Assembly (NCBI GenBank): GCA_918292005.1
Contig: CAKJZJ010000006.1
Location: 6,598-70,597 of the forward strand
DNA length: 64,000 nucleotides
From: Clostridiales bacterium
GTDB lineage: Bacteria; Bacillota; Clostridia; Christensenellales; UBA1242
Reading direction: 5' to 3'
This document shows positions 1-64,000 of the stretch, piece after piece (the stretch's first letter is position 1; each line of letters begins with the position of its first letter). The notes beneath the pieces were generated by a model. It was not told the origin of the DNA, did not search any database, and worked only from the letters and a program-made list of their open reading frames with translations. The position numbers were made by a program, and so were the translations under genes.

Positions 1-5
1 TAAAA

Positions 6-3000
6 GTGGTCGTATCTGATACTGATAGCAAGACCGATTTGGGTATTGATATTTCTGGTGGCGAAGGCTTTGTATCTACCAAAATAAAGTATTTAGACGG
101 TGGCGTCACCGAGATAACAGTTCAGCCAGTTTCTCCATTAAAAACAGGTAAAGTTACACTTACTGCTACTACCAAAGAAGGCAATAAGTCATACAATATT
201 GATTTAAATATCGATCTCAAATTAAATAGTTTTTCTTTTAAAGAAAATGCTCTAAAAGCCATTGCTAATGGTGGCCAAATAGACCTAAAAAATATAGATG
301 ATTTTATTGAGTTTTATCCTGCCAATACCACTCAGAAAAACATCAAATTTGATATAAGCGTACCAGAGAATGGTATGCAAAATGTCAATGGTACTACGTA
401 TACTTATGACCATTACATGGGTGATGGCAAATATGGTAAATATGCTAGTATTATAGACAATCATATTTTGAAAACCTACAAAACATATACCGACGGACAA
501 TATAAGAATGAGGCTATGGATTATCCTATTACCAATGTTAGTGTGGGTTCTTCACAAACTATTGCTACCAAGGTAGTTACTCTTTCTGCTACTTTTACAC
601 CTAAGAGTGGATCTAGGGCTCCAATAGTCGAATATTGTGATATTGAAGTGGTGGATGAGTGTACTAGTGTTGATGTTAAGATGAATAGCCAGACCAATAT
701 CAATGGCGAAATATCTCTTACTCCAGATGTAAATGGTGTGTATGAGATTGTACTGTTGGACCCTAATTTTAAAGAAGGTATGTTGGGTGTAGATTCGTCT
801 TATTACATTCGTAGACAATTACGCTTTGATTTGAGTCCAGAAGTGGAGGGTGAATACAATCCACAGGATTATGAGATTACTTCTGATACCATTTTGGAGA
901 CAGATAATCAGCCAGTTGTTTTGTCTAGTATTGCACTTAATAGTGATTATGTAGTTCAGGCCCAGAGTAAGGGTGTCTATACTCATAGATTTACCATTAG
1001 ACACATCAAATATCCAGGACTATTTGATAGAGATGTGCTTGTTAAATTTATAGTAAAAAGTATACCTACCAAAATTGGCTTAAATGATGAAGAAATCGTA
1101 TTGAATACCATGGGCGATAAGGTTTACACCATATACGATTATTATCCTAGTTGGTCATATGGTACTAGATTTAAAGTTCAATTAAATAGTGACTTCAAAT
1201 ATTTTGTTTACTTCGATGGCGAAAATGACACAGAAATATTTGATGCAGTGAATCTATATAAAAGTGACGGCTCCTTACAGAGATTTGGATTGATATCTGA
1301 GAGTACAAATGGTGGCATGGATATTGTGTCTGCTACAGGTGAAGGGGAGTGCTCTAGATTTAGGAATGAGAGCTTCTATCTCAGTCATGCTTTGACCACG
1401 CTTCCAGATATTGATATTGGATTGAATGTCGGTGTGGATTTTTCCATGATTGCTGATAGTTATAGTGAAGAATTAGCACAAGAATTCTATACATCTGTGC
1501 TTACTTTCCCATTCAGAATTAGATTTGAGAATGGTATTAGAAAGATAGCATTTACGAATGCTGAATATCACGTTGATCTAACTAATGATGCATTTGTGGT
1601 TGGTAGTGAAACTGATGGTATCAAATTGTTCGAATTGCCACAGGGACAGACTCGTGAGTCTGCTATTGCTAGCATTACCTACAATGAAGATTTGGTTTCT
1701 ATTTATTCTACTGTAGACGAAGACACTAGAATCGCTTCTTTCTACCTAAAAGCCAATGCGAATTTGATTGTAGATAAGACTGTTGTTAGAGTCACTGCAA
1801 ATAATGGTGTTAGTAATTCTGCCGTAGTACACACTTACATTCCTACTGCTTATTATAGAGTTACTCCTGAGACTCCACAATTACCATTAAGTGTAGAAAT
1901 TAATAAATATAGTTCTGCATACTTGTATCATTTGAATGGTAATGTTTTGGATGAAGAAGGTAATCTAAAAGTTGAAGATATCAAAGAAATGAAAGATACC
2001 AATGGTGTATATAATGATTTCGTTTTGAGTGATAATACGGGTATTGAGTGGGGCAGGTACAATTCTGTTGGTACACTTTATTTGATTAATAATGCACAGC
2101 AAGAAATTCGTTTCTATGACTATAGATTGGGTTATACTGATGATGACTATTTCGATAGACAAATATTCCCTATAGATATTACGAATAATGTCAAGGTTTC
2201 ATTCAATTACAATAATTATGTTTCGTATAGAAATGGTGTTTTGACTACTAATGACCGTGTTACTTTGAGCCTAACATCTCCTATTATTATGACAATCAAA
2301 TACATTGGTGCACATGATGAATTAGATGCTCAAGGTCAGGTTGTTTTAGACGATAATGGTAATCCTACATATGTTCTTTACGAAGAAGTTCATACCATAG
2401 ATATCTACATCTACGATCCACTAGAGGGTGTAGAAGTTACTACTTCCAAACAGGTAGAGATCTACATGAGAGATACTCTTAGTTATTACGACCAAGCATT
2501 GTCCGAGGGTGTTATTAAATCTACATTCGTACCAGACAAAATCAACCTTGGTTCTCAATGGAATGAAATATTCCTAGATGGTGAAGGTGGGGAAGAAAAT
2601 CCTGTAAATTCAACTATAAATATGAAAGGTTCACTAGGTGTACCTGTTGAATTATTGTATGATTTTGAGACTACATTGCAGAATGTTATCATGAAAGATG
2701 ATGGCTCTCAATTAATAGTATATTCTGATAGTGGTGCAGAACATTATGAATTGCACTATATGGATTTGTTTGAGGCACAGTGGGAGTCTTATGAATGTTA
2801 TGTTGTCGCTAGATTACATGATAATCTAAAAAGTTGGATAGATGAATATTATGGTGGTAGGACTGATGCATTCCTAAAGAATATATTTACCAATGATATC
2901 ACACTTACCATCTATGTATCTATCAGACAATTTGGCAAATTGCAGAATATCAATTCGGTTAATTTTACTGCTAAATATGCAAATAAAATAGGTGGTATTA

Positions 3001-6000
3001 GAATTGATGCAGATAGTGATGGTGTATATTTCGAAGTAAGAAATGGACAAAGTAGGCCAGAGAGTATTACATTGAATTACACTATAGATACTGCCGAAGT
3101 AGCCAATAGAAATATTAGACTATACAATTTTGATACTTCCAGTTATCATGCTACTGTTAGGGTAAATTCTCTAGGTAATGGAGGTACTATTACCATAGTT
3201 CCTACCAATGTTTGTGGTGAAAACTACCTTACTATAGTTCCAGAAGACAATATTAAAAATATTACCGATAGTGGTGTGGTTTATTACAATCTCAATCTGG
3301 TCAAAACAATCCGTGTGAAAGTTGCCGATGGATCCGAAGCATATCCTTTTGAAATTAGAAATACAGAAGAGTATGCACAGATGCTTCGAGATATTGATAA
3401 TAATCAATTATACTACTATATCGTCACTAGGGATATTAATCTATCGCCACTGAATAATAGCTATAGAAATGGCAGTGCCATCAAGGATATTCCACATGGA
3501 GATGGGGTAGGTTATTTCTCTCTTAGTGGTAGATTGGATTATTACAATCACGATGGTGTACTGAGTACCAGATATAGCTCGCTATACAATTTAAATATTA
3601 ATATGACCATGAACATTCCAAAATCTAATATTGGTTTGTTCGGTAGTTTTGGCAGTAATGTTACAATCAAATATTTGGGCGTAGCCAATGCTAGTATTAG
3701 GGTAACTATACCTACAGCATATAATAGTGATTTATCTGTTGGTATTCTTGTTGGTAGTTCTGAAAATGCTACGATTATTGGTTGTAAAGTATCTGGTTCA
3801 ATCAGAATTAATTCTGAGACTACAACGATATATTCAAGTAAGGCAAGAATTGGTGGTATGATTGGTTATTCCAAAGGAACTACTATCAAAGGTCTACCTG
3901 GAGATTATGAAAATGGTGTAGTCACTACTGGTAATAATGTAAATTGTAGTCTTGAATTAAACGGCTTGTTAGGAGCTACACAGGTATATGCAGGTGGACT
4001 AGTAGGTTACGCAGATGGTACATACATTGGTAATATTAATGATAATTCACAGGGAATACAGATTTTGTCTGTTATTGCTACATCTAATATTCTTAGTGCC
4101 CATCTCGGTGGTGTTGTAGGGGGTATGGTAGGAGGTTACATTTGTGATGCAAAAGTATATCCTACAATGAATATTTCTAGCATGTTAGACCATGGGGCTA
4201 ATGCAATCATTGCTGGTGGTATTGTTGGCAAAATGGAAAATGCTAGGATATCATCATCTATTGTATATTTTGTTAATATCGGTGAAGAGTATGATTGGAA
4301 TAAAAAAGCCAATATTCAAATCAACGTAAATAATAATACGACTACATTCGGTGGACTTGTTGGTCAGATGCTGAATGGTGATAATCTTGCTACCATTGAA
4401 TACTCTTACGTAAGAAGTTTCTATAATTCTATAATATCCAATACATATGCAGGCAATATAGTTGCTAATATTACTAGTGTTGATTCTGCTGTCGGTGGCT
4501 TGGTTGGAAATGTTCAGAGTGGAACAATTACATCTAGTTACTTTAATGCAGATATACTCACACGTAATAATGTGTCTGTTGGTATGCTGGCATCAAAATT
4601 TAGTGGTAAGATCTATAGTAGTTATGCAATAGGAAAGTTGTATACATTTAGTGGTATTTCTAATGATAATGAATTGATGAATTTGGCTGTTGTTGGTGCC
4701 AAAGTACAGGGAATGGGGGTTATCTCTGGACTAACATTTGGTAATAATAATAACGTACAATATTCGGGAATTTACGAGTCTTATGCAATTATTAATGAGA
4801 ACGATTATTACATTCTAAACTCAGGCAATGTAGAATATTTTGAAGGTACAACTATTGGTAATACGAAAACATGGTTTAAAGAAGAGTTGGGCTTTGCTAT
4901 CACAGATGGCGGAAGTACCGAGCCATACCAGTTTGTTAGTGATATTGAGAATCCTGCCAATAATTCTAGATGGTTTATCAATGACAATGCTAATAAAGTT
5001 ATCTATTTGGGCAATTCAAAGCCATTCCCTATTATTCTAAAAGGGACTAAGGCTCTATATGATTTGATTCCTACAGGTATGAGTACGCAGATCAATGAAC
5101 GTCCTACTCTATTTGATTTGACTTATGCTGGAACAACCCAAGTAATGATGTATTTAAATTCCGATGCTGATGGTAATACTGTTAAGGCTCTTTATGAGAT
5201 TTCTGTTGATAAGGCAAATCCTGCAATAAAAATTAAATTAAATGGTACAACAATTATTACCGAATACATTAGAATTGATTTGAATGATTCTATAGAAATA
5301 TCCGAAGATAGCGATGGAAATATTATTAAAATTAATGGTAGTAGGATTGAACCACAGAGTGAAGGTGTAGCAATCATTACGGTTCGAAGTTATCTGGATA
5401 AAACAATCAAATGTGAAATTTTAGTGCAGGTAGTCAAAGGTATTACCGATTTTGAGATAAAGGATACCGATAATAATGCTTTGCGCTATGCTACAACCAA
5501 TTTTACAGGATCGGCTGCTACAGTTTGGGTAGATGAGACATCATATTATACTTTATCTACAATCAATAAAATTGATGGTTTCTATTATCCTAGCAATCAA
5601 GATGTAGGATACATAGTAGAAATATTGGATGTTACAGATCCAGGAGATCCTAGTATCAAGAATGCTAAAATCAAATTAAATAATAAAAATCAATATTGTT
5701 TTGATTCGGACGCTCCTACTAATAATGTATTTAGATTAAATGCATCCAATATAACAATGAGTGGATGTGATGTGGGTTTGTTCAAATTGAAATTTACTCC
5801 ATTTGCTGTACTTAGTCCAGATATTAATTACACGTCTACATATTATGATGTGAATGGTGGAATGGTTTATTTCAGTGGTATTAAGGTGCTAGATATTAGC
5901 CACGAATATCTATTCAGGTCGGCTTCTAGAGCAATGTCTATAGAGACCAATATTCCTAATGTAGAATTAACTACTAGGAATACAAGTAGAATAAATATTG

Positions 6001-9000
6001 CATTTGAGACTAGCAATCTGGTATTTACAGAATCAGCAGAACCAAATATAAAAATGATATCACTCATTCAGATCGGCAATAATGAATATGAAGGTATTAG
6101 TTTCTTAGGTAATACGTTTACATTTGAGAATGTTGCATTTGTAGAAAATGGTGGCAGATACTATGCCGATGAGAATAGTGTTCTAGTCAATAATTCTTTA
6201 ATTAAAGATTTTGAATATGAATTGATAAATGTATCGTTTAGAACTATTTCGATTGAAAAAACTAATACGAATATTGAAACCAGACTAAATACTTACAAAG
6301 TTTCGTTCGATATTGATATATCTTTTGATAAAGAATATTATAGGCAGAATGCAGATAGGTTTGATTTAAATAATGCTAATTATGATGTTGTATTTACACC
6401 TAATAGTAATCCAAGTTTAGGGGCTACATGTCGAGTTGATATTAGACCTGCAGAATTAACAGGTATATTTGCAAATTATTATTCCAGAGGCGAAAAACTC
6501 TTAACGGAAGGCACCGGCGATGCTTATGATATGACAGAGATAGAAGGTATGTATATTGTACCTGGTAGAACTGGTATTTTGAAATTAACCCTAGGTGAAG
6601 AGTTTAATGATAGTAGTTATATTACAATCACAACCAGCAATGATAATATGAATTATCTGCAAATGACTCAATTATATGGAATTATATCTAGTAATGATGA
6701 ATTAGGTGATTTGGGTGAAGTAAATAGTTATGGATTGTATGAATATGCTACACGACTAAATTATCCTAATACCTATGGTTTGCAATTGTCGAAGATGTCT
6801 ATCAACTATCTTGATAGGAGTTATTTCAATAATACCTATTACGTTCAGATAGATCTTAGCAGAGATTATGGTGATCTAAACACAATTACATTTATTGTTT
6901 CTTCTTACACAAGAGGTTTAAACAATGTCAATACTTTGAAACTTGATAAACGCTTTACGTATAGAATAGCCGAGATACCTATGCTTAATGTAACAATCGC
7001 TAATGATAATTATGTGGACATGAGTGTGGGTACGGAGAGACCACTTGAGTTTAAATATAGGGGAGTGAATAGTGATCTTAGTTATTCAATTGCATTTGAT
7101 GGCATTGTAAATGAAGATATTTCAGACTATGTATATATTATAGACGATGAGGGTAATAGAACATATAATACGTTATCCATAGATTATATTATGTCTGGTA
7201 GATTATACTATATTAGACTTGATGTATCAGTCGTATTTAATGATAACAACTTGTTCTTTGATAGATTAGGACACCTAATAACGATTATATTTAGTGTAGA
7301 AGAATATGTTTACGGTAGGCTAGAACATGCTACTAGCAAGTTGGAAATAAATCCTGTTGAATTTGAAATAGAAGACGTAGTGATTTGTGGTGCAAGTAAT
7401 GGAGAGCTTACCATTCTACATGGAGAACGCAAAAATTTCACAGTAAAAATCATATACAAAGATATCGTCATAGGTGATGCTGAATTATTGACAAAATATA
7501 ATCAGTATTTGAATATATATTTTGGTTATCAAAGTGAAGAATTGGGTAGAATTGAAGCATTAGAATATAGACTGGCTAATACCTCAGTAAAAGACGAAAC
7601 AGGTAATAACCTGGTAGTTAGAGCAAATTATCTCAATGGATATATAGACGAAGATAATTATTCGCTTATTATCGATGGCATGCACAATGGCATTAGGGTA
7701 AGTGATGATAGTATGTCTGTATACGGCAAAAATAATAGACGTCTAGAATTTGAATTCAAATATTTCAAAGGCGTTGTGTTGTCTAATAATACCAGAATTA
7801 GATTAGAAACTCACTATTATTATGATAATAATGGTAGGATAGTGATTGGTTTTGGTGATGAGAAATATAATTATCCTATTACTAAAGATTTAACAATTAT
7901 AGTCAAAGATAATTCCAGATATGATCATCCTATTCCTATTGAAAATCAATTAGATTTACAGAGATATTCTACATCGCAGGGTGGTAACTTCATATTGCTT
8001 AATAATATTGATTTGTATGATTGGGTACCACAAGATGCTACATTTGATTCGCTAGATGGTAATGGCTATAAGATTACTTTGCATAGTCTAAAGCTAGAGG
8101 GACTTAGAAGTGGTGATGTAAATATTGGTATATTTAAAACCACATCAGAGACTACTTTGCTTAAAAATATTATTGTTGATGTTTCACCAATGTTAATTGA
8201 TTCTGTTGAGATGCTTAATAATATTTCCGTCTCAGAAAATGCAGTAGCGAATGCATATTCATATCCAGCTGATATAGATTTGAGCCTAGTGGCAAAAGTG
8301 AATTTTGGTATTTTAGTTGGTTCTAATGCAGGTGCTATTACAAATGCTAGAATTATTAATACTGCTATACCAGAGAGCAATAATGCACGCATTTACTTCC
8401 ATGTTGTAACAACACAAGGATATATCAATAATGCACTTGCTCAATCTAATATTGGTGGTATTGCTGGTGTAAATACAGAAACTGGTGCTATTACAAATTC
8501 CTATGTCGGTTTAAATATATCTACAACTACGACAGGAGAAAGTGGTGCATCGGCCACCATTCAAATGATTAGTAGTCCTAGTAAACTAGAATATAATAAT
8601 ACCAATGATAGTCTATTTGCTGTTAATACATATCCATTCGTATTGGCTGGTGGAAACAATTTGGCAGGTATCACAGCAGTGAATGATGGTATTATTAGTA
8701 ATACATACAATAAAGGTATGGGACTATACAATACATTCCCATATTCCGAAGATGCCAAGACGGGTGGTTTGGTGGCAACCAATACAGGTAAACTTACCAG
8801 TTGTTATGTTGAAGGCTCTGAGATACAAAATTATAGAGCGTTAGACAATGCCTACAGAATAGAGGCGATTGGTACTATTGGTGGATTGGTTCATACCAAT
8901 ACAGGTATAATTGAAAATGCATACAGTAATGCATATCTGGAAACACAATCAACCTTTATCGGTGGCTTTGTATATTCTAATTCGGGTATTATTCACAATG

Positions 9001-12000
9001 CATATTCAACTGCTGTCAATAGAAATAGTCTGGCTACTGGTCAATTTACCGGTGTGAAACGTAGTGTCCTACAAAATACTGGTACATATGAGAATTGTTA
9101 TTATCTAGTAGATAGCAGTCAGAATGAATTGTCTAATGCTGACGAAGATGCTGTGGCAATCGTAGGAAATATGCACGGCAATAATGAAAGCAACTTTGAT
9201 ATAAAGAAGACATGGAGTGGATTCTCATTCAGTAATGATGTAAATCCAGAAGCCATCTGGACAATAGGTAAGGGACGTACTCCATATATAGCAACTACAT
9301 TTATAGATACAATATCCTTTAGATTGCTTACAGATGTAGAAGTGCTGGAAAATAGCGAAAGTAATGAAACAACTATTCAAGAGAATGCTTCAGCATCATT
9401 ATATAGTTATGAATACAATGGTTTGTATGGGCTAGGCTCGATGCACAATCCATTAATAATTGATACTGCTAAACATTTTATGACATATATTATCATTGAA
9501 TCATCTGATTATGGTTATGGCAATAATAGTCGTAAAATATTTGGTCTAGGTGATGGCTCTGGTAGTGTACTTTATAGTGGTGTAAATTACGTAAGGATAG
9601 TTAATAATCTTGACTTTAGCAAAATTATTACATCTAATACAGTTACTCAGGATAATGCATATCTGTATGAGACAGTATTTGCTGGAAACTTAGATGGTAA
9701 TGGTATGACATTCAGATCTCTGAATATCAATACTGATACCACCAATTTAAAGAACTTTGGTCTATTTGCTCAGATTGGATTGCCTAGCACAGCAGATTCA
9801 AAAAATAATTTAATATATGGTATGCAGCTACCAGTTTCGTCTGAGAAAACAGTTATAAAAAATTTAAGTCTAGAACTTAATTCTTATAAATCTAATGGTA
9901 ATAATAGATCGGGTGTACTTGCAGGTACAATAGTCAATACCAATATTATAAATGTTTCAATCAATGGTAATGGCAATAAGGTAAGTGGTCTCAATATGGC
10001 TGGAGCACTAGCAGGACTCATCTATGCTGATGAAAGTAGTTCTGTATCGCTTATAGATATTACTGTTGAAGATATAGAAGCAGAAGCAACTTATGGTAGC
10101 CTAGGCGGTGCTATTACAGCCTTTACGGGTGTCGAAGATGAATTGTATACTAAATTCAGTATTACTAGCACTATTACAGGCACCACAAAGCTTGATGCAC
10201 AATTTGCTTCATTATATGATGGGATTACAAAATTGGTAAAGGATAATATGGACAATACTCCTAATGTATCCTATGCCGGTGCAGTGGCTGGTGTAATACT
10301 TGCCAATAACTATAAGACAGCACTGGCAATCAAAAATAACACTATCGAATATAGAACAGATGCAGATAGTAATACTATAGACAATATCACAGTACAGGGT
10401 GGAATAACTATTAGTACTGCAGATAATGCCGGTGGACTATTTGGTTACATTGGCGAAAATACACATGTCAAAAATTCTAGATTTGTTGTATCGGATAGTG
10501 GTCAATTACTAAAGGCGTATAATAATGTTGGTGGTATCGTTGGTGAAAATCACGGCATTATTGAAAAGTGTTCTGTAGCATATGCAGACGATGCTCAAAA
10601 AGAATTGGATGATACTATCCTATCTACTACAGATGATAGAGTCAGTGGTACAGTAACATTGTTTGATGCTGACACTGATACACCATATTATGTTGTATCT
10701 ATTGGTGGTATAGCTGGTTATAGTAGCCGTGGTGTGATTATAGACTGTATGTCTAAAGTCAATGTTGTGAAACCTCTTTCGTATATTGCCGGTGGTGTAA
10801 TTGGCCATGCTTCAAATTACAATTATATAGGGTATACGTACACTACAGGGGCAGTTTATGGCAAAAACATTACAGGTGGTGTCATAGGCTTGCACAATGC
10901 CGAAAATATTTCCAATGATTTATCTGATGTGTTGTACATGGAAAAAGTCTTTGCGCTCAATAATTGGAACCTGGTTTCTGATTCATTTGATTATAGAAAT
11001 GCTATTACTAAATCTTTGTATGACAATCAAAAACTTTTATACAAAAATGAAGCGAGTGGTGTAGAAATTACATACGATAATTTCTATATCAAGATGCCAG
11101 AAATTGGTAATGATGCAGGTGAAGTACAGGTAGATAATCCTGCCGATTCATCCGCAAATACACTTAAAAATTATTACAACCACAATCATAATACTACATA
11201 TGTAGGCTCTGTTGTGGGTGAATATTTGGTGACGACTGGCGGTGTATGTCAAACTTATATGGATGATGTTAATCGCACAATGTTTAAATATGATGTACTT
11301 GGTGTTGGTGCCGACGATGCTTTATCTGTTTCATATTTTGCTAGCCAATCTAAAGCAGTTGTTAGTACTACTCTTGGATTTATGAGTACTACGGGTAATA
11401 GCGAGACCTATACTAGAGTAGACAATTATACTACTTCCACATTTGATTTGGATATCGGTGAAGATAATTCAGTTACTCTGTATAGTTATAGAGTAGCATA
11501 TACCGGTGAGAATGAATTGAATGCATATGAGTTTAATATGAGTGATACTACCAAGTATCTAGATAAATTAGCATTTACAAAAAGATTTACCACTCAAGAA
11601 TACATTGAACAGGTACTAGGTGATTATTATTTTGTAAATGAGAATAATACTCGTACAAGGAATCTATTCAAAAATGTGTTTAATATTAATAGATCTGATG
11701 GTGGTGTTGGGGATGATGTTGACACAATGTATCACTCTAGTATAGATGAATACAATGAAACTCCAAACAAAGTATGGACTACTAAAGATGTATTGCCTAG
11801 ATATAGTAGTGAAGTAGATAATGCAATAGCAGAGATTAGAAACTTAGAAGAATTAAAGCAAGCATTAAATAGTTCTGCAGAAGGCAAGATTTACTATGTT
11901 AAACCAGATGTTGCAAATTATACTATTTCGTATACGATTTCTGATGTAGAAAAATTTGTTATGTATAATAATGTAATTAATTCCAGATACATTGGTGAAA

Positions 12001-15000
12001 TAAAAGATGGTGTAAAACCAACACTCAATTTTGTAATAGAAGATTCAAACAAATTTGCTACTCTATTCAATATGTTAAATGGTGCATCTTTTGATAGTAT
12101 TAATTTTGTATTTACATTTAGTCAAACGACGAATAATATTTTAGGTTCTCATAAATTATCTGATGGATTTGGATTACTTGCCAATGTTATGAATAGTACA
12201 ACAATTCAGGATTGTGAATTTAAATTGGTATTTAGTAATAGTATAATATTTGATTCCAAAGATTCAGGAAATCCTAATAGCATAGTAGAATTTAAACCTA
12301 ATTCTGCTGGTTTAGTATTCGGTAGTATTAATAATTGTGTGATTAAAAATACTAAGTTTGAAATAACAATACCTAGTCTAGAAGTTACCAATAATTCAAT
12401 TAATAATTTTGGTATGTTTGCTGGTAGTGTGAATAATTCTACTATCAAAGATAATCAATTCAAACTTAATAATAATGTTGCAATAACAATATCTGATGAT
12501 ACTACTGCAGGTGTAAATACTATAGAGCAAAATATTGGTGGAATAATTGGTTATGCTAGGGGATTAAGGTATAGTAATAACGACTTTACTTCTAACACAT
12601 TTAATGTAACTATCAACGACAATTCAACGAATCGTGTAAACAAAAATATTGGTGCACTTATAGGGACTCTCTATAATTCTACTATGTTAGGTGTAAACGA
12701 AACGATTAATTTTGAATATAATGGAAATGGCCTTAATAGTCTTAATTCATCTGCACTGATAGGTGTTTCTAAAGGTAGCATATTAGATAACATTAATATT
12801 GAGGGTAGTGCACAAGTTGCGAATTATGATCCTCAAGCAGCTATAGATAATATTTGTTATGGCTCAATTGTTGGTAGTGATCTATCCGATACAATGCTAA
12901 GTAATTCTGGTTCTAATGTTACTACCCAAATAGCTTGTTATGCCTTCAATGTATCAGCAGGTGGATTGATTGGTAAAACAGTTAAATCGGGTAAATTACT
13001 AAATAGTACATATAATAATGGCAAAATAACGGTAAATAATGGTCAAACTGGTATAGCTAGTACCGAGAATACTCCAGGAAAATCGGTTAACACATATGTA
13101 GGTGGTCTAATTGGATATGTTACTACATCTTTGGATATTGATGGTGTATTCAATACTGGAGATATATACATTAATTATGCAGATAATGCTCTAAACCGTA
13201 TATGTGTAGGTGGTCTAGTAGGCTACTCTACTGGTTACGTAGTAATGAACAATTTCGCTTCTATTGGCGATATAATGATGTCTACAGAGTTTGAAAATAC
13301 AATTGCATATTTGTCGGGTGTATTAGGTCTCAATAGTAGAACATTTACAGGTACTTATGGCTATTCATATACCGAGTTTAAAAAGCACGATGTGGGTGAT
13401 GACTACTTTAGGTATTCGTTTACTCATACAGTGACATCTGCTATTACTAATAATTCTATTACTTCATCTACGAATAATGTCTACTATGCACAAGAATTTG
13501 TTGGTAATAATTATGATAGAGCAGATTATCTATTTGAGACTTTTGCAATAGGTGATTTGTATAATTGTATTTCGTCAGATTCGGCTATTTATAGGTTGAT
13601 TGATGAGAATTATAAGCCGGTAGACGAAAAGGGTAATCTAAAGGAAGATTATACTACACCAATGAGTTCTCATAGGACAGGTAATATCTATTTGCCATTG
13701 CCAAAAGCAATAGAGAGTAAATGCAAGACTTATTCTAGTGAAGGAAATTCAAAATTCAATGTAAAAACAACTAACCAAATTGATTCTAATTATTACAATG
13801 TTATATTTAATGACACGAGTAATGACACGAGTCTAAGCATTAATAATGTAAAAGCACACACAATCGTTTCTGGACGTACGGGTGCATATGGAAAAAGTAT
13901 AATTACAGGTGGAAATACTGCTTTTGGGATTATTAGTAGTGATGCTGTTGTATCTAATTTGTACATTAAAAATAATTCTTTGTCTACTACAAATAATGGC
14001 TTAATTACCCATTGTTATGTATATGGTACCACTGAGACTAATATATTATTATCTACTACAAATAATGGTACCATCTATGCTAGTGCTACGGCAGTTGAAT
14101 ATTTGCCAAATGTTGGTGGACTAACCATGACTGGTCTTGTGAAAACTAATAAAGGCGTCATATCCGATTGTTATTCTATTAGTTTCCCTTATTCTGCAAG
14201 TACAAATGAAAAAACCAAAGTGAATGGTTTGGTAAACGACAATACCGATGGAACTATACAGAATTCATATTACTATATTGTTCCAGAGGCTATGGATTGT
14301 GTGAGCGAACATGCTATTATACTAGAAAATAACTATAAAGGAACCATTAGTAAGACCGTTGTGGCCAATACTCCAGTTCCTGGATTTGTGGCTAGTAGAC
14401 GGGCTATTTGGAGCGAAGGATTTGATGAAAAGATAGGGAATACCCAACTCAAAGGCTTCAAAAATACTTCTGATTCTGGTGTTGTTATGACGATCAAATT
14501 GAAGCTAAAAGACAATAGCGTAGTAACCTATGACGCTGGCAAAGATGTATCAAATATGAAAGACGATATCACAGCCAAATCTGGTTTGGCAGAGACGGAT
14601 GCTACGGATTATCAATTAGATTTCTATAAGAATTCTTTTGAAAAGCCAATATATAGAGTTGTTAAAATCACAACTGGTGACCAATTTATCACATATTTCA
14701 GTAGTCTAAGAGGCGATATAGTGCCTGTCAATACAATAGTATTGTTGGTTGGGGAAATTAATGTTGATGACATTTCACGTCTACATCCATTCTCTATTCC
14801 AGATGGTTCTGCTATTATTGGTATTAATGCAATAGTATCGTTTAAAGATGGTGATAATAATGCTGAATTTAGCGAAGAAATCATTAATGCCAATTATGGA
14901 ATGATACTGAATGTTACATTTAAAGACTTTACGATAAGGGGTAATTATTCTATGAATGGTCTTGCTCCAATTCGTAAAAATAATGGCGTGATTGCAAATG

Positions 15001-15248
15001 TTCAATTTACCAATTTCAAAGTTATTAGCAATGGGGCATATGGTGGTATTGCTGGATTTATATATGCTAATGGTTCGGATGGTTGTATGTATGGTTGTAA
15101 AATTCATTTTTATGACATTGTAGGATCTGGTAGTGCCAACTGGATATGCTATCGTAATAATAATAGTAGTTGCACTATTACTAATGGCGTGACTATAGGT
15201 ACTGGTAGTAAATCAGGAAGACAATATACTGATTTTGGTGGCTATTAA
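6..15248 (+). CDS. Giant surface protein A (>5080 aa, 5'-truncated by the window edge); Ig-like segments plus GLUG-motif/beta-helix modules; paralogue of the downstream 8321-aa lipoprotein
   Basis: Frame is open from the left edge. Many x-G-G-L/I-V/I-G and N-x-G-x-I rungs, and module caps such as PFEIRNTEEY..IVTRDINL, PIPIENQLDL..FILLNNIDL..SLDGNGYKI and NPLIIDTA..FAGNLDGNGMT. The N-terminus aligns by eye with about residue 70 onward of the 8321-aa protein (EGNKS.., FYPANTT vs FYPSNTT), so roughly 70 codons are probably missing upstream. Confidence 0.85.
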   Translation: MVVSDTDSKTDLGIDISGGEGFVSTKIKYLDGGVTEITVQPVSPLKTGKVTLTATTKEGNKSYNIDLNIDLKLNSFSFKENALKAIANGGQIDLKNIDDFIEFYPANTTQKNIKFDISVPENGMQNVNGTTYTYDHYMGDGKYGKYASIIDNHILKTYKTYTDGQYKNEAMDYPITNVSVGSSQTIATKVVTLSATFTPKSGSRAPIVEYCDIEVVDECTSVDVKMNSQTNINGEISLTPDVNGVYEIVLLDPNFKEGMLGVDSSYYIRRQLRFDLSPEVEGEYNPQDYEITSDTILETDNQPVVLSSIALNSDYVVQAQSKGVYTHRFTIRHIKYPGLFDRDVLVKFIVKSIPTKIGLNDEEIVLNTMGDKVYTIYDYYPSWSYGTRFKVQLNSDFKYFVYFDGENDTEIFDAVNLYKSDGSLQRFGLISESTNGGMDIVSATGEGECSRFRNESFYLSHALTTLPDIDIGLNVGVDFSMIADSYSEELAQEFYTSVLTFPFRIRFENGIRKIAFTNAEYHVDLTNDAFVVGSETDGIKLFELPQGQTRESAIASITYNEDLVSIYSTVDEDTRIASFYLKANANLIVDKTVVRVTANNGVSNSAVVHTYIPTAYYRVTPETPQLPLSVEINKYSSAYLYHLNGNVLDEEGNLKVEDIKEMKDTNGVYNDFVLSDNTGIEWGRYNSVGTLYLINNAQQEIRFYDYRLGYTDDDYFDRQIFPIDITNNVKVSFNYNNYVSYRNGVLTTNDRVTLSLTSPIIMTIKYIGAHDELDAQGQVVLDDNGNPTYVLYEEVHTIDIYIYDPLEGVEVTTSKQVEIYMRDTLSYYDQALSEGVIKSTFVPDKINLGSQWNEIFLDGEGGEENPVNSTINMKGSLGVPVELLYDFETTLQNVIMKDDGSQLIVYSDSGAEHYELHYMDLFEAQWESYECYVVARLHDNLKSWIDEYYGGRTDAFLKNIFTNDITLTIYVSIRQFGKLQNINSVNFTAKYANKIGGIRIDADSDGVYFEVRNGQSRPESITLNYTIDTAEVANRNIRLYNFDTSSYHATVRVNSLGNGGTITIVPTNVCGENYLTIVPEDNIKNITDSGVVYYNLNLVKTIRVKVADGSEAYPFEIRNTEEYAQMLRDIDNNQLYYYIVTRDINLSPLNNSYRNGSAIKDIPHGDGVGYFSLSGRLDYYNHDGVLSTRYSSLYNLNINMTMNIPKSNIGLFGSFGSNVTIKYLGVANASIRVTIPTAYNSDLSVGILVGSSENATIIGCKVSGSIRINSETTTIYSSKARIGGMIGYSKGTTIKGLPGDYENGVVTTGNNVNCSLELNGLLGATQVYAGGLVGYADGTYIGNINDNSQGIQILSVIATSNILSAHLGGVVGGMVGGYICDAKVYPTMNISSMLDHGANAIIAGGIVGKMENARISSSIVYFVNIGEEYDWNKKANIQINVNNNTTTFGGLVGQMLNGDNLATIEYSYVRSFYNSIISNTYAGNIVANITSVDSAVGGLVGNVQSGTITSSYFNADILTRNNVSVGMLASKFSGKIYSSYAIGKLYTFSGISNDNELMNLAVVGAKVQGMGVISGLTFGNNNNVQYSGIYESYAIINENDYYILNSGNVEYFEGTTIGNTKTWFKEELGFAITDGGSTEPYQFVSDIENPANNSRWFINDNANKVIYLGNSKPFPIILKGTKALYDLIPTGMSTQINERPTLFDLTYAGTTQVMMYLNSDADGNTVKALYEISVDKANPAIKIKLNGTTIITEYIRIDLNDSIEISEDSDGNIIKINGSRIEPQSEGVAIITVRSYLDKTIKCEILVQVVKGITDFEIKDTDNNALRYATTNFTGSAATVWVDETSYYTLSTINKIDGFYYPSNQDVGYIVEILDVTDPGDPSIKNAKIKLNNKNQYCFDSDAPTNNVFRLNASNITMSGCDVGLFKLKFTPFAVLSPDINYTSTYYDVNGGMVYFSGIKVLDISHEYLFRSASRAMSIETNIPNVELTTRNTSRINIAFETSNLVFTESAEPNIKMISLIQIGNNEYEGISFLGNTFTFENVAFVENGGRYYADENSVLVNNSLIKDFEYELINVSFRTISIEKTNTNIETRLNTYKVSFDIDISFDKEYYRQNADRFDLNNANYDVVFTPNSNPSLGATCRVDIRPAELTGIFANYYSRGEKLLTEGTGDAYDMTEIEGMYIVPGRTGILKLTLGEEFNDSSYITITTSNDNMNYLQMTQLYGIISSNDELGDLGEVNSYGLYEYATRLNYPNTYGLQLSKMSINYLDRSYFNNTYYVQIDLSRDYGDLNTITFIVSSYTRGLNNVNTLKLDKRFTYRIAEIPMLNVTIANDNYVDMSVGTERPLEFKYRGVNSDLSYSIAFDGIVNEDISDYVYIIDDEGNRTYNTLSIDYIMSGRLYYIRLDVSVVFNDNNLFFDRLGHLITIIFSVEEYVYGRLEHATSKLEINPVEFEIEDVVICGASNGELTILHGERKNFTVKIIYKDIVIGDAELLTKYNQYLNIYFGYQSEELGRIEALEYRLANTSVKDETGNNLVVRANYLNGYIDEDNYSLIIDGMHNGIRVSDDSMSVYGKNNRRLEFEFKYFKGVVLSNNTRIRLETHYYYDNNGRIVIGFGDEKYNYPITKDLTIIVKDNSRYDHPIPIENQLDLQRYSTSQGGNFILLNNIDLYDWVPQDATFDSLDGNGYKITLHSLKLEGLRSGDVNIGIFKTTSETTLLKNIIVDVSPMLIDSVEMLNNISVSENAVANAYSYPADIDLSLVAKVNFGILVGSNAGAITNARIINTAIPESNNARIYFHVVTTQGYINNALAQSNIGGIAGVNTETGAITNSYVGLNISTTTTGESGASATIQMISSPSKLEYNNTNDSLFAVNTYPFVLAGGNNLAGITAVNDGIISNTYNKGMGLYNTFPYSEDAKTGGLVATNTGKLTSCYVEGSEIQNYRALDNAYRIEAIGTIGGLVHTNTGIIENAYSNAYLETQSTFIGGFVYSNSGIIHNAYSTAVNRNSLATGQFTGVKRSVLQNTGTYENCYYLVDSSQNELSNADEDAVAIVGNMHGNNESNFDIKKTWSGFSFSNDVNPEAIWTIGKGRTPYIATTFIDTISFRLLTDVEVLENSESNETTIQENASASLYSYEYNGLYGLGSMHNPLIIDTAKHFMTYIIIESSDYGYGNNSRKIFGLGDGSGSVLYSGVNYVRIVNNLDFSKIITSNTVTQDNAYLYETVFAGNLDGNGMTFRSLNINTDTTNLKNFGLFAQIGLPSTADSKNNLIYGMQLPVSSEKTVIKNLSLELNSYKSNGNNRSGVLAGTIVNTNIINVSINGNGNKVSGLNMAGALAGLIYADESSSVSLIDITVEDIEAEATYGSLGGAITAFTGVEDELYTKFSITSTITGTTKLDAQFASLYDGITKLVKDNMDNTPNVSYAGAVAGVILANNYKTALAIKNNTIEYRTDADSNTIDNITVQGGITISTADNAGGLFGYIGENTHVKNSRFVVSDSGQLLKAYNNVGGIVGENHGIIEKCSVAYADDAQKELDDTILSTTDDRVSGTVTLFDADTDTPYYVVSIGGIAGYSSRGVIIDCMSKVNVVKPLSYIAGGVIGHASNYNYIGYTYTTGAVYGKNITGGVIGLHNAENISNDLSDVLYMEKVFALNNWNLVSDSFDYRNAITKSLYDNQKLLYKNEASGVEITYDNFYIKMPEIGNDAGEVQVDNPADSSANTLKNYYNHNHNTTYVGSVVGEYLVTTGGVCQTYMDDVNRTMFKYDVLGVGADDALSVSYFASQSKAVVSTTLGFMSTTGNSETYTRVDNYTTSTFDLDIGEDNSVTLYSYRVAYTGENELNAYEFNMSDTTKYLDKLAFTKRFTTQEYIEQVLGDYYFVNENNTRTRNLFKNVFNINRSDGGVGDDVDTMYHSSIDEYNETPNKVWTTKDVLPRYSSEVDNAIAEIRNLEELKQALNSSAEGKIYYVKPDVANYTISYTISDVEKFVMYNNVINSRYIGEIKDGVKPTLNFVIEDSNKFATLFNMLNGASFDSINFVFTFSQTTNNILGSHKLSDGFGLLANVMNSTTIQDCEFKLVFSNSIIFDSKDSGNPNSIVEFKPNSAGLVFGSINNCVIKNTKFEITIPSLEVTNNSINNFGMFAGSVNNSTIKDNQFKLNNNVAITISDDTTAGVNTIEQNIGGIIGYARGLRYSNNDFTSNTFNVTINDNSTNRVNKNIGALIGTLYNSTMLGVNETINFEYNGNGLNSLNSSALIGVSKGSILDNINIEGSAQVANYDPQAAIDNICYGSIVGSDLSDTMLSNSGSNVTTQIACYAFNVSAGGLIGKTVKSGKLLNSTYNNGKITVNNGQTGIASTENTPGKSVNTYVGGLIGYVTTSLDIDGVFNTGDIYINYADNALNRICVGGLVGYSTGYVVMNNFASIGDIMMSTEFENTIAYLSGVLGLNSRTFTGTYGYSYTEFKKHDVGDDYFRYSFTHTVTSAITNNSITSSTNNVYYAQEFVGNNYDRADYLFETFAIGDLYNCISSDSAIYRLIDENYKPVDEKGNLKEDYTTPMSSHRTGNIYLPLPKAIESKCKTYSSEGNSKFNVKTTNQIDSNYYNVIFNDTSNDTSLSINNVKAHTIVSGRTGAYGKSIITGGNTAFGIISSDAVVSNLYIKNNSLSTTNNGLITHCYVYGTTETNILLSTTNNGTIYASATAVEYLPNVGGLTMTGLVKTNKGVISDCYSISFPYSASTNEKTKVNGLVNDNTDGTIQNSYYYIVPEAMDCVSEHAIILENNYKGTISKTVVANTPVPGFVASRRAIWSEGFDEKIGNTQLKGFKNTSDSGVVMTIKLKLKDNSVVTYDAGKDVSNMKDDITAKSGLAETDATDYQLDFYKNSFEKPIYRVVKITTGDQFITYFSSLRGDIVPVNTIVLLVGEINVDDISRLHPFSIPDGSAIIGINAIVSFKDGDNNAEFSEEIINANYGMILNVTFKDFTIRGNYSMNGLAPIRKNNGVIANVQFTNFKVISNGAYGGIAGFIYANGSDGCMYGCKIHFYDIVGSGSANWICYRNNNSSCTITNGVTIGTGSKSGRQYTDFGGY
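13809..13832 (+). repeat. 12-bp perfect tandem duplication AATGACACGAGT x2 (NDTS-NDTS)
   Basis: Read directly from the sequence. Confidence 0.8.
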
Positions 15249-15256
15249 TAAAAAGC

Positions 15257-15286
15257 AAAAAGCGACTTTATATAGTCGCTTTTTTT
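15257..15286 (+). terminator. Intrinsic terminator after giant gene A
   Basis: AAAAAGCGACT-ttatat-AGTCGCTTTTTTT, just downstream of the stop codon. Confidence 0.9.
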
Positions 15287-15375
15287 GTGCTTGCATAGTA
15301 GTTTGCGTAGTAGTTTTTGGTTGTTTGTCTATTTAAAAATTAATTTAAAAATCTTTTCGCAAGGCTTGTATTTGT

Positions 15376-15404
15376 TTGACTACTTTTGTCACATTATATA
15401 TAAT
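15376..15404 (+). promoter_or_regulatory. Sigma-A promoter of giant gene B
   Basis: TTGACT-N17-TATAAT. Confidence 0.75.
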
Positions 15405-15482
15405 TTATTAGATATAATTATTTTTATTAAATAAATATTAATAATTATATTTACTCAAAATATTATATGTAGGGTAAAGATT

Positions 15483-15554
15483 ATGAAAAATTGGAAGAAA
15501 TATTTAACTCTTATTATTGTAATGTTTGTGTCTCTAGTAGGCTTTTTTGCTTGC
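15483..15554 (+). other. Predicted lipoprotein (SPase II) signal peptide, lipidated Cys24
   Basis: Basic n-region (KNWKK), hydrophobic h-region and F-F-A-C lipobox-like motif. Confidence 0.7.
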
Positions 15555-18500
15555 AAGTCGAAAGACGTATATGCAGGTCTAAAAATTGAAATTGTAGGCA
15601 CTTCAGATAATATTACGGAGGAGAGTGATGGCGTTTACGCTATTACTTTAGCAGAGAATAACGAAGATAATGTTTTCACTCTTCGTGTTAAAGTTTCGGG
15701 GGTAAATGATAGTGTGTCTTCTTCACTCGATTTTAGTGTGGATGATCCTAGTTTGGTTTACACTGTTAATAGCAAACAGGTGGGTAATAATACTACCGAA
15801 GCTTCGTTTAGGGTAAATAATTCTTCTGCTAATTTGAGCAATAGTACCATAGTGCACATTAGTAGCGAAGGGAATAAATCTATTAGCTTCCAATTGAAGA
15901 TTAATATTCCTATTCGTGACTTTGTGGTTAGAGATAATATTATTCCTGTAGTTAGGGGTGAGCAAACTCAATTAGCTTTATCCGAGAATTATATAGACTT
16001 TTATCCTAGCAACACTACATATAAAGATTTGAAATTGACAGCTATTCCTATTTCTGGAATGGGTGGAATAAATGATGATGATATTGAGAGAATTAATGAT
16101 TTGATTGCACAGTCTGGCAATTCTACATTGCTAATTCCAGAAGGAACTGCTGTTCAATCGTTTATATTGAATCTAGAATCTAAATACAACGAGAATATTT
16201 CACATTCTGCTATAGTAAATGTATTAGATCGTCCAGATGTAACTAAATTCTCTTTGACTCAACAGAAACTTCACGAAGAAGACTATACATTACTTGAGAC
16301 GAATAACAATGAAAATCTATTGACTTTGGTTATTAATAGTGATGCTTATTATAACTATCACCATGCCAAAGTTCAGTTGAATTATGATGGCAATGCAAAT
16401 GTATTTACCAATCCAGTCGATCGTAATTATTATAAATATGATACGGATGGCCATATTGTAGAATTTGGTTCTCCTACTTATTCTGTTTATATTAAAAACC
16501 ATATGACCAATAATTCCGTCTATGTATTAGACGAGAATGGCATTATGAGCAAAACTAGTCCTAATAAAATTGGGGCATTATATAATGATGGTTCCATATT
16601 TGGCACCAATATTGTTACTGCACAGAAGCTAGATCAGGCATCTACGTTTGAGTTTTTCCAAGCATCTAGAGATGGGGAATACGAAGTAACTTTCATTATA
16701 GACTATGCAGGCTATGAAGGTATGTTTAGGGCTACCGAATATACAATGAAAGTTCAAACCAAAACTTTCCCTAGTTCCATTAAGCTTTTCCGTAGCAAAT
16801 CGGAATTGAATGATGTCCAGAATGTTGCCGAAGCAGAAGATTTGCATGATAAACAATTAACACTATATAGCAACGGCCTTGGTACAGAAATTGTTGTAGG
16901 TGTATGGGGAGACTCTGGTTATCTATCTAGACAGCCTGTTGCTGTTACCGTTGATGATGATAATGTAGATGGTGTTGAATTGCTATGTGGTGGTAAAATC
17001 CTTTCTGGTGATGATAATATTTGTAATAGTGGTGACCTTATTAGCGTACGTAAAGTGGGGGAAACTAATAATACTGTTACCATCAAATTCACCAGTACTA
17101 TCTATAAAGATGTTGTTAGAGAATATGTATTTGACGTTGTAAAAGAGAATACGATTATTACAGCTAATAATACCGAGATTACACTTGATCCAGGTGCATT
17201 TAATGAACATGTTAATAAAACTATACAGTTGGTTGCTGATGAGTATTTGTCTGTAACCGGTTTACCTTTGGTAGATGGTGTTATTGACTATAGTGTTATG
17301 ACTATTACCGTTGAAGGTGGTATCAATAATAAATACATCAGTGTACCACAATATGACGAAGATGTGGGCGATTGGATTGTTAATGTTTACAATAGTATTG
17401 GTAAGACTCGTATTACATATAGGACACCTAATGGTATAGAAGTAACCAAGGAATTGTCAATATACTATCCAATTAGTGGCGATAATGCACAGTTTGTTAA
17501 AATGCAGATTACCAATTTCGAAAATGTAAGAATGCCAGGGAAGAAGTTTAAATTTGAAGCTACTTCCACTATTCAATCAACAACTGAGACTGCCAATAAG
17601 ACAAAGTTATTGTCCGGTGCTACATACAATTACTATTATTTGTTAGGTGATGGCGCTGATAGTGAATATGTTTATACCAGTCTAGACGGAATACTTTCTG
17701 TTGCTAGACCTACATCATCTAATGAAAATGTGATTACTATTGATAATGCTAGTAGGAGTATTACAGTCAAGGGTTATTCTCCAGATGATGTACTCTTACA
17801 GTTCGCATATACAACACTATATGGGGCAGAACGTGTTACCATATACATTTGCATCAGCGTACAAATAGAAAAAATGATTGATAGTATATCTGTTAGTAAG
17901 TACCTTATTGATGATATGTACGATGCAGATACCATCTTGCCATATGCCAAGGATAGCGATGGTGTCAGATATTATGATAAATATTGCGTAAAAGAACTCA
18001 GTGTTAGCTTCAATCCTATTACGGCTACTACATCTCCTACAATTGAATGGATACCACTTAATAGTGATGGTGTACCTATGGTAAAACCAAGGAATGAGGA
18101 TTATTATACTTTTGGTACTACTGGTGTCAAGGTGTATGTAGATAGTACTAGTATCAATGGTGAGAGTATTTCATTCCATGTGAATGGTATTCCAACCGAT
18201 AATAAACAGACATCATTTGCTATGAAAATGCTGGTTATGGTTACACAATCCTTCATTTCATCTAGTGGTGTCAAAATTAATAATTATGTTTTGTCTCAAA
18301 CTACTGATATTGTTGTTCATTTGGCAGGTAGGGTAAAAGATATTTCCACCAAACTATTCAATAACTCAATTACATTTGATGTTAGAGATATGGAGTTTGA
18401 TGCTACTAATGAAATTTATATTTCAAATAATGAATCCACATTTGAATATGAACTTACTAGCAAAGATTATAATAATGATGCTCCTGTATTAGATATACTC

Positions 18501-21500
18501 AATAAAGATATCGCTGTTTACTCATCTAGTGATATACTGCACACAATTTACAATGATAATCGTATCAATTTGAAATATTTGAATTCGTCGGCAGATTACA
18601 TCAGTTATCCTGTATACAAAGTATACGTGGCTGCTAATGATAGTTTGACGAGAGAATTAGACGGCAATTTCACTATCAGAGATATTTACGAGTATTATAG
18701 TATTGTTTCGGTTATTACAGTTAAAATTGCCAATGGTAAATCTGTACCTTTCGAAGTAGATTCTTATGAAGATTTGCTTAGAATTGGTAAAGATGAAGAA
18801 TCTATGAGTGCCAATTATGTTTTGACACAGAATATTTATCTAAAAAATCATACTTGGACTCCACTTGGTGGCTACAATTCAGTTTACACAGGTCCATTCG
18901 AGGGAACCCTTGATGGTAAGTTTGAATTGACAGAGGGTGTATATAGACAATTCGGTATCTATAACTTGAAAATTAATATAGATATGTCCAGCGTGCTTCC
19001 ATCTGATGATCAGTTGAGAGAATTTAATTATGGATTCTTTGCTGAAATCGGTGAAAATGGTAGAGTGGTAAATTTAAACATTAGCGACATTTACATCAGA
19101 GTTACTGGTTTTGATAGTTTCCAGAATGGTGTTTATGATAATGTCGGTGTAATTGCAGGTACCAATAAGGGTACTATCCAAAATTGTACAATAGACGATG
19201 GCTCTGTACAGTATATTGATGGCAAACAAAAAATTCAACGTAGGCTGAATGGTGTAGTTGTTGAAGAAAGAAAAGACCAATTCGCTCTTAATAGTTCTTC
19301 TAGTGGTGAAATGAGGGGTATATTCTACAATACCGCATCTATGGATACTTCTTCTACAATTACTAGGGCATTTGTTGGTGGTTTAGTTGGTAAAAACGAG
19401 TCAAATATTTTGTCTAGTAAGGCTGTAACCACAATTATCGCTAGGAATATTGGTTCCAATAAATACCTATACGTTGGTGGTATGGTAGGTTTCAATATTG
19501 GATCGGTTGAGAATCATAGTTCTTTCGTTCCATCATCAGATAATGATAGCTATGATGTTGTATCTATTATTAATCCACACATGATTACCAGTCTGACTGG
19601 AGCTTACGATATGTACGGAGGCGCTATTGGTATCAATGCGGGGGATATTATTGGTGTTACTGCTAGAACTTTCGTATTTGGTACAGGATATGTAGGTGGA
19701 CTAGTTGGTTACAATGTTGGTAGAGTTGAGTCCAATATTACGATTCCTACACTTATTGGTCATAAAGTAACTGGTGGTTTGATAGGTAAATCTTCTTATG
19801 GTGAAGACTCTATATTACCAAATACACTTAGTGGTAGCAATGTTATCAAATCCAATAAAGTTCAATTTATTGATTTTCAGGATTCCGATGATAGATATTC
19901 ATACTTCAATACAGCCATAAAGGGTTATGGTGCCATAGGTGGACTTATTGGTGAGTATTATACCAGATACAATGTTAATGGTCAGGTATTTGTATTTAGC
20001 GAGAATATTGATGGTGAAGATACTGGGGTATTTGCATACAATTCAGTAGCATCATATTACAATGCTCCTGTGGTTACTGCTACATATTCGCGTGATTCGC
20101 AGGCAGGATATTATTATGGCGATATTGTCTCAGATTCTACGTCTGCTATAATTGGTGGCTTGATAGGCCGTGCCGATAATGGTGTACTGGTTGTTCATTC
20201 ATATGTAGATGTCAATATTAGTGGTGATTGTACTATTGGTGGTATAATTGGTTCTGCTGGTGGCATTGTTAGTTTGTTTAATACTGTATTTAATGGTTCA
20301 ATTGTGTATAGAAATGATAGTACTATCAAGGCCGGTGCGTTTATTGGTAGTGTAAATGATACTTTCAATACATATGGTTTGGATACATTACAACAAGTTA
20401 TCAAATTGGCTTCTGGTGAAAGTGTCGACAGTTTCTTCATTTATAGAGATGCAGCCGATGCAAATCCAAATACCAATAATGTTTCTGTAGTTATAACTGA
20501 TGATAGCAAATATGTAAATGGTTTAGTAATTTCTGGCGCAGGTGAGACATTCACTTTTGGTAACTTTGTATATAGTTATGCCATAATGAGATATAGAAAA
20601 GATACAGTGGATGTTATTAATGGCAGTGTATCTTCTGAAAATGGCTACATAAACGAATATATTTCTAACCCAAATAAGATTATTACTCCAAACAATGTTG
20701 CAACATATGTAACAATTAGATTGCAGGATGAAAATAATATAATATATGGTTCAGAAGCGATTGTTACCAATTATCTAGCATACAATTCATTTGTAGTAGA
20801 TGGATATGCTAGTACCGATCCGATTAATAATGCAAATGTGCTATTTGGTACAAATTATGCAAATAAAATTAGGATTTATATTCCAGGGGATCATGGTGCA
20901 GGTGTTTATATTGATGTTTCCACTGGTGGATTTACTGCTCATAGAACTAATGTAAGTAGTGAATACATCGGTGTGTACCAGTCTGATGAGAATACCGAGA
21001 GTGGTTATGCTGATGGAGATAGAGATGAATTAATCAATTATCTCAAATTTGCTCATACACAGATTAATTCCGGTCTACCACTACCATTCGCAGAAGGTAG
21101 AGTATATTATAGTGATAGTAAAGATTTTGTGGATTTAATCATTAATTTGCCACCAACTACCATCACAATTGGTGGGGCAGAGTCGATACTTGATCATTCG
21201 CGTACTAATGATAATGTTTGGACAGCTAATGAGATAGGTGCCCATGATAATTATGTGGATTTAACACCAGTAGAGAATACTATTTATTTCTATGGTTTAG
21301 ATTACAATAGTGGTGCATTTAGCTATGAATACGATAATGATGGCAATGTAATAATTGATTTCAATAATGATGGCATGTATTCTTATCTAGACATTACATA
21401 TAGTGAATGGCTACGTAATGCTATTGCTTCAAAAAATATATATAGCCTATCTGATACGGTAGGTATTGCAGTTTGGCCACCATTCTTACAGAAGGGTATG

Positions 21501-24500
21501 TTGGTATTTGAGTCTAGCAATGAAGATATTGCTCAGATTATTATTGTTAATGGTCAATTATCTTTGCAAGTCAAGGGTGTTGGCTCTGTTACATTCTTAG
21601 TTTATTCTGCATATAATGTCGATAATAAAGCCACATTTACTATTAATATTGTAGATGCTATAGAAGGTTTTGATTTCTATACAGACATGACATATGATCA
21701 AAAAGTAAATGCTGAGAATATTACTATTATTAAAAATGAGTCAACCAATCAGATTATATATGTCGACTTCAATGGTAAATTTGATCATGGTAATGTATAT
21801 CTAAATAGTTACAATAAAGTAGACTTATTATTAGATCATCAGGACAATTATGGTATTAGATATTTTGTCATGACCGATAATTCTATACTATTTACAGGCA
21901 ATACTACATGTACTAGTCTTAGAATTAATGGAAAATCATTCTCTAGGATGTATCTGTCTGGTTATGGCAAAGAGGGTTACGCTTTGTATGTTGATGGCAA
22001 AGATTCTATTGCTATTACCGGTCTAGAAAAACAATCTAATATCAAATTGTTGGCAGTTCCATATATTATCCATAGTAATGGTAATATCACATTCATGTTT
22101 GACTTCTCAACAAATAGGCCACAGGATGCCATATCTAATAATAGATTGAGTAGGGCAAAAATCCTGACTATAAATGTAATTGATGGTACATATGCTATCA
22201 AAACTACAGAGTCTCAGGATATTACTCCTTTGAATACAGCCAATATTGATGTTTTGGTTAGCACAGATGATGCTACCAATATGTTGTTCTTTAAAGTTCA
22301 ATATGCAGATCCAAATTTAGGCACTAGTGCTAGAAATGTAACTGTTTATAGCGATATCAATAAAATTAATCCTGCTCAAACTAGTCATAGTCAAGTTACT
22401 ATTTATGAAGCAGATGTTAATGGTTATGTAAATGCTGTAGTGGGTAATACATACTATTTTGATGGTATGGAGATGCTACTATATAGTGTAGAAAAATTAG
22501 ATGCCAATAATGAAGTAACAAATATTGACGATAATATAAAGAGTATTGTATATCACTTTGCAATAGGTGTAGGTGAGTCTCATCTATTTGATGAAGATCT
22601 AGTAAAAGCATATAATTTTGAATTCTGTACTTTGTCAAAAGTGAATTCTGATACAATCAATTATTTGAAAGCAACGACGTGTGTTAATGTACTACGCCAA
22701 GAAGTAAATAGTTCGATAATAAAGCATTATTCCGGTGTTGATCAATATGTAGAAAATATTGATGCTGTTTACGAGAATACAGATTATTTTGAGTCTAGAA
22801 CATTGGTAGCAGGATATCCAGGAATGCTTCAGGTAAATCTATTCCCACAATATTCTAGTATAGACTATGTGGAATTTACTTCTAACGAAATTAATGGTTA
22901 TTATATTGCTATGGAGCAATTAGTAGCAGTGTATGATTCGTCCAATACATATTTTGATGGATACTACAGAGCATACACAGATACTAGAGAAATCATCAAT
23001 AATGGTAGGGGTATTAGGGTTAAAAAGACTAGTACCATGTATACACAAAATGGTCAGGATATTTACAGTTATAATGGCACATTCTACATTAGAACTGTAG
23101 TTCCTACCATCACATTGGGTACTACCGAATTTACTATTACATATAAGTCTTACTTTAAAGGGGTAGTACAGCCTGAGGGCTCTGGTGAAATTAAAATTAT
23201 TGTTGTAAAAAATCCTGCAGTTACTCTTGATGTTGTAGATGATGATAATAAAACCACCAAGGTTGGTGTAGCAACATTTGGTGAGACCATGCAATTAAAA
23301 TATGCTGCTGAGAGAGAAATTGAATGGAATATTAGTGCAAAAGACTCAAATTTTGAAATAGATAATGTCCTTCGTGAATTGAGTCCGGTTATTGTAGATG
23401 GTAATACTGCTACAATATCTATCAAGAGCATTTCAGAGATAGGTGGTAATTATGCACAGTATGTAGGCAAGGTTGTTACAATCTCTGCTACAGTATCTAT
23501 GGTTGTTCAGGGAAGGCTATACTATACTACAGCATCTGTAGATTTAAAACTGGCAGTTATCAAAATTAATGCTATAAAAGTTAATAATGTTGATGAGAAT
23601 ACACTCAATTTTGTAGGTGTATACAATCAAACATATGATTTAAAGGTTACAGTGGTAGCCACGTTTGACCATGCGTACGATACTAGTACGAATGGTAGTA
23701 TTTCTAGTGCTATTACTGCTCTAGAATACGATTTGTCTACAAGTAATCGTGTATTTAGATGGGTCTCGGGAGATAATGAATACACCTTAGAGACTAAACC
23801 ATATGTCGATTTCTTGATTGGCAAACATAATGATTACTTTACAATCAAAAATAATAAGAAAAATCCACATAGTAAATTTAATGCTTATGCTGAATTTGGA
23901 CATTCAATCATATCTAGTACTGGTAAAAGTTATGAGAAATTTGGTTTGTTCTTAAATCCTTCGACAGTTAATAGCAACATGATTGTTCGTTCTAAAAATC
24001 AACGTTTTGGTATGCAATTCTCTAGACTATCCAATGAAGAATATCCAGAACCTATATATACTGTTGACGAACTTATAAACATGGAGCAGGGCGGATATTA
24101 TATCTTACTTAATGATTTAACACTTACAGATTGGCGTCCATTAGATACTGCTATTGCATCACTAGATGGTAATGGTTATGTAATAACAATCGGTAGCTTC
24201 TTCGATACTAGGATACAAAAGGCTCAAGAAGATGCCGCAGCTGCTGCAAGTGATGAAGAAGAACAAAATAAAGAATCAGAGATAACCATTGGCTTGTTCT
24301 CTACAATTTCTGAGAATACTACTATCAAAAACTTAATTATTGAAGTTTTGGCAAGTAGGGAAAATGAAACGAAAGATCAACAAATAACTATAAACTACGA
24401 TAATGTAACCAATAGAGTGGCCGATCATGACATTCCAATCGCTGATTACGAGAGTGTAAGATTTGGACTGCTTGCTGGTGAGAATAATGGTATTGTTACC

Positions 24501-27500
24501 AATGTTGTCGTTACCAATAATGCTAATGCACAGAGAATAGAACGTAAGAGTATTCTAGCTAGTAGCAATGTGATAGATAATAGTGTCCTAAATAAAGAGA
24601 CTAATAGAAGAACTACAACAATATATCTCAATTATGGTTCTATTACATCTACAGCTGTGAAAAATAGAATTGGTGGATTGGTTGGTGTAAATAATGGATT
24701 TATATCAAATAGTTCAGTCAATAATATTACTATCAAAGGTCTAGATTGTGTAGCAGGTTTCGTAGCAGAGAATACCAATACCATCAGTAGTAGTTACTTT
24801 GATGGTGGACACGTTTATGCACAGGTTTCTGCAGAGAATACTACTACCCTTGGTGCTAGTGCATTTGTATTCAATAATACTGGTAAGATTTATTATAGTT
24901 ATGCTACAGGTAGGGCAGTTAATCAGTCCAATAACTTTGATGTTAGCAATATCGACGATTTCTTCGGTACGAGTTATACATTCAAAGATCCTATTAGAAA
25001 TCTAGGAAGTGCTGTATATAGTGAGAGTGGAAATGTTACTGGATTTGTCTTTACCAATTCGGGCGTAATAGAAGATAGTTATTCTAATATATTGTTGTTT
25101 GGTAATAATGTTGCAGGATTTGTTCATACAAATAGTGGCGTTATTAGCAATGTATATACTCTATCATCTATTCGTGAATCAAATAGTAATAACCATCCAT
25201 TCATATCACTTTCTAATAATAACTTGACGACCAATAATAGTGGTACTATCAAGAGTGCATATTATCTGAGAGTGGACGATAAAGATATCAATTCTACATT
25301 TAATAAGACGGGTCATTCAGATAGATACAATATTGATGAGACTCTACAGATAGCATTGCCTATTAGCGTTGCGAAATTAAGTAGTTATAGCACATTTGAA
25401 TCGTTTGCATTTAATGCGAATAATGATAATCCTAATGATGATGTGCTACCAGCTATTGATGAAGTAGTGAGATCGGTATGGTTCTATCCACATGCCGAAG
25501 TTACCGATACAGGTTATTTCAGAAATAAACAATACAATAAAGCTGCTCCAGAATTGGTATCGGCCAACTTAAATAATCTGAGCCTAAAATACTATACTTC
25601 GGATAATGTGTTCAGTGTACAAGAAAGTGTATATAGTGGATTACTGCAGACTATTCCTCAGATCAAGATATTTAGAAATGATATTGATGTGGACATCACA
25701 GAAGTAAGTCCAGCAAGGCTATGTGCTTTGACCGATAAAGACAGAGATAGTGTTTTATTGGATATGAGAGCATACATTGATTTGAGTGAAGTTAATTCCA
25801 ATATTAAGGCACGTTATGCAAATCTGAATAGTACTATTCTGGATGAGTCAGTTATTACACTGTATAATGTCAATGTATATGTATCAGAAGACGAATACAA
25901 TACGTTGAATGATGATGTTAATGGTATTAGTATCAATGCAATTAAAGATATTCAATCACGAATTTTGAATATGGGTATTGGTGAAAATTATGCTTACATT
26001 AGAGTGATCTATACATTAGGTGATGCTCCTGATCAGATTAATAATTATGAGTATTCTTCTGTTTTAGAGAATTCTAGGGGTATTAGTATTGAATATGGCA
26101 ATAGTGTATTAAATCCATACTTAGTAAAAACTTCTAGAGATATTAATGTATTTATTAGACAGACTGATGATGAGGGAAGTAGTTTATTAGAAGATGGCAA
26201 TAATGCAAACTATATCTCAAAGAGTTATTTAAGACTCATTAATGATGTTTCTTACAATAAAACAGATTTAACAGCCAAAACATTTAATATTATATTTACT
26301 GGTTTGTTAGATGGTAATGGCATGCAGATATCCAATCTAAGAATTAATGCTAGTACAACCATATCTTCTAATGCCATAAATAAACAAATCGCATCCAATT
26401 ATAGCGAAGATGATTATTACGAATTAAGCGGTCGCGAATATGAAATTTCTGATAATCATGTAACTATAAATGGAGTAACATATACTGTATCTAATGGCAA
26501 AGTGCTGAATGGTACAGTCGAATTTGATGAAAAATATATAATAAAAGACAATAAAGTTCAACTAATTAGAAGTGCTACATCTCTGGGCTTGTTCGCTAAA
26601 GTAACATCTGGTGGTACGGTAAAAAATATAAAAGTTGGCGTATCCGAAGTTTATGGTACTGGTGTAAATTTTGTCGGTGCGATAGCCGGTCAAGCTATAG
26701 ATGCTAGACTATTTAATATTACACTTACTCAAGAGAGTAATGATACGGTAATCTATGGTTACAATATCGTTGGTGGTGTAGTTGGTAGGATTTCTGGTAG
26801 ATCTAATGTAGTTAATGTTACATCTGAATTATCAGTTATCTCCAATTATCATAGTGAATATAATTTATTTGATCCAAAGACTAATATTAACCTTAATTTA
26901 GGTGAAAATGGTGTAAATGGTTACAATATGTACATTGAGCCATCTAGGATTGGTGACGTATACACTCCATCTAATTTCAATGTTGTATCAATAGCCGGTG
27001 GTATTGCAGGCGTAATTGATTTGACTAGGAGTAGTGATGGATCTGAGAATACCGATGGTACAGATGGCTATGGACTAGGGAAAATTAGAAATACTACTGT
27101 ACAGAATGGCTTTGAAATTGTGGGAGAGATAGTTGGTGGTCTGTATGGTTATATAGGTCATGATACTGTTGTTTCTCTAGGTAAAGTATTTGTTGATAGT
27201 AATTCTAAATTAAATGCTACGAGAGTAGCAGGTGGTATTGCTGGTGTACTTAGACACGAGATTGCACGTAGTTATGTTAGCAATATAGAGTCTACACAGG
27301 CAGAAATTGACCAGTCTATTTCACAAATAGTTACCAATACCGAGCAGATATATGGTGACAAAATTAATAGTTCTGGTGCGCATGAGTTCTATGCTGGCAA
27401 TCCATACTTTATAGGTGGTCTGGTTGGTATTAATCTAGCTGGTACCATTAGAGATTCATATAATAGAGTGGACGTTATCAATCTAAATTCCTGCTATGCT

Positions 27501-30500
27501 GGTGGATTGATAGGTCTGAATTATGGTGGAACACTTCACTCTGTTTATACTACTGCAGACGTTTATGCATTCTATGGTATAGGTGGTATTGTTGGTTTGG
27601 CTTCTAAATTGGTGGATGCTGGTACATATAATTCGATTGTGTCCAATGAACAGAATCCTAAAGATCTGGATTACAAATTTATGCTATCCAATTATGATCA
27701 AGTATATGGTACCTTTACAGACAATGGCAATCTTACATTAAATGTTGAGGGTGTTGTGGCAATGAACCTATGGACACTAGAACATTTGAATACCCGTAGA
27801 CATCATATCAATATAAACGTAGCTAATTGTTATATAGGAACGATTGTAGGTAAATCTACTATTGGGACGCCTATTACTACTAGTGAAGATAGAATATTTG
27901 TGGAGACCATATATTCTATAGTGACATATACATTTGATTCGATTAATGCATATTCATCTAGTTCTTCCAAAAATACATTCAATGAGTTTAGATTAGTTCC
28001 AGATATTGGTAATATTGCACCTTATGAATGGTGGAATTATGATGGAAGTTTTGTAGTGGACAGTAATACCGGTGAGTATAATACAATACAAGTGGATACT
28101 AGTATCACCATTACTCAGAATGCAAGTAAAAAATATGAGATAGAGTCTGGCACATATACGTATAGTGGAAATATTGTAGAGTACAAATACGATTCCAATG
28201 GAAATTCAGATGCAAAAATAACAATTACTAGAAATGCTCATTTCTCAAGAATTAGAGAGTATTCTTCTGTAGTTTCTTTGAATGAGATTTTGAGTAGAAT
28301 TTACATTGCAGACTCTGCTAAAAATATAGATAGTAGATTGGGTGCAAGCAATGTAAACGACTTAGAGAATTGTGAAAGTGGCGAAATTCACTTTGATATT
28401 GGTGAAAACAAAACATTGAATGATGGTAAATATACCACACAACTCATCTATGATACTAATCATTGGGATGAATCTGTTTGGATGGGAATAGGTGTAAATC
28501 CATCCACACATAGCAAAACTGATGATTATATATTACCATTACATGCTATTAGACTTGATGATAGTGATGTTAATGTTTACACTTATGATGATTTATTAAG
28601 GGTTAATCATTTCCCTAATAGAACATATAAACTTATGAATGATATTGAAGTTCCTGATGGTGCAAAACCTTTGGCTTCCACAGGTAATCCATTCACAGGT
28701 AAGTTGGTTTCTAATGTTACTAATAATGATCATCCTGAGAAATACAAAATTATAATGCACTCTATGTCATCAGGTACATCTCTTGGATTATTCGCAGCAG
28801 TGAAGGGTGCTACGTTTAGCAATTTTGAATTAATTGTTACTCAGCCTCTCACTATCACCACTAGTATTAATGGTGCGACAGCTGCAGGTGCATTATTCGG
28901 TTATGGTTATTCTAAAGGTTATACACCAGTAGTTATTGATAATGTCAAAGTTACTTACTCAAAAACTAGTCATTTGTGTGAATTTAATAATGGATCTTCT
29001 GTAAATGATGATGGAAAGATTGTGACTGCTGGTAATAATTATTCAGCATCGTATATAGGTGGTCTGGGTGGATATGTAGCATCTGTAATTATGACAAATG
29101 TTACAGTAGAAGGTACAGATATCTCTGTTGCTGGATATACAGATAATGACCACAATTACAATATGTTTATAGGTGGATTGTTTGGACATGCTGGTATAGG
29201 TGGAGACATATCCACTCCATCAGATGATGTAAATATTATCAATCCTACTATCACACTAGGTGGGGTAGAATTTGCAGCAGGTGGTTATGATACATTGGCT
29301 GTAGGTGGTGCATTCGGTAGAGTTGTTAGCACCAATACAGTTAATAGCAACAATATAAGCAAGTTTAAATTACAATATCCTGTAGTATCAGTTGATATTC
29401 GCGCTCATGAGAATATTCATACTCATAAATCTGAATTTGTAAACTTTGATACCATTGGTATTGGTGCCCTTGCTGGTATTATAGAGGGCTTGCCTGCTGG
29501 CATTACATTCCAGATTGCAAGTAATAGTGGCGAAAAACTAATCACGAAAAATGGTGTTAATAGTGGTAGTGTCACAGTTAATAATGGTGGTGTATATGCT
29601 AGCTCTACGACTAGTGGACTAGGCAATATTAGTGTAGGCGGTGTATTTGGTCAGATTGGATCTAGAGATAAAGGTAATGTTAGTTTAAGTAATATCCAAT
29701 ACGATTTGGCCAGTGTTACATACAATCACAGCAATTCTGCACACCATTTAGATAGTACTATGATTAATAGCGACGTGAATGTAGGTACATTCGCAGGATC
29801 AATAATATCTTGTAATAGTTCCATATCCAATGTTATTGGTGAAACGATATTGAATTGGACTGCTAGCGAAGCAGATAGTGTTACCCTTAATATTGGTGGT
29901 GCGGTAGGTAAAGTGCTTTCTGGTACTCTAGACCATGTGATTATTTCGCAAAATATTAGTTCGTCTGCTCAAGTGAATTTAGGCGAAAAAACTACAGCTA
30001 ATATTGGTGGTTTGATTGGTAAATATTTGGGTGGTCTTGTAGGAAGAAGTGGTTATAATGGTACAATATCATTAGTTCTTGACAATAATCACAACCTTAA
30101 TGCCGAATTAAATGTTGGTGGTATTGCTGGATATGTAAATAATTACGATGCAATATCTCAGGTGTTTGCTTCGGGTAAAATTATAGTTGATGATAATACA
30201 AATAATTTCGAAGATATTGGTATATCCAATGTCGGTGGTCTTGTTGGATGTGTTTATGATAATGTACATATTAATGATTCATACTCTAGCAATACTATTG
30301 ATATGCTCAATAAATATGGTGCTGTATCTGGTATAATTGGCAGAGTTATAATTAGTAATGCAAATGCAATTATAAATAATGTGAATGATAATATATCTAT
30401 TACAGACACATATACTATATCCAATATCATTCTCACTCGTACTGCACATCATATGTCGGGAGTGGGTGGTATTGTAGGTATGGCAGTATCTACGGATGGC

Positions 30501-33500
30501 TATGATGTAGAGTCTTATATTATCCAGGATACAGCATACTATCTAGCAGAATTTGTAGTAGATAATAATTCCATTGGTACAGGTTTATCTGTAGAGCAGA
30601 TGTTATTCAGTGGTGAGTCATTTATGGCCAATACAAGTTGTTGGTCAGTTGCTGCTAATAAATATCCAATACTATCTTGGATGAATGATGGTTATGGTGA
30701 GTATATTGATTCTAGATTACAGCCTGAGACTACCGGTGGTATACAGGCAGGTAAAGCATATATACTCACATCACCTATGACTCTAGGCACACTCAATAAT
30801 AATGATATTTATTACAATTTAGGTAGTGCACCTGATGTTAATACTTTACAAATTAATACAATCGATAAATACTCTAGAGTATATGGTATTAGAGTGGGTA
30901 ATGCTTCATCCTCATCTGGTATCATTGGCACCAATAATGGTAAAGTAACAGCGACGCAGATAAGTTCAATTACAGCTGGTAATTATATCGCAACCAATAA
31001 TGGTATTGATATCAATCCTATGATTTCTTCAGTTGCTAGTGGGGCAAAAGTATATGGTACTCTTGATGGTTATGCTGTCTATGCTAGTGTTAATGGCTTA
31101 TCTGGCGTATTTACAGGTAATGGCACTGGTATGGTTATGTTATCTGTTGTAAAAGGTAATGTGAATGCCCTTAATGGTTTGCAAGTTAGGGATAGTTATA
31201 TCGATAATGGTACACAGATTCAATATTATAATAATGCTGGTACCAAACTGGCTCTAATGAGTTATGAAGATGCGACTAATGTATTCAATTTTGATACAGG
31301 ATTTGATTTCTATAATGATTGGATAATACTTCCATGTTCTGATACGGATTCGAACGCCGAAAAAGTTAATCGTCACTTTGGTAGGGTATTCCTTAGATGG
31401 GAATTGAAATTATCTATATCTGAGCTTGGTCATTGGTATAGTGAAGATATAGATATCTATAGTGATAATCAGACAGCATACAAAAATTATGTTTGGAATA
31501 ATTATATTAATGCTAAAGATGTCTTTAATAGTAGTAATATTGTCATAAGAGATAATAGTGTTACTATTAAAACTCCAGCTGGACTTGCGTATTTTGCAAA
31601 AGCAGTTAACCATGGCGAATATAAAGATAAAAATATCACTGTTAGAATATCGCTAGAATCTAGTCAAACATCATTAGATATGGGCAATAAATTATTTACA
31701 CCTATAGGTGGTGCGTTATTGCTTGGACATTACAATAATAATTACTTTGCTGGTACATTTAGTAATGCTAATATCACAAATCTTCTAATACTTACCAATT
31801 ATAATGCAGGATTGTTTGGTACTACTGCTGGTTCGTTTGGAAATATTACTATTTCAAATTCACTTATTCTTACTACTAGTGCATCTTTGGGTGCTCTAGC
31901 AGGTGTAGTCGATCGTGCCAATGGATCAACCAATGGTATTACTGTATCTCATACAGCATTATTACATACTATGCAAAATACAGAAATGGCCTATGTTGGT
32001 GGCGTAATTGGTGAATTAAAATTATCTACATACAACTTATATAATATATCCTTAAGTTCCGGAGATGCTGGTCTACATATTCATAATGGTACTAATGTTG
32101 GTGGTGCTATAGGATATATCACAGACTCCAATGTTGATATTGGTAAAATTGCCAATACTGTAGATGTTTTTGGTCAAGATGCTGTTGGTGGTATTGTAGG
32201 ATATATAGATGATGGATGCCAGGGTACATCTAGTGTCAGCATTCATGTTGCAGAGACTTATAGTTATGCTTCTATTTCATCTCAGTCTTATGCGGGTGGT
32301 TTGATTGGCTACTGTGCATCGCAAATACAATTCTCTGTATGTTACAATAATAGTGCAGTTGATGGTGAATATTCTGCGGGATTTGTTGGTAAATTTGATA
32401 GTGATTATATAGCGTTCAATGATTGTTATGTTACTAGAGGTGATGTAACCGATTATAATGGTGATACTAATGCTAAAAACTATAGAAATGAAGCTTACAC
32501 AATCACGAATATGAATGATAGCAATATTACGGGTACTCATATATCTTCATTTGCGAATGTCGAGAATGTACATGCCATAGTATCATTCCATCAGGCATAT
32601 GCATCATTTGCTAGACTCGTTGCAAGCAATTCTGGTAGTCAGATTATTAATCTAGTCAATCAGGGTAGTGTAAGTTATTACAAAACATTCCTATTTGATA
32701 TATCTGTTAGTAACGATGTAGAAATAAATGATAATAATCTAAATAGAATCAATCACTATAAATTGTCAGAGACTAACAATAATATTTTTGACGGTTGGTA
32801 TTCTAGATGGACACGTATTTCACAGAAAAACAATAATTATCCATGCTTATTATTTGGCTCAGATGTATTCTGGAGTAGTGATATCGCTCCTAGATTGGTA
32901 TCCAATTCTGTCTATGAAGTAAATAGTGTTGAACAACTAGCATATATAGCCGAACAAGTTAATTCCGGTAGGGATTTCTATGCTGGTAAAACAATCAGAG
33001 TAGTGGCTGATGAATTAGATTTTCAGAAAAAATTGTGGAATCCTATAGGTATCAATGAAATTAATAGTTTCCAGGGTACTATGGAATTTATTGGGACTGG
33101 TAATGGTGTTACAATTATCAATCTGACTACCAATGGTTATTATGATACGAGTGCGACTACTCTTGATCCATTATGGGACAATGTAGGCCTATTCGGTTAT
33201 ACAAAAAATGCAAAAATTAGTGGTAGGAGTATTACTTTTGAGACATATCAATTAACAGATGAAGAAGGATCTCATATTCTTGGTGCTGGGAATAATATTG
33301 CCGCTTTGATTGGTTGTGCTACCAATACCAATATCGATTTCACTGGTGATATTACAAATAATTTGAGTGTTCAAGGTTGTGGCTCCAATATTGGTGGTAT
33401 TATAGGTTTGTACCAGATAACTGGTAGTTCTTCTAGTTCTTATACATTCAAATTAACTGGTGGTATGACTAATAATGGTAGAATATCTGGAGATTTGACA

Positions 33501-36500
33501 GGTAAAACCATGGATAGTAATTATGTTGCTGGCGTTATTGGTAAGATAGATACATCTAGATATGCTAATTCTGTGACAATAAAAGCAGGTACTCTAGCTA
33601 ATAATGGTGAAGTGTGTCAAGTTTATGGCTATTCTGCAGGTGTAATATCATATATAGATAGTTCTAGCAATGGACTTGTAGTAGAAGTTGATAATATTAG
33701 TAGTGTCTCGAATATTGTTGGTAGAGATGGTTGGAATTACATTGGTGGTTTGATTGCTTATGCAAATGCAAATCTAGTAATTGGTCATGCAGAGTTAAAT
33801 AATAATAATAGTGAAAAAATTTATATTTCTGGTAGTGATAAAAATACTAGAGAGAATATTGGTGCATTACTGGGTTATGCAAAGAGTGTAACAATTAGTA
33901 GCGTAACATTAGACTCCAATACTGTTGAAATCGCTCCTAGGGGAAAAATTTCTGACGCACAAAACAATGCCAATATTGTTAATCAAGAAGTTGCTATTGG
34001 TGGATTATTTGGTAGAGTAGAGAATGACCTTACATTTAATCTAAGTAGTGACTTTACAGTAGATAAAATTAGATTTAATTGGATTACAGACGAAGTGGCT
34101 GCTACTAATAAAATTGACTGGAATAATGTTGGTGGTATAGTAGGTAAAGTCGGCAGACTCAGAATCATAGTAACGGGTAGTGATTCGAGAACAATTACCA
34201 TATCCGATAATAATGTCAAGGGTATGGGATATTTGGGTGGTTTTGCTGGATATGTTGGAGAATATCAACAGAGCAACCTTGCAGCAATTACTCTTAATAA
34301 TGTAAATGTTACAGAACTACCTGCAGGTAACAAAAACGATTATGCAGGATCTACAACTAACGAATTATATTTCACTAGTGTCGGTGGTGTGTTTGGTTAC
34401 ATTTCGAAATCTTTCAAACCTGTTTCAACGACTATTCCACCAGTAGAAATTTACAATATTACAACTAATGGTGGTACTATCACTGGTGTAACCAAATACA
34501 TTGGTGGTGTATTCGGTAGATTAAATAATGCTCAATTGTATAATGTTTACAATAATAATACTGTCTTAGGTGACGTCGTATCTGCCCAATTTGTTGGTGG
34601 TGTTGCTGGTAGAGTAGGTAGAACGGCAGCATTAGATGTAAATAATGGTGTAATAATTGAAGAAAGTTATAAAAATAGATCGTATCTAACTAGCATTTAT
34701 AATACCAAGACTGTTACTGGTAGTGTCCGTGTTGGTGGATTGTTCGGTGCTCTATATAATGCAGATGTGGAGAGATATAGTGTTTATGATGTATCTGAGC
34801 CTGAATCTCTAAGGATTGGTTCGGTAGATGGTGTAAATCATGCTAATTATATGGTTGGTGGTGTTATTGGTCATGCATCATACGTATACATTGATAATAC
34901 TTCGACACTAAGTGATAATAGTAAATACTCATTCTATGGTAGTCTGTATGGTAATAATCTAGTTGCCGGTATTATTGCTTATGCTCAATATACCAATATT
35001 AGAAGTGCTAGAGTAAATACTGTAGACTTTAAGGTAACAGGAGAAAACACTGATGATTCGCTTGTATTTAGTGATGGATTACCTAGTGCAGGTGGTGTAG
35101 TTGCTTATGCGGTTGGTCTAGATACCATCAATTACATAGATAATATTGATGTGATAGTAACCGAAGTTACACAAATTGCTTACGATACTCCATTTGTTAG
35201 ATTTGGTGGTGTCGCTGGTGCAACCGATCATATGATTATCAATGAAGTTTCTGCTAATATTGATGTATCAATTCAGTCGGGAATCTCTCAGGATAATATT
35301 AGGTCCATTGCATTTACTATGCAGAATACATCCAAAAATAGTAACTGGTATGTGAACCATTATGTATTCTATAGTGGTATTTCATTTATATCTGGTGACG
35401 AGGGTAGCAATATTACACTTGCTATGATATATGATTATCAATCCAGTCTAGATGCAGAGCCATTAGATGCAACATTTATCAATATGTCTAATACTGCAGT
35501 TTATTATAAATCTGGCAATGGTGCAGGTGAGGGCAAGGTAATGTACTATGACCATGGTCTTGCTCAAGGTTTGAAACCAATTGACGACGATATTGATGTA
35601 TTAGGTATATTCAATGAGTCTGCTCTTTGGACAGTATCATATGCTAATAGCAAATATTCTTTGACATTTGCTAGTGACATGCAACAACGTGCTAATCGTC
35701 TAGAAATAGCCGATTCTGCAAATAAAAAGGCCGGTTATGATTATGTCTATGTAGTAGATGATAATATTATTGGTGTAAATGATGATAATAGATTCTTGTA
35801 CTTATATTCTGCTATCAATAAACGTTATGATGTTGAAGGGATAGAACAAACAAAAATTTTAATTGATGTAAAAACTAATATCAATAATACCAAAAATACT
35901 ACAGATGGATCATTATGGTATCAGAGTCCAATAGGTACATATCATTATCCTATAGGCAAAATTACCATCAAAGGTAATGGTCATTCTATCAGAATGGGTG
36001 CTAAACTTATTCCAGGTAGTAGATTTGGTTCCGATAGTGTTTTATATGATAATTATGGCTTATTTGGTCAGGTTAATGAAAGTTTGAATATTACTGGTTT
36101 GACGATTAATGGTTCGTCTGCTCTTACTATTGGAGATACCCATGTAACAACATCGGATGTGCGTGATGTACAAAAATCTCTAGGTATTATATCTAGTAGA
36201 CTTACTGGACAAGTAGGTTTAACCAATGTAACTATTAATGCTAATATTGGTATCAGTGATTCCATGTACACTGCGGGAATTGCTGGCTATGTAACAGATA
36301 GTGCTATTACCATGAATGGTGTTACAGTCAATAGTAATATATTTGATGAAGATAACATTGGTACCAATGATAATATATACACAGCTGGATTATTTGCTTA
36401 TCTAAAGGAAAATGTAGATATTGTTTTGATTAGTAATGAATCAAAATATACAGGGACTCTACATGGTCGAAATTTAGCAGCTGGTATTGTGAACCATATG

Positions 36501-39500
36501 GATAAGAGTATCAGTATCGAGGCAAAAAATAATAGCGGAGATACTATTGAAGATAGATTACTTATCAATGATGGTCAAATATATGCTCACGTAGGTGTAT
36601 CATTAACGTCACTTGCTGCTGGTATTGCAGCACAAGTTGTAGGACCTGACATTCTGATTTCCAATGTTCAGAATGGTGAAAATGCCACTATTAATGCAGT
36701 AACATCTGCTGGTGTGGTAGGTGTAATAGTAGGTAATCAGTTGGAAATTAGACATAGTACAGTACTTGGCACGATAGGTTCGGCAGATAATACTCAACAT
36801 GCGAGTGGCTTTGTAAGTCGCGTATCGTTGACTACAGGTACAGGTGCGGTTGAATTGGTATTTGACGAATGTATCAATCACTCTGCTATCTATTCTCAAG
36901 ATGCAGTTGTCGGTGGATTTGTATCATATTCAAGTGGTTTGGGTTCGATTAATTATACTTTCAATAATTGTCTAAATAAATCGAATATTGATAAACTCGC
37001 TATTGAAGATTCAATCGTAGGTGGTCTAGTTGGTAAACTATCAAATGGCGATATGATCACTATTACGGATTCGCAGTCGGTAGGCAGTCTAAAAGCACAG
37101 ACTGTAGGTAGCCTTATAGGTTATGCTCTTATTAGAGACAATATGCCTAATATTTACATTAGTAATGAGATGGCGGAAGATGATTATACCATTGAAGGTG
37201 CTATTGCGGGTGGACTGATTGGTTGTATAAAGATGTTGACTCCAACTGCCAATCCTAATACACATCAAAATCAATTAGTTATAGATCCATTATTTGATGA
37301 TGGTGCAGTGATTGCAACATCGTTTGCTACGACATCAGAGCATATGAGCGTGGTTGGTACAGAATGTGCCGGTGGCATAGTTGGTAAATTTATTGGAAGT
37401 ACTGGTGCCACATTTGCATTTACTGATATGACTAATAATGCTACAGTAACATCAAATACTTCTGCAGGTGGACTAGTAGGATCTTCTAGTGTGGTACAAT
37501 TATCATTTACTAATTGTTGTAATACTGGTACAATATCTGCCGACGACAATGTTGGTGGTATAATAGGACATACAATCCAAGATGATATAGTCGAGATTTC
37601 ATTCGAGAATACTACAGTATCGGGTAATGTAACAATTACAGATCCAGACGGCTATGCTGGTGGTGTCATTGGTTATACTGACAATGTAAAAATTAGTGGT
37701 AATGTAGTAGTTTCTGCAGAAATTAATGCTCCTAAGAATGTAGGCGGTGTTGTTGGTTTCGGTGTAAATGATTTGATTTCTATTGAAGCATTAATAACTA
37801 GTGAATTGTCAGGTGAATTTGTTGGTGGCTTGGTTGGTATTGCTGGACCTATGTCAATATCTGAGTCATCTGTATCAGATGCTATGATTAGTGCTGATGC
37901 AGATGTTGGTTATGCTGGTGGAGCAATTGGTATGTATCATAATAATTTAGGATATGAACAGAATTTCACAGTCGAAAATACTACAATCTCCAATTGCTTT
38001 ATAACAGGTAAATATGTGGCTGGTTTGGTAGGAAAATTGAGTGGTGATACAACTATGATAATTATTACAAACAATACTGTTAGCGATATTACACTCACAT
38101 CTACCAATGGTAATGGTTATGCTGGTGGATTAATAGCCAAATTAGTTGATCAGTATATTTGCAATATTAGGGGGAATACCATTCACAATATTATCTTTAT
38201 TGCCACAGACAATACTACGGAAACATTCAAGACCTACTATGGTGTGAATGATTCTATTGTAAATATATTCTGGTACACAGATACGCTTAATTATGTTACA
38301 GCAAATCCTGCTACAGGTGATTCTGGTTATTCCTATCATACATATGCTACATACGGTGGTGGTACAGAGACCAGATCATTATCGTATGGTAAATTTACGG
38401 CTTATGGATTCGTAATAGGTAATAATCAGAATTATGATGCTAGCAATAATTTGGATACATCATACACCGTCGATATGGACTCTGTAATAAACAATGTACC
38501 TATCAGTACGGATACGTATTATACTATCAGTATCCCAGGCGAAACGGTCTACAATGCTCCAGCTGTTGACTTGGAACTAGTGTCTAATAGTCCTGAGTAC
38601 AATCTAAATGTATTACAACAAAATTGGTGGTCTACAATATCACAAAGTTCTGCTTCGGCTAAAATGTTATATCGTATAACCAAAGTAGCTAATGACTACT
38701 CACCAATAGATGTTATTTGTGCCAATCTTCAGGAACAAAGCCCATCAAAGAATGTTGGATTTATGGCAGGTGTTACCGAATATTCAGGCAGCTCACCTAC
38801 ATACAATTCCAGTGCTTCTTCGATGCCTTTGTCTTACAGTAGCACAGGTATTAGCAATACACATGTAGAACTTAATGGTAGTTCGGCAGAGATTTATGGT
38901 AAAATTCTTTCTATCTATGACTCCAATGGTAAAACATTGAGTCAAGATAGAAAGGATATAACCAAATGGGCAATGTACACATTTGTCGGTATTGATGGGA
39001 ATAATAGAAATTCGTCAAATTCAAATTTCGAGTATGAATCGCAACATGTCAACTTCTACACCAGTGACGTGTCTAAATGTAATAATTCGTATGGTGGCAT
39101 TAGATATTATGATTGGAGTGGTACGGGCATTAGATACTATTATATCAACGACATAATAAATGCAGTAAGAAATGGTGCAAAGGGTGGAATATCCAATAAA
39201 GATCAAGCAATAGCAGCTAATGCATATTGGACTACAGATTGCTGTGGCTTTATTAGAATGGTTTACTTCGCACTAGGTTGTGGTGTTGATGATGGCAATG
39301 ATAGCAATACTCTTCATGGTAATGTGGTTAGAAATTATCCAAATGGTAATATTCGCAGATCGATAAATGAAGTCAATGGTAATTTTTATGACAACATTTT
39401 ACCAGGGGATGTAATATATTCAGTTGGATATGATGTTAATCACATTCTCATGTTTACGTACTATGAGAATGGTATTTACCATTTCGTTGACCAGTCCAAT

Positions 39501-40448
39501 CGAGATAAAGAAGCCACTCTTGAAACGGACAATAATAATACTAAATACATAAAGATCGTAAATGATTCAAGGCATTATTACAATTACACTTCATCTTCAG
39601 ATATGTATTCATCTAGAAATCCTAATAATGTAATGGGTAAGAGCAATAGGGAGTTCTACCCAGATTTCTCAAGTAAGTGTAAATATATCTACGATCAGAT
39701 AGATAGTAGGTATATGGATCTCAGTGAAGAACGTCAGAGAATACTGGAATTCATGATATATACATTTAGCAATATTTCTGCTACTGAGAATGATGGTAGA
39801 CGTACTAAATCCAATTCTAATTACAAATACAATGGCTATGATAACGACATAGATGTAGATGGTGATGGCGAAATTGACTATAGTATATTCAATCTATACT
39901 ACGATGATAATACTGACACATCGGGCAAAACCATTCTAGTAGAAGATGGGATACATTATTATATGGATGGTAGCAAGAATAAATATTGGTATATAAATGA
40001 TGTCGTAGATCATATTCGCGAAGGTGTAAGATTGCAAGCAAGTCAAAGTTTGTCTTATTCTAAGGCTGTTGGACTGAATGCCAATTGGTTGACAGATTGT
40101 TCTGGATTTATTAGAATAGCTTACTATTACCTAGGATATGGACTCGTTCTGCGTCCATTCCCAGATACTCAGGGTGTATATGATACTTGTGATAATATAG
40201 CAAATATTCTACCAGGTGATGTAATATTTGTTAATAGGCATGGTACAGAAGGACAGGGGTCTCACATACTGACATTTACATACTTTGATGGAGAATACTA
40301 TCATGTGATGGATGAGAGTCATCTAGATAGAAAGATGGAACTCCGTACTGATGAAAAGGGACATAAGTATTTAAGTTTCTTGTCAGGGGATACTAGGAAG
40401 TATTATGATTTCTCGACTCCAGAGCAACTTATGTCATATGCCAAATAA
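15483..40448 (+). CDS. Giant lipoprotein B (8321 aa): lipoprotein signal, Ig-like segments, many GLUG/beta-helix modules, two C-terminal NlpC/P60 (CHAP-like) domains
   Basis: Uninterrupted 25-kb ORF with its own promoter and terminator. N-terminus MKNWKKYLTLIIVMFVSLVGFFA-C24. Repeated VGGLVG/IGGIIG rungs and W-x-P-I-G..F-x-G-x-L-D-G caps. C-terminal TDCCGFIR..LPGDVI..HIL and TDCSGFIR..LPGDVI..HIL motifs. Confidence 0.9.
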   Translation: MKNWKKYLTLIIVMFVSLVGFFACKSKDVYAGLKIEIVGTSDNITEESDGVYAITLAENNEDNVFTLRVKVSGVNDSVSSSLDFSVDDPSLVYTVNSKQVGNNTTEASFRVNNSSANLSNSTIVHISSEGNKSISFQLKINIPIRDFVVRDNIIPVVRGEQTQLALSENYIDFYPSNTTYKDLKLTAIPISGMGGINDDDIERINDLIAQSGNSTLLIPEGTAVQSFILNLESKYNENISHSAIVNVLDRPDVTKFSLTQQKLHEEDYTLLETNNNENLLTLVINSDAYYNYHHAKVQLNYDGNANVFTNPVDRNYYKYDTDGHIVEFGSPTYSVYIKNHMTNNSVYVLDENGIMSKTSPNKIGALYNDGSIFGTNIVTAQKLDQASTFEFFQASRDGEYEVTFIIDYAGYEGMFRATEYTMKVQTKTFPSSIKLFRSKSELNDVQNVAEAEDLHDKQLTLYSNGLGTEIVVGVWGDSGYLSRQPVAVTVDDDNVDGVELLCGGKILSGDDNICNSGDLISVRKVGETNNTVTIKFTSTIYKDVVREYVFDVVKENTIITANNTEITLDPGAFNEHVNKTIQLVADEYLSVTGLPLVDGVIDYSVMTITVEGGINNKYISVPQYDEDVGDWIVNVYNSIGKTRITYRTPNGIEVTKELSIYYPISGDNAQFVKMQITNFENVRMPGKKFKFEATSTIQSTTETANKTKLLSGATYNYYYLLGDGADSEYVYTSLDGILSVARPTSSNENVITIDNASRSITVKGYSPDDVLLQFAYTTLYGAERVTIYICISVQIEKMIDSISVSKYLIDDMYDADTILPYAKDSDGVRYYDKYCVKELSVSFNPITATTSPTIEWIPLNSDGVPMVKPRNEDYYTFGTTGVKVYVDSTSINGESISFHVNGIPTDNKQTSFAMKMLVMVTQSFISSSGVKINNYVLSQTTDIVVHLAGRVKDISTKLFNNSITFDVRDMEFDATNEIYISNNESTFEYELTSKDYNNDAPVLDILNKDIAVYSSSDILHTIYNDNRINLKYLNSSADYISYPVYKVYVAANDSLTRELDGNFTIRDIYEYYSIVSVITVKIANGKSVPFEVDSYEDLLRIGKDEESMSANYVLTQNIYLKNHTWTPLGGYNSVYTGPFEGTLDGKFELTEGVYRQFGIYNLKINIDMSSVLPSDDQLREFNYGFFAEIGENGRVVNLNISDIYIRVTGFDSFQNGVYDNVGVIAGTNKGTIQNCTIDDGSVQYIDGKQKIQRRLNGVVVEERKDQFALNSSSSGEMRGIFYNTASMDTSSTITRAFVGGLVGKNESNILSSKAVTTIIARNIGSNKYLYVGGMVGFNIGSVENHSSFVPSSDNDSYDVVSIINPHMITSLTGAYDMYGGAIGINAGDIIGVTARTFVFGTGYVGGLVGYNVGRVESNITIPTLIGHKVTGGLIGKSSYGEDSILPNTLSGSNVIKSNKVQFIDFQDSDDRYSYFNTAIKGYGAIGGLIGEYYTRYNVNGQVFVFSENIDGEDTGVFAYNSVASYYNAPVVTATYSRDSQAGYYYGDIVSDSTSAIIGGLIGRADNGVLVVHSYVDVNISGDCTIGGIIGSAGGIVSLFNTVFNGSIVYRNDSTIKAGAFIGSVNDTFNTYGLDTLQQVIKLASGESVDSFFIYRDAADANPNTNNVSVVITDDSKYVNGLVISGAGETFTFGNFVYSYAIMRYRKDTVDVINGSVSSENGYINEYISNPNKIITPNNVATYVTIRLQDENNIIYGSEAIVTNYLAYNSFVVDGYASTDPINNANVLFGTNYANKIRIYIPGDHGAGVYIDVSTGGFTAHRTNVSSEYIGVYQSDENTESGYADGDRDELINYLKFAHTQINSGLPLPFAEGRVYYSDSKDFVDLIINLPPTTITIGGAESILDHSRTNDNVWTANEIGAHDNYVDLTPVENTIYFYGLDYNSGAFSYEYDNDGNVIIDFNNDGMYSYLDITYSEWLRNAIASKNIYSLSDTVGIAVWPPFLQKGMLVFESSNEDIAQIIIVNGQLSLQVKGVGSVTFLVYSAYNVDNKATFTINIVDAIEGFDFYTDMTYDQKVNAENITIIKNESTNQIIYVDFNGKFDHGNVYLNSYNKVDLLLDHQDNYGIRYFVMTDNSILFTGNTTCTSLRINGKSFSRMYLSGYGKEGYALYVDGKDSIAITGLEKQSNIKLLAVPYIIHSNGNITFMFDFSTNRPQDAISNNRLSRAKILTINVIDGTYAIKTTESQDITPLNTANIDVLVSTDDATNMLFFKVQYADPNLGTSARNVTVYSDINKINPAQTSHSQVTIYEADVNGYVNAVVGNTYYFDGMEMLLYSVEKLDANNEVTNIDDNIKSIVYHFAIGVGESHLFDEDLVKAYNFEFCTLSKVNSDTINYLKATTCVNVLRQEVNSSIIKHYSGVDQYVENIDAVYENTDYFESRTLVAGYPGMLQVNLFPQYSSIDYVEFTSNEINGYYIAMEQLVAVYDSSNTYFDGYYRAYTDTREIINNGRGIRVKKTSTMYTQNGQDIYSYNGTFYIRTVVPTITLGTTEFTITYKSYFKGVVQPEGSGEIKIIVVKNPAVTLDVVDDDNKTTKVGVATFGETMQLKYAAEREIEWNISAKDSNFEIDNVLRELSPVIVDGNTATISIKSISEIGGNYAQYVGKVVTISATVSMVVQGRLYYTTASVDLKLAVIKINAIKVNNVDENTLNFVGVYNQTYDLKVTVVATFDHAYDTSTNGSISSAITALEYDLSTSNRVFRWVSGDNEYTLETKPYVDFLIGKHNDYFTIKNNKKNPHSKFNAYAEFGHSIISSTGKSYEKFGLFLNPSTVNSNMIVRSKNQRFGMQFSRLSNEEYPEPIYTVDELINMEQGGYYILLNDLTLTDWRPLDTAIASLDGNGYVITIGSFFDTRIQKAQEDAAAAASDEEEQNKESEITIGLFSTISENTTIKNLIIEVLASRENETKDQQITINYDNVTNRVADHDIPIADYESVRFGLLAGENNGIVTNVVVTNNANAQRIERKSILASSNVIDNSVLNKETNRRTTTIYLNYGSITSTAVKNRIGGLVGVNNGFISNSSVNNITIKGLDCVAGFVAENTNTISSSYFDGGHVYAQVSAENTTTLGASAFVFNNTGKIYYSYATGRAVNQSNNFDVSNIDDFFGTSYTFKDPIRNLGSAVYSESGNVTGFVFTNSGVIEDSYSNILLFGNNVAGFVHTNSGVISNVYTLSSIRESNSNNHPFISLSNNNLTTNNSGTIKSAYYLRVDDKDINSTFNKTGHSDRYNIDETLQIALPISVAKLSSYSTFESFAFNANNDNPNDDVLPAIDEVVRSVWFYPHAEVTDTGYFRNKQYNKAAPELVSANLNNLSLKYYTSDNVFSVQESVYSGLLQTIPQIKIFRNDIDVDITEVSPARLCALTDKDRDSVLLDMRAYIDLSEVNSNIKARYANLNSTILDESVITLYNVNVYVSEDEYNTLNDDVNGISINAIKDIQSRILNMGIGENYAYIRVIYTLGDAPDQINNYEYSSVLENSRGISIEYGNSVLNPYLVKTSRDINVFIRQTDDEGSSLLEDGNNANYISKSYLRLINDVSYNKTDLTAKTFNIIFTGLLDGNGMQISNLRINASTTISSNAINKQIASNYSEDDYYELSGREYEISDNHVTINGVTYTVSNGKVLNGTVEFDEKYIIKDNKVQLIRSATSLGLFAKVTSGGTVKNIKVGVSEVYGTGVNFVGAIAGQAIDARLFNITLTQESNDTVIYGYNIVGGVVGRISGRSNVVNVTSELSVISNYHSEYNLFDPKTNINLNLGENGVNGYNMYIEPSRIGDVYTPSNFNVVSIAGGIAGVIDLTRSSDGSENTDGTDGYGLGKIRNTTVQNGFEIVGEIVGGLYGYIGHDTVVSLGKVFVDSNSKLNATRVAGGIAGVLRHEIARSYVSNIESTQAEIDQSISQIVTNTEQIYGDKINSSGAHEFYAGNPYFIGGLVGINLAGTIRDSYNRVDVINLNSCYAGGLIGLNYGGTLHSVYTTADVYAFYGIGGIVGLASKLVDAGTYNSIVSNEQNPKDLDYKFMLSNYDQVYGTFTDNGNLTLNVEGVVAMNLWTLEHLNTRRHHININVANCYIGTIVGKSTIGTPITTSEDRIFVETIYSIVTYTFDSINAYSSSSSKNTFNEFRLVPDIGNIAPYEWWNYDGSFVVDSNTGEYNTIQVDTSITITQNASKKYEIESGTYTYSGNIVEYKYDSNGNSDAKITITRNAHFSRIREYSSVVSLNEILSRIYIADSAKNIDSRLGASNVNDLENCESGEIHFDIGENKTLNDGKYTTQLIYDTNHWDESVWMGIGVNPSTHSKTDDYILPLHAIRLDDSDVNVYTYDDLLRVNHFPNRTYKLMNDIEVPDGAKPLASTGNPFTGKLVSNVTNNDHPEKYKIIMHSMSSGTSLGLFAAVKGATFSNFELIVTQPLTITTSINGATAAGALFGYGYSKGYTPVVIDNVKVTYSKTSHLCEFNNGSSVNDDGKIVTAGNNYSASYIGGLGGYVASVIMTNVTVEGTDISVAGYTDNDHNYNMFIGGLFGHAGIGGDISTPSDDVNIINPTITLGGVEFAAGGYDTLAVGGAFGRVVSTNTVNSNNISKFKLQYPVVSVDIRAHENIHTHKSEFVNFDTIGIGALAGIIEGLPAGITFQIASNSGEKLITKNGVNSGSVTVNNGGVYASSTTSGLGNISVGGVFGQIGSRDKGNVSLSNIQYDLASVTYNHSNSAHHLDSTMINSDVNVGTFAGSIISCNSSISNVIGETILNWTASEADSVTLNIGGAVGKVLSGTLDHVIISQNISSSAQVNLGEKTTANIGGLIGKYLGGLVGRSGYNGTISLVLDNNHNLNAELNVGGIAGYVNNYDAISQVFASGKIIVDDNTNNFEDIGISNVGGLVGCVYDNVHINDSYSSNTIDMLNKYGAVSGIIGRVIISNANAIINNVNDNISITDTYTISNIILTRTAHHMSGVGGIVGMAVSTDGYDVESYIIQDTAYYLAEFVVDNNSIGTGLSVEQMLFSGESFMANTSCWSVAANKYPILSWMNDGYGEYIDSRLQPETTGGIQAGKAYILTSPMTLGTLNNNDIYYNLGSAPDVNTLQINTIDKYSRVYGIRVGNASSSSGIIGTNNGKVTATQISSITAGNYIATNNGIDINPMISSVASGAKVYGTLDGYAVYASVNGLSGVFTGNGTGMVMLSVVKGNVNALNGLQVRDSYIDNGTQIQYYNNAGTKLALMSYEDATNVFNFDTGFDFYNDWIILPCSDTDSNAEKVNRHFGRVFLRWELKLSISELGHWYSEDIDIYSDNQTAYKNYVWNNYINAKDVFNSSNIVIRDNSVTIKTPAGLAYFAKAVNHGEYKDKNITVRISLESSQTSLDMGNKLFTPIGGALLLGHYNNNYFAGTFSNANITNLLILTNYNAGLFGTTAGSFGNITISNSLILTTSASLGALAGVVDRANGSTNGITVSHTALLHTMQNTEMAYVGGVIGELKLSTYNLYNISLSSGDAGLHIHNGTNVGGAIGYITDSNVDIGKIANTVDVFGQDAVGGIVGYIDDGCQGTSSVSIHVAETYSYASISSQSYAGGLIGYCASQIQFSVCYNNSAVDGEYSAGFVGKFDSDYIAFNDCYVTRGDVTDYNGDTNAKNYRNEAYTITNMNDSNITGTHISSFANVENVHAIVSFHQAYASFARLVASNSGSQIINLVNQGSVSYYKTFLFDISVSNDVEINDNNLNRINHYKLSETNNNIFDGWYSRWTRISQKNNNYPCLLFGSDVFWSSDIAPRLVSNSVYEVNSVEQLAYIAEQVNSGRDFYAGKTIRVVADELDFQKKLWNPIGINEINSFQGTMEFIGTGNGVTIINLTTNGYYDTSATTLDPLWDNVGLFGYTKNAKISGRSITFETYQLTDEEGSHILGAGNNIAALIGCATNTNIDFTGDITNNLSVQGCGSNIGGIIGLYQITGSSSSSYTFKLTGGMTNNGRISGDLTGKTMDSNYVAGVIGKIDTSRYANSVTIKAGTLANNGEVCQVYGYSAGVISYIDSSSNGLVVEVDNISSVSNIVGRDGWNYIGGLIAYANANLVIGHAELNNNNSEKIYISGSDKNTRENIGALLGYAKSVTISSVTLDSNTVEIAPRGKISDAQNNANIVNQEVAIGGLFGRVENDLTFNLSSDFTVDKIRFNWITDEVAATNKIDWNNVGGIVGKVGRLRIIVTGSDSRTITISDNNVKGMGYLGGFAGYVGEYQQSNLAAITLNNVNVTELPAGNKNDYAGSTTNELYFTSVGGVFGYISKSFKPVSTTIPPVEIYNITTNGGTITGVTKYIGGVFGRLNNAQLYNVYNNNTVLGDVVSAQFVGGVAGRVGRTAALDVNNGVIIEESYKNRSYLTSIYNTKTVTGSVRVGGLFGALYNADVERYSVYDVSEPESLRIGSVDGVNHANYMVGGVIGHASYVYIDNTSTLSDNSKYSFYGSLYGNNLVAGIIAYAQYTNIRSARVNTVDFKVTGENTDDSLVFSDGLPSAGGVVAYAVGLDTINYIDNIDVIVTEVTQIAYDTPFVRFGGVAGATDHMIINEVSANIDVSIQSGISQDNIRSIAFTMQNTSKNSNWYVNHYVFYSGISFISGDEGSNITLAMIYDYQSSLDAEPLDATFINMSNTAVYYKSGNGAGEGKVMYYDHGLAQGLKPIDDDIDVLGIFNESALWTVSYANSKYSLTFASDMQQRANRLEIADSANKKAGYDYVYVVDDNIIGVNDDNRFLYLYSAINKRYDVEGIEQTKILIDVKTNINNTKNTTDGSLWYQSPIGTYHYPIGKITIKGNGHSIRMGAKLIPGSRFGSDSVLYDNYGLFGQVNESLNITGLTINGSSALTIGDTHVTTSDVRDVQKSLGIISSRLTGQVGLTNVTINANIGISDSMYTAGIAGYVTDSAITMNGVTVNSNIFDEDNIGTNDNIYTAGLFAYLKENVDIVLISNESKYTGTLHGRNLAAGIVNHMDKSISIEAKNNSGDTIEDRLLINDGQIYAHVGVSLTSLAAGIAAQVVGPDILISNVQNGENATINAVTSAGVVGVIVGNQLEIRHSTVLGTIGSADNTQHASGFVSRVSLTTGTGAVELVFDECINHSAIYSQDAVVGGFVSYSSGLGSINYTFNNCLNKSNIDKLAIEDSIVGGLVGKLSNGDMITITDSQSVGSLKAQTVGSLIGYALIRDNMPNIYISNEMAEDDYTIEGAIAGGLIGCIKMLTPTANPNTHQNQLVIDPLFDDGAVIATSFATTSEHMSVVGTECAGGIVGKFIGSTGATFAFTDMTNNATVTSNTSAGGLVGSSSVVQLSFTNCCNTGTISADDNVGGIIGHTIQDDIVEISFENTTVSGNVTITDPDGYAGGVIGYTDNVKISGNVVVSAEINAPKNVGGVVGFGVNDLISIEALITSELSGEFVGGLVGIAGPMSISESSVSDAMISADADVGYAGGAIGMYHNNLGYEQNFTVENTTISNCFITGKYVAGLVGKLSGDTTMIIITNNTVSDITLTSTNGNGYAGGLIAKLVDQYICNIRGNTIHNIIFIATDNTTETFKTYYGVNDSIVNIFWYTDTLNYVTANPATGDSGYSYHTYATYGGGTETRSLSYGKFTAYGFVIGNNQNYDASNNLDTSYTVDMDSVINNVPISTDTYYTISIPGETVYNAPAVDLELVSNSPEYNLNVLQQNWWSTISQSSASAKMLYRITKVANDYSPIDVICANLQEQSPSKNVGFMAGVTEYSGSSPTYNSSASSMPLSYSSTGISNTHVELNGSSAEIYGKILSIYDSNGKTLSQDRKDITKWAMYTFVGIDGNNRNSSNSNFEYESQHVNFYTSDVSKCNNSYGGIRYYDWSGTGIRYYYINDIINAVRNGAKGGISNKDQAIAANAYWTTDCCGFIRMVYFALGCGVDDGNDSNTLHGNVVRNYPNGNIRRSINEVNGNFYDNILPGDVIYSVGYDVNHILMFTYYENGIYHFVDQSNRDKEATLETDNNNTKYIKIVNDSRHYYNYTSSSDMYSSRNPNNVMGKSNREFYPDFSSKCKYIYDQIDSRYMDLSEERQRILEFMIYTFSNISATENDGRRTKSNSNYKYNGYDNDIDVDGDGEIDYSIFNLYYDDNTDTSGKTILVEDGIHYYMDGSKNKYWYINDVVDHIREGVRLQASQSLSYSKAVGLNANWLTDCSGFIRIAYYYLGYGLVLRPFPDTQGVYDTCDNIANILPGDVIFVNRHGTEGQGSHILTFTYFDGEYYHVMDESHLDRKMELRTDEKGHKYLSFLSGDTRKYYDFSTPEQLMSYAK
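38890..39620 (+). other. NlpC/P60-CHAP-like domain 1 of giant protein B (Cys7920, His7987, Asp8003)
   Basis: WTTDCCGFIRMVY...NILPGDVIY...NHILMF...YHFVDQS matches the DCS/CG..PGD..H pattern of the NlpC/P60 superfamily. Confidence 0.75.
39660..40445 (+). other. NlpC/P60-CHAP-like domain 2 of giant protein B (Cys8206, His8261, Asp8277)
   Basis: WLTDCSGFIRIAY...NILPGDVIF...SHILTF...YHVMDES, with the same 16-residue His-to-Asp spacing as domain 1. Confidence 0.8.
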
Positions 40449-40449
40449 G

Positions 40450-40478
40450 AAAAAAGAAGGCAACTGCCTTCTTTTTTT
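40450..40478 (+). terminator. Intrinsic terminator after giant gene B
   Basis: AAAAAAGAAGGC-aact-GCCTTCTTTTTTT immediately after TAA. Confidence 0.9.
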
Positions 40479-40567
40479 GTGTTTATTGTGTGTTTTTACT
40501 GTGCATAATTTGATTATTTCGTTATAAAAAAAAACAACAATTCTTTAATATTTTTATAAAAAAAGAA

Positions 40568-40596
40568 TTGACACAGAAAAATATTTATGATAGAAT
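40568..40596 (+). promoter_or_regulatory. Sigma-A promoter of rpoBC
   Basis: TTGACA-N17-TAGAAT with an extended -10 TG. Confidence 0.8.
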
Positions 40597-40752
40597 CACA
40601 GATGCAAAGTATTGTTTATACGTGTGTAAACAATAGATTTGTAGGATATCTTATGTCATTAATATATACGAAAATGTATCTTTTGGCAAACGATTTTCTA
40701 CATGTTTTACAATTTAATAATTATCAAAATTGTTTCAAGGAGAATTAACCTA

Positions 40753-43700
40753 ATGTTAAATACTGCAGACATCAAAAAGGTAAAGTATGGCAACAATATC
40801 CGTTATACTTTCGGTAAATCAAAAGAAGCAGAGATGCCTTATTTGCTTGAAATCCAGAAGGATTCATATCAAAAATTTATTAAGGACGGAATAGGTGAAG
40901 CCTTGAGAGAATTTTCTCCTATCACAGACTATGCTGGTAAAGCAGAAGTCTATTTTTTAGGCTATACACTAGAAGATCATCCAAAGTTATCTAAGGCTGA
41001 GACCAAAAGAAAAGGTGGTCACTATAGCGTAGCACTCAAGGTAAATGTTAGACTAGTTATCAAAGAAACTGGCGAAGCTATTGAACAAGAAGTATATTTG
41101 GGTGATGTACCATACATGACTGAAGCAGGTACATTCATTTTTAATGGTATAGAAAGAGTTATAGTTTCTCAGATAGTTAGAAGCCCTAGTGTTTATTATT
41201 CCAAAAAGGTAGACAAGACTGGTAGAGATATCTATTCTTGTACTTTGAATCCTAAGAGGGGTAGTTGGCTAGAAATAGAGCAAAAAGAGAAAGAGCCTAA
41301 TCAGTTGAAAGTATGTTTGGATAAGGGTGGTAAAATTTCTCTTGGTATATTCCTAAAGTGTTTCGGATTGACTAGAGATATGATTCTTGATTGCTTTGGT
41401 GATGATGAAATCATGAAAGCAACATTGGATAAAGATGCTTACGAGACACAACATGATGCATTGATTGAATTGTCTAGAAAAACTAGACCTAGCGAAATTC
41501 CTAGTGCCGAGGCTACCAAACAATTTATTTTCTCACAATTCTTCAGCACACAATTCTACAATCTTGGTGAAGTAGGTAGGTTTAAAATTGATAAAAAACT
41601 TGCTCTTGCAAATAGATTGGTAGGTTTGACTGCTGCAGAAGATATCAAGGATAAAAAGAATGTTATCGTTGCTGCTGGTCAGGTTATTACTAAAGAACAG
41701 GCTTATCAGATTCAACATTGCGGTATTAATAGTGCTTGGGTGCTAGTTGATGGTAAGAGACATAAAATATATGGTAATAATAGAGTAAGACTAAGTGAAG
41801 TAATTAAATGTAATGAAAAAGAATTAGGTATTACTCAACAAGTTTATTATCCTGTACTTGCTGACATCTTGAAAGAATACAAAACTAAAGAAGAAAGAAT
41901 AGAGGCTATTAGAGCCAATGCAGAAAATCTAGTTGGTAGTACACTTACTATTGATGATATTTTGGCTACAGTTGGCTATTTCTTGGACTTAAATGCTGGT
42001 ATTGGCGAAATAGACAATATTGACCATCTATGCAATAGAAGAATCAAAGGTGCTGGTGAATTGCTCCAAGATGCATTCAGAAGTGGTATGAATAAACTAT
42101 CTAATGCAGTAAAAGAGACTTTGCAGTCACATGATTTGAATGATATTTCTCCTGCACAAGTAGTTAATGCTAGACCTATCAATCGTGCATTCAAAGACTT
42201 CCTTGCTAGCCACCAATTGAGCCAATTAATGGATGAAATGAATCCACTAAGTTCACTTGCACAGAAACGTAGACTTTCTGCCGTAGGTCCAGGTGGTATT
42301 AAAAAGGATAGAGCAACAGACGAAGTCAGAGATATTCACCATAGTCACTATGGTAGAATATGCGTTATTGAGACACCAGAAGGTGGCAATATCGGTCTTA
42401 TTAACTCACTGTCTAGTTTCGCTAGAGTAAATGAATATGGATTTATAGAGACTGCTTATAGGGTAGTAGATAAGGCTAAGGGTGTAGTTACCAATGAAGT
42501 AGTATACCTAATGGCTGATGAAGATGAAAATTGCTATATTGCACAGGCTATTGAGCCATTAAATCCAGACGGCAGTTTTGTAAATAAGAGAATTATTTGT
42601 AGATATAAAGATACAGTGCTAGAAGTAGATAGTTCTATGGTTGACTACGTAGATGTATCTCCTAGACAATTGATATCTGTACCTACATCACTTATACCAT
42701 TCCTAGAGAATGATGATACAGCGAGAGCCCTAATGGGTGCGAACATGCAACGTCAGGCAGTTCCACTAATTAGAACCGAAGCACCTATTGTTGGTACTGG
42801 TATGGAGCATAAGATTGCTCTGGACAACTGTGCAATAATCGTTGCTAAAAATAGTGGTACAGTATCTTATGTGGATTCCAATTCCATCGAAGTAGCACTA
42901 GATGACGGCTCTGTAGATAAATATGAATTAATTAAATTTTCCAAGACCAACCAAGAGTCTTGCGTCAATCAAAAACCTATTGTTAAAAAAGGTCAAAAAG
43001 TTAAAAAGGGAGAAACCCTTGCAGATGGTTATTCTACATCTGGTGGTGAATTATCTCTTGGTAAAAATATGCTCATAGCATTTATGAACTGGGAAGGTTA
43101 CAACTACGAAGATGCTATCCTATTATCCGAGAGATTGGTTAAAGAAGATGTATATACTTCTATTACTCTAAAGGAAGAAGAAGTAAAATGTAGAACAACC
43201 AAACTTGGTGATGAAGAATTCACTAGGGATATACCAAACTTGGGTGAAGATGCACTTAAAAATCTAGATGAAAATGGTATCATTAGAATCGGTGCAGAAG
43301 TAAAACCAGGGGATATATTGGTAGGTAAAGTTACACCTAAGGGTGAGACAGAGCCAACTCCAGAAGAAAGATTGCTTCGTGCTATATTTGGTGAGAAGGC
43401 TAGAGACGTAAAAGATACTTCATTACGTGTACCACATGGTATCAATGGTGTAGTAGTAGATATTCAGGTATTCTCTAGAAAGAATAAAGATGAATTAGAG
43501 ACCGGCGTAAATCAGATGGTTAGAGTAACCATTGCTCAAAAGAGAAAAATAAGTGTCGGCGATAAGATGGCTGGACGTCATGGTAACAAGGGTATTGTTT
43601 CTAGGATTTTGCCAGTAGAAGATATGCCATTTATGGCTAATGGTCAGCCTATTGATATCGTCCTAAATCCACTAGGTATTCCTAGCCGTATGAATGTAGG

Positions 43701-44454
43701 TCAGGTTCTAGAAGTTCATTTGGGATTAGTAGCAAAAGCACTCGGTATCAAGATTGCGACACCTGTATTTGATGGTGTAAAAGAGCAAGATATTAGAGAT
43801 TTGCTAGTTGAAAATAATTTCCCAGAGAATGGCAAGATTCAATTATATGATGGTAGAACAGGTGAGCCTTTTGAAAATCCTGTTACAGTTGGTTATATGT
43901 ACTATATCAAACTAGAGCACATGGTCAACGATAAGATGCATGCTAGATCTACTGGTCCTTACGCATATGTTACACAGCAACCTTTGGGTGGTAAAGCAAT
44001 GTTCGGTGGTCAGAGATTTGGTGAAATGGAAGTTTGGGCACTGGAAGCATATGGTGCATCTAAATTACTACAAGAAATGTTAACTGTAAAATCAGATGAT
44101 ACTGAGGGTAGACTTGCTACATACAAAGCAATTGTAGAGGGATTACCATTACCAGAGCCAGGTATGCCAGAATCATTCAAGGTACTCATCAAAGAATTGC
44201 AGGGCTTAGGACTCGATATTCAACTTCTTAATGCTCAGAATAAAGAATTCTCACTTAGCGATCTTAATTCCGACACTATTGAGACATTCGCTGAAGCAAC
44301 CAAACCTAGAGAAGAAGTTAAAGATATTGAACTTGAATTTGAGAATAATACAGATGCAGATCAAGCACTTGAAGAAGATTTGGAAAGTGATGAAGATTTC
44401 GATAATATATTCAATGAATCAGAACTTTTTGATGATGATTTTGATGAGGAATAA
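40753..44454 (+). CDS. rpoB: DNA-directed RNA polymerase beta subunit (1233 aa)
   Basis: [29 protein letters not shown] and [14 protein letters not shown] motifs. Start moved to ATG 40753, which follows the RBS AAGGAG. Confidence 0.99.
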
Positions 44455-44465
44455 AGGAGAAAATA

Positions 44466-47400
44466 ATGTTTGAATTAAATAACCTAGCATCAGTAAAAAT
44501 AGGTATAGCATCTCCAGAGAAAATAAGAGAATGGAGTTATGGCGAAGTTACCAAGAGTGAAACAATCAACTATCGTACACATAAGCCAGAGACTTCTGGT
44601 CTGCTTTGTGAAAGGATTTTTGGACCAAAAAAGAATTGGGAATGCCATTGTGGTAAATATAAAAGAATTAGACATAAAGGCATTATTTGTGATAAATGTG
44701 GTGTAGAAGTAACAAAGAGTAGCGTTAGACGTGAGAGAATGGGACATATAGAGCTTGCTACTCCAGTTGCTCACATTTGGTTCCTACAGAGTATCCCATC
44801 TAGAATAGGTATTTTGCTCAATCTCAATAGCAGACAATTGGATAAAATTGTATATTATGTTAGTTACGTTGTATTAGATCCAGGTAAAACCAATTTTACC
44901 AAAAAACAATTAATATCCGATATAGAATATAGAGAAGCAATTGAACAATTTGGTTATGATAGCTTCAGAGCCGGAATGGGTGGTGAGGCTATTAAGGAAT
45001 TGCTCAGTGAGATTGACCTAGAAAAAGAATATACTGAACTCAAAGAACAGATTGCCAAAGCAACTAAAGGCAATAAAAAATTAAAATCAAAGAGATTGGA
45101 AGTTATCGAATCATTCAGACGTAGTGGCAATAGACCAGAGTGGATGGTTATGGATGTTATTCCAGTTATCCCACCAGATATTCGTCCTATGATTCAATTG
45201 GATGGTGGTAGATTTGCTACTTCCGATATCAACGATCTCTATAGAAGAATCATTAATAGAAATAATAGATTAAAGAAATTCATATCTATCGGTGCTCCAG
45301 AAGTAATCGTTAGAAATGAAAAGAGAATGCTACAGGAAGCTGTAGATGCTCTAATTGAGAATGGTAAAAAGGGTAAGGCTGTTCAAGGCCCTAAACAAAG
45401 GGAATTGAAATCACTTACTGCTAGCCTAAAAGGTAAACCAGGTAGATTCAGACAGAACCTACTCGGAAAGAGAGTAGACTACTCTGGTCGTTCTGTTATT
45501 GTCGTTGGTCCTGAACTAAAAATGTACCAATGTGGACTACCTAAAGAAATGGCACTAGAACTATTCAAACCATTTATTATGAGAAAATTGGTTGAGAGAA
45601 ATCTTTCACTCAATTTCAAAACTGCAAAAAGAGTAATAGAGAAACAAAAACCAGTCGTTTGGGACTTACTAGAAGAAGTAATTAAAGACCATCCAGTTCT
45701 ATTAAACCGTGCTCCATCACTTCATAGACTATCTATCCAAGCGTTCGAGCCAGTACTAGTAGAGGGTAGAGCAATCAAATTACATCCACTTGTTTGTGGT
45801 GGCTTCAATGCCGACTTCGATGGTGACCAGATGTCTGTTCACGTACCACTTAGCCCAGAGGCTGTTGCCGAAGCAAGAATTTTAATGCTTGCTAGCAATA
45901 ACGTTCTTAAACCAGCAGATAGTTGTCCTATCGTTACTCCTACACAGGATATGGTTTTGGGCTCATATTATCTAACTATTGTAAAAGAGAATGCCAAAGG
46001 TGCAGGTAAGTATTTCGTAAGTGAAGATGAAGTACTGATGGCATATCAAAATAAAATCATAGAATTACAGGCTCCTATATCTGTTAGAAGAACTGTAGAA
46101 TTCGAAGGAAAACCTGTTACACGTAGGGTAGAGACTACAGCAGGTAAGATTATTTTCAATAAGAATATTCCACAGAATATTGGCTTTATTGATAGAACAA
46201 AACCAGAAAATATAGGTAAATACGAGATAGATTTCTTGGTAACCAAAAAGAAATTGGACTTGATTATTCGTCAATGTTTCAATGCCTTAGGTACTACCGA
46301 AACTGTTAAAATGCTTGACCATATCAAAGAGATGGGTTACAAGTATTCTACTATTGGTGCTATTACCATTAATGTGTTCGATATGCAGATACCAGAAGAA
46401 AAGAAAACTTTGGTTGCTGATGTAGAGGCACAAATAGCTGAAAATGAAAAATATTTCAGACGTGGTTTGATTACCGAAAATGAAAAATTAGATATGAATA
46501 TCAAACTTTGGAAAGATGTTACCAAAAAACTCGAAGGTTTGGTTATCAAAAAGATGGATGTACTCAATCCTGTTAGAATGATGGCTGAGTCTGGAGCCCG
46601 TGGTAATGCTGGTCAGGTATTACAGTTGTGTGGCATGAGAGGTATTATGGCTAATACTTCTGGTAGAAAGGTTGATATTCCAGTTAAATCAAATTTCCGT
46701 CTAGGTCTTACACCACTAGAGTATTTCATTTCATCTCGTGGTGGTAGAAAAGGTCTTGCCGATAAGGTTCTAAAGACTGCCGACTCTGGTTATTTGACTA
46801 GAAGACTAGAAGCAGTTGCTCAAGAAGTTATCATTTCTCAGGAAGATTGCTTCCATGAGAATGGTGAAAAAGTAAAGGGTATGGTTGTTACCGCTATTAG
46901 TAAAGATGGTACACCAGTATGTTCATTACAACAGAGAATCATTGGTAGATATACTGTTGATGATGTTTTGGATCCAAAAACCAAAAAAGTTATTGTTCCT
47001 GCTGATACTATGGTTACACCAGCAATGGCACAGGCTGTAGTAGATGCTGGTGTAGAGAAAGTTAATATTCGTACAGCACTTACATGTAGGGCAAAACATG
47101 GCATTTGCGCTAAATGTTATGGTAAAAATATGTCTAATAATAAGATTGTTCCATTAGGTGAGCCTGTAGGTATCATCGCTGCTCAGTCAATCGGTGAGCC
47201 AGGTACACAGCTTACAATGAGAACATTCCACACGGGTGGTGTTGCGAATGCTGCCGATATTACTCAAGGTCTTCCTAGAGTTGCTGAAATATTCGAAGCT
47301 AGAAAACCTAAGGGTGTTGCTACCATTTCCGAAGTTGCAGGTAAGGTAGTTCTAAAAGAAATGGCTGCACAGAATAAAGAAGGTGGCAAATATTACGAAG

Positions 47401-48074
47401 TAATCGTTAAAAATCCAGATGGTGATGGTAAATACATTATTCCATTCGGTGTAGTGCTCAAAGTTAAAAATGGTGATATGGTAGATGCTGGTACAGTTCT
47501 TACTGAAGGTTCTATATATCCTAATGATTTCTTGAGAACTAGGGGTGTAAATGAAGTTCAGAATTATCTATTAAACGAAGTTCTAGCAACATATTCATCT
47601 CAGGGTGTTGAATTGAATACCAAACACGTAGAGATTATTATCCGTCAGATGCTTAAAAATGTTAAAGTTGAAGATAGTGGTGATACAGACATGTTGGTTG
47701 GTGACATTGTTGATCACTTCCAATTCGAAGCAGAGAATGATAAAATTGTTCAAGAGGGTGGTAGACCTGCTACTGCCAAGAGATTGGTTCAAGGTATTAC
47801 CAAGGCTTCTCTAAGCAATCCATCATTCCTAGCTGCAGCATCATTCCAGGAAACTTCTAGAGTTCTTACCGATGCTTCTGTAAAGGGTAAGGTGGATCAT
47901 CTTGTTAGTCTAAAAGAAAATCTAATGATTGGTAAACAGATACCTGCAGGTACTGGATACAAAGATATTAAAGATTTGGATTTTAGAGATACTAGAGAAG
48001 AAATTAGAGAAATTGCTTCTATGGATGAAGAAACAACCAAACTATTTGCAGACAATAACGAAGATATTATTTAA
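44466..48074 (+). CDS. rpoC: DNA-directed RNA polymerase beta' subunit
   Basis: NADFDGDQM catalytic motif, Zn ribbon [20 protein letters not shown] trigger loop; RBS AAGGAG. Confidence 0.99.
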
Positions 48075-48081
48075 TATTTTT

Positions 48082-48125
48082 ATTCCCAATTAGCCGTACT
48101 ATTTGGCTTTATTGGGAATTTTTTT
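48082..48125 (+). terminator. Intrinsic terminator after rpoC
   Basis: ATTCCCAAT-t-AGCC...GGCT-tt-ATTGGGAAT followed by a T run. Confidence 0.75.
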
Positions 48126-48175
48126 AATATTTTGCATAATAGTGATAATATTTTTAATTATTTTTGAAATTAGTA

Positions 48176-48204
48176 TTTACAAATAATCATTTTTATTATA
48201 TAAT
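48176..48204 (+). promoter_or_regulatory. Putative sigma-A promoter of the 100-aa orphan gene
   Basis: TTTACA-N17-TATAAT. Confidence 0.6.
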
Positions 48205-48324
48205 ATGTATGTAATTAGATGATTGCATGAACAATTGGTGGTTGTTCGTGGTGGAAATGCAATGCTCTATAATGGGAAAGTGAAAGCTTTAATTGGGGGA
48301 TTAATAACTCAAAGGAGAATTATT

Positions 48325-48627
48325 ATGAACACAAGCGAAGTCGAAAGTATTGTATATAGAAAGAGAGTTGGAAACACCTTTAATATTCTTACTAATGATA
48401 ATGATACCAATATTAAAGGTAGGACTATTGCTAATGATGGTACAACATACAAAGTTGTAGAGAGAAATGGCAAGAAATATCTAGAGTTGGATATGGTTGG
48501 CAATCCACATTTAAAAAAGGCTGCTAGATATGTTTGTGATAGACTAGAGCGAGATGGATTAACACCTAAAGCTGAGGCAAGTGTTGTGCATGCAATACCT
48601 GCTGCAGAGGTTGTTAGAGAAGCATAA
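48325..48627 (+). CDS. Hypothetical protein (100 aa)
   Basis: ATG 48325 follows RBS AAGGAG. Host-like codon usage and a terminator directly after the stop. No family recognised. Confidence 0.75.
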   Translation: MNTSEVESIVYRKRVGNTFNILTNDNDTNIKGRTIANDGTTYKVVERNGKKYLELDMVGNPHLKKAARYVCDRLERDGLTPKAEASVVHAIPAAEVVREA

Positions 48628-48632
48628 TAAAT

Positions 48633-48656
48633 AAGGCACTATTTAGTGTCTTTTTT
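48633..48656 (+). terminator. Intrinsic terminator
   Basis: AAGGCACT-attt-AGTGTCTT-TTTT. Confidence 0.75.
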
Positions 48657-48736
48657 ATTTGTTTTTTTGATAATTATTTGTTTTTTTGTCTGTAATGTGT
48701 TAGATTATTGTTAGAATGCAATAATGAGGTAAATGT

Positions 48737-49729
48737 ATGTCAAAAGGATTAAAAATCACATTGATTGTTGTGTCGATTGTATTGGTGATAGTATTAGCAT
48801 CATTTAGTGTTTATTTTTTCTGGCCATGGAATAAAGATTTTTTCGATGAAGCCAATGTTGAATTTAAAATTCCAGGACTGGATACTTCATTTTGTCCACA
48901 AGGATTTACCAGAATTGAAGGTCGCAATAAATACCTAATATCCGGCTATATGAGTGATAATTCTGCATCAAGAGTATACGTGGTAGATGGCGAAAGTGGC
49001 AATATTGAGAAATATTTCATGTTGCAATACGGAGAAGATAGAACATTTGCAGGTCATGCTGGTGGTATTTGCTCGGCTGGTAGTACCATTTGGATTGCTT
49101 CAGAAGGTCGTTGTTATAGATTTTTGCTTACTGGTGTTGACAATGTGCAAAATGGGGAAAAAGTGACAATTATAGATGATTTTGATGCTCTGTGTGGCGC
49201 AGATTATATATTTGCAGATGGTGGATATCTGTGGGTAGGTGAGTTTTATAAAAAAGGCAAATATGAAACTGATGAAAATCATCACATTAGTGTTGCCAAT
49301 GGTCAAACCAATCACTCTATAGTATATGGTTTTCAGATATCTGAGAATAATAAATATGGTTTATTGTCCCAAATACCAGGCAAAGCAATGTCGGTTAGAG
49401 ACTTGGTACAGGGGATACAGATTAATGTTGATGGCAAAATTATTGTATCCACTTCGTATGGTTTAAATGACTCAGTCATTTATAAATACGATTCAGTATT
49501 GAGTCATGAAGCGAATGATACTTATAGGGTAGGACTATATGAAATTCCTATTTGGTATCTGGATGATGAAGTCCTGTTATCTTCTAGAACTATTCCTGCT
49601 ATGTCTGAAGAAATTGTGATTAATAATGACCTAGTATATATCTTATTTGAGTCGGGTTGTCGCAAGAACAGAACATTTGTTAGAAAAAAGATGAATAATG
49701 TATATAGTTTACCTATTTCTTCGATTTAG
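48737..49729 (+). CDS. Membrane-anchored hypothetical protein (330 aa), probably beta-propeller-like extracellular domain
   Basis: N-terminal TM helix (ITLIVVSIVLVIVLASFSVYFFW), PQG / HAGG / VQG blade-like motifs, RBS GAGGT. The fold is an inference. Confidence 0.7.
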   Translation: MSKGLKITLIVVSIVLVIVLASFSVYFFWPWNKDFFDEANVEFKIPGLDTSFCPQGFTRIEGRNKYLISGYMSDNSASRVYVVDGESGNIEKYFMLQYGEDRTFAGHAGGICSAGSTIWIASEGRCYRFLLTGVDNVQNGEKVTIIDDFDALCGADYIFADGGYLWVGEFYKKGKYETDENHHISVANGQTNHSIVYGFQISENNKYGLLSQIPGKAMSVRDLVQGIQINVDGKIIVSTSYGLNDSVIYKYDSVLSHEANDTYRVGLYEIPIWYLDDEVLLSSRTIPAMSEEIVINNDLVYILFESGCRKNRTFVRKKMNNVYSLPISSI

Positions 49730-49781
49730 TCTTAGTTGGTTCTAATAGGCGACAAATTGTCATAAAATAAAAGAAAAAAAT

Positions 49782-49810
49782 TTTACAATAAGTGATTTTT
49801 GTGTTAGAAT
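49782..49810 (+). promoter_or_regulatory. Putative sigma-A promoter of the HicB-like gene
   Basis: TTTACA-N17-TAGAAT with an extended -10 TG. Confidence 0.55.
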
Positions 49811-49847
49811 AAGAAAAACGTGATTAATGATTATTGAGTGAGAGATT

Positions 49848-50126
49848 ATGAAAAAATACACATATCCAGCCGTTTTATACTACGATGATGATGATAAATG
49901 TTATATTATAGCAATGTTCGATTTGGGACTAGTGACCAATGGAGACACTGTCGAGATGGCTCACAATAATGCTAGAGCAATGCTTGACTCGTATCTAGAA
50001 TGTGCATTTGCTTTTGATTGTGAGATTCCCGAACCTAGTACGTTTGAGATAGTATCCAGAACTCATCCAAAAGAAATTTGTGTACTTATAGAGTCCACTC
50101 TTAATGATAAAAATAAAGCAGTATAA
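49848..50126 (+). CDS. HicB-family antitoxin-like protein (92 aa, N-terminal domain only)
   Basis: Y-x-Y-P-A-V..Y....DL..T-x-G-D-T-x-E-x-A...A...L....IPEPS pattern typical of HicB. Confidence 0.75.
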   Translation: MKKYTYPAVLYYDDDDKCYIIAMFDLGLVTNGDTVEMAHNNARAMLDSYLECAFAFDCEIPEPSTFEIVSRTHPKEICVLIESTLNDKNKAV

Positions 50127-50127
50127 T

Positions 50128-50154
50128 AAAATTAGCATTTTGCTAATTTTTTTT
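50128..50154 (+). terminator. Intrinsic terminator
   Basis: AAAATTAGCA-ttt-TGCTAATTTT-TTTT. Confidence 0.75.
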
Positions 50155-50243
50155 GTTTTTTATCTAAAAACATTTATATTAGGTATTGAATTTGTGATTT
50201 ATTTATGATAGACTATCATAATTTATAGGGTATGGGGTGTATT

Positions 50244-50513
50244 ATGGTAGATGATCGTGAGAAATTTCCAGTTGATGATGAACTGAAAAAAATGATTCGT
50301 GAAGAAGAATTGGCTAGAGAAGAAAAATCAAGAGCAGAGGAAGAAAGACGCAAACAGGAGAAACTACGTCTAGAAGAGGAAGAAAGACGCAAACAAGAAA
50401 ATCTGTATAGGAAAATGGTTGCTAGAGATTTACGCGCTGCTTGCACTCATGCTGGTGTTGTACCTTTTGATTCAATTCCTGTAGATGATCATGATGATTA
50501 TATGGGTATGTAA
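50244..50513 (+). CDS. Small charged coiled-coil hypothetical protein (about 89 aa; alternative start 50232)
   Basis: E/K/R-rich helix, G-rich SD-like sequence upstream, terminator downstream. Confidence 0.65.
   Translation: MVDDREKFPVDDELKKMIREEELAREEKSRAEEERRKQEKLRLEEEERRKQENLYRKMVARDLRAACTHAGVVPFDSIPVDDHDDYMGM
50336..50395 (+). repeat. Direct repeat with 39-bp period (21 bp identical: AGAGGAAGAAAGACGCAAACA), encoding EEERRKQE twice
   Basis: Copies at 50336-50356 and 50375-50395. Confidence 0.85.
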
Positions 50514-50524
50514 TGTAATTTTTT

Positions 50525-50551
50525 GAGATAGTGTTAGGCACTATCTTTTTT
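50525..50551 (+). terminator. Intrinsic terminator
   Basis: GAGATAGTG-ttagg-CACTATCTT-TTTT. Confidence 0.8.
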
Positions 50552-50631
50552 GTTTTTTTGAATTAAATATATTATTAGTAATACGTTAAAATTTATTGTT
50601 AATAATTAGGTATTAAAAATGATAAAAAATG

Positions 50632-50660
50632 TTGACATTGGGGTTTATATTTGTTAAACT
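50632..50660 (+). promoter_or_regulatory. Sigma-A promoter of the str operon
   Basis: TTGACA-N17-TAAACT with an extended -10 TG. Confidence 0.8.
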
Positions 50661-50680
50661 ATACAACGTATTATAGTAAA

Positions 50681-50838
50681 CTGAATGAAATATGTTCATT
50701 TAGTAGTTTTTGATTGTTTCTACGGTGTGAATGAAATGATTAGAAACTGTCCCACGCTAGAATATGTAGTGGATTTCACTAGTGTGCCATGTGGGATTTC
50801 CCTGTAGGTAATGCAAAGGGTTGAATGCGATTACTTAC
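50681..50838 (+). ncRNA. Candidate structured 5' leader RNA of rpsL (unassigned family)
   Basis: Four consecutive stems with G-U wobbles: 50681-50703, 50705-50748 (16 bp), 50750-50796 and 50804-50838. Confidence 0.5.
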
Positions 50839-50859
50839 TAATAAATTTAGGAGGACAAA

Positions 50860-51231
50860 ATGCCAACAATTTCACAATTAGTTAAAGAAGGTAGAAAACA
50901 AGTTGCAGTTAAATCAAAAACTCCTATCCTAGATGAAAATCCTCAGAAGAGAGGTGTTTGTTTGAGTGTTACTACTACATCTCCAAAGAAACCAAACTCT
51001 GCTTTGAGAAAGATTTGTAGGGTAAAACTATCCAATGGACAGGAAGGTACTGTTTACATTCCTGGCGAAGGTCACAATTTACAAGAGCATAGTGTTGTTC
51101 TTATCCGTGGCGGAAGGGTTAGAGATTTGCCAGGTGTTCGTTATCATGTAATTCGTGGAACACTTGATACTGCCGGTGTAGCAAAAAGAAAACAGGCTAG
51201 ATCGAAATATGGTGCCAAAAAAGGCAAATAA
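50860..51231 (+). CDS. rpsL: 30S ribosomal protein S12
   Basis: [17 protein letters not shown] and DLPGVRY motifs; RBS AGGAGG. Confidence 0.99.
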
Positions 51232-51289
51232 TTAATAAAATTTTGTGAGCATTAGCTCATATCTTAAAAATATAATAAGGAGAAAAAAT

Positions 51290-51760
51290 ATGCCAAGAAG
51301 AGGTGGTGTACGCAAAAGAGATGTATTGCCTGATTTCGTGTATAATAGCAAGATTGTTACTAAACTTATCAATCAAGTAATGCTAGACGGCAAAAAGGCA
51401 ACTGCAGAAGGAATTGTGTACGGTTCATTTGATATAATCAAAGAAAAATTAAGCGTAGAACCAGATAAGTACTTCCTTCAAGCATTGGAAAATCTAAAAC
51501 CATTACTAGAGACCAAGGCTAGAAGAGTGGGTGGTAGTAACTACCAGGTACCTATCGAAGTATCTCCAGCTAGACAGCAGACTCTTGCTATTAGATGGTT
51601 AGTTACTTACGCTAGAAAGAGAAATGAAAAGAGCATGGAGCTCAAACTCGCGAATGAAATAATGGATGCTTACAATAGTACAGGTGGAGCATACAAGAAG
51701 AAAGACGATACTCATAAGATTGCTGAAAGTAATAAGGCTTTCGCACATTATCGTTGGTAA
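51290..51760 (+). CDS. rpsG: 30S ribosomal protein S7 (156 aa)
   Basis: MPRRG.., [11 protein letters not shown] and NKAFAHYRW. Start moved to ATG 51290 after AAGGAG. Confidence 0.99.
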
Positions 51761-51776
51761 TTAAGGAGAAATAATT

Positions 51777-53855
51777 ATGCCAAGAAAGACTCCGCTAGAA
51801 AGATTAAGAAACGTAGGAATTATGGCACACATAGATGCCGGCAAAACTACGACTACAGAGAGAATACTTTTCTATACTGGTAAAACCCATAAATTAGGTG
51901 AGGTTCACGAAGGTGAAGCTACTATGGACTGGATGGCACAGGAACAAGAGAGAGGTATTACAATTACTAGTGCTGCAACTACATGTATGTGGAAAGATCA
52001 TCAGATCAATATCATCGATACTCCAGGACACGTTGACTTTACAGTAGAAGTTAATAGATCCCTAAAAGTTCTAGATGGTGCAGTTGCTGTATTTAGTGCA
52101 AGAGCAGGTGTTGAGGCTCAGTCTGAGACCAACTGGAGACTTGCTGATAAATATAACGTACCTAGAATGGCTTACGTTAATAAAATGGATATCAATGACG
52201 CAAATTTTGAAAGAGTTATTGAGAGCATGAAGACTAGATTAAAAGCTAATGCCATTGCAATTCAATTACCTATTGGTGAGGCTGACGAATTCAAGGGAAT
52301 TATTGACCTAGTTGAAATGAATGCTACTATGTATAAAGATGACCTCGGACAACAATTTGATGTAATTGATATTCCTGCTGAATATAAAGATAAAGCAGAA
52401 AAAATGAGAGCAGAATTGGTAGAAGTTGCTGCCGAACAAGATGATGCACTTATGGAGAAATATTTCGAGACTGGTGAATTGACGGTCCCAGAGATAAAGA
52501 AAGGTATTCGTTTGGGTACTATCTCTGGTAAAATCAATCCAGTAGTTTGTGGTACATCATTCAAAAACAAAGGTATTCAAAAATTACTTGATGCTATAGT
52601 AGATTATATGCCAGCACCTACAGATATCGAAGCTATTAGGGGTACAAAGCCTAATACAGATATCGAAGAAGATAGACATAGTTCTGATACAGAACCATTT
52701 GCAGGTCTTGCATTCAAAATTATGACAGATCCTTATGTAGGAAGACTTACATTCTTTAGAATTTATTCTGGTGTGCTTACTGCTGGTAGTTACGTATACA
52801 ATAGTTGCAAGGATAAAAAAGAAAGAATTGGTAGACTTATTAGAATGCACGCAAATCATCGTGAAGAAATCGAAGAAGCATATGCTGGTGAGATTATCGC
52901 TATCGTTGGTTTGAAAGATACTACTACAGGTGATACACTTTGTGCAGAAAATAAGCCAATCGTTCTAGAAAGTATGGATTTCCCAGAGCCAGTTATTAGA
53001 GTTGCTATTGAGCCTAAAACCAAACAGGATCAAGAAAAAATGATTATAGCACTCGTAAAACTAGCAGAAGAAGATCCAACATTCAAAACATATACTGATC
53101 AAGAAACTGGTCAAACAATCATCGCTGGTATGGGTGAGCTTCACCTTGAAATAATTGTTGATAGACTCAAAAGGGAATTTAAGGTAGATGCCAATGTTGG
53201 TGCTCCACAAGTTGCTTATAGAGAGACTATTAGAAAAGAAGTTGAAGTAGAAGGTAAGTATATTAAACAATCCGGTGGTCGTGGACAATATGGTCACTGT
53301 TGGGTTAAACTTACTCCATTACAACCAGGCGAAGGTTATAAATTCGAAAACAAAATCGTTGGTGGTGCTATTCCTAAGGAATATATCCCAGCAATCGACG
53401 CAGGTATTCAAGAGGCAAAACAGAATGGTGTGCTTGCCGGATTTGAAACTGTAGACTTTATGGTTACGCTTTTTGATGGTTCTTATCACGATGTAGACTC
53501 ATCAGAAATGGCATATAAAATTGCAGGTTCTCTTGCTTTCAAGGAGGGTGCTAGAAAGGCTGATCCAGTACTTCTAGAGCCAATCATGAAAGTAGAGGTG
53601 GAAACACCTGATGATTATCTAGGCGACGTTATGGGCAATATTACCCGTCGTCGTGGAGTGCTCAGTGGAACAGATTTGCGTAACGGTACTCAAGTTATCC
53701 ATGCTGACATACCATTAGGAGAAATGTTTGGTTATGCTACAGATCTTCGTGGTTTGACACAAGGACGTGGAACCTTCAGTATGGAATTCTCTCATTATCT
53801 AGAGGTTCCAAAAAATATTGCCGATAAAGTTATTGGCGAAAATAAAAAAGGCTAA
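51777..53855 (+). CDS. fusA: Elongation factor G
   Basis: [30 protein letters not shown] and GMGELHL. Confidence 0.99.
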
Positions 53856-53889
53856 TTTTTAATAAATTTAATAGGAGGATATTTTAAAA

Positions 53890-55092
53890 ATGGCAAAAGC
53901 AAAATTTGAAAGAACTAAGCCTCACGTTAACGTAGGTACAATCGGACACGTTGACCACGGCAAAACAACTCTTACTGCTGCTATCACAATGACACTAGCT
54001 GCTCAGGGCAAGGCACTTGCAATGGACTATGGTGCTATTGATAAAGCTCCAGAAGAGAGAGCAAGAGGTATTACAATTAATACCGCACACGTTGAATACG
54101 AGACAGACAAAAGACACTATGCACACGTTGACTGTCCAGGACACGCTGACTATGTTAAAAACATGATCACTGGTGCTGCTCAGATGGACGGTGCTATCCT
54201 AGTTGTTGCTGCAACTGATGGTCCAATGCCTCAGACAAGAGAGCACATCCTTCTTGCTAGACAAGTTGGTGTTCCTTACATCGTAGTATTCATGAATAAA
54301 ACCGACCAAGTTAATGACCCTGAACTTCTTGAATTAGTTGAGATGGAAATCAGAGATTTGTTAACAGAGTATGGATTCCCTGGAGATACTACTCCAATTA
54401 TCAAAGGTTCCGCTTTAAAGGCTCTAGAGGCTGCTAAAGATGGTAAAGTTGATGATCCTGCATGTGCATGCATCAACGAACTTATGGAAGCTCTTGATAC
54501 TTACATTCCTGAACCACAAAGAGATACAGATAAACCATTCCTAATGCCAGTTGAAGATGTATTCACAATTACTGGTCGTGGTACTGTTGCTACTGGTAGA
54601 GTAGAGAGAGGTACTGTAAAAGTTGGTGATACAGTTGAAATCGTTGGTATGGGTTCAAAGCTTACAACAGTTATTACTGGTGTTGAAATGTTCAGAAAGA
54701 TGCTTGATCAGGCTCAAGCAGGCGATAACGTTGGTCTACTACTACGTGGTATTCAGAGAAACGAAATCGAAAGAGGACAAGTTCTTGCTAAACCTGCTTC
54801 TATTCATCCACATACTCACTTCACTTCAGAAGTATATGTATTGAAGAAAGAAGAGGGTGGTCGTCATACTCCATTCTTCAATGGTTACAGACCACAATTC
54901 TATTTCAGAACAACTGATGTTACTGGTACTATCGAATTGCCAGAAGGCGTTGAAATGGTTATGCCAGGTGATAACGTTAGAATGACTATCAAACTTATCA
55001 CTCCAATCGCTATCGAGCAAGGTTTGAGATTCGCTATCCGTGAGGGTGGTAGAACAGTTGGTTCCGGTGTTGTTAGCTCAATCATCGAGTAA
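53890..55092 (+). CDS. tuf: Elongation factor Tu
   Basis: [20 protein letters not shown] and [11 protein letters not shown]. Confidence 0.99.
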
Positions 55093-55102
55093 TTACATCT
55101 AT

Positions 55103-55131
55103 AAAAAAGAAGTCGTATGACTTCTTTTTTT
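55103..55131 (+). terminator. Intrinsic terminator of the str operon
   Basis: AAAAAAGAAGTC-gtat-GACTTCTTTTTTT. Confidence 0.9.
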
Positions 55132-55349
55132 GTGCTTCTTTATGGTACTATGCAAAAAATATTTTTATAGCTATATTTAGGATTTTTTATGATATTTGCA
55201 TAGTTTCAAAAAACGCAATTTTATTCGATTGGAATAATTCATGATGTATATTTTCTGTTTTTAATGCACATCAAAAATTAAGAAATTTAATTTATTATTC
55301 GTTTTTCTTTTTTAGTCCTATATGATATAATTTACTTAGAGGTAATAAT

Positions 55350-56873
55350 ATGGTAGAAGATGGTGGATTGACAAGGAAAATTACTCAGGATGATTTTGTT
55401 ACTGAGAAAATTGACGTTATCAAAAATAAACTATTAGGCTCTTATGATGATGAAGGGCATTATTTCTTGTCCAGACCTATCATTGAAGAGTTGCTTAAGT
55501 TAAACAAATTAAAGAAAACATCTTTTGGCAATTCGATTTTTTGTGTAGGAACTTTACTAGGATATGGTGAGATAGTTTTTGAAGTTTCGTTCAATAAAAA
55601 GACCAATGATGGTAAAAATGCCAAGGCTACTCTGTATGTTTTGGAAGGTGTTGATAAAATTAATGGCTACCTTCAAAATACTCTAAAAACCAAATTAGCT
55701 GAATATGTTAGTGATGTTTCTAATTTTATGGAAGAAGCATACAAGTATTTTCGTGTAGTATTGAAACAAGAAGAAGTTGATGACGATGATGCCGATGAGG
55801 GGAGAGAGCGTAAAGTCGTTGACGACGATAAACTTGATGCTAGTTTTATTCTCGCAAAAAAGCAGTTTTCTATATTTTTAGATAAACTTTTGGACGAAAA
55901 ATTTTTAGATGCTTACGGCAAATATTTTTCGTTTAGATTGTCTGCTTTGACCAAACTTAATAATGAATTTAGCAATACCATATTGGATAGTTTCAATTCT
56001 CAATATAAACTCATCGAGAATACTTTTTTGCAAGAAAAGAATTATAAAATGTTGAATGAATTGCTTGATAAATGTATTGAAGAAGTTTCTGGGACAAATG
56101 AGCAATTTATAGCACAAGAAAAAGAATTTAATGACAAAACTAAACCTGCTCTAGATTCGTTTATTGAGAGTTACAATAAACTTAGTGACAAATATGAATC
56201 AAAAGCACTAAATATGTTGGAAAAATCTGATAGGGCAAGAGTAAAAGAAATGATAGACAAAGATTCATTGGTGGCTTCGGATACTCCTGTTCAAGATTAT
56301 GAGAATATACGTGATTCTGTGGAAGAATTGGCCCAATTGGATACAGCTAAAACGGAAAAAGACTCCGATTCACTTGCTTATAGATTAACTCAGGATATCG
56401 AGCAAAAACAAAAAACCACACCAGAAGAGCCTAAACTTGAGCCTAAGAAACCTGAGCCTGAAGTGGCAAAAGAAGAGCCTAAACCAACATCTGTGGTTGA
56501 ACAGTATATGTCTAGCAAGAATGATACTGTGGCTGAAGATAATACTCATGCAGCAGGTGGTTATTCTTCTGCCCAGTCGCTGAAAGATAGATTGAGTAGA
56601 ATTGGGAAATATAAAGAGCAGACAGAAGATGAACATGATTGGGAAGAAGAGCAAGAAACTCCTACTTCTGATGATAAAATGGGCAATATATTCGATTTCT
56701 TCTCTCAACGTAGGTCAGAATTGGACGATCAAGTATCTAAGAACCTAAGTAATAGATATGACGAGTTTAATCAGGCTAGCGCAGAAACTGGTGATGATAT
56801 GACCGATTATTTTAGACAGAAGAAAAAGGGCGAGAGTACTGCAACTAAAAATGATTATGAAAGAGATATGTAA
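55350..56873 (+). CDS. Hypothetical acidic/helical protein (507 aa) with a Pro/Glu/Lys linker and a disordered-looking tail
   Basis: Long ORF, extended -10 TGATATAAT and RBS AGAGGT upstream, terminator downstream. No family recognised. Confidence 0.85.
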   Translation: MVEDGGLTRKITQDDFVTEKIDVIKNKLLGSYDDEGHYFLSRPIIEELLKLNKLKKTSFGNSIFCVGTLLGYGEIVFEVSFNKKTNDGKNAKATLYVLEGVDKINGYLQNTLKTKLAEYVSDVSNFMEEAYKYFRVVLKQEEVDDDDADEGRERKVVDDDKLDASFILAKKQFSIFLDKLLDEKFLDAYGKYFSFRLSALTKLNNEFSNTILDSFNSQYKLIENTFLQEKNYKMLNELLDKCIEEVSGTNEQFIAQEKEFNDKTKPALDSFIESYNKLSDKYESKALNMLEKSDRARVKEMIDKDSLVASDTPVQDYENIRDSVEELAQLDTAKTEKDSDSLAYRLTQDIEQKQKTTPEEPKLEPKKPEPEVAKEEPKPTSVVEQYMSSKNDTVAEDNTHAAGGYSSAQSLKDRLSRIGKYKEQTEDEHDWEEEQETPTSDDKMGNIFDFFSQRRSELDDQVSKNLSNRYDEFNQASAETGDDMTDYFRQKKKGESTATKNDYERDM

Positions 56874-56902
56874 AATGGACTAGGACTACTAGTCCATTTT
56901 TT
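56872..56902 (+). terminator. Intrinsic terminator
   Basis: AAAATGGACTAG-gacta-CTAGTCCATTTT-TT. Confidence 0.9.
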
Positions 56903-57032
56903 CTGTATCTTTCTGCAAAGTTGTATAAAAATTTTCAGAAAAACACTTGATTTTTTGAGCATAATATTATATATTATATAAGGTAGTAAGTAGAGTTAAG
57001 CGTGAAAGACTCTATTTTTTATTGCATTGGCA

Positions 57033-57061
57033 TTGACAATGTATATTAACTATGTTAAAAT
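57033..57061 (+). promoter_or_regulatory. Sigma-A promoter of rpmG-secE-nusG
   Basis: TTGACA-N17-TAAAAT with an extended -10 TG. Confidence 0.8.
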
Positions 57062-57095
57062 TTACTGGCTAAGTAAGATAGCAAGGAGAAAAATT

Positions 57096-57245
57096 ATGAG
57101 AGACAATATTATCATCGCTTGTACAGAATGCAAACAGAGAAACTACGATAGTCAAAAGAACAAAAAGAACGATCCAGATAGAATCGAAGTAAAGAAATAT
57201 TGTAAATTCTGCAAAAAGCACACAGTTCATAAAGAAACCAAATAA
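57096..57245 (+). CDS. rpmG: 50S ribosomal protein L33, Zn-binding (C+) type, 49 aa
   Basis: [17 protein letters not shown]...[17 protein letters not shown]. Start moved to ATG 57096 after AAGGAG. Confidence 0.97.
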
Positions 57246-57264
57246 TTATATAAGGAATTGTAAA

Positions 57265-57666
57265 ATGGCAAAAAATAAAAAAATGTCTGAAAATGAAGAT
57301 GTTGAAATTATTGAACCAGACACCCAAGAAGAAAATGTAGAAGTTGAAAATGTAGAAGAAACAACTGCTACCGAGGAAACTCCTAAGGGTAAAAAGAAGA
57401 ATAAAGAAACATCTAAAGATGCCAATGATAATGGCAAACAGGGTAAAGACAAAGGTAAAAACAAAGGTACTCCTAAAAAAGAGAAAAAATCTCTTAAGAA
57501 AAAAGCAACTGAAGTTTTGAGTGAACTTAAGAAAGTATCTCGTCCTACTTTTGGTCAAGTAGTTAAAAATACATGTGTAGTTATAGCAGTTGTTGCTGTG
57601 TGTACACTATTGCTTTTCGGTGTGGACAGATTGTTTAGTTTAGTTTACAATTTGTTATTACCTTAA
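57265..57666 (+). CDS. secE: Preprotein translocase subunit SecE with a long charged N-terminal extension
   Basis: EVLSELKKVSRPT motif followed by one TM helix; position between rpmG and nusG. Confidence 0.92.
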   Translation: MAKNKKMSENEDVEIIEPDTQEENVEVENVEETTATEETPKGKKKNKETSKDANDNGKQGKDKGKNKGTPKKEKKSLKKKATEVLSELKKVSRPTFGQVVKNTCVVIAVVAVCTLLLFGVDRLFSLVYNLLLP

Positions 57667-57701
57667 AAGTTTGATTATTGAGATACAAGGAGCAGAATTC
57701 T

Positions 57702-58373
57702 GTGGAAAACGAAGAATTAGAAACTATTGCAACAGAATCATCTAATGATGCTATTGTTGAAGCCAAGGCAGAGACTAATACTGAATCTGCAGTTAAACCA
57801 GCAATTAACGAGAATAAAATAGATGATACTACCGAAGTAAAGGTAGAGAGCAATATGGCTAATGCAAAATGGTACGTATTGCATACTTTCTCTGGTTATG
57901 AAAATGTTGCAAAAGAGAATTTGGAAATAGTTAAAGATAAATACAATTTGCAAGAGCGTATTTTCGATATCGTTATACCTATGGAAGATGTCGTTGAAGA
58001 AAAAGATGGCAAGAAAAAAATTGTTTCTAGAAAGGTTATGCCAGGCTATATCATGGTCAAGATGATATATGGTGATGATATATGGCACGCTGTTACACGT
58101 ACTAGGGGAATTACTGGTTTTGTTGGACCTAAAGGTCGTCCTTTACATCTAACAGAAGAAGAAATTCGTAAGATGCATCTAGAGAAAAATACCGTAGTAG
58201 ATATCACAATTGCTGAGAATGATAAGGTAGAGGTAATTGATGGTGCACTAAATGGTTTTGTAGGTACAATTATCTCTGTAGATAGAGAAAATGCTAAGTG
58301 TAAGGCATTGGTTGAGATGTTTGGTAGAGATACTCCAGTAGACCTAAGCCTTGAGCAAGTTAGAAAGATATAA
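57702..58373 (+). CDS. nusG: Transcription termination/antitermination factor NusG
   Basis: KWYVLHTFSGYE, MPGYIMVKM, TRGITGFVG, KOW domain and MFGRDTPV. Start placed at GTG 57702 after AAGGAG; alternative ATG 57855. Confidence 0.97.
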   Translation: MENEELETIATESSNDAIVEAKAETNTESAVKPAINENKIDDTTEVKVESNMANAKWYVLHTFSGYENVAKENLEIVKDKYNLQERIFDIVIPMEDVVEEKDGKKKIVSRKVMPGYIMVKMIYGDDIWHAVTRTRGITGFVGPKGRPLHLTEEEIRKMHLEKNTVVDITIAENDKVEVIDGALNGFVGTIISVDRENAKCKALVEMFGRDTPVDLSLEQVRKI

Positions 58374-58410
58374 TTTTGGTTTTATGTAGATGTATTCTAC
58401 TTAAAATATA

Positions 58411-58455
58411 GTGGGAGAAATGTAAATCTATTTCAATGCATTTCACTTATACCAC
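58411..58455 (+). promoter_or_regulatory. Ribosomal protein L1-binding leader upstream of rplK
   Basis: GTGGGAG..ACCAC closing helix with an asymmetric loop and an inner stem GAAATGTA/TGCATTTC. Confidence 0.75.
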
Positions 58456-58487
58456 ATTTGCCAATTAATTTTGGCAGGAGGATAAAA

Positions 58488-58916
58488 ATGGCAGAAAAGA
58501 AGATAACAGCAGTTGTTAAATTGCAATTACCAGCAGGAAAGGCAACAGCAGCACCTCCAGTAGGTAGCTCTCTTGGACCTTATGGTATCAATATTCCTTC
58601 ATTTACAAAGGATTTTAACGAAAAAACTGCACAAAAAGCTGGACTTATTATTCCAGTAGTAGTTACAATTTATGCAGATAGATCTTTCACATTTGTGCTT
58701 AAAACTCCACCAGCAGCAGTTCTTATAAAGAAAGCTTGCGGTATTGAGACTGCTTCCGCAAATTCTATTAAGAATAAGGTTGCAAAGATTACAAAAGCAC
58801 AAGTTAAAGAGATAGCAGAATTAAAGATGCCAGACCTAAATGCAGCAAGTCTAGAGAGTGCTATGAGCATGATAGAGGGTACTTGCAGAAGCATGGGTGT
58901 GACAGTAGAAGAATAA
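58488..58916 (+). CDS. rplK: 50S ribosomal protein L11 (142 aa)
   Basis: [19 protein letters not shown] and GTCRSMG. Start moved to ATG 58488 after AGGAGG. Confidence 0.99.
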
Positions 58917-58958
58917 GTGGGAGAATAAAAAATCTAATAATTTATTCATTATAACCAC
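58917..58958 (+). promoter_or_regulatory. Second L1-binding site, between rplK and rplA
   Basis: GTGGGAG..ACCAC with an inner stem GAATAAA/TTTATTC, directly before the rplA RBS. Confidence 0.75.
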
Positions 58959-58973
58959 AAGGAGAAGAAAATT

Positions 58974-59654
58974 ATGAAGAAAGGTAAAAGATATTTAGAA
59001 TCTGCTAAATTGATTGATAGAACTACTCAATATCCAGTAGTAGAAGCACTAGATTTGGCAGTAAAGACTGCAAAAGCAAAGTTTGATGAAACTGTTGAAT
59101 TGCACGTAAAATTAGGTGTTGATGGTAGAAATGCTGATCAACAAGTTAGAGGCGTAGTTGTATTGCCTCATGGTACTGGTAAATCCAAAAAGATTTTGGT
59201 TATTGCTAAGGGCGATAATGCTGATCTCGCTAAAAAGGCAGGAGCTGATTTCGTTGGCGCAGAAGAAATGATTACAAAGATTCAGTCTCAGAATTGGTTC
59301 GGTTTTGATGTCTGCGTTACTACTCCAGATATGATGCCTGTTATTGGTAGAATTGCTAAACTTTTGGGACCAAAGGGCTTAATGCCTAATCCAAAGAGTG
59401 GTACAGTTACTACCGATGTAACCAAGGCTATTACCGAGATCAAAGCTGGTAAAGTTGAATATAGACTAGATAAACACAATATTATTCACGTTATCATTGG
59501 TAAAGCATCTTTTGGTGTAGAGAAATTAACAGAGAACCTAAATACAGTTATGGAAGCCCTTATTAAAGCTAAACCTGCTGCTGCAAAAGGTACATACGTA
59601 AAATCTGTTTCAGTATCTAGCACAATGGGTCCAGGTATCAAAGTTCAATATTAA
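58974..59654 (+). CDS. rplA: 50S ribosomal protein L1
   Basis: [30 protein letters not shown] and STMGPG. Confidence 0.99.
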
Positions 59655-59669
59655 TTTTATAAAGAAAAG

Positions 59670-59703
59670 AAAAAATCTAATTGAATTTCAATTAGATTTT
59701 TTT
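59670..59703. terminator. Bidirectional terminator between rplA and the convergent orphan gene
   Basis: AAAAAATCTAATTG-aattt-CAATTAGATTTTTT, with A and T tracts on both sides. Confidence 0.85.
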
Positions 59704-59715
59704 GTTTGTTAAATA

Positions 59716-60213
59716 TTAATTTTCTTTATAGCCAGTTATTTCTGCAATATCTTGTTCATCAGTATATACTTTTGAAATAGGAGTGTATTTGTTACTTGGT
59801 GTAGGTATAATAGCACTAGCAAGTGCTTTTTTCAGTGCAACCAACATTTCTACTGCAGGAATACTAGTCTTGGTCATATCTACAGAATATTGACCCCAAT
59901 AAAATCCATAACCTTTTTGTGCAAGAGTGCCAGCAGCAGAAGCAACATTGTTATATGCTACAGTACCATGGATTAGTCTGTCTTCTACATTTGTAGCAGA
60001 AGCTACTTCTCCTAGAGCAGCTAAAAGTTTTTCTGGACTAACTCTTTTAGCAAAATCATTACCATTAGAATCTTTTTCCATATAATATACATTTTGGAAT
60101 GGAATAGGTTCTGGTAGGTGACCAGATATGTAATTCACATCTACTGGTTCATTATTTCTCAGACTATCAAATATTTCTTGTGCTTTTGGACTTAAATTCT
60201 TATTTTTATACAT
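59716..60213 (-). CDS. Hypothetical protein (165 aa)
   Basis: Only substantial ORF in the gap. Minus-strand TTGCAA-N17-TAAAAT promoter and GAGGGG RBS upstream; shares the bidirectional terminator. Confidence 0.8.
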   Translation of the reverse strand: MYKNKNLSPKAQEIFDSLRNNEPVDVNYISGHLPEPIPFQNVYYMEKDSNGNDFAKRVSPEKLLAALGEVASATNVEDRLIHGTVAYNNVASAAGTLAQKGYGFYWGQYSVDMTKTSIPAVEMLVALKKALASAIIPTPSNKYTPISKVYTDEQDIAEITGYKEN

Positions 60214-60350
60214 TTTCCCATACCCCTCGATTTTAATACTTATATTTTACAATAAATCAATTCATTTTGCAATACCCTTTATGATATTTTATATTTTTTG
60301 GCTTTTTTACGTGATTTTTTATAATAATTTTTAAAGATACATCTATATAC

Positions 60351-60379
60351 TTGACTTAAATATGCCATTTGGTTAAACT
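60351..60379 (+). promoter_or_regulatory. Sigma-A promoter of the ABC-F gene
   Basis: TTGACT-N17-TAAACT. Confidence 0.65.
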
Positions 60380-60409
60380 ATCTATATAGAGTAACTATGG
60401 AAGTGTATT

Positions 60410-61987
60410 ATGATAGAAGTAAACAATGTTTGTGTACAATTCGGCAGCAATAAATTATTTGATGAAGTAAATTTGAAATTTACTAAAGGCAATTGCTATG
60501 GTATTATTGGAGCCAATGGTGCAGGTAAGTCTACATTTTTAAAAGTTTTATCTGGAGAATTACAGCCACAGAAGGGTGAAGTGATTGTTTCTCCTGGCGA
60601 ACGTATGTCTGTGTTAAATCAAAATCAAGAAGCATTCAATGATTACACTGTAATGGATACAGTATTGCAAGGTCACAAAAGACTTGTTCAGATAATGCAT
60701 GAAAAAGATGAATTGTATGCGAAACCAGATTTTAATGAAGCAGATGGTATGAAGGCAGCTGAGCTTGAAGCAGAATTTGCTGAACTCGGTGGTTGGGAAG
60801 CAGAAAGTGATGCTGGAATACTGCTCAATGGTCTAGGGGTGGATACATCATTACATTATGCCATGATGGGTACACTGGATGCTCCTATCAAAGTGAAAGT
60901 ATTGCTAGCACAGGCATTATTCGGTAATCCAGATATTTTAATTATGGATGAGCCTACAAATAACCTAGATATCAAGTCGGTGAAATGGCTAGAGGAATAT
61001 CTAATCAATTTTGAAAATATTCTCATCATTGTTTCTCACAATAGACACTTTCTGAATAATGTATGCACTCATATATGTGATGTTGATTATGGCAAGATTA
61101 ATATATACTTGGGTAACTATGATTTCTGGTATGAGACTAGTCAATTGCTTTTGAGACAACAAAAGGAAGAAAACAAAAAAATGGAAGCTAGAGCAAAAGA
61201 GTTGCAAGAATTCATTGCTCGATTTGCAGCCAATGCTAGTAAGTCTAGACAGGCTACTAGTAGGAAGAAAGAATTAGAGAAATTGACTCTCAATGATATT
61301 AAACCTAGCAATAGAAAATATCCGTATATTAATTTTGCTATGGAGAGAGAACCAGGCAATGATATACTCATAGTAGAGAATTTGACTAAGCCTGGTGTAT
61401 TTGAGAATGTTAGTTTTACTGTTAATAAAAATGACAAAATAGGTATAGTTAGTGACAAAAGCACTACAGTTAGTGCCTTATTTAATATACTTGCAGGTCT
61501 AGATAAAGATTATACCGGTACTGTGAAATGGGGTAAAACAATTACATTCTCATACCTGCCACAGAATTTCAATTCATTCTTTGATGGATGTGATTTGAGT
61601 CTGGTTGATTGGTTGGCACAGTTTTCCAAAGAGAAAGAACAGACATTCGTACGTTCGTGGCTAGGCAGAATGTTGTTTACTGGTGAGGAGGGTATGAAAA
61701 AAGCAAAAGTCATCAGTGGTGGAGAAAAGGTAAGGTGTATGCTTGCAAAGATGATGCTGACATCAGGTAACCTACTTATATTTGATGAGCCTACCAATCA
61801 CTTAGATCTAGAATCAATCACTGCTCTGAATAAAGGACTAATTAATTATAAAGGCAATCTACTTCTCACATCTCATGACCAGGAACTCATGCAGACTGTG
61901 TGTAATAGGATTATCAAAATTACTAATAAAAAAGACTTTGATAGATCTATAACATATGATGAATTTATCGACAAATATGAGATATAA
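60410..61987 (+). CDS. ABC-F family ribosome-associated ATPase, YkpA/YbiT subfamily
   Basis: Two NBDs (GANGAGKST; DEPTNNLD; ISGGEKVR; DEPTNHLD), no TM domain, linker YLGNYDFWYETSQL, and a degenerate second Walker A as in B. subtilis YkpA. Confidence 0.92.
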   Translation: MIEVNNVCVQFGSNKLFDEVNLKFTKGNCYGIIGANGAGKSTFLKVLSGELQPQKGEVIVSPGERMSVLNQNQEAFNDYTVMDTVLQGHKRLVQIMHEKDELYAKPDFNEADGMKAAELEAEFAELGGWEAESDAGILLNGLGVDTSLHYAMMGTLDAPIKVKVLLAQALFGNPDILIMDEPTNNLDIKSVKWLEEYLINFENILIIVSHNRHFLNNVCTHICDVDYGKINIYLGNYDFWYETSQLLLRQQKEENKKMEARAKELQEFIARFAANASKSRQATSRKKELEKLTLNDIKPSNRKYPYINFAMEREPGNDILIVENLTKPGVFENVSFTVNKNDKIGIVSDKSTTVSALFNILAGLDKDYTGTVKWGKTITFSYLPQNFNSFFDGCDLSLVDWLAQFSKEKEQTFVRSWLGRMLFTGEEGMKKAKVISGGEKVRCMLAKMMLTSGNLLIFDEPTNHLDLESITALNKGLINYKGNLLLTSHDQELMQTVCNRIIKITNKKDFDRSITYDEFIDKYEI

Positions 61988-62015
61988 ATTTGTATCAATT
62001 TTTTGTAATTTGTTC

Positions 62016-62044
62016 TTGACAACCCGGATATTATAATATATAAT
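62016..62044 (+). promoter_or_regulatory. Sigma-A promoter of rplJL
   Basis: TTGACA-N17-TATAAT. Confidence 0.85.
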
Positions 62045-62070
62045 ATACATCGGAAATAGAATATTTTATT

Positions 62071-62126
62071 GCCTAAGACAGTAAGTGACGTGAGTCATAA
62101 ATTTCTCTTTGGAATGCTTACCGAGG
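62071..62126 (+). ncRNA. Ribosomal protein L10 leader
   Basis: CCTAAGACAGTAAG...TAAAT...CTTACCGAGG matches the L10-leader core and lies upstream of rplJ. Confidence 0.85.
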
Positions 62127-62148
62127 ATAGTTATAGAGTTGATTTTAT

Positions 62149-62186
62149 CACCTTGTGCTATTTTAGGCATAAGGTGTTTTGTTTTT
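62149..62186 (+). terminator. Attenuator terminator of the L10 leader
   Basis: CACCTTGTGCT-atttta-GGCATAAGGTG-TTTTGTTTTT between the leader and rplJ. Confidence 0.75.
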
Positions 62187-62209
62187 AATAACTAATGGAG
62201 GATAATATT

Positions 62210-62698
62210 TTGAGCGCAAATTTAGAACTGAAGAAAGAATTGGTTGAGAATATCAAGTCTGAGTTTAAGAATGCTAAATCAATAATCTTTGTAGATTATC
62301 GTGGCATTACAGTTGCTGAAGATACCGCTATGAGAAAGGAATTCCGTGAAAACAATGTTTCTTACAAAGTTTTCAAGAATAGACTTTTAGTTAGAGCTCT
62401 TAATGATCTAGGCATCAAGGATTATGATCCAAAGATGTTTGAAGGTACTACAGCAGTTGCTTATAGCACAGACGAAGTTGCTCCTGCCAAAGTTTTCTGT
62501 AAAAATCAGAAAGACCTAAAGAAAATGGCTGTTAAATTTGGTATTGTTAATGGTCAAATAATGAATGACAAAGAAGTAGAAGAATTGTCTAAAATACCTT
62601 CGAAAGATGTACTTATCGCTATGCTGTTGGGTACACTCAATGCTCCAATCGCTGCTATGGCTAGGGCATTAAATGCAATTGCTGAGAAGCAAAACTAA
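62210..62698 (+). CDS. rplJ: 50S ribosomal protein L10 (162 aa)
   Basis: VDYRGITV, KVFKNRL, FEGTTAVAY and IPSKDVLIA. Start moved to TTG 62210 after GGAGG (the ATG at 62195 overlaps the RBS). Confidence 0.97.
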   Translation: MSANLELKKELVENIKSEFKNAKSIIFVDYRGITVAEDTAMRKEFRENNVSYKVFKNRLLVRALNDLGIKDYDPKMFEGTTAVAYSTDEVAPAKVFCKNQKDLKKMAVKFGIVNGQIMNDKEVEELSKIPSKDVLIAMLLGTLNAPIAAMARALNAIAEKQN

Positions 62699-62726
62699 GA
62701 ATATTAATTAAAGGAGAAAAATAAAA

Positions 62727-63101
62727 ATGGCTGATTTAAAATCATTTGTAGAAGAAATCAAAAAACTTTCTGTTATGGAAGTAAGTGAATTAGTAAAAAT
62801 GTTAGAGGAAGAATTCGGTGTTAGCGCTGCTGCTCCTGTAGCTGTTGTTGGTGGTGCTGCTGCTCCTGCTGAGGCTGCTGCTGAGGAGAAGTCTGAATTC
62901 ACAATTGTTCTAAAAGAGGCTGGTCCTAATAAAATTGCTGTTATCAAAGTTGTTAAAGAGCTTACTGGTCTAGGTCTTGGTGAAGCTAAAGCTTTGGTTG
63001 ATGGTGCTCCAAAGGAACTCAAACAAAATGTTCCTGCTGAGGAAGCTAAGGCTGTTGAGGCTAAACTTAAAGAAGCTGGCGCTACTGTAGAGCTTAAATA
63101 A
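62727..63101 (+). CDS. rplL: 50S ribosomal protein L7/L12
   Basis: [33 protein letters not shown] and GATVELK. Confidence 0.99.
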
Positions 63102-63123
63102 TTATAAATCCAATTAGTTATAG

Positions 63124-63155
63124 AAACCATATATCTTGAGATATATGGTTTTTTT
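63124..63155 (+). terminator. Intrinsic terminator after rplL
   Basis: AAACCATATATC-ttga-GATATATGGTTT-TTTT. Confidence 0.9.
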
Positions 63156-63219
63156 GTATGTTATTATTTGATTAGTTTTATTTTTTGGTGTATTATTAGA
63201 TTTGATTATAGGAGAAAAT

Positions 63220-64000
63220 ATGTATTTGAAGATTAAGAAAAAATGGCAATTAACCATTGATTTTATTATGATAATCATAGGCACCATGATAATGGGTGTA
63301 GCATTTAGTGTATTTATGGAACCCAATAAAATATCTACTGGTGGTTTTTCTGGCCTTGCTATGATAATTAAATTTTTATTTGAGGGTATAGGTATAAAAT
63401 TTCTTACATCATCAATTATTTACTTTATCCTAAATATTGGTTTATATCTGTATGCTTTAAAGGCACTGGGGCGTAAATTTGCTATAAAAGCGCTGGTTGG
63501 CATTACATCATACTCATTATTTATGGAATTGTTCAAATTACTTCCTATTAATATCCAATACGAACCATTGATATCTGCCATATATGGTGGAGCACTAATG
63601 GGAATTGGATTGGGCTTGGTTGTTCGTTTCGGTGGTTCAACTGGTGGTAGTGATATGATTGCGTGCATCGTTAGGCACAAGAAAAAGTCAATATCTATAG
63701 GTGCAATAGTGGTTTTGGTGGATGTGATAGTAATACTACTTACACTACTAATATTTGCTAATGGTATTGAAATTTTGCCTTATACAATTATTGCATTATT
63801 GCTTGATTTGGTTTGCACCGATTTTGTTAATGAGGGGTATCAACAGGTAAAGGCATACTATATTATTACCGAGAAACCTGATGAAATAGGCACAAAACTA
63901 ATGCAAAAATTGGGTCGTGGATGTACTTTATCCAAGGTTGTGGGCATGCACAGTGGTGAAGAAAAGTCCATAATTACCTGTCTGGTAAGTAAATTTCAGG
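63220..64000 (+). CDS. YitT-family membrane protein (3'-truncated by the window edge; absent from the ORF track)
   Basis: Manual translation from ATG 63220 after AGGAG: MYLKIKKKWQ...PNKISTGGFSGLA...ISAIYGGALMGIGLGLVVRFGGSTGGSD..., which carries YitT/DUF161 signatures. Confidence 0.88.
   Translation, partial: MYLKIKKKWQLTIDFIMIIIGTMIMGVAFSVFMEPNKISTGGFSGLAMIIKFLFEGIGIKFLTSSIIYFILNIGLYLYALKALGRKFAIKALVGITSYSLFMELFKLLPINIQYEPLISAIYGGALMGIGLGLVVRFGGSTGGSDMIACIVRHKKKSISIGAIVVLVDVIVILLTLLIFANGIEILPYTIIALLLDLVCTDFVNEGYQQVKAYYIITEKPDEIGTKLMQKLGRGCTLSKVVGMHSGEEKSIITCLVSKFQ

Follow-up and report, generated by a model that had tools for sequence, protein, structure and literature searches.

The window analysed here, a stretch of 64,000 nt from one contig of a Clostridiales bacterium assembly (GCA_918292005.1), contains two very long genes in tandem, A and B, followed by rpoB and rpoC (Table 1). 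Gene A runs off the 5' end of the window; in the contig sequence upstream, its start lies 292 nt before the window (G000:C6:6306), giving a full protein of 5,179 aa whose N-terminus reads MKKKLALLILFIGSIFGAFAC. The lipobox that the original prediction proposed to look for in this upstream sequence is there. The genome is 1.2 Mb long and 96% complete; A and B together take up 40.5 kb of it (3.4%), and the six open reading frames of at least 3,500 aa make up ~9.7%. The genus is uncultured and Christensenellales-like, with gut-derived genomes of ~1.2 Mb.

Table 1. Features of the A/B locus, in window coordinates (position 1 is the first letter of the window)
Feature	Coordinates	Strand	Basis or remark
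Gene A, lipoprotein-type precursor	1..15248 (in window)	+	Open reading frame running off the 5' end of the window
Part of A collinear with B	1..13331	+	A residues 99-4541 in window; homology from A residue 2
Best-conserved central stalk of A (A2736-3755)	7914..10973	+	Two cap motifs, SLDGNGYKI and FAGNLDGNGM
A-specific tip (A4542-5179), predicted two more beta-helix modules	13332..15245	+	Structure model
Terminator-like hairpin after A	15257..15284	+	11-pair stem, then T run (shuffled expectation 0.2)
Promoter-like site before B, TTGACT-17-TATAAT	15376..15404	+	11/12 consensus positions
Gene B, 8,321 aa, lipoprotein-type precursor	15483..40448	+	Open reading frame
Signal peptide of B with lipobox Cys24 (MKNWKKYLTLIIVMFVSLVGFFAC)	15483..15554	+	Sole hydrophobic 19-mer in B
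Part of B collinear with A (B5-5000)	15495..30482	+	hhalign and landmarks
Best-conserved central stalk of B (B2850-4039)	24030..27599	+	Identity profile, alignments
B-only extension (B5001-7600), dense GLUG-type beta-helix modules, ~2,600 aa	30483..38282	+	Motif density, profile matches
Linker/pre-tip region (B7601-7793)	38283..38861	+	Unconserved in 5 database B orthologues
NlpC/P60-type unit 1 (B7794-8042), catalytic core ~7880-8008	38862..39608	+	Paralogy to unit 2
NlpC/P60-type unit 2 (B8069-8321)	39687..40445	+	Pfam NLPC_P60 33.4 bits, cut-off 23
Terminator-like hairpin after B	40449..40478	+	13-pair stem, then T run (shuffled expectation 0.1)
rpoB and rpoC, conserved downstream neighbours (synteny marker, outside the A/B system)	40702..48074	+	Pfam

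In each protein the only hydrophobic segment is the N-terminal one, which ends in a Cys (...GAFAC with Cys21 in A, ...GFFAC in B). The same pattern of K/R, hydrophobic stretch and Cys begins 6/6 B-family and 45/45 A-family proteins; of the latter, 41 pass a lipobox regular expression and the other 4 have W at position -2. The textbook lipobox consensus is L-[AS]-[GA]-C. A and B are atypical at positions -3 and -2 (F-A-C and F-F-A-C), where the family has F, W or V and then A or G. The genome encodes both Lgt (PF01790, 186 bits) and the signal peptidase II LspA (PF01252, 112 bits), as well as two PBPs.

Each gene was originally predicted to have its own terminator, and B its own promoter. The hairpins after A and B stand out above shuffled sequence, in keeping with the first point; the promoter is weaker, as shuffles contain no fewer promoter-like sites. 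The 254 nt between the stop codon of B and rpoB contain only the hairpin and promoter-like sites. Among 12 loci examined for synteny, 2 of which stop at a contig end, an rpoB-like frame lies 3' of the B orthologue in all 10 that have downstream DNA. The suggestion that more paralogues might lie upstream of A did not hold: the 6.1 kb to the contig end carry small unrelated frames only, and among genome open reading frames of at least 1,000 aa the stalk profile matches just A, B and one 1,716-aa protein. No dedicated secretion partner was found near A or B.

Misassembly or a spurious reading frame was considered and rejected, because intact orthologous frames occur in dozens of independent assemblies. 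Gene A has 44 full-length orthologues and one that is 5'-truncated (P0039), all aligning over nearly the whole length and 39/45 of them in a single HSP; orthologous B frames of 6,163-8,752 aa (the 6,163-aa frame being partial) are present in 13 other genomes of the genus. Logan contigs of two runs, which may come from the source samples, cover both genes and show no differences; they are interrupted in the AT-rich intergenic region (15411-15466) and so do not independently bridge the A-B junction. The tandem order is given by the deposited contig together with 11 other genomes in which B follows A.

Collinear paralogues with a shared stalk

Profile alignment of 45 A-family against 6 B-family rows with hhalign pairs A2-4541 with B5-5000 (E 2e-144; 3,829 columns, 20% identity), and the 29 alternative alignments are all off-diagonal, weak repeat matches (E 2e-14 to 2e-5). 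BLASTP, using the two sequences alone, gives collinear HSPs at A2-227/B5-197 (E 4e-10), A1191-1616/B1068-1579 (E 2e-6), A2237-3107/B2395-3233 (E 8e-25, 24% identity) and A3244-3843/B3541-4129 (E 2e-15), plus a weak one at A4387-4540/B4820-4953 (E 0.03); its 11 off-diagonal HSPs all have E >= 5.8e-4. The comparison thus has a single main diagonal rather than generic GLUG-repeat similarity. All ten pairs of landmark motifs proposed to recur in the same order are present once each where predicted, and hhalign pairs nine of them position by position; the tenth pair, VYYAQEFV (A4591)/AYYLAEFV (B5018), lies 50 and 18 residues beyond the end of the alignment.

At the DNA level, only a single 31-nt blastn match remains (E 6e-4), in line with the expected lack of nucleotide identity. 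The proposed age of the duplication agrees with a tree of 93 stalk segments (FastTree, midpoint root), in which branches with support 100 separate an A clade (46 A-type and 13 longer A-like segments) from a B clade (8 B-type and 26 B-like). Judged by these sequence comparisons, A and B are collinear, ancient paralogues.

The central stalk is the best-conserved part; in A its identity to orthologues is ~0.40-0.51 vs 0.24-0.40 in the rest of the protein, and an alignment of this stalk has 25 rows. GLUG-core motifs occur in the collinear blocks of both proteins and are dense at B5400-7600. Pfam GLUG (PF07581, cut-off 20.5 bits) is matched in A (chunk 3603-5102, 22.6 bits) and in B (chunk 27183-28682, 25.2 bits), with several additional matches below the cut-off; the spacers between modules are motif-free, apart from two sub-threshold Ig-like Pfam hints. 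The B-only extension gives off-diagonal hhalign matches to A modules and partial stalk-HMM matches at B5495-5624, 6159-6309, 7222-7427 and 7465-7554. In searches of PDB sequences, the stalk as a single sequence found nothing and the stalk profile found 3n6z alone, insignificantly (E 0.36), and neither tip profile found a relative. The N-terminal 1,100 aa of A and of B, and both tips, match no NCBIfam family.

Beyond the shared part, the proteins differ much as the original prediction described, A having no recognisable enzyme and B being longer with an enzyme tip. For the last 638 aa of A, B offers no match on the diagonal (the best one, B3093-3225 at E 2e-6, is off it), and homology of the A tip to the start of the B extension was rejected on this ground. 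Structure modelling covered ~1,360 of the 13,500 residues of A and B, and the fold match comes from the A tip. Its AF2 model has a mean pLDDT of 57, rising to 74-89 at tip residues 440-600. With VIA-align, tip residues 442-639 superpose on 3n6z_A (Z 14.1, rmsd 2.9 A, 183 aligned), a putative immunoglobulin A1 protease from Bacteroides ovatus (BACOVA_03286) of the GLUG beta-helix type; the preceding module (tip 118-384) superposes on the beta-helix of streptococcal and Gemella IgA1 proteases (7uvk_A, Z 13.6; 7jgj_A, Z 13.2). The model also resembles the adhesins PfbA (Z 10.7) and Ag43b (Z 8.6), besides lyases, and many unrelated lyases and tailspikes give beta-helix matches at Z ~10-14. Foldseek was less informative, returning only generic beta-helix enzymes (TM 0.12-0.16). 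On this moderate-confidence model, the last ~640 aa of A appear to be two further beta-helix modules.

Neither Pfam, NCBIfam nor the tip-model structure search recognised an enzyme domain in A, the tip itself having no Pfam or NCBIfam match, and M26 or other protease domains are absent from A and B in Pfam searches of whole proteins and 500-aa chunks at E <= 0.05. An identity of A or B as an IgA1 protease was rejected accordingly. Unlike those proteases, A and B are also 4-6 times longer, carry a lipobox anchor and have many modules with long non-GLUG spacers.

Distal ends of B and of its relatives

The 'amidase tip' originally predicted for B proved real and is preceded by a paralogous second unit (phmmer 5.7e-14, and alignment). 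Unit 2 has the motifs TDCSGFIR ... SHILTF ... YHVMDES and unit 1 TDCCGFIR ... NHILMF ... YHFVDQS; unit 2 exceeds the Pfam cut-off, and unit 1, at 16.7 bits, is below it. In the NlpC/P60 family, a conserved Cys and His are catalytic, in a papain-like triad. Both are invariant in 6/6 aligned units from 5 genomes (TDC[CS]G[FY]IR and GH/NH/SH-x-[LTV]), and the order of Cys, His and a further His or polar motif is that of NlpC/P60 (PF00877) and CHAP (PF05257) hydrolases of Bacillota and phages. The nearest ESM Atlas clusters to unit 2 are small NlpC/P60, Amidase_5 and CHAP proteins (scores 0.91-0.92). By motif and profile, the tip of B is a member of the NlpC/P60 family, and its two units are the only Pfam NlpC/P60 matches in the whole genome.

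The units are nevertheless unlike typical NlpC/P60 proteins, which have 170-500 aa and LysM or SH3 wall-binding domains, in ending an 8,321-aa lipoprotein, and they are very divergent. A search of 1.84 billion representatives with B8040-8321 gave two matches at E <= 0.001: a 673-aa protein without a Pfam family and an FG-GAP protein, the latter over a short low-complexity-like stretch. Unit 2 alone matches no PDB sequence at E <= 10. An HMM built from the two B units recovers B only; phmmer and a 6-unit HMM reach the relatives. The AF2 model of B7600-8321, from a 5-row alignment, has a mean pLDDT of 38.

Stalk-profile matches are present in 37/41 genomes of the genus and in 26/27 high-quality ones, as expected of the conserved giant scaffold family that had been proposed. 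The ends of these proteins vary. Against the 5 database orthologues, identity in B after residue 7600 is 0.04-0.08, with 51-100% gaps, and the last 300 aa of 52 family members fall into 31 BLAST clusters, so homologues do not share identical C-termini. The NlpC/P60 tip is present in 5/18 B orthologues and absent in 13/18; in genomes G037 and G004, close relatives of G014, the tip starts at the point where the B orthologue of G014 stops, and at least 3-4 gains or losses of the enzyme tip are needed on the distal-stalk tree. One B orthologue combines CHAP with an NlpC/P60 unit. A Pfam scan of 33 further tips from the genus found enzyme domains in 0/33, GLUG in 15 and Flg_new in 1. No enzyme types other than NlpC/P60 and CHAP were recognised at any tip, most tips having nothing recognisable beyond GLUG motifs. 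Of the proposed 'modular distal cargo', the differing distal ends are thus borne out, and 'cargo' as a general description is too strong. Since the enzyme is missing from 13/18 B orthologues, the pair cannot have wall hydrolysis as its core function. Among the papers listed in literature searches, none describes giant proteins of Christensenellales or the A/B family.

Possible roles of the pair

The reading we favour, which we would call an even chance, is that A and B are lipid-anchored giant surface fibres and that B holds a wall hydrolase at its far end. Both proteins would be exported via their signal peptides, lipid-anchored to the cytoplasmic membrane by the N-terminal Cys, and project through and past the cell wall. 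The projecting part would be a long, mostly beta-structured fibre of right-handed beta-helix modules of the GLUG or IgA1-protease-N-terminal type, set apart by motif-free spacers of unconfirmed fold, with the first ~4,500 residues of A and ~5,000 of B forming the same scaffold in the same order. A would end after two more beta-helix modules, most likely as an enzyme-free binding fibre, and B in two putative papain-like cysteine-peptidase units with intact Cys/His motifs. B could then be a peptidoglycan hydrolase held far from the producer's membrane, at a distance which we estimate, from the usual rise of beta-helices, to be of the order of 0.1-0.3 um. The enzyme may act on whatever comes into contact with the fibre, and cell walls of neighbouring bacteria would be its most plausible target.

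A somewhat unlikely alternative is that both proteins are purely adhesive or structural, a 'fuzzy coat' for host mucus, dietary glycans or other cells, and that the NlpC/P60 units of B serve the producer, for instance by turning over its wall, by separating daughter cells or by binding the far end of the fibre to the wall. The lack of a recognisable enzyme in most family members (including all 33 further tips) and the resemblance of the A tip to PfbA and Ag43b as well as to lyases speak for it, and a cell whose only NlpC/P60 matches are these two units might need them for the upkeep of its own wall. However, tip-less relatives mostly have no other Pfam NlpC/P60 match either (none in G013, G031, G041, G014 and G018), which suggests that the genus does not need NlpC/P60 for housekeeping, although the divergent tips in G037 and G004 likewise escape the Pfam model. 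An enzyme behind 7,800 residues of fibre would also be poorly placed for the producer's own septum.

It is improbable, in our view, that B works as a polymorphic toxin delivered on contact, like CdiA, Rhs or LXG proteins, with exchangeable C-terminal toxins and with A as a helper or receptor-binding paralogue. The likeness to CdiA and polymorphic toxins is in the long conserved beta-helical stalk, in the hypervariable C-termini, with the collapse of B-family identity after B7600, and in a discrete enzyme unit that has been repeatedly gained or lost, once as CHAP with NlpC/P60. Such variability could also be the ordinary fast divergence of a distal adhesin. Pfam scans found no TPS/FHA, Rhs/YD or LXG domains in A or B, and, unlike CdiA, the pair has lipoprotein anchoring instead of two-partner secretion and GLUG modules instead of FHA/haemagglutinin repeats. 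Polymorphic toxins have an immunity gene, for which the terminator, promoter-like site and rpoB that directly follow B leave no slot, here or in the 10/10 relatives with rpoB in the same place; no pre-toxin or toxin Pfam family besides NlpC/P60 and CHAP is found at any tip, most tips have no recognisable toxin, and a dedicated secretion partner is missing nearby. Co-assembly of A and B along their shared 4,500-5,000-residue scaffold into a hetero-oligomeric filament, with the B extension protruding, would fit the conserved order of the pair, the two separate full-stalk frames in most genomes of the genus and the conservation of the central stalk in both proteins, but is highly improbable given separate terminator-like hairpins, a promoter-like site before B, members on different contigs in several relatives (e.g. 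G017, G001, G010 and G052) and the fact that two old paralogues would be equally retained if they bound different targets.

A bolder reading is that a small-genome gut Clostridium which depends on partners, as an epibiont or a predator, uses the pair as its contact apparatus, with A as the shorter attachment fibre and B as a ~0.2-um lance, lipid-anchored in a Gram-positive membrane, whose exchangeable wall-cutting heads breach neighbouring bacteria; we consider this quite unlikely. Giant proteins of Omnitrophota and other phyla have been implicated in cell-wall degradation by predatory bacteria, and the same study mentions Clostridia proteins of 10,000-30,000 aa with Listeria-Bacteroides repeats from mammalian gut metagenomes (bioRxiv 10.1101/2023.11.21.568195). 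As far as the available text of that study goes, the parallel is in giant beta-helix proteins, bacteria with small cells or small genomes and a proposed attack on the walls of other cells, and the difference is in the many transmembrane regions and the SecA-like domains of the Omnitrophota giants, against a single N-terminal signal and lipobox in A and B; the same text does not mention GLUG, NlpC or the A/B family.

On a sober reading, A and B add another family to the giant surface proteins built of GLUG beta-helices. Should the lance reading be true, they would be the Gram-positive equivalent of CdiA and the Omnitrophota giants, anchored as lipoproteins and located beside rpoBC across the genus. 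The come-and-go NlpC/P60 head is a natural experiment on the grafting of enzyme domains onto fibre scaffolds. Reduced-genome Christensenellales without many biosynthetic pathways have been reported (PMC12306168), in a family to which the present genus may belong. Two paralogues of 5-8 kaa have been kept intact nearly genus-wide despite genome reduction, so the genome must depend on them. If A and B mediate contact with other microbes, the first concrete clue to the lifestyle of these uncultured, reduced-genome, Christensenellales-like gut bacteria would come from them.

The tandem pair and its genomic setting

The first 40.4 kb of the window hold two open frames on the same strand, A followed by B (see the table for coordinates), and the genes after them encode rpoB, rpoC, S7, EF-G, EF-Tu, nusG, L11, L1, an ABC-F ATPase and L10. 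The source genome (G000; 1,206,167 bp in 19 contigs, ~34% G+C), in which the window occupies C6:6598-70597, is rated 96% complete with 0.5% contamination. In the contig, the A frame extends upstream of the window to a start at C6:6306, where it reads MKKKLALLILFIGSIFGAFAC; thus, A is complete at 5,179 aa, with its own signal peptide and a lipobox-type cysteine. The original prediction, of two giant paralogues sharing a collinear scaffold (the stalk) and differing in their distal ends (the tips), is confirmed with this one correction, that A is untruncated in the genome. The N-terminus of B reads MKNWKKYLTLIIVMFVSLVGFFAC, and in each protein the N-terminal segment is the sole strongly hydrophobic 19-mer.

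Terminator-like hairpins are present 3' of both genes, as had been proposed. The promoter suggested for B is less certain: a near-consensus -35/-10 pair lies 5' of the gene, but promoter-like sites are not enriched relative to shuffled sequences. Further paralogues had been thought possible upstream; the 6.1 kb 5' of A contain none, only small ORFs. These include, identified by eye, an acyl-carrier-protein-like ORF and a SpoIIID-like small DNA-binding ORF just 5' of A (G000:C6:5359-6103), with a hairpin and a TTGACA-like site between them and the A start.

Between A and B, the Logan contigs of two sequencing runs break in an AT-rich region (window 15392-15466). In run X6, from another study, contigs hold this short segment joined to other sequence, and so it is probably a low-complexity stretch common to several metagenome organisms. 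Downstream, the otherwise textbook rpoBC, S7/EF-G/EF-Tu and nusG region includes two ORFs without a Pfam family. The order of the ribosomal-protein cluster at window 57678-62698 is unusual: rpoBC precedes the S7/EF-G/EF-Tu genes and nusG-L11-L1, and L10 is parted from L1 by a minus-strand 165-aa ORF and the gene for the ABC-F-type ATPase.

The same arrangement recurs in other genomes of the genus. Coordinates place A before B on one strand in G005, G013, G014, G018 and G004, and the order is directly seen in G031, G037, G041, G046, G049 and G032, where roughly 200-480 nt separate the A stop from a B-type lipobox start. Synteny 3' of B was examined in 12 loci, 2 of which stop at a contig end. 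In each of the 10 with downstream DNA, B is followed by an rpoB-like ORF and usually then by rpoC.

Open frames of the A-B locus and other giant or stalk-related frames of G000
Feature	Location	Strand	Remark
Gene A	window, runs off 5' end, ends 15248	+	ORF
Gene B	window 15483-40448	+	ORF, 8,321 aa
ORF without Pfam family	window 48737-49729	+	330 aa
ORF without Pfam family	window 55350-56873	+	507 aa
Protein with A/B stalk module	G000:C9:108489-113636	-	1,716 aa; stalk HMM E 1e-16
Giant open frame	G000 C11:6170-36931	+	ORF, 10,254 aa
Giant open frame	G000 C15:2769-27440	-	ORF, 8,224 aa
Giant open frame	G000 C7:47249-58015	+	ORF, 3,589 aa; N-terminus lipobox-like LLLASAFITAC
Giant open frame	G000 C5:100-10698	+	ORF, 3,533 aa

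Collinearity and module build of the stalk

With BLASTP, five HSPs, four significant and one weak, line up collinearly between A and B from the N-termini through A4540/B4953 (letters denote the protein, numbers the residue), and all off-diagonal HSPs are weak (E at least 5.8e-4). Profiles were also compared, 45 aligned A-family proteins against 6 of the B family. In this comparison, hhalign returns the single main diagonal that the original prediction required, one alignment of A2-4541 with B5-5000 (3,829 columns, 20% identity, E 2e-144); the remaining 29 alternatives are off-diagonal matches between repeat modules (E 2e-14 to 2e-5). Each of the ten landmark pairs from which collinearity had first been read occurs once, at the position assigned to it. 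Nine are superposed by hhalign, and the tenth (A4591/B5018) falls just beyond the alignment end. The last 638 residues of A have no on-diagonal counterpart in B.

An old duplication had been proposed from the lack of obvious DNA-level identity, and comparison of the A and B DNA indeed gives just one 31-nt match. In a FastTree tree of 93 stalk segments (midpoint root, some long branches), A-like and B-like sequences form two clades whose separating branches have support of 100; thus, the duplication predates the divergence of these groups.

Pfam recognises little in either protein: GLUG motifs at or around the cut-off in both, and NlpC/P60 at the end of B. Blocks of GLUG-core motifs occupy matching places at about 1200-1600 in both proteins, about 2800-3200 in A versus 3000-3200 in B, 3400-3800 versus 3600-4200, and 4200-4600 versus 4400-5000, and in B the motifs run densely on through B5400-7600. 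The blocks are set apart by long stretches devoid of the motif, which is also absent from the first about 1,100 residues.

The tip of A (A4541-5179) was modelled from a 10-row alignment, with a mean pLDDT of 57 and values of 74-89 over tip residues 440-600. In an all-against-representatives structural search, the top match is PDB 3n6z, a 'putative immunoglobulin A1 protease' of Bacteroides ovatus (Z 14.1, rmsd 2.9 A over 183 residues, tip 442-639), to which the sequence-level link is insignificant (E 0.36). The next are the IgA1 protease beta-helices 7uvk (Z 13.6) and 7jgj (Z 13.2), at tip 118-384, and numerous beta-helical lyases, tailspikes and adhesins rank below them (Z 8-12). Given the matches to 3n6z and the IgA1 protease beta-helices, the modelled tip appears to be two more modules of the stalk's general kind and not an enzyme.

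Among the ORFs of at least 1,000 aa in G000, the stalk profile matches only A, B and the 1,716-aa protein on contig C9, the last in part (its residues 70-313 and 1324-1502). Neither BLAST at 1e-5 nor the stalk HMM relates the giants on C11, C15, C7 and C5 to A or B. Together with A and B, ORFs of at least 3,500 aa make up about 9.7% of the 1.2-Mb genome.

Relatives and their distal ends

The family is a conserved giant scaffold family, as predicted: in a genus set of 41 species genomes (0.7-1.7 Mb), the stalk profile finds matches in 37, including 26 of the 27 high-quality ones, and a typical genome has two separate stalk-family ORFs, with sizes from about 4,600 to 10,545 aa. A has 45 database orthologues (4,461-5,466 aa, 39-46% identity over the central stalk). 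Apart from P0039, which is missing about 830 N-terminal residues, each spans the full length and can be aligned with A almost from end to end, tip included. For B there are seven orthologues (40-47% identity), and the five complete ones measure 7,621-7,933 aa. Two more distant sets comprise 13 A-like proteins (5,654-7,860 aa) and 26 B-like ones, many of the latter with Listeria-Bacteroides repeats. Searching with the middle part of B (B4200-6999) gives strong orthologues in 13 other genomes and, at E <= 0.001, matches in 17 of the 41, G000 counted. Searches for the A tip gave matches in 7 of 18 genomes of the same genus and in none of 12 from the order's other families. The A orthologue at locus L059 (G005:C7:219831-223832, minus strand) is interrupted by one in-frame TAA within the tip, so that the fetched stretch holds two frame pieces, of 715 and 672 aa; either the gene is a pseudogene or the stop is a sequencing error.

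All records of the named relatives are uncultured gut MAGs labelled Clostridia, Clostridiales, Christensenellales or 'uncultured Christensenella sp.', with human, goat colon, roe-deer caecum, reindeer and mouse as sources in the titles. Beyond these, only single-module matches of 150-200 aa are found, e.g. in Paenibacillus and Cohnella.

The last about 530 residues of B comprise two paralogous units, unit 1 (B7794-8042) and unit 2 (B8069-8321). Unit 2 exceeds the Pfam NlpC/P60 cut-off (33.4 bits versus 23), which bears out the amidase tip originally proposed; unit 1 falls short at 16.7 bits, but pairs with unit 2 at 5.7e-14. Among five genomes, six units of this type have in common W-x-T-D-C-[CS]-G-[FY]-I-R, P-G-D-x-I, an invariant His and Y-H/I-x-x-D-Q/E-S. 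The Cys/His catalytic residues of NlpC/P60 come in this order, and those of the units have putative catalytic roles. A language-model look-up, a lead agreeing with Pfam, places unit 2 nearest to small NlpC/P60, Amidase_5 and CHAP proteins (0.91-0.92). The units are very divergent: a search of 1.84 billion representatives gives just 2 hits at E <= 0.001, the PDB contains no sequence match, and the AF2 model of the B tip is unusable (pLDDT 38). A whole-genome search of G000 finds NlpC/P60 in units 1 and 2 only.

Beyond B7600, the 6-row B-family alignment falls to 0.04-0.08 identity to B, with 51-100% gaps. Five of 18 distinct B-type orthologues carry an NlpC/P60-type unit (two in G000; one each in G005, whose protein is P0068, G004 and G037; one plus a CHAP domain, Pfam 34.6 bits, in G036), and 13 do not, those of G013, G031/G041, G046, G014, G018 and G049 among them. 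In G014, the protein stops at the point where the close relatives G037 and G004 begin their enzyme tip. On a distal-stalk tree (quick search, long branches), the tip needs 4 state changes, at least 3 of them forced by strongly supported branches, and its presence shows no more clustering than in label shuffles, of which 207 in 500 score as low.

In other parts of the genus, 33 further complete members have no Pfam enzyme in the last 700 aa, where Pfam finds GLUG in 15 and Flg_new in 1; a six-unit HMM detects an NlpC/P60-type unit in one (G043:C1, 8,747 aa, E 1e-8), and BLAST clustering ties two more proteins to it (G006:C1 and G017:C1). Clustered in this way, the last 300 aa of 52 family proteins form 31 clusters. 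Homologues therefore do not all carry identical C-termini; it is the distal end that varies. The notion of modular distal cargo stands in that tips differ, but a predicted wall hydrolase, present in a minority of members, is the sole cargo recognised; for the other tips, variability may reflect either domain swapping or fast divergence.

A Pfam NlpC/P60 search of the tip-less relatives G013, G031, G041, G014 and G018 gives no other match, though G037 and G004 have divergent tips that escape the same model. The sole canonical small NlpC/P60 gene in the ten genus genomes searched is in G046 (C32:2911-3192, plus strand; 359-aa ORF, 93 bits); its contig is small, and the gene may be either a genuine housekeeping gene or a contaminant from binning.

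Proposed working of the fibres

Genes for Lgt, signal peptidase II and two penicillin-binding proteins are present in G000, so lipoprotein processing and a peptidoglycan wall are expected. A and B would both be tethered to the membrane by an N-terminal lipid and reach outward as fibres. In the usual beta-helix or Ig-like geometry, 5,000-8,000 residues would span ~0.1-0.3 um, well past a Gram-positive wall. A would be a binding fibre; B would extend further, with two putative cysteine-peptidase wall hydrolases at its far end in this species, where they would be better placed for cutting fibre-contacted material than the producer's own septum.

An adhesin or coat with a self-directed hydrolase is the main rival. 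A housekeeping role for the units seems unlikely from the gene content, since tip-less relatives are mostly without another Pfam NlpC/P60 gene, with the caveat that the model misses two known tips. A filament formed by A and B together is a less likely candidate. A polymorphic contact-dependent toxin would fit the variable ends, but an immunity gene would have no space between B and rpoB, and no toxin family besides NlpC/P60 and CHAP was found.

The component parts of the proposed lipid-anchored fibres (GLUG beta-helix modules, lipobox, NlpC/P60) are already known, and giant surface proteins of the GLUG beta-helix type are often met in gut Clostridia. No description of the A/B family was found in the literature searched, including the accessible portion of a giant-gene preprint (bioRxiv 10.1101/2023.11.21.568195); the available part of a paper on reduced-genome gut Christensenellales (PMC12306168) supplies ecological context only. 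What is specific here is a genus-wide, anciently duplicated and often tandem pair, with predicted lipoprotein anchoring of 5-10 kaa fibres, a position before rpoBC that is constant in the B-type subclade, and a predicted wall-hydrolase head that comes and goes.
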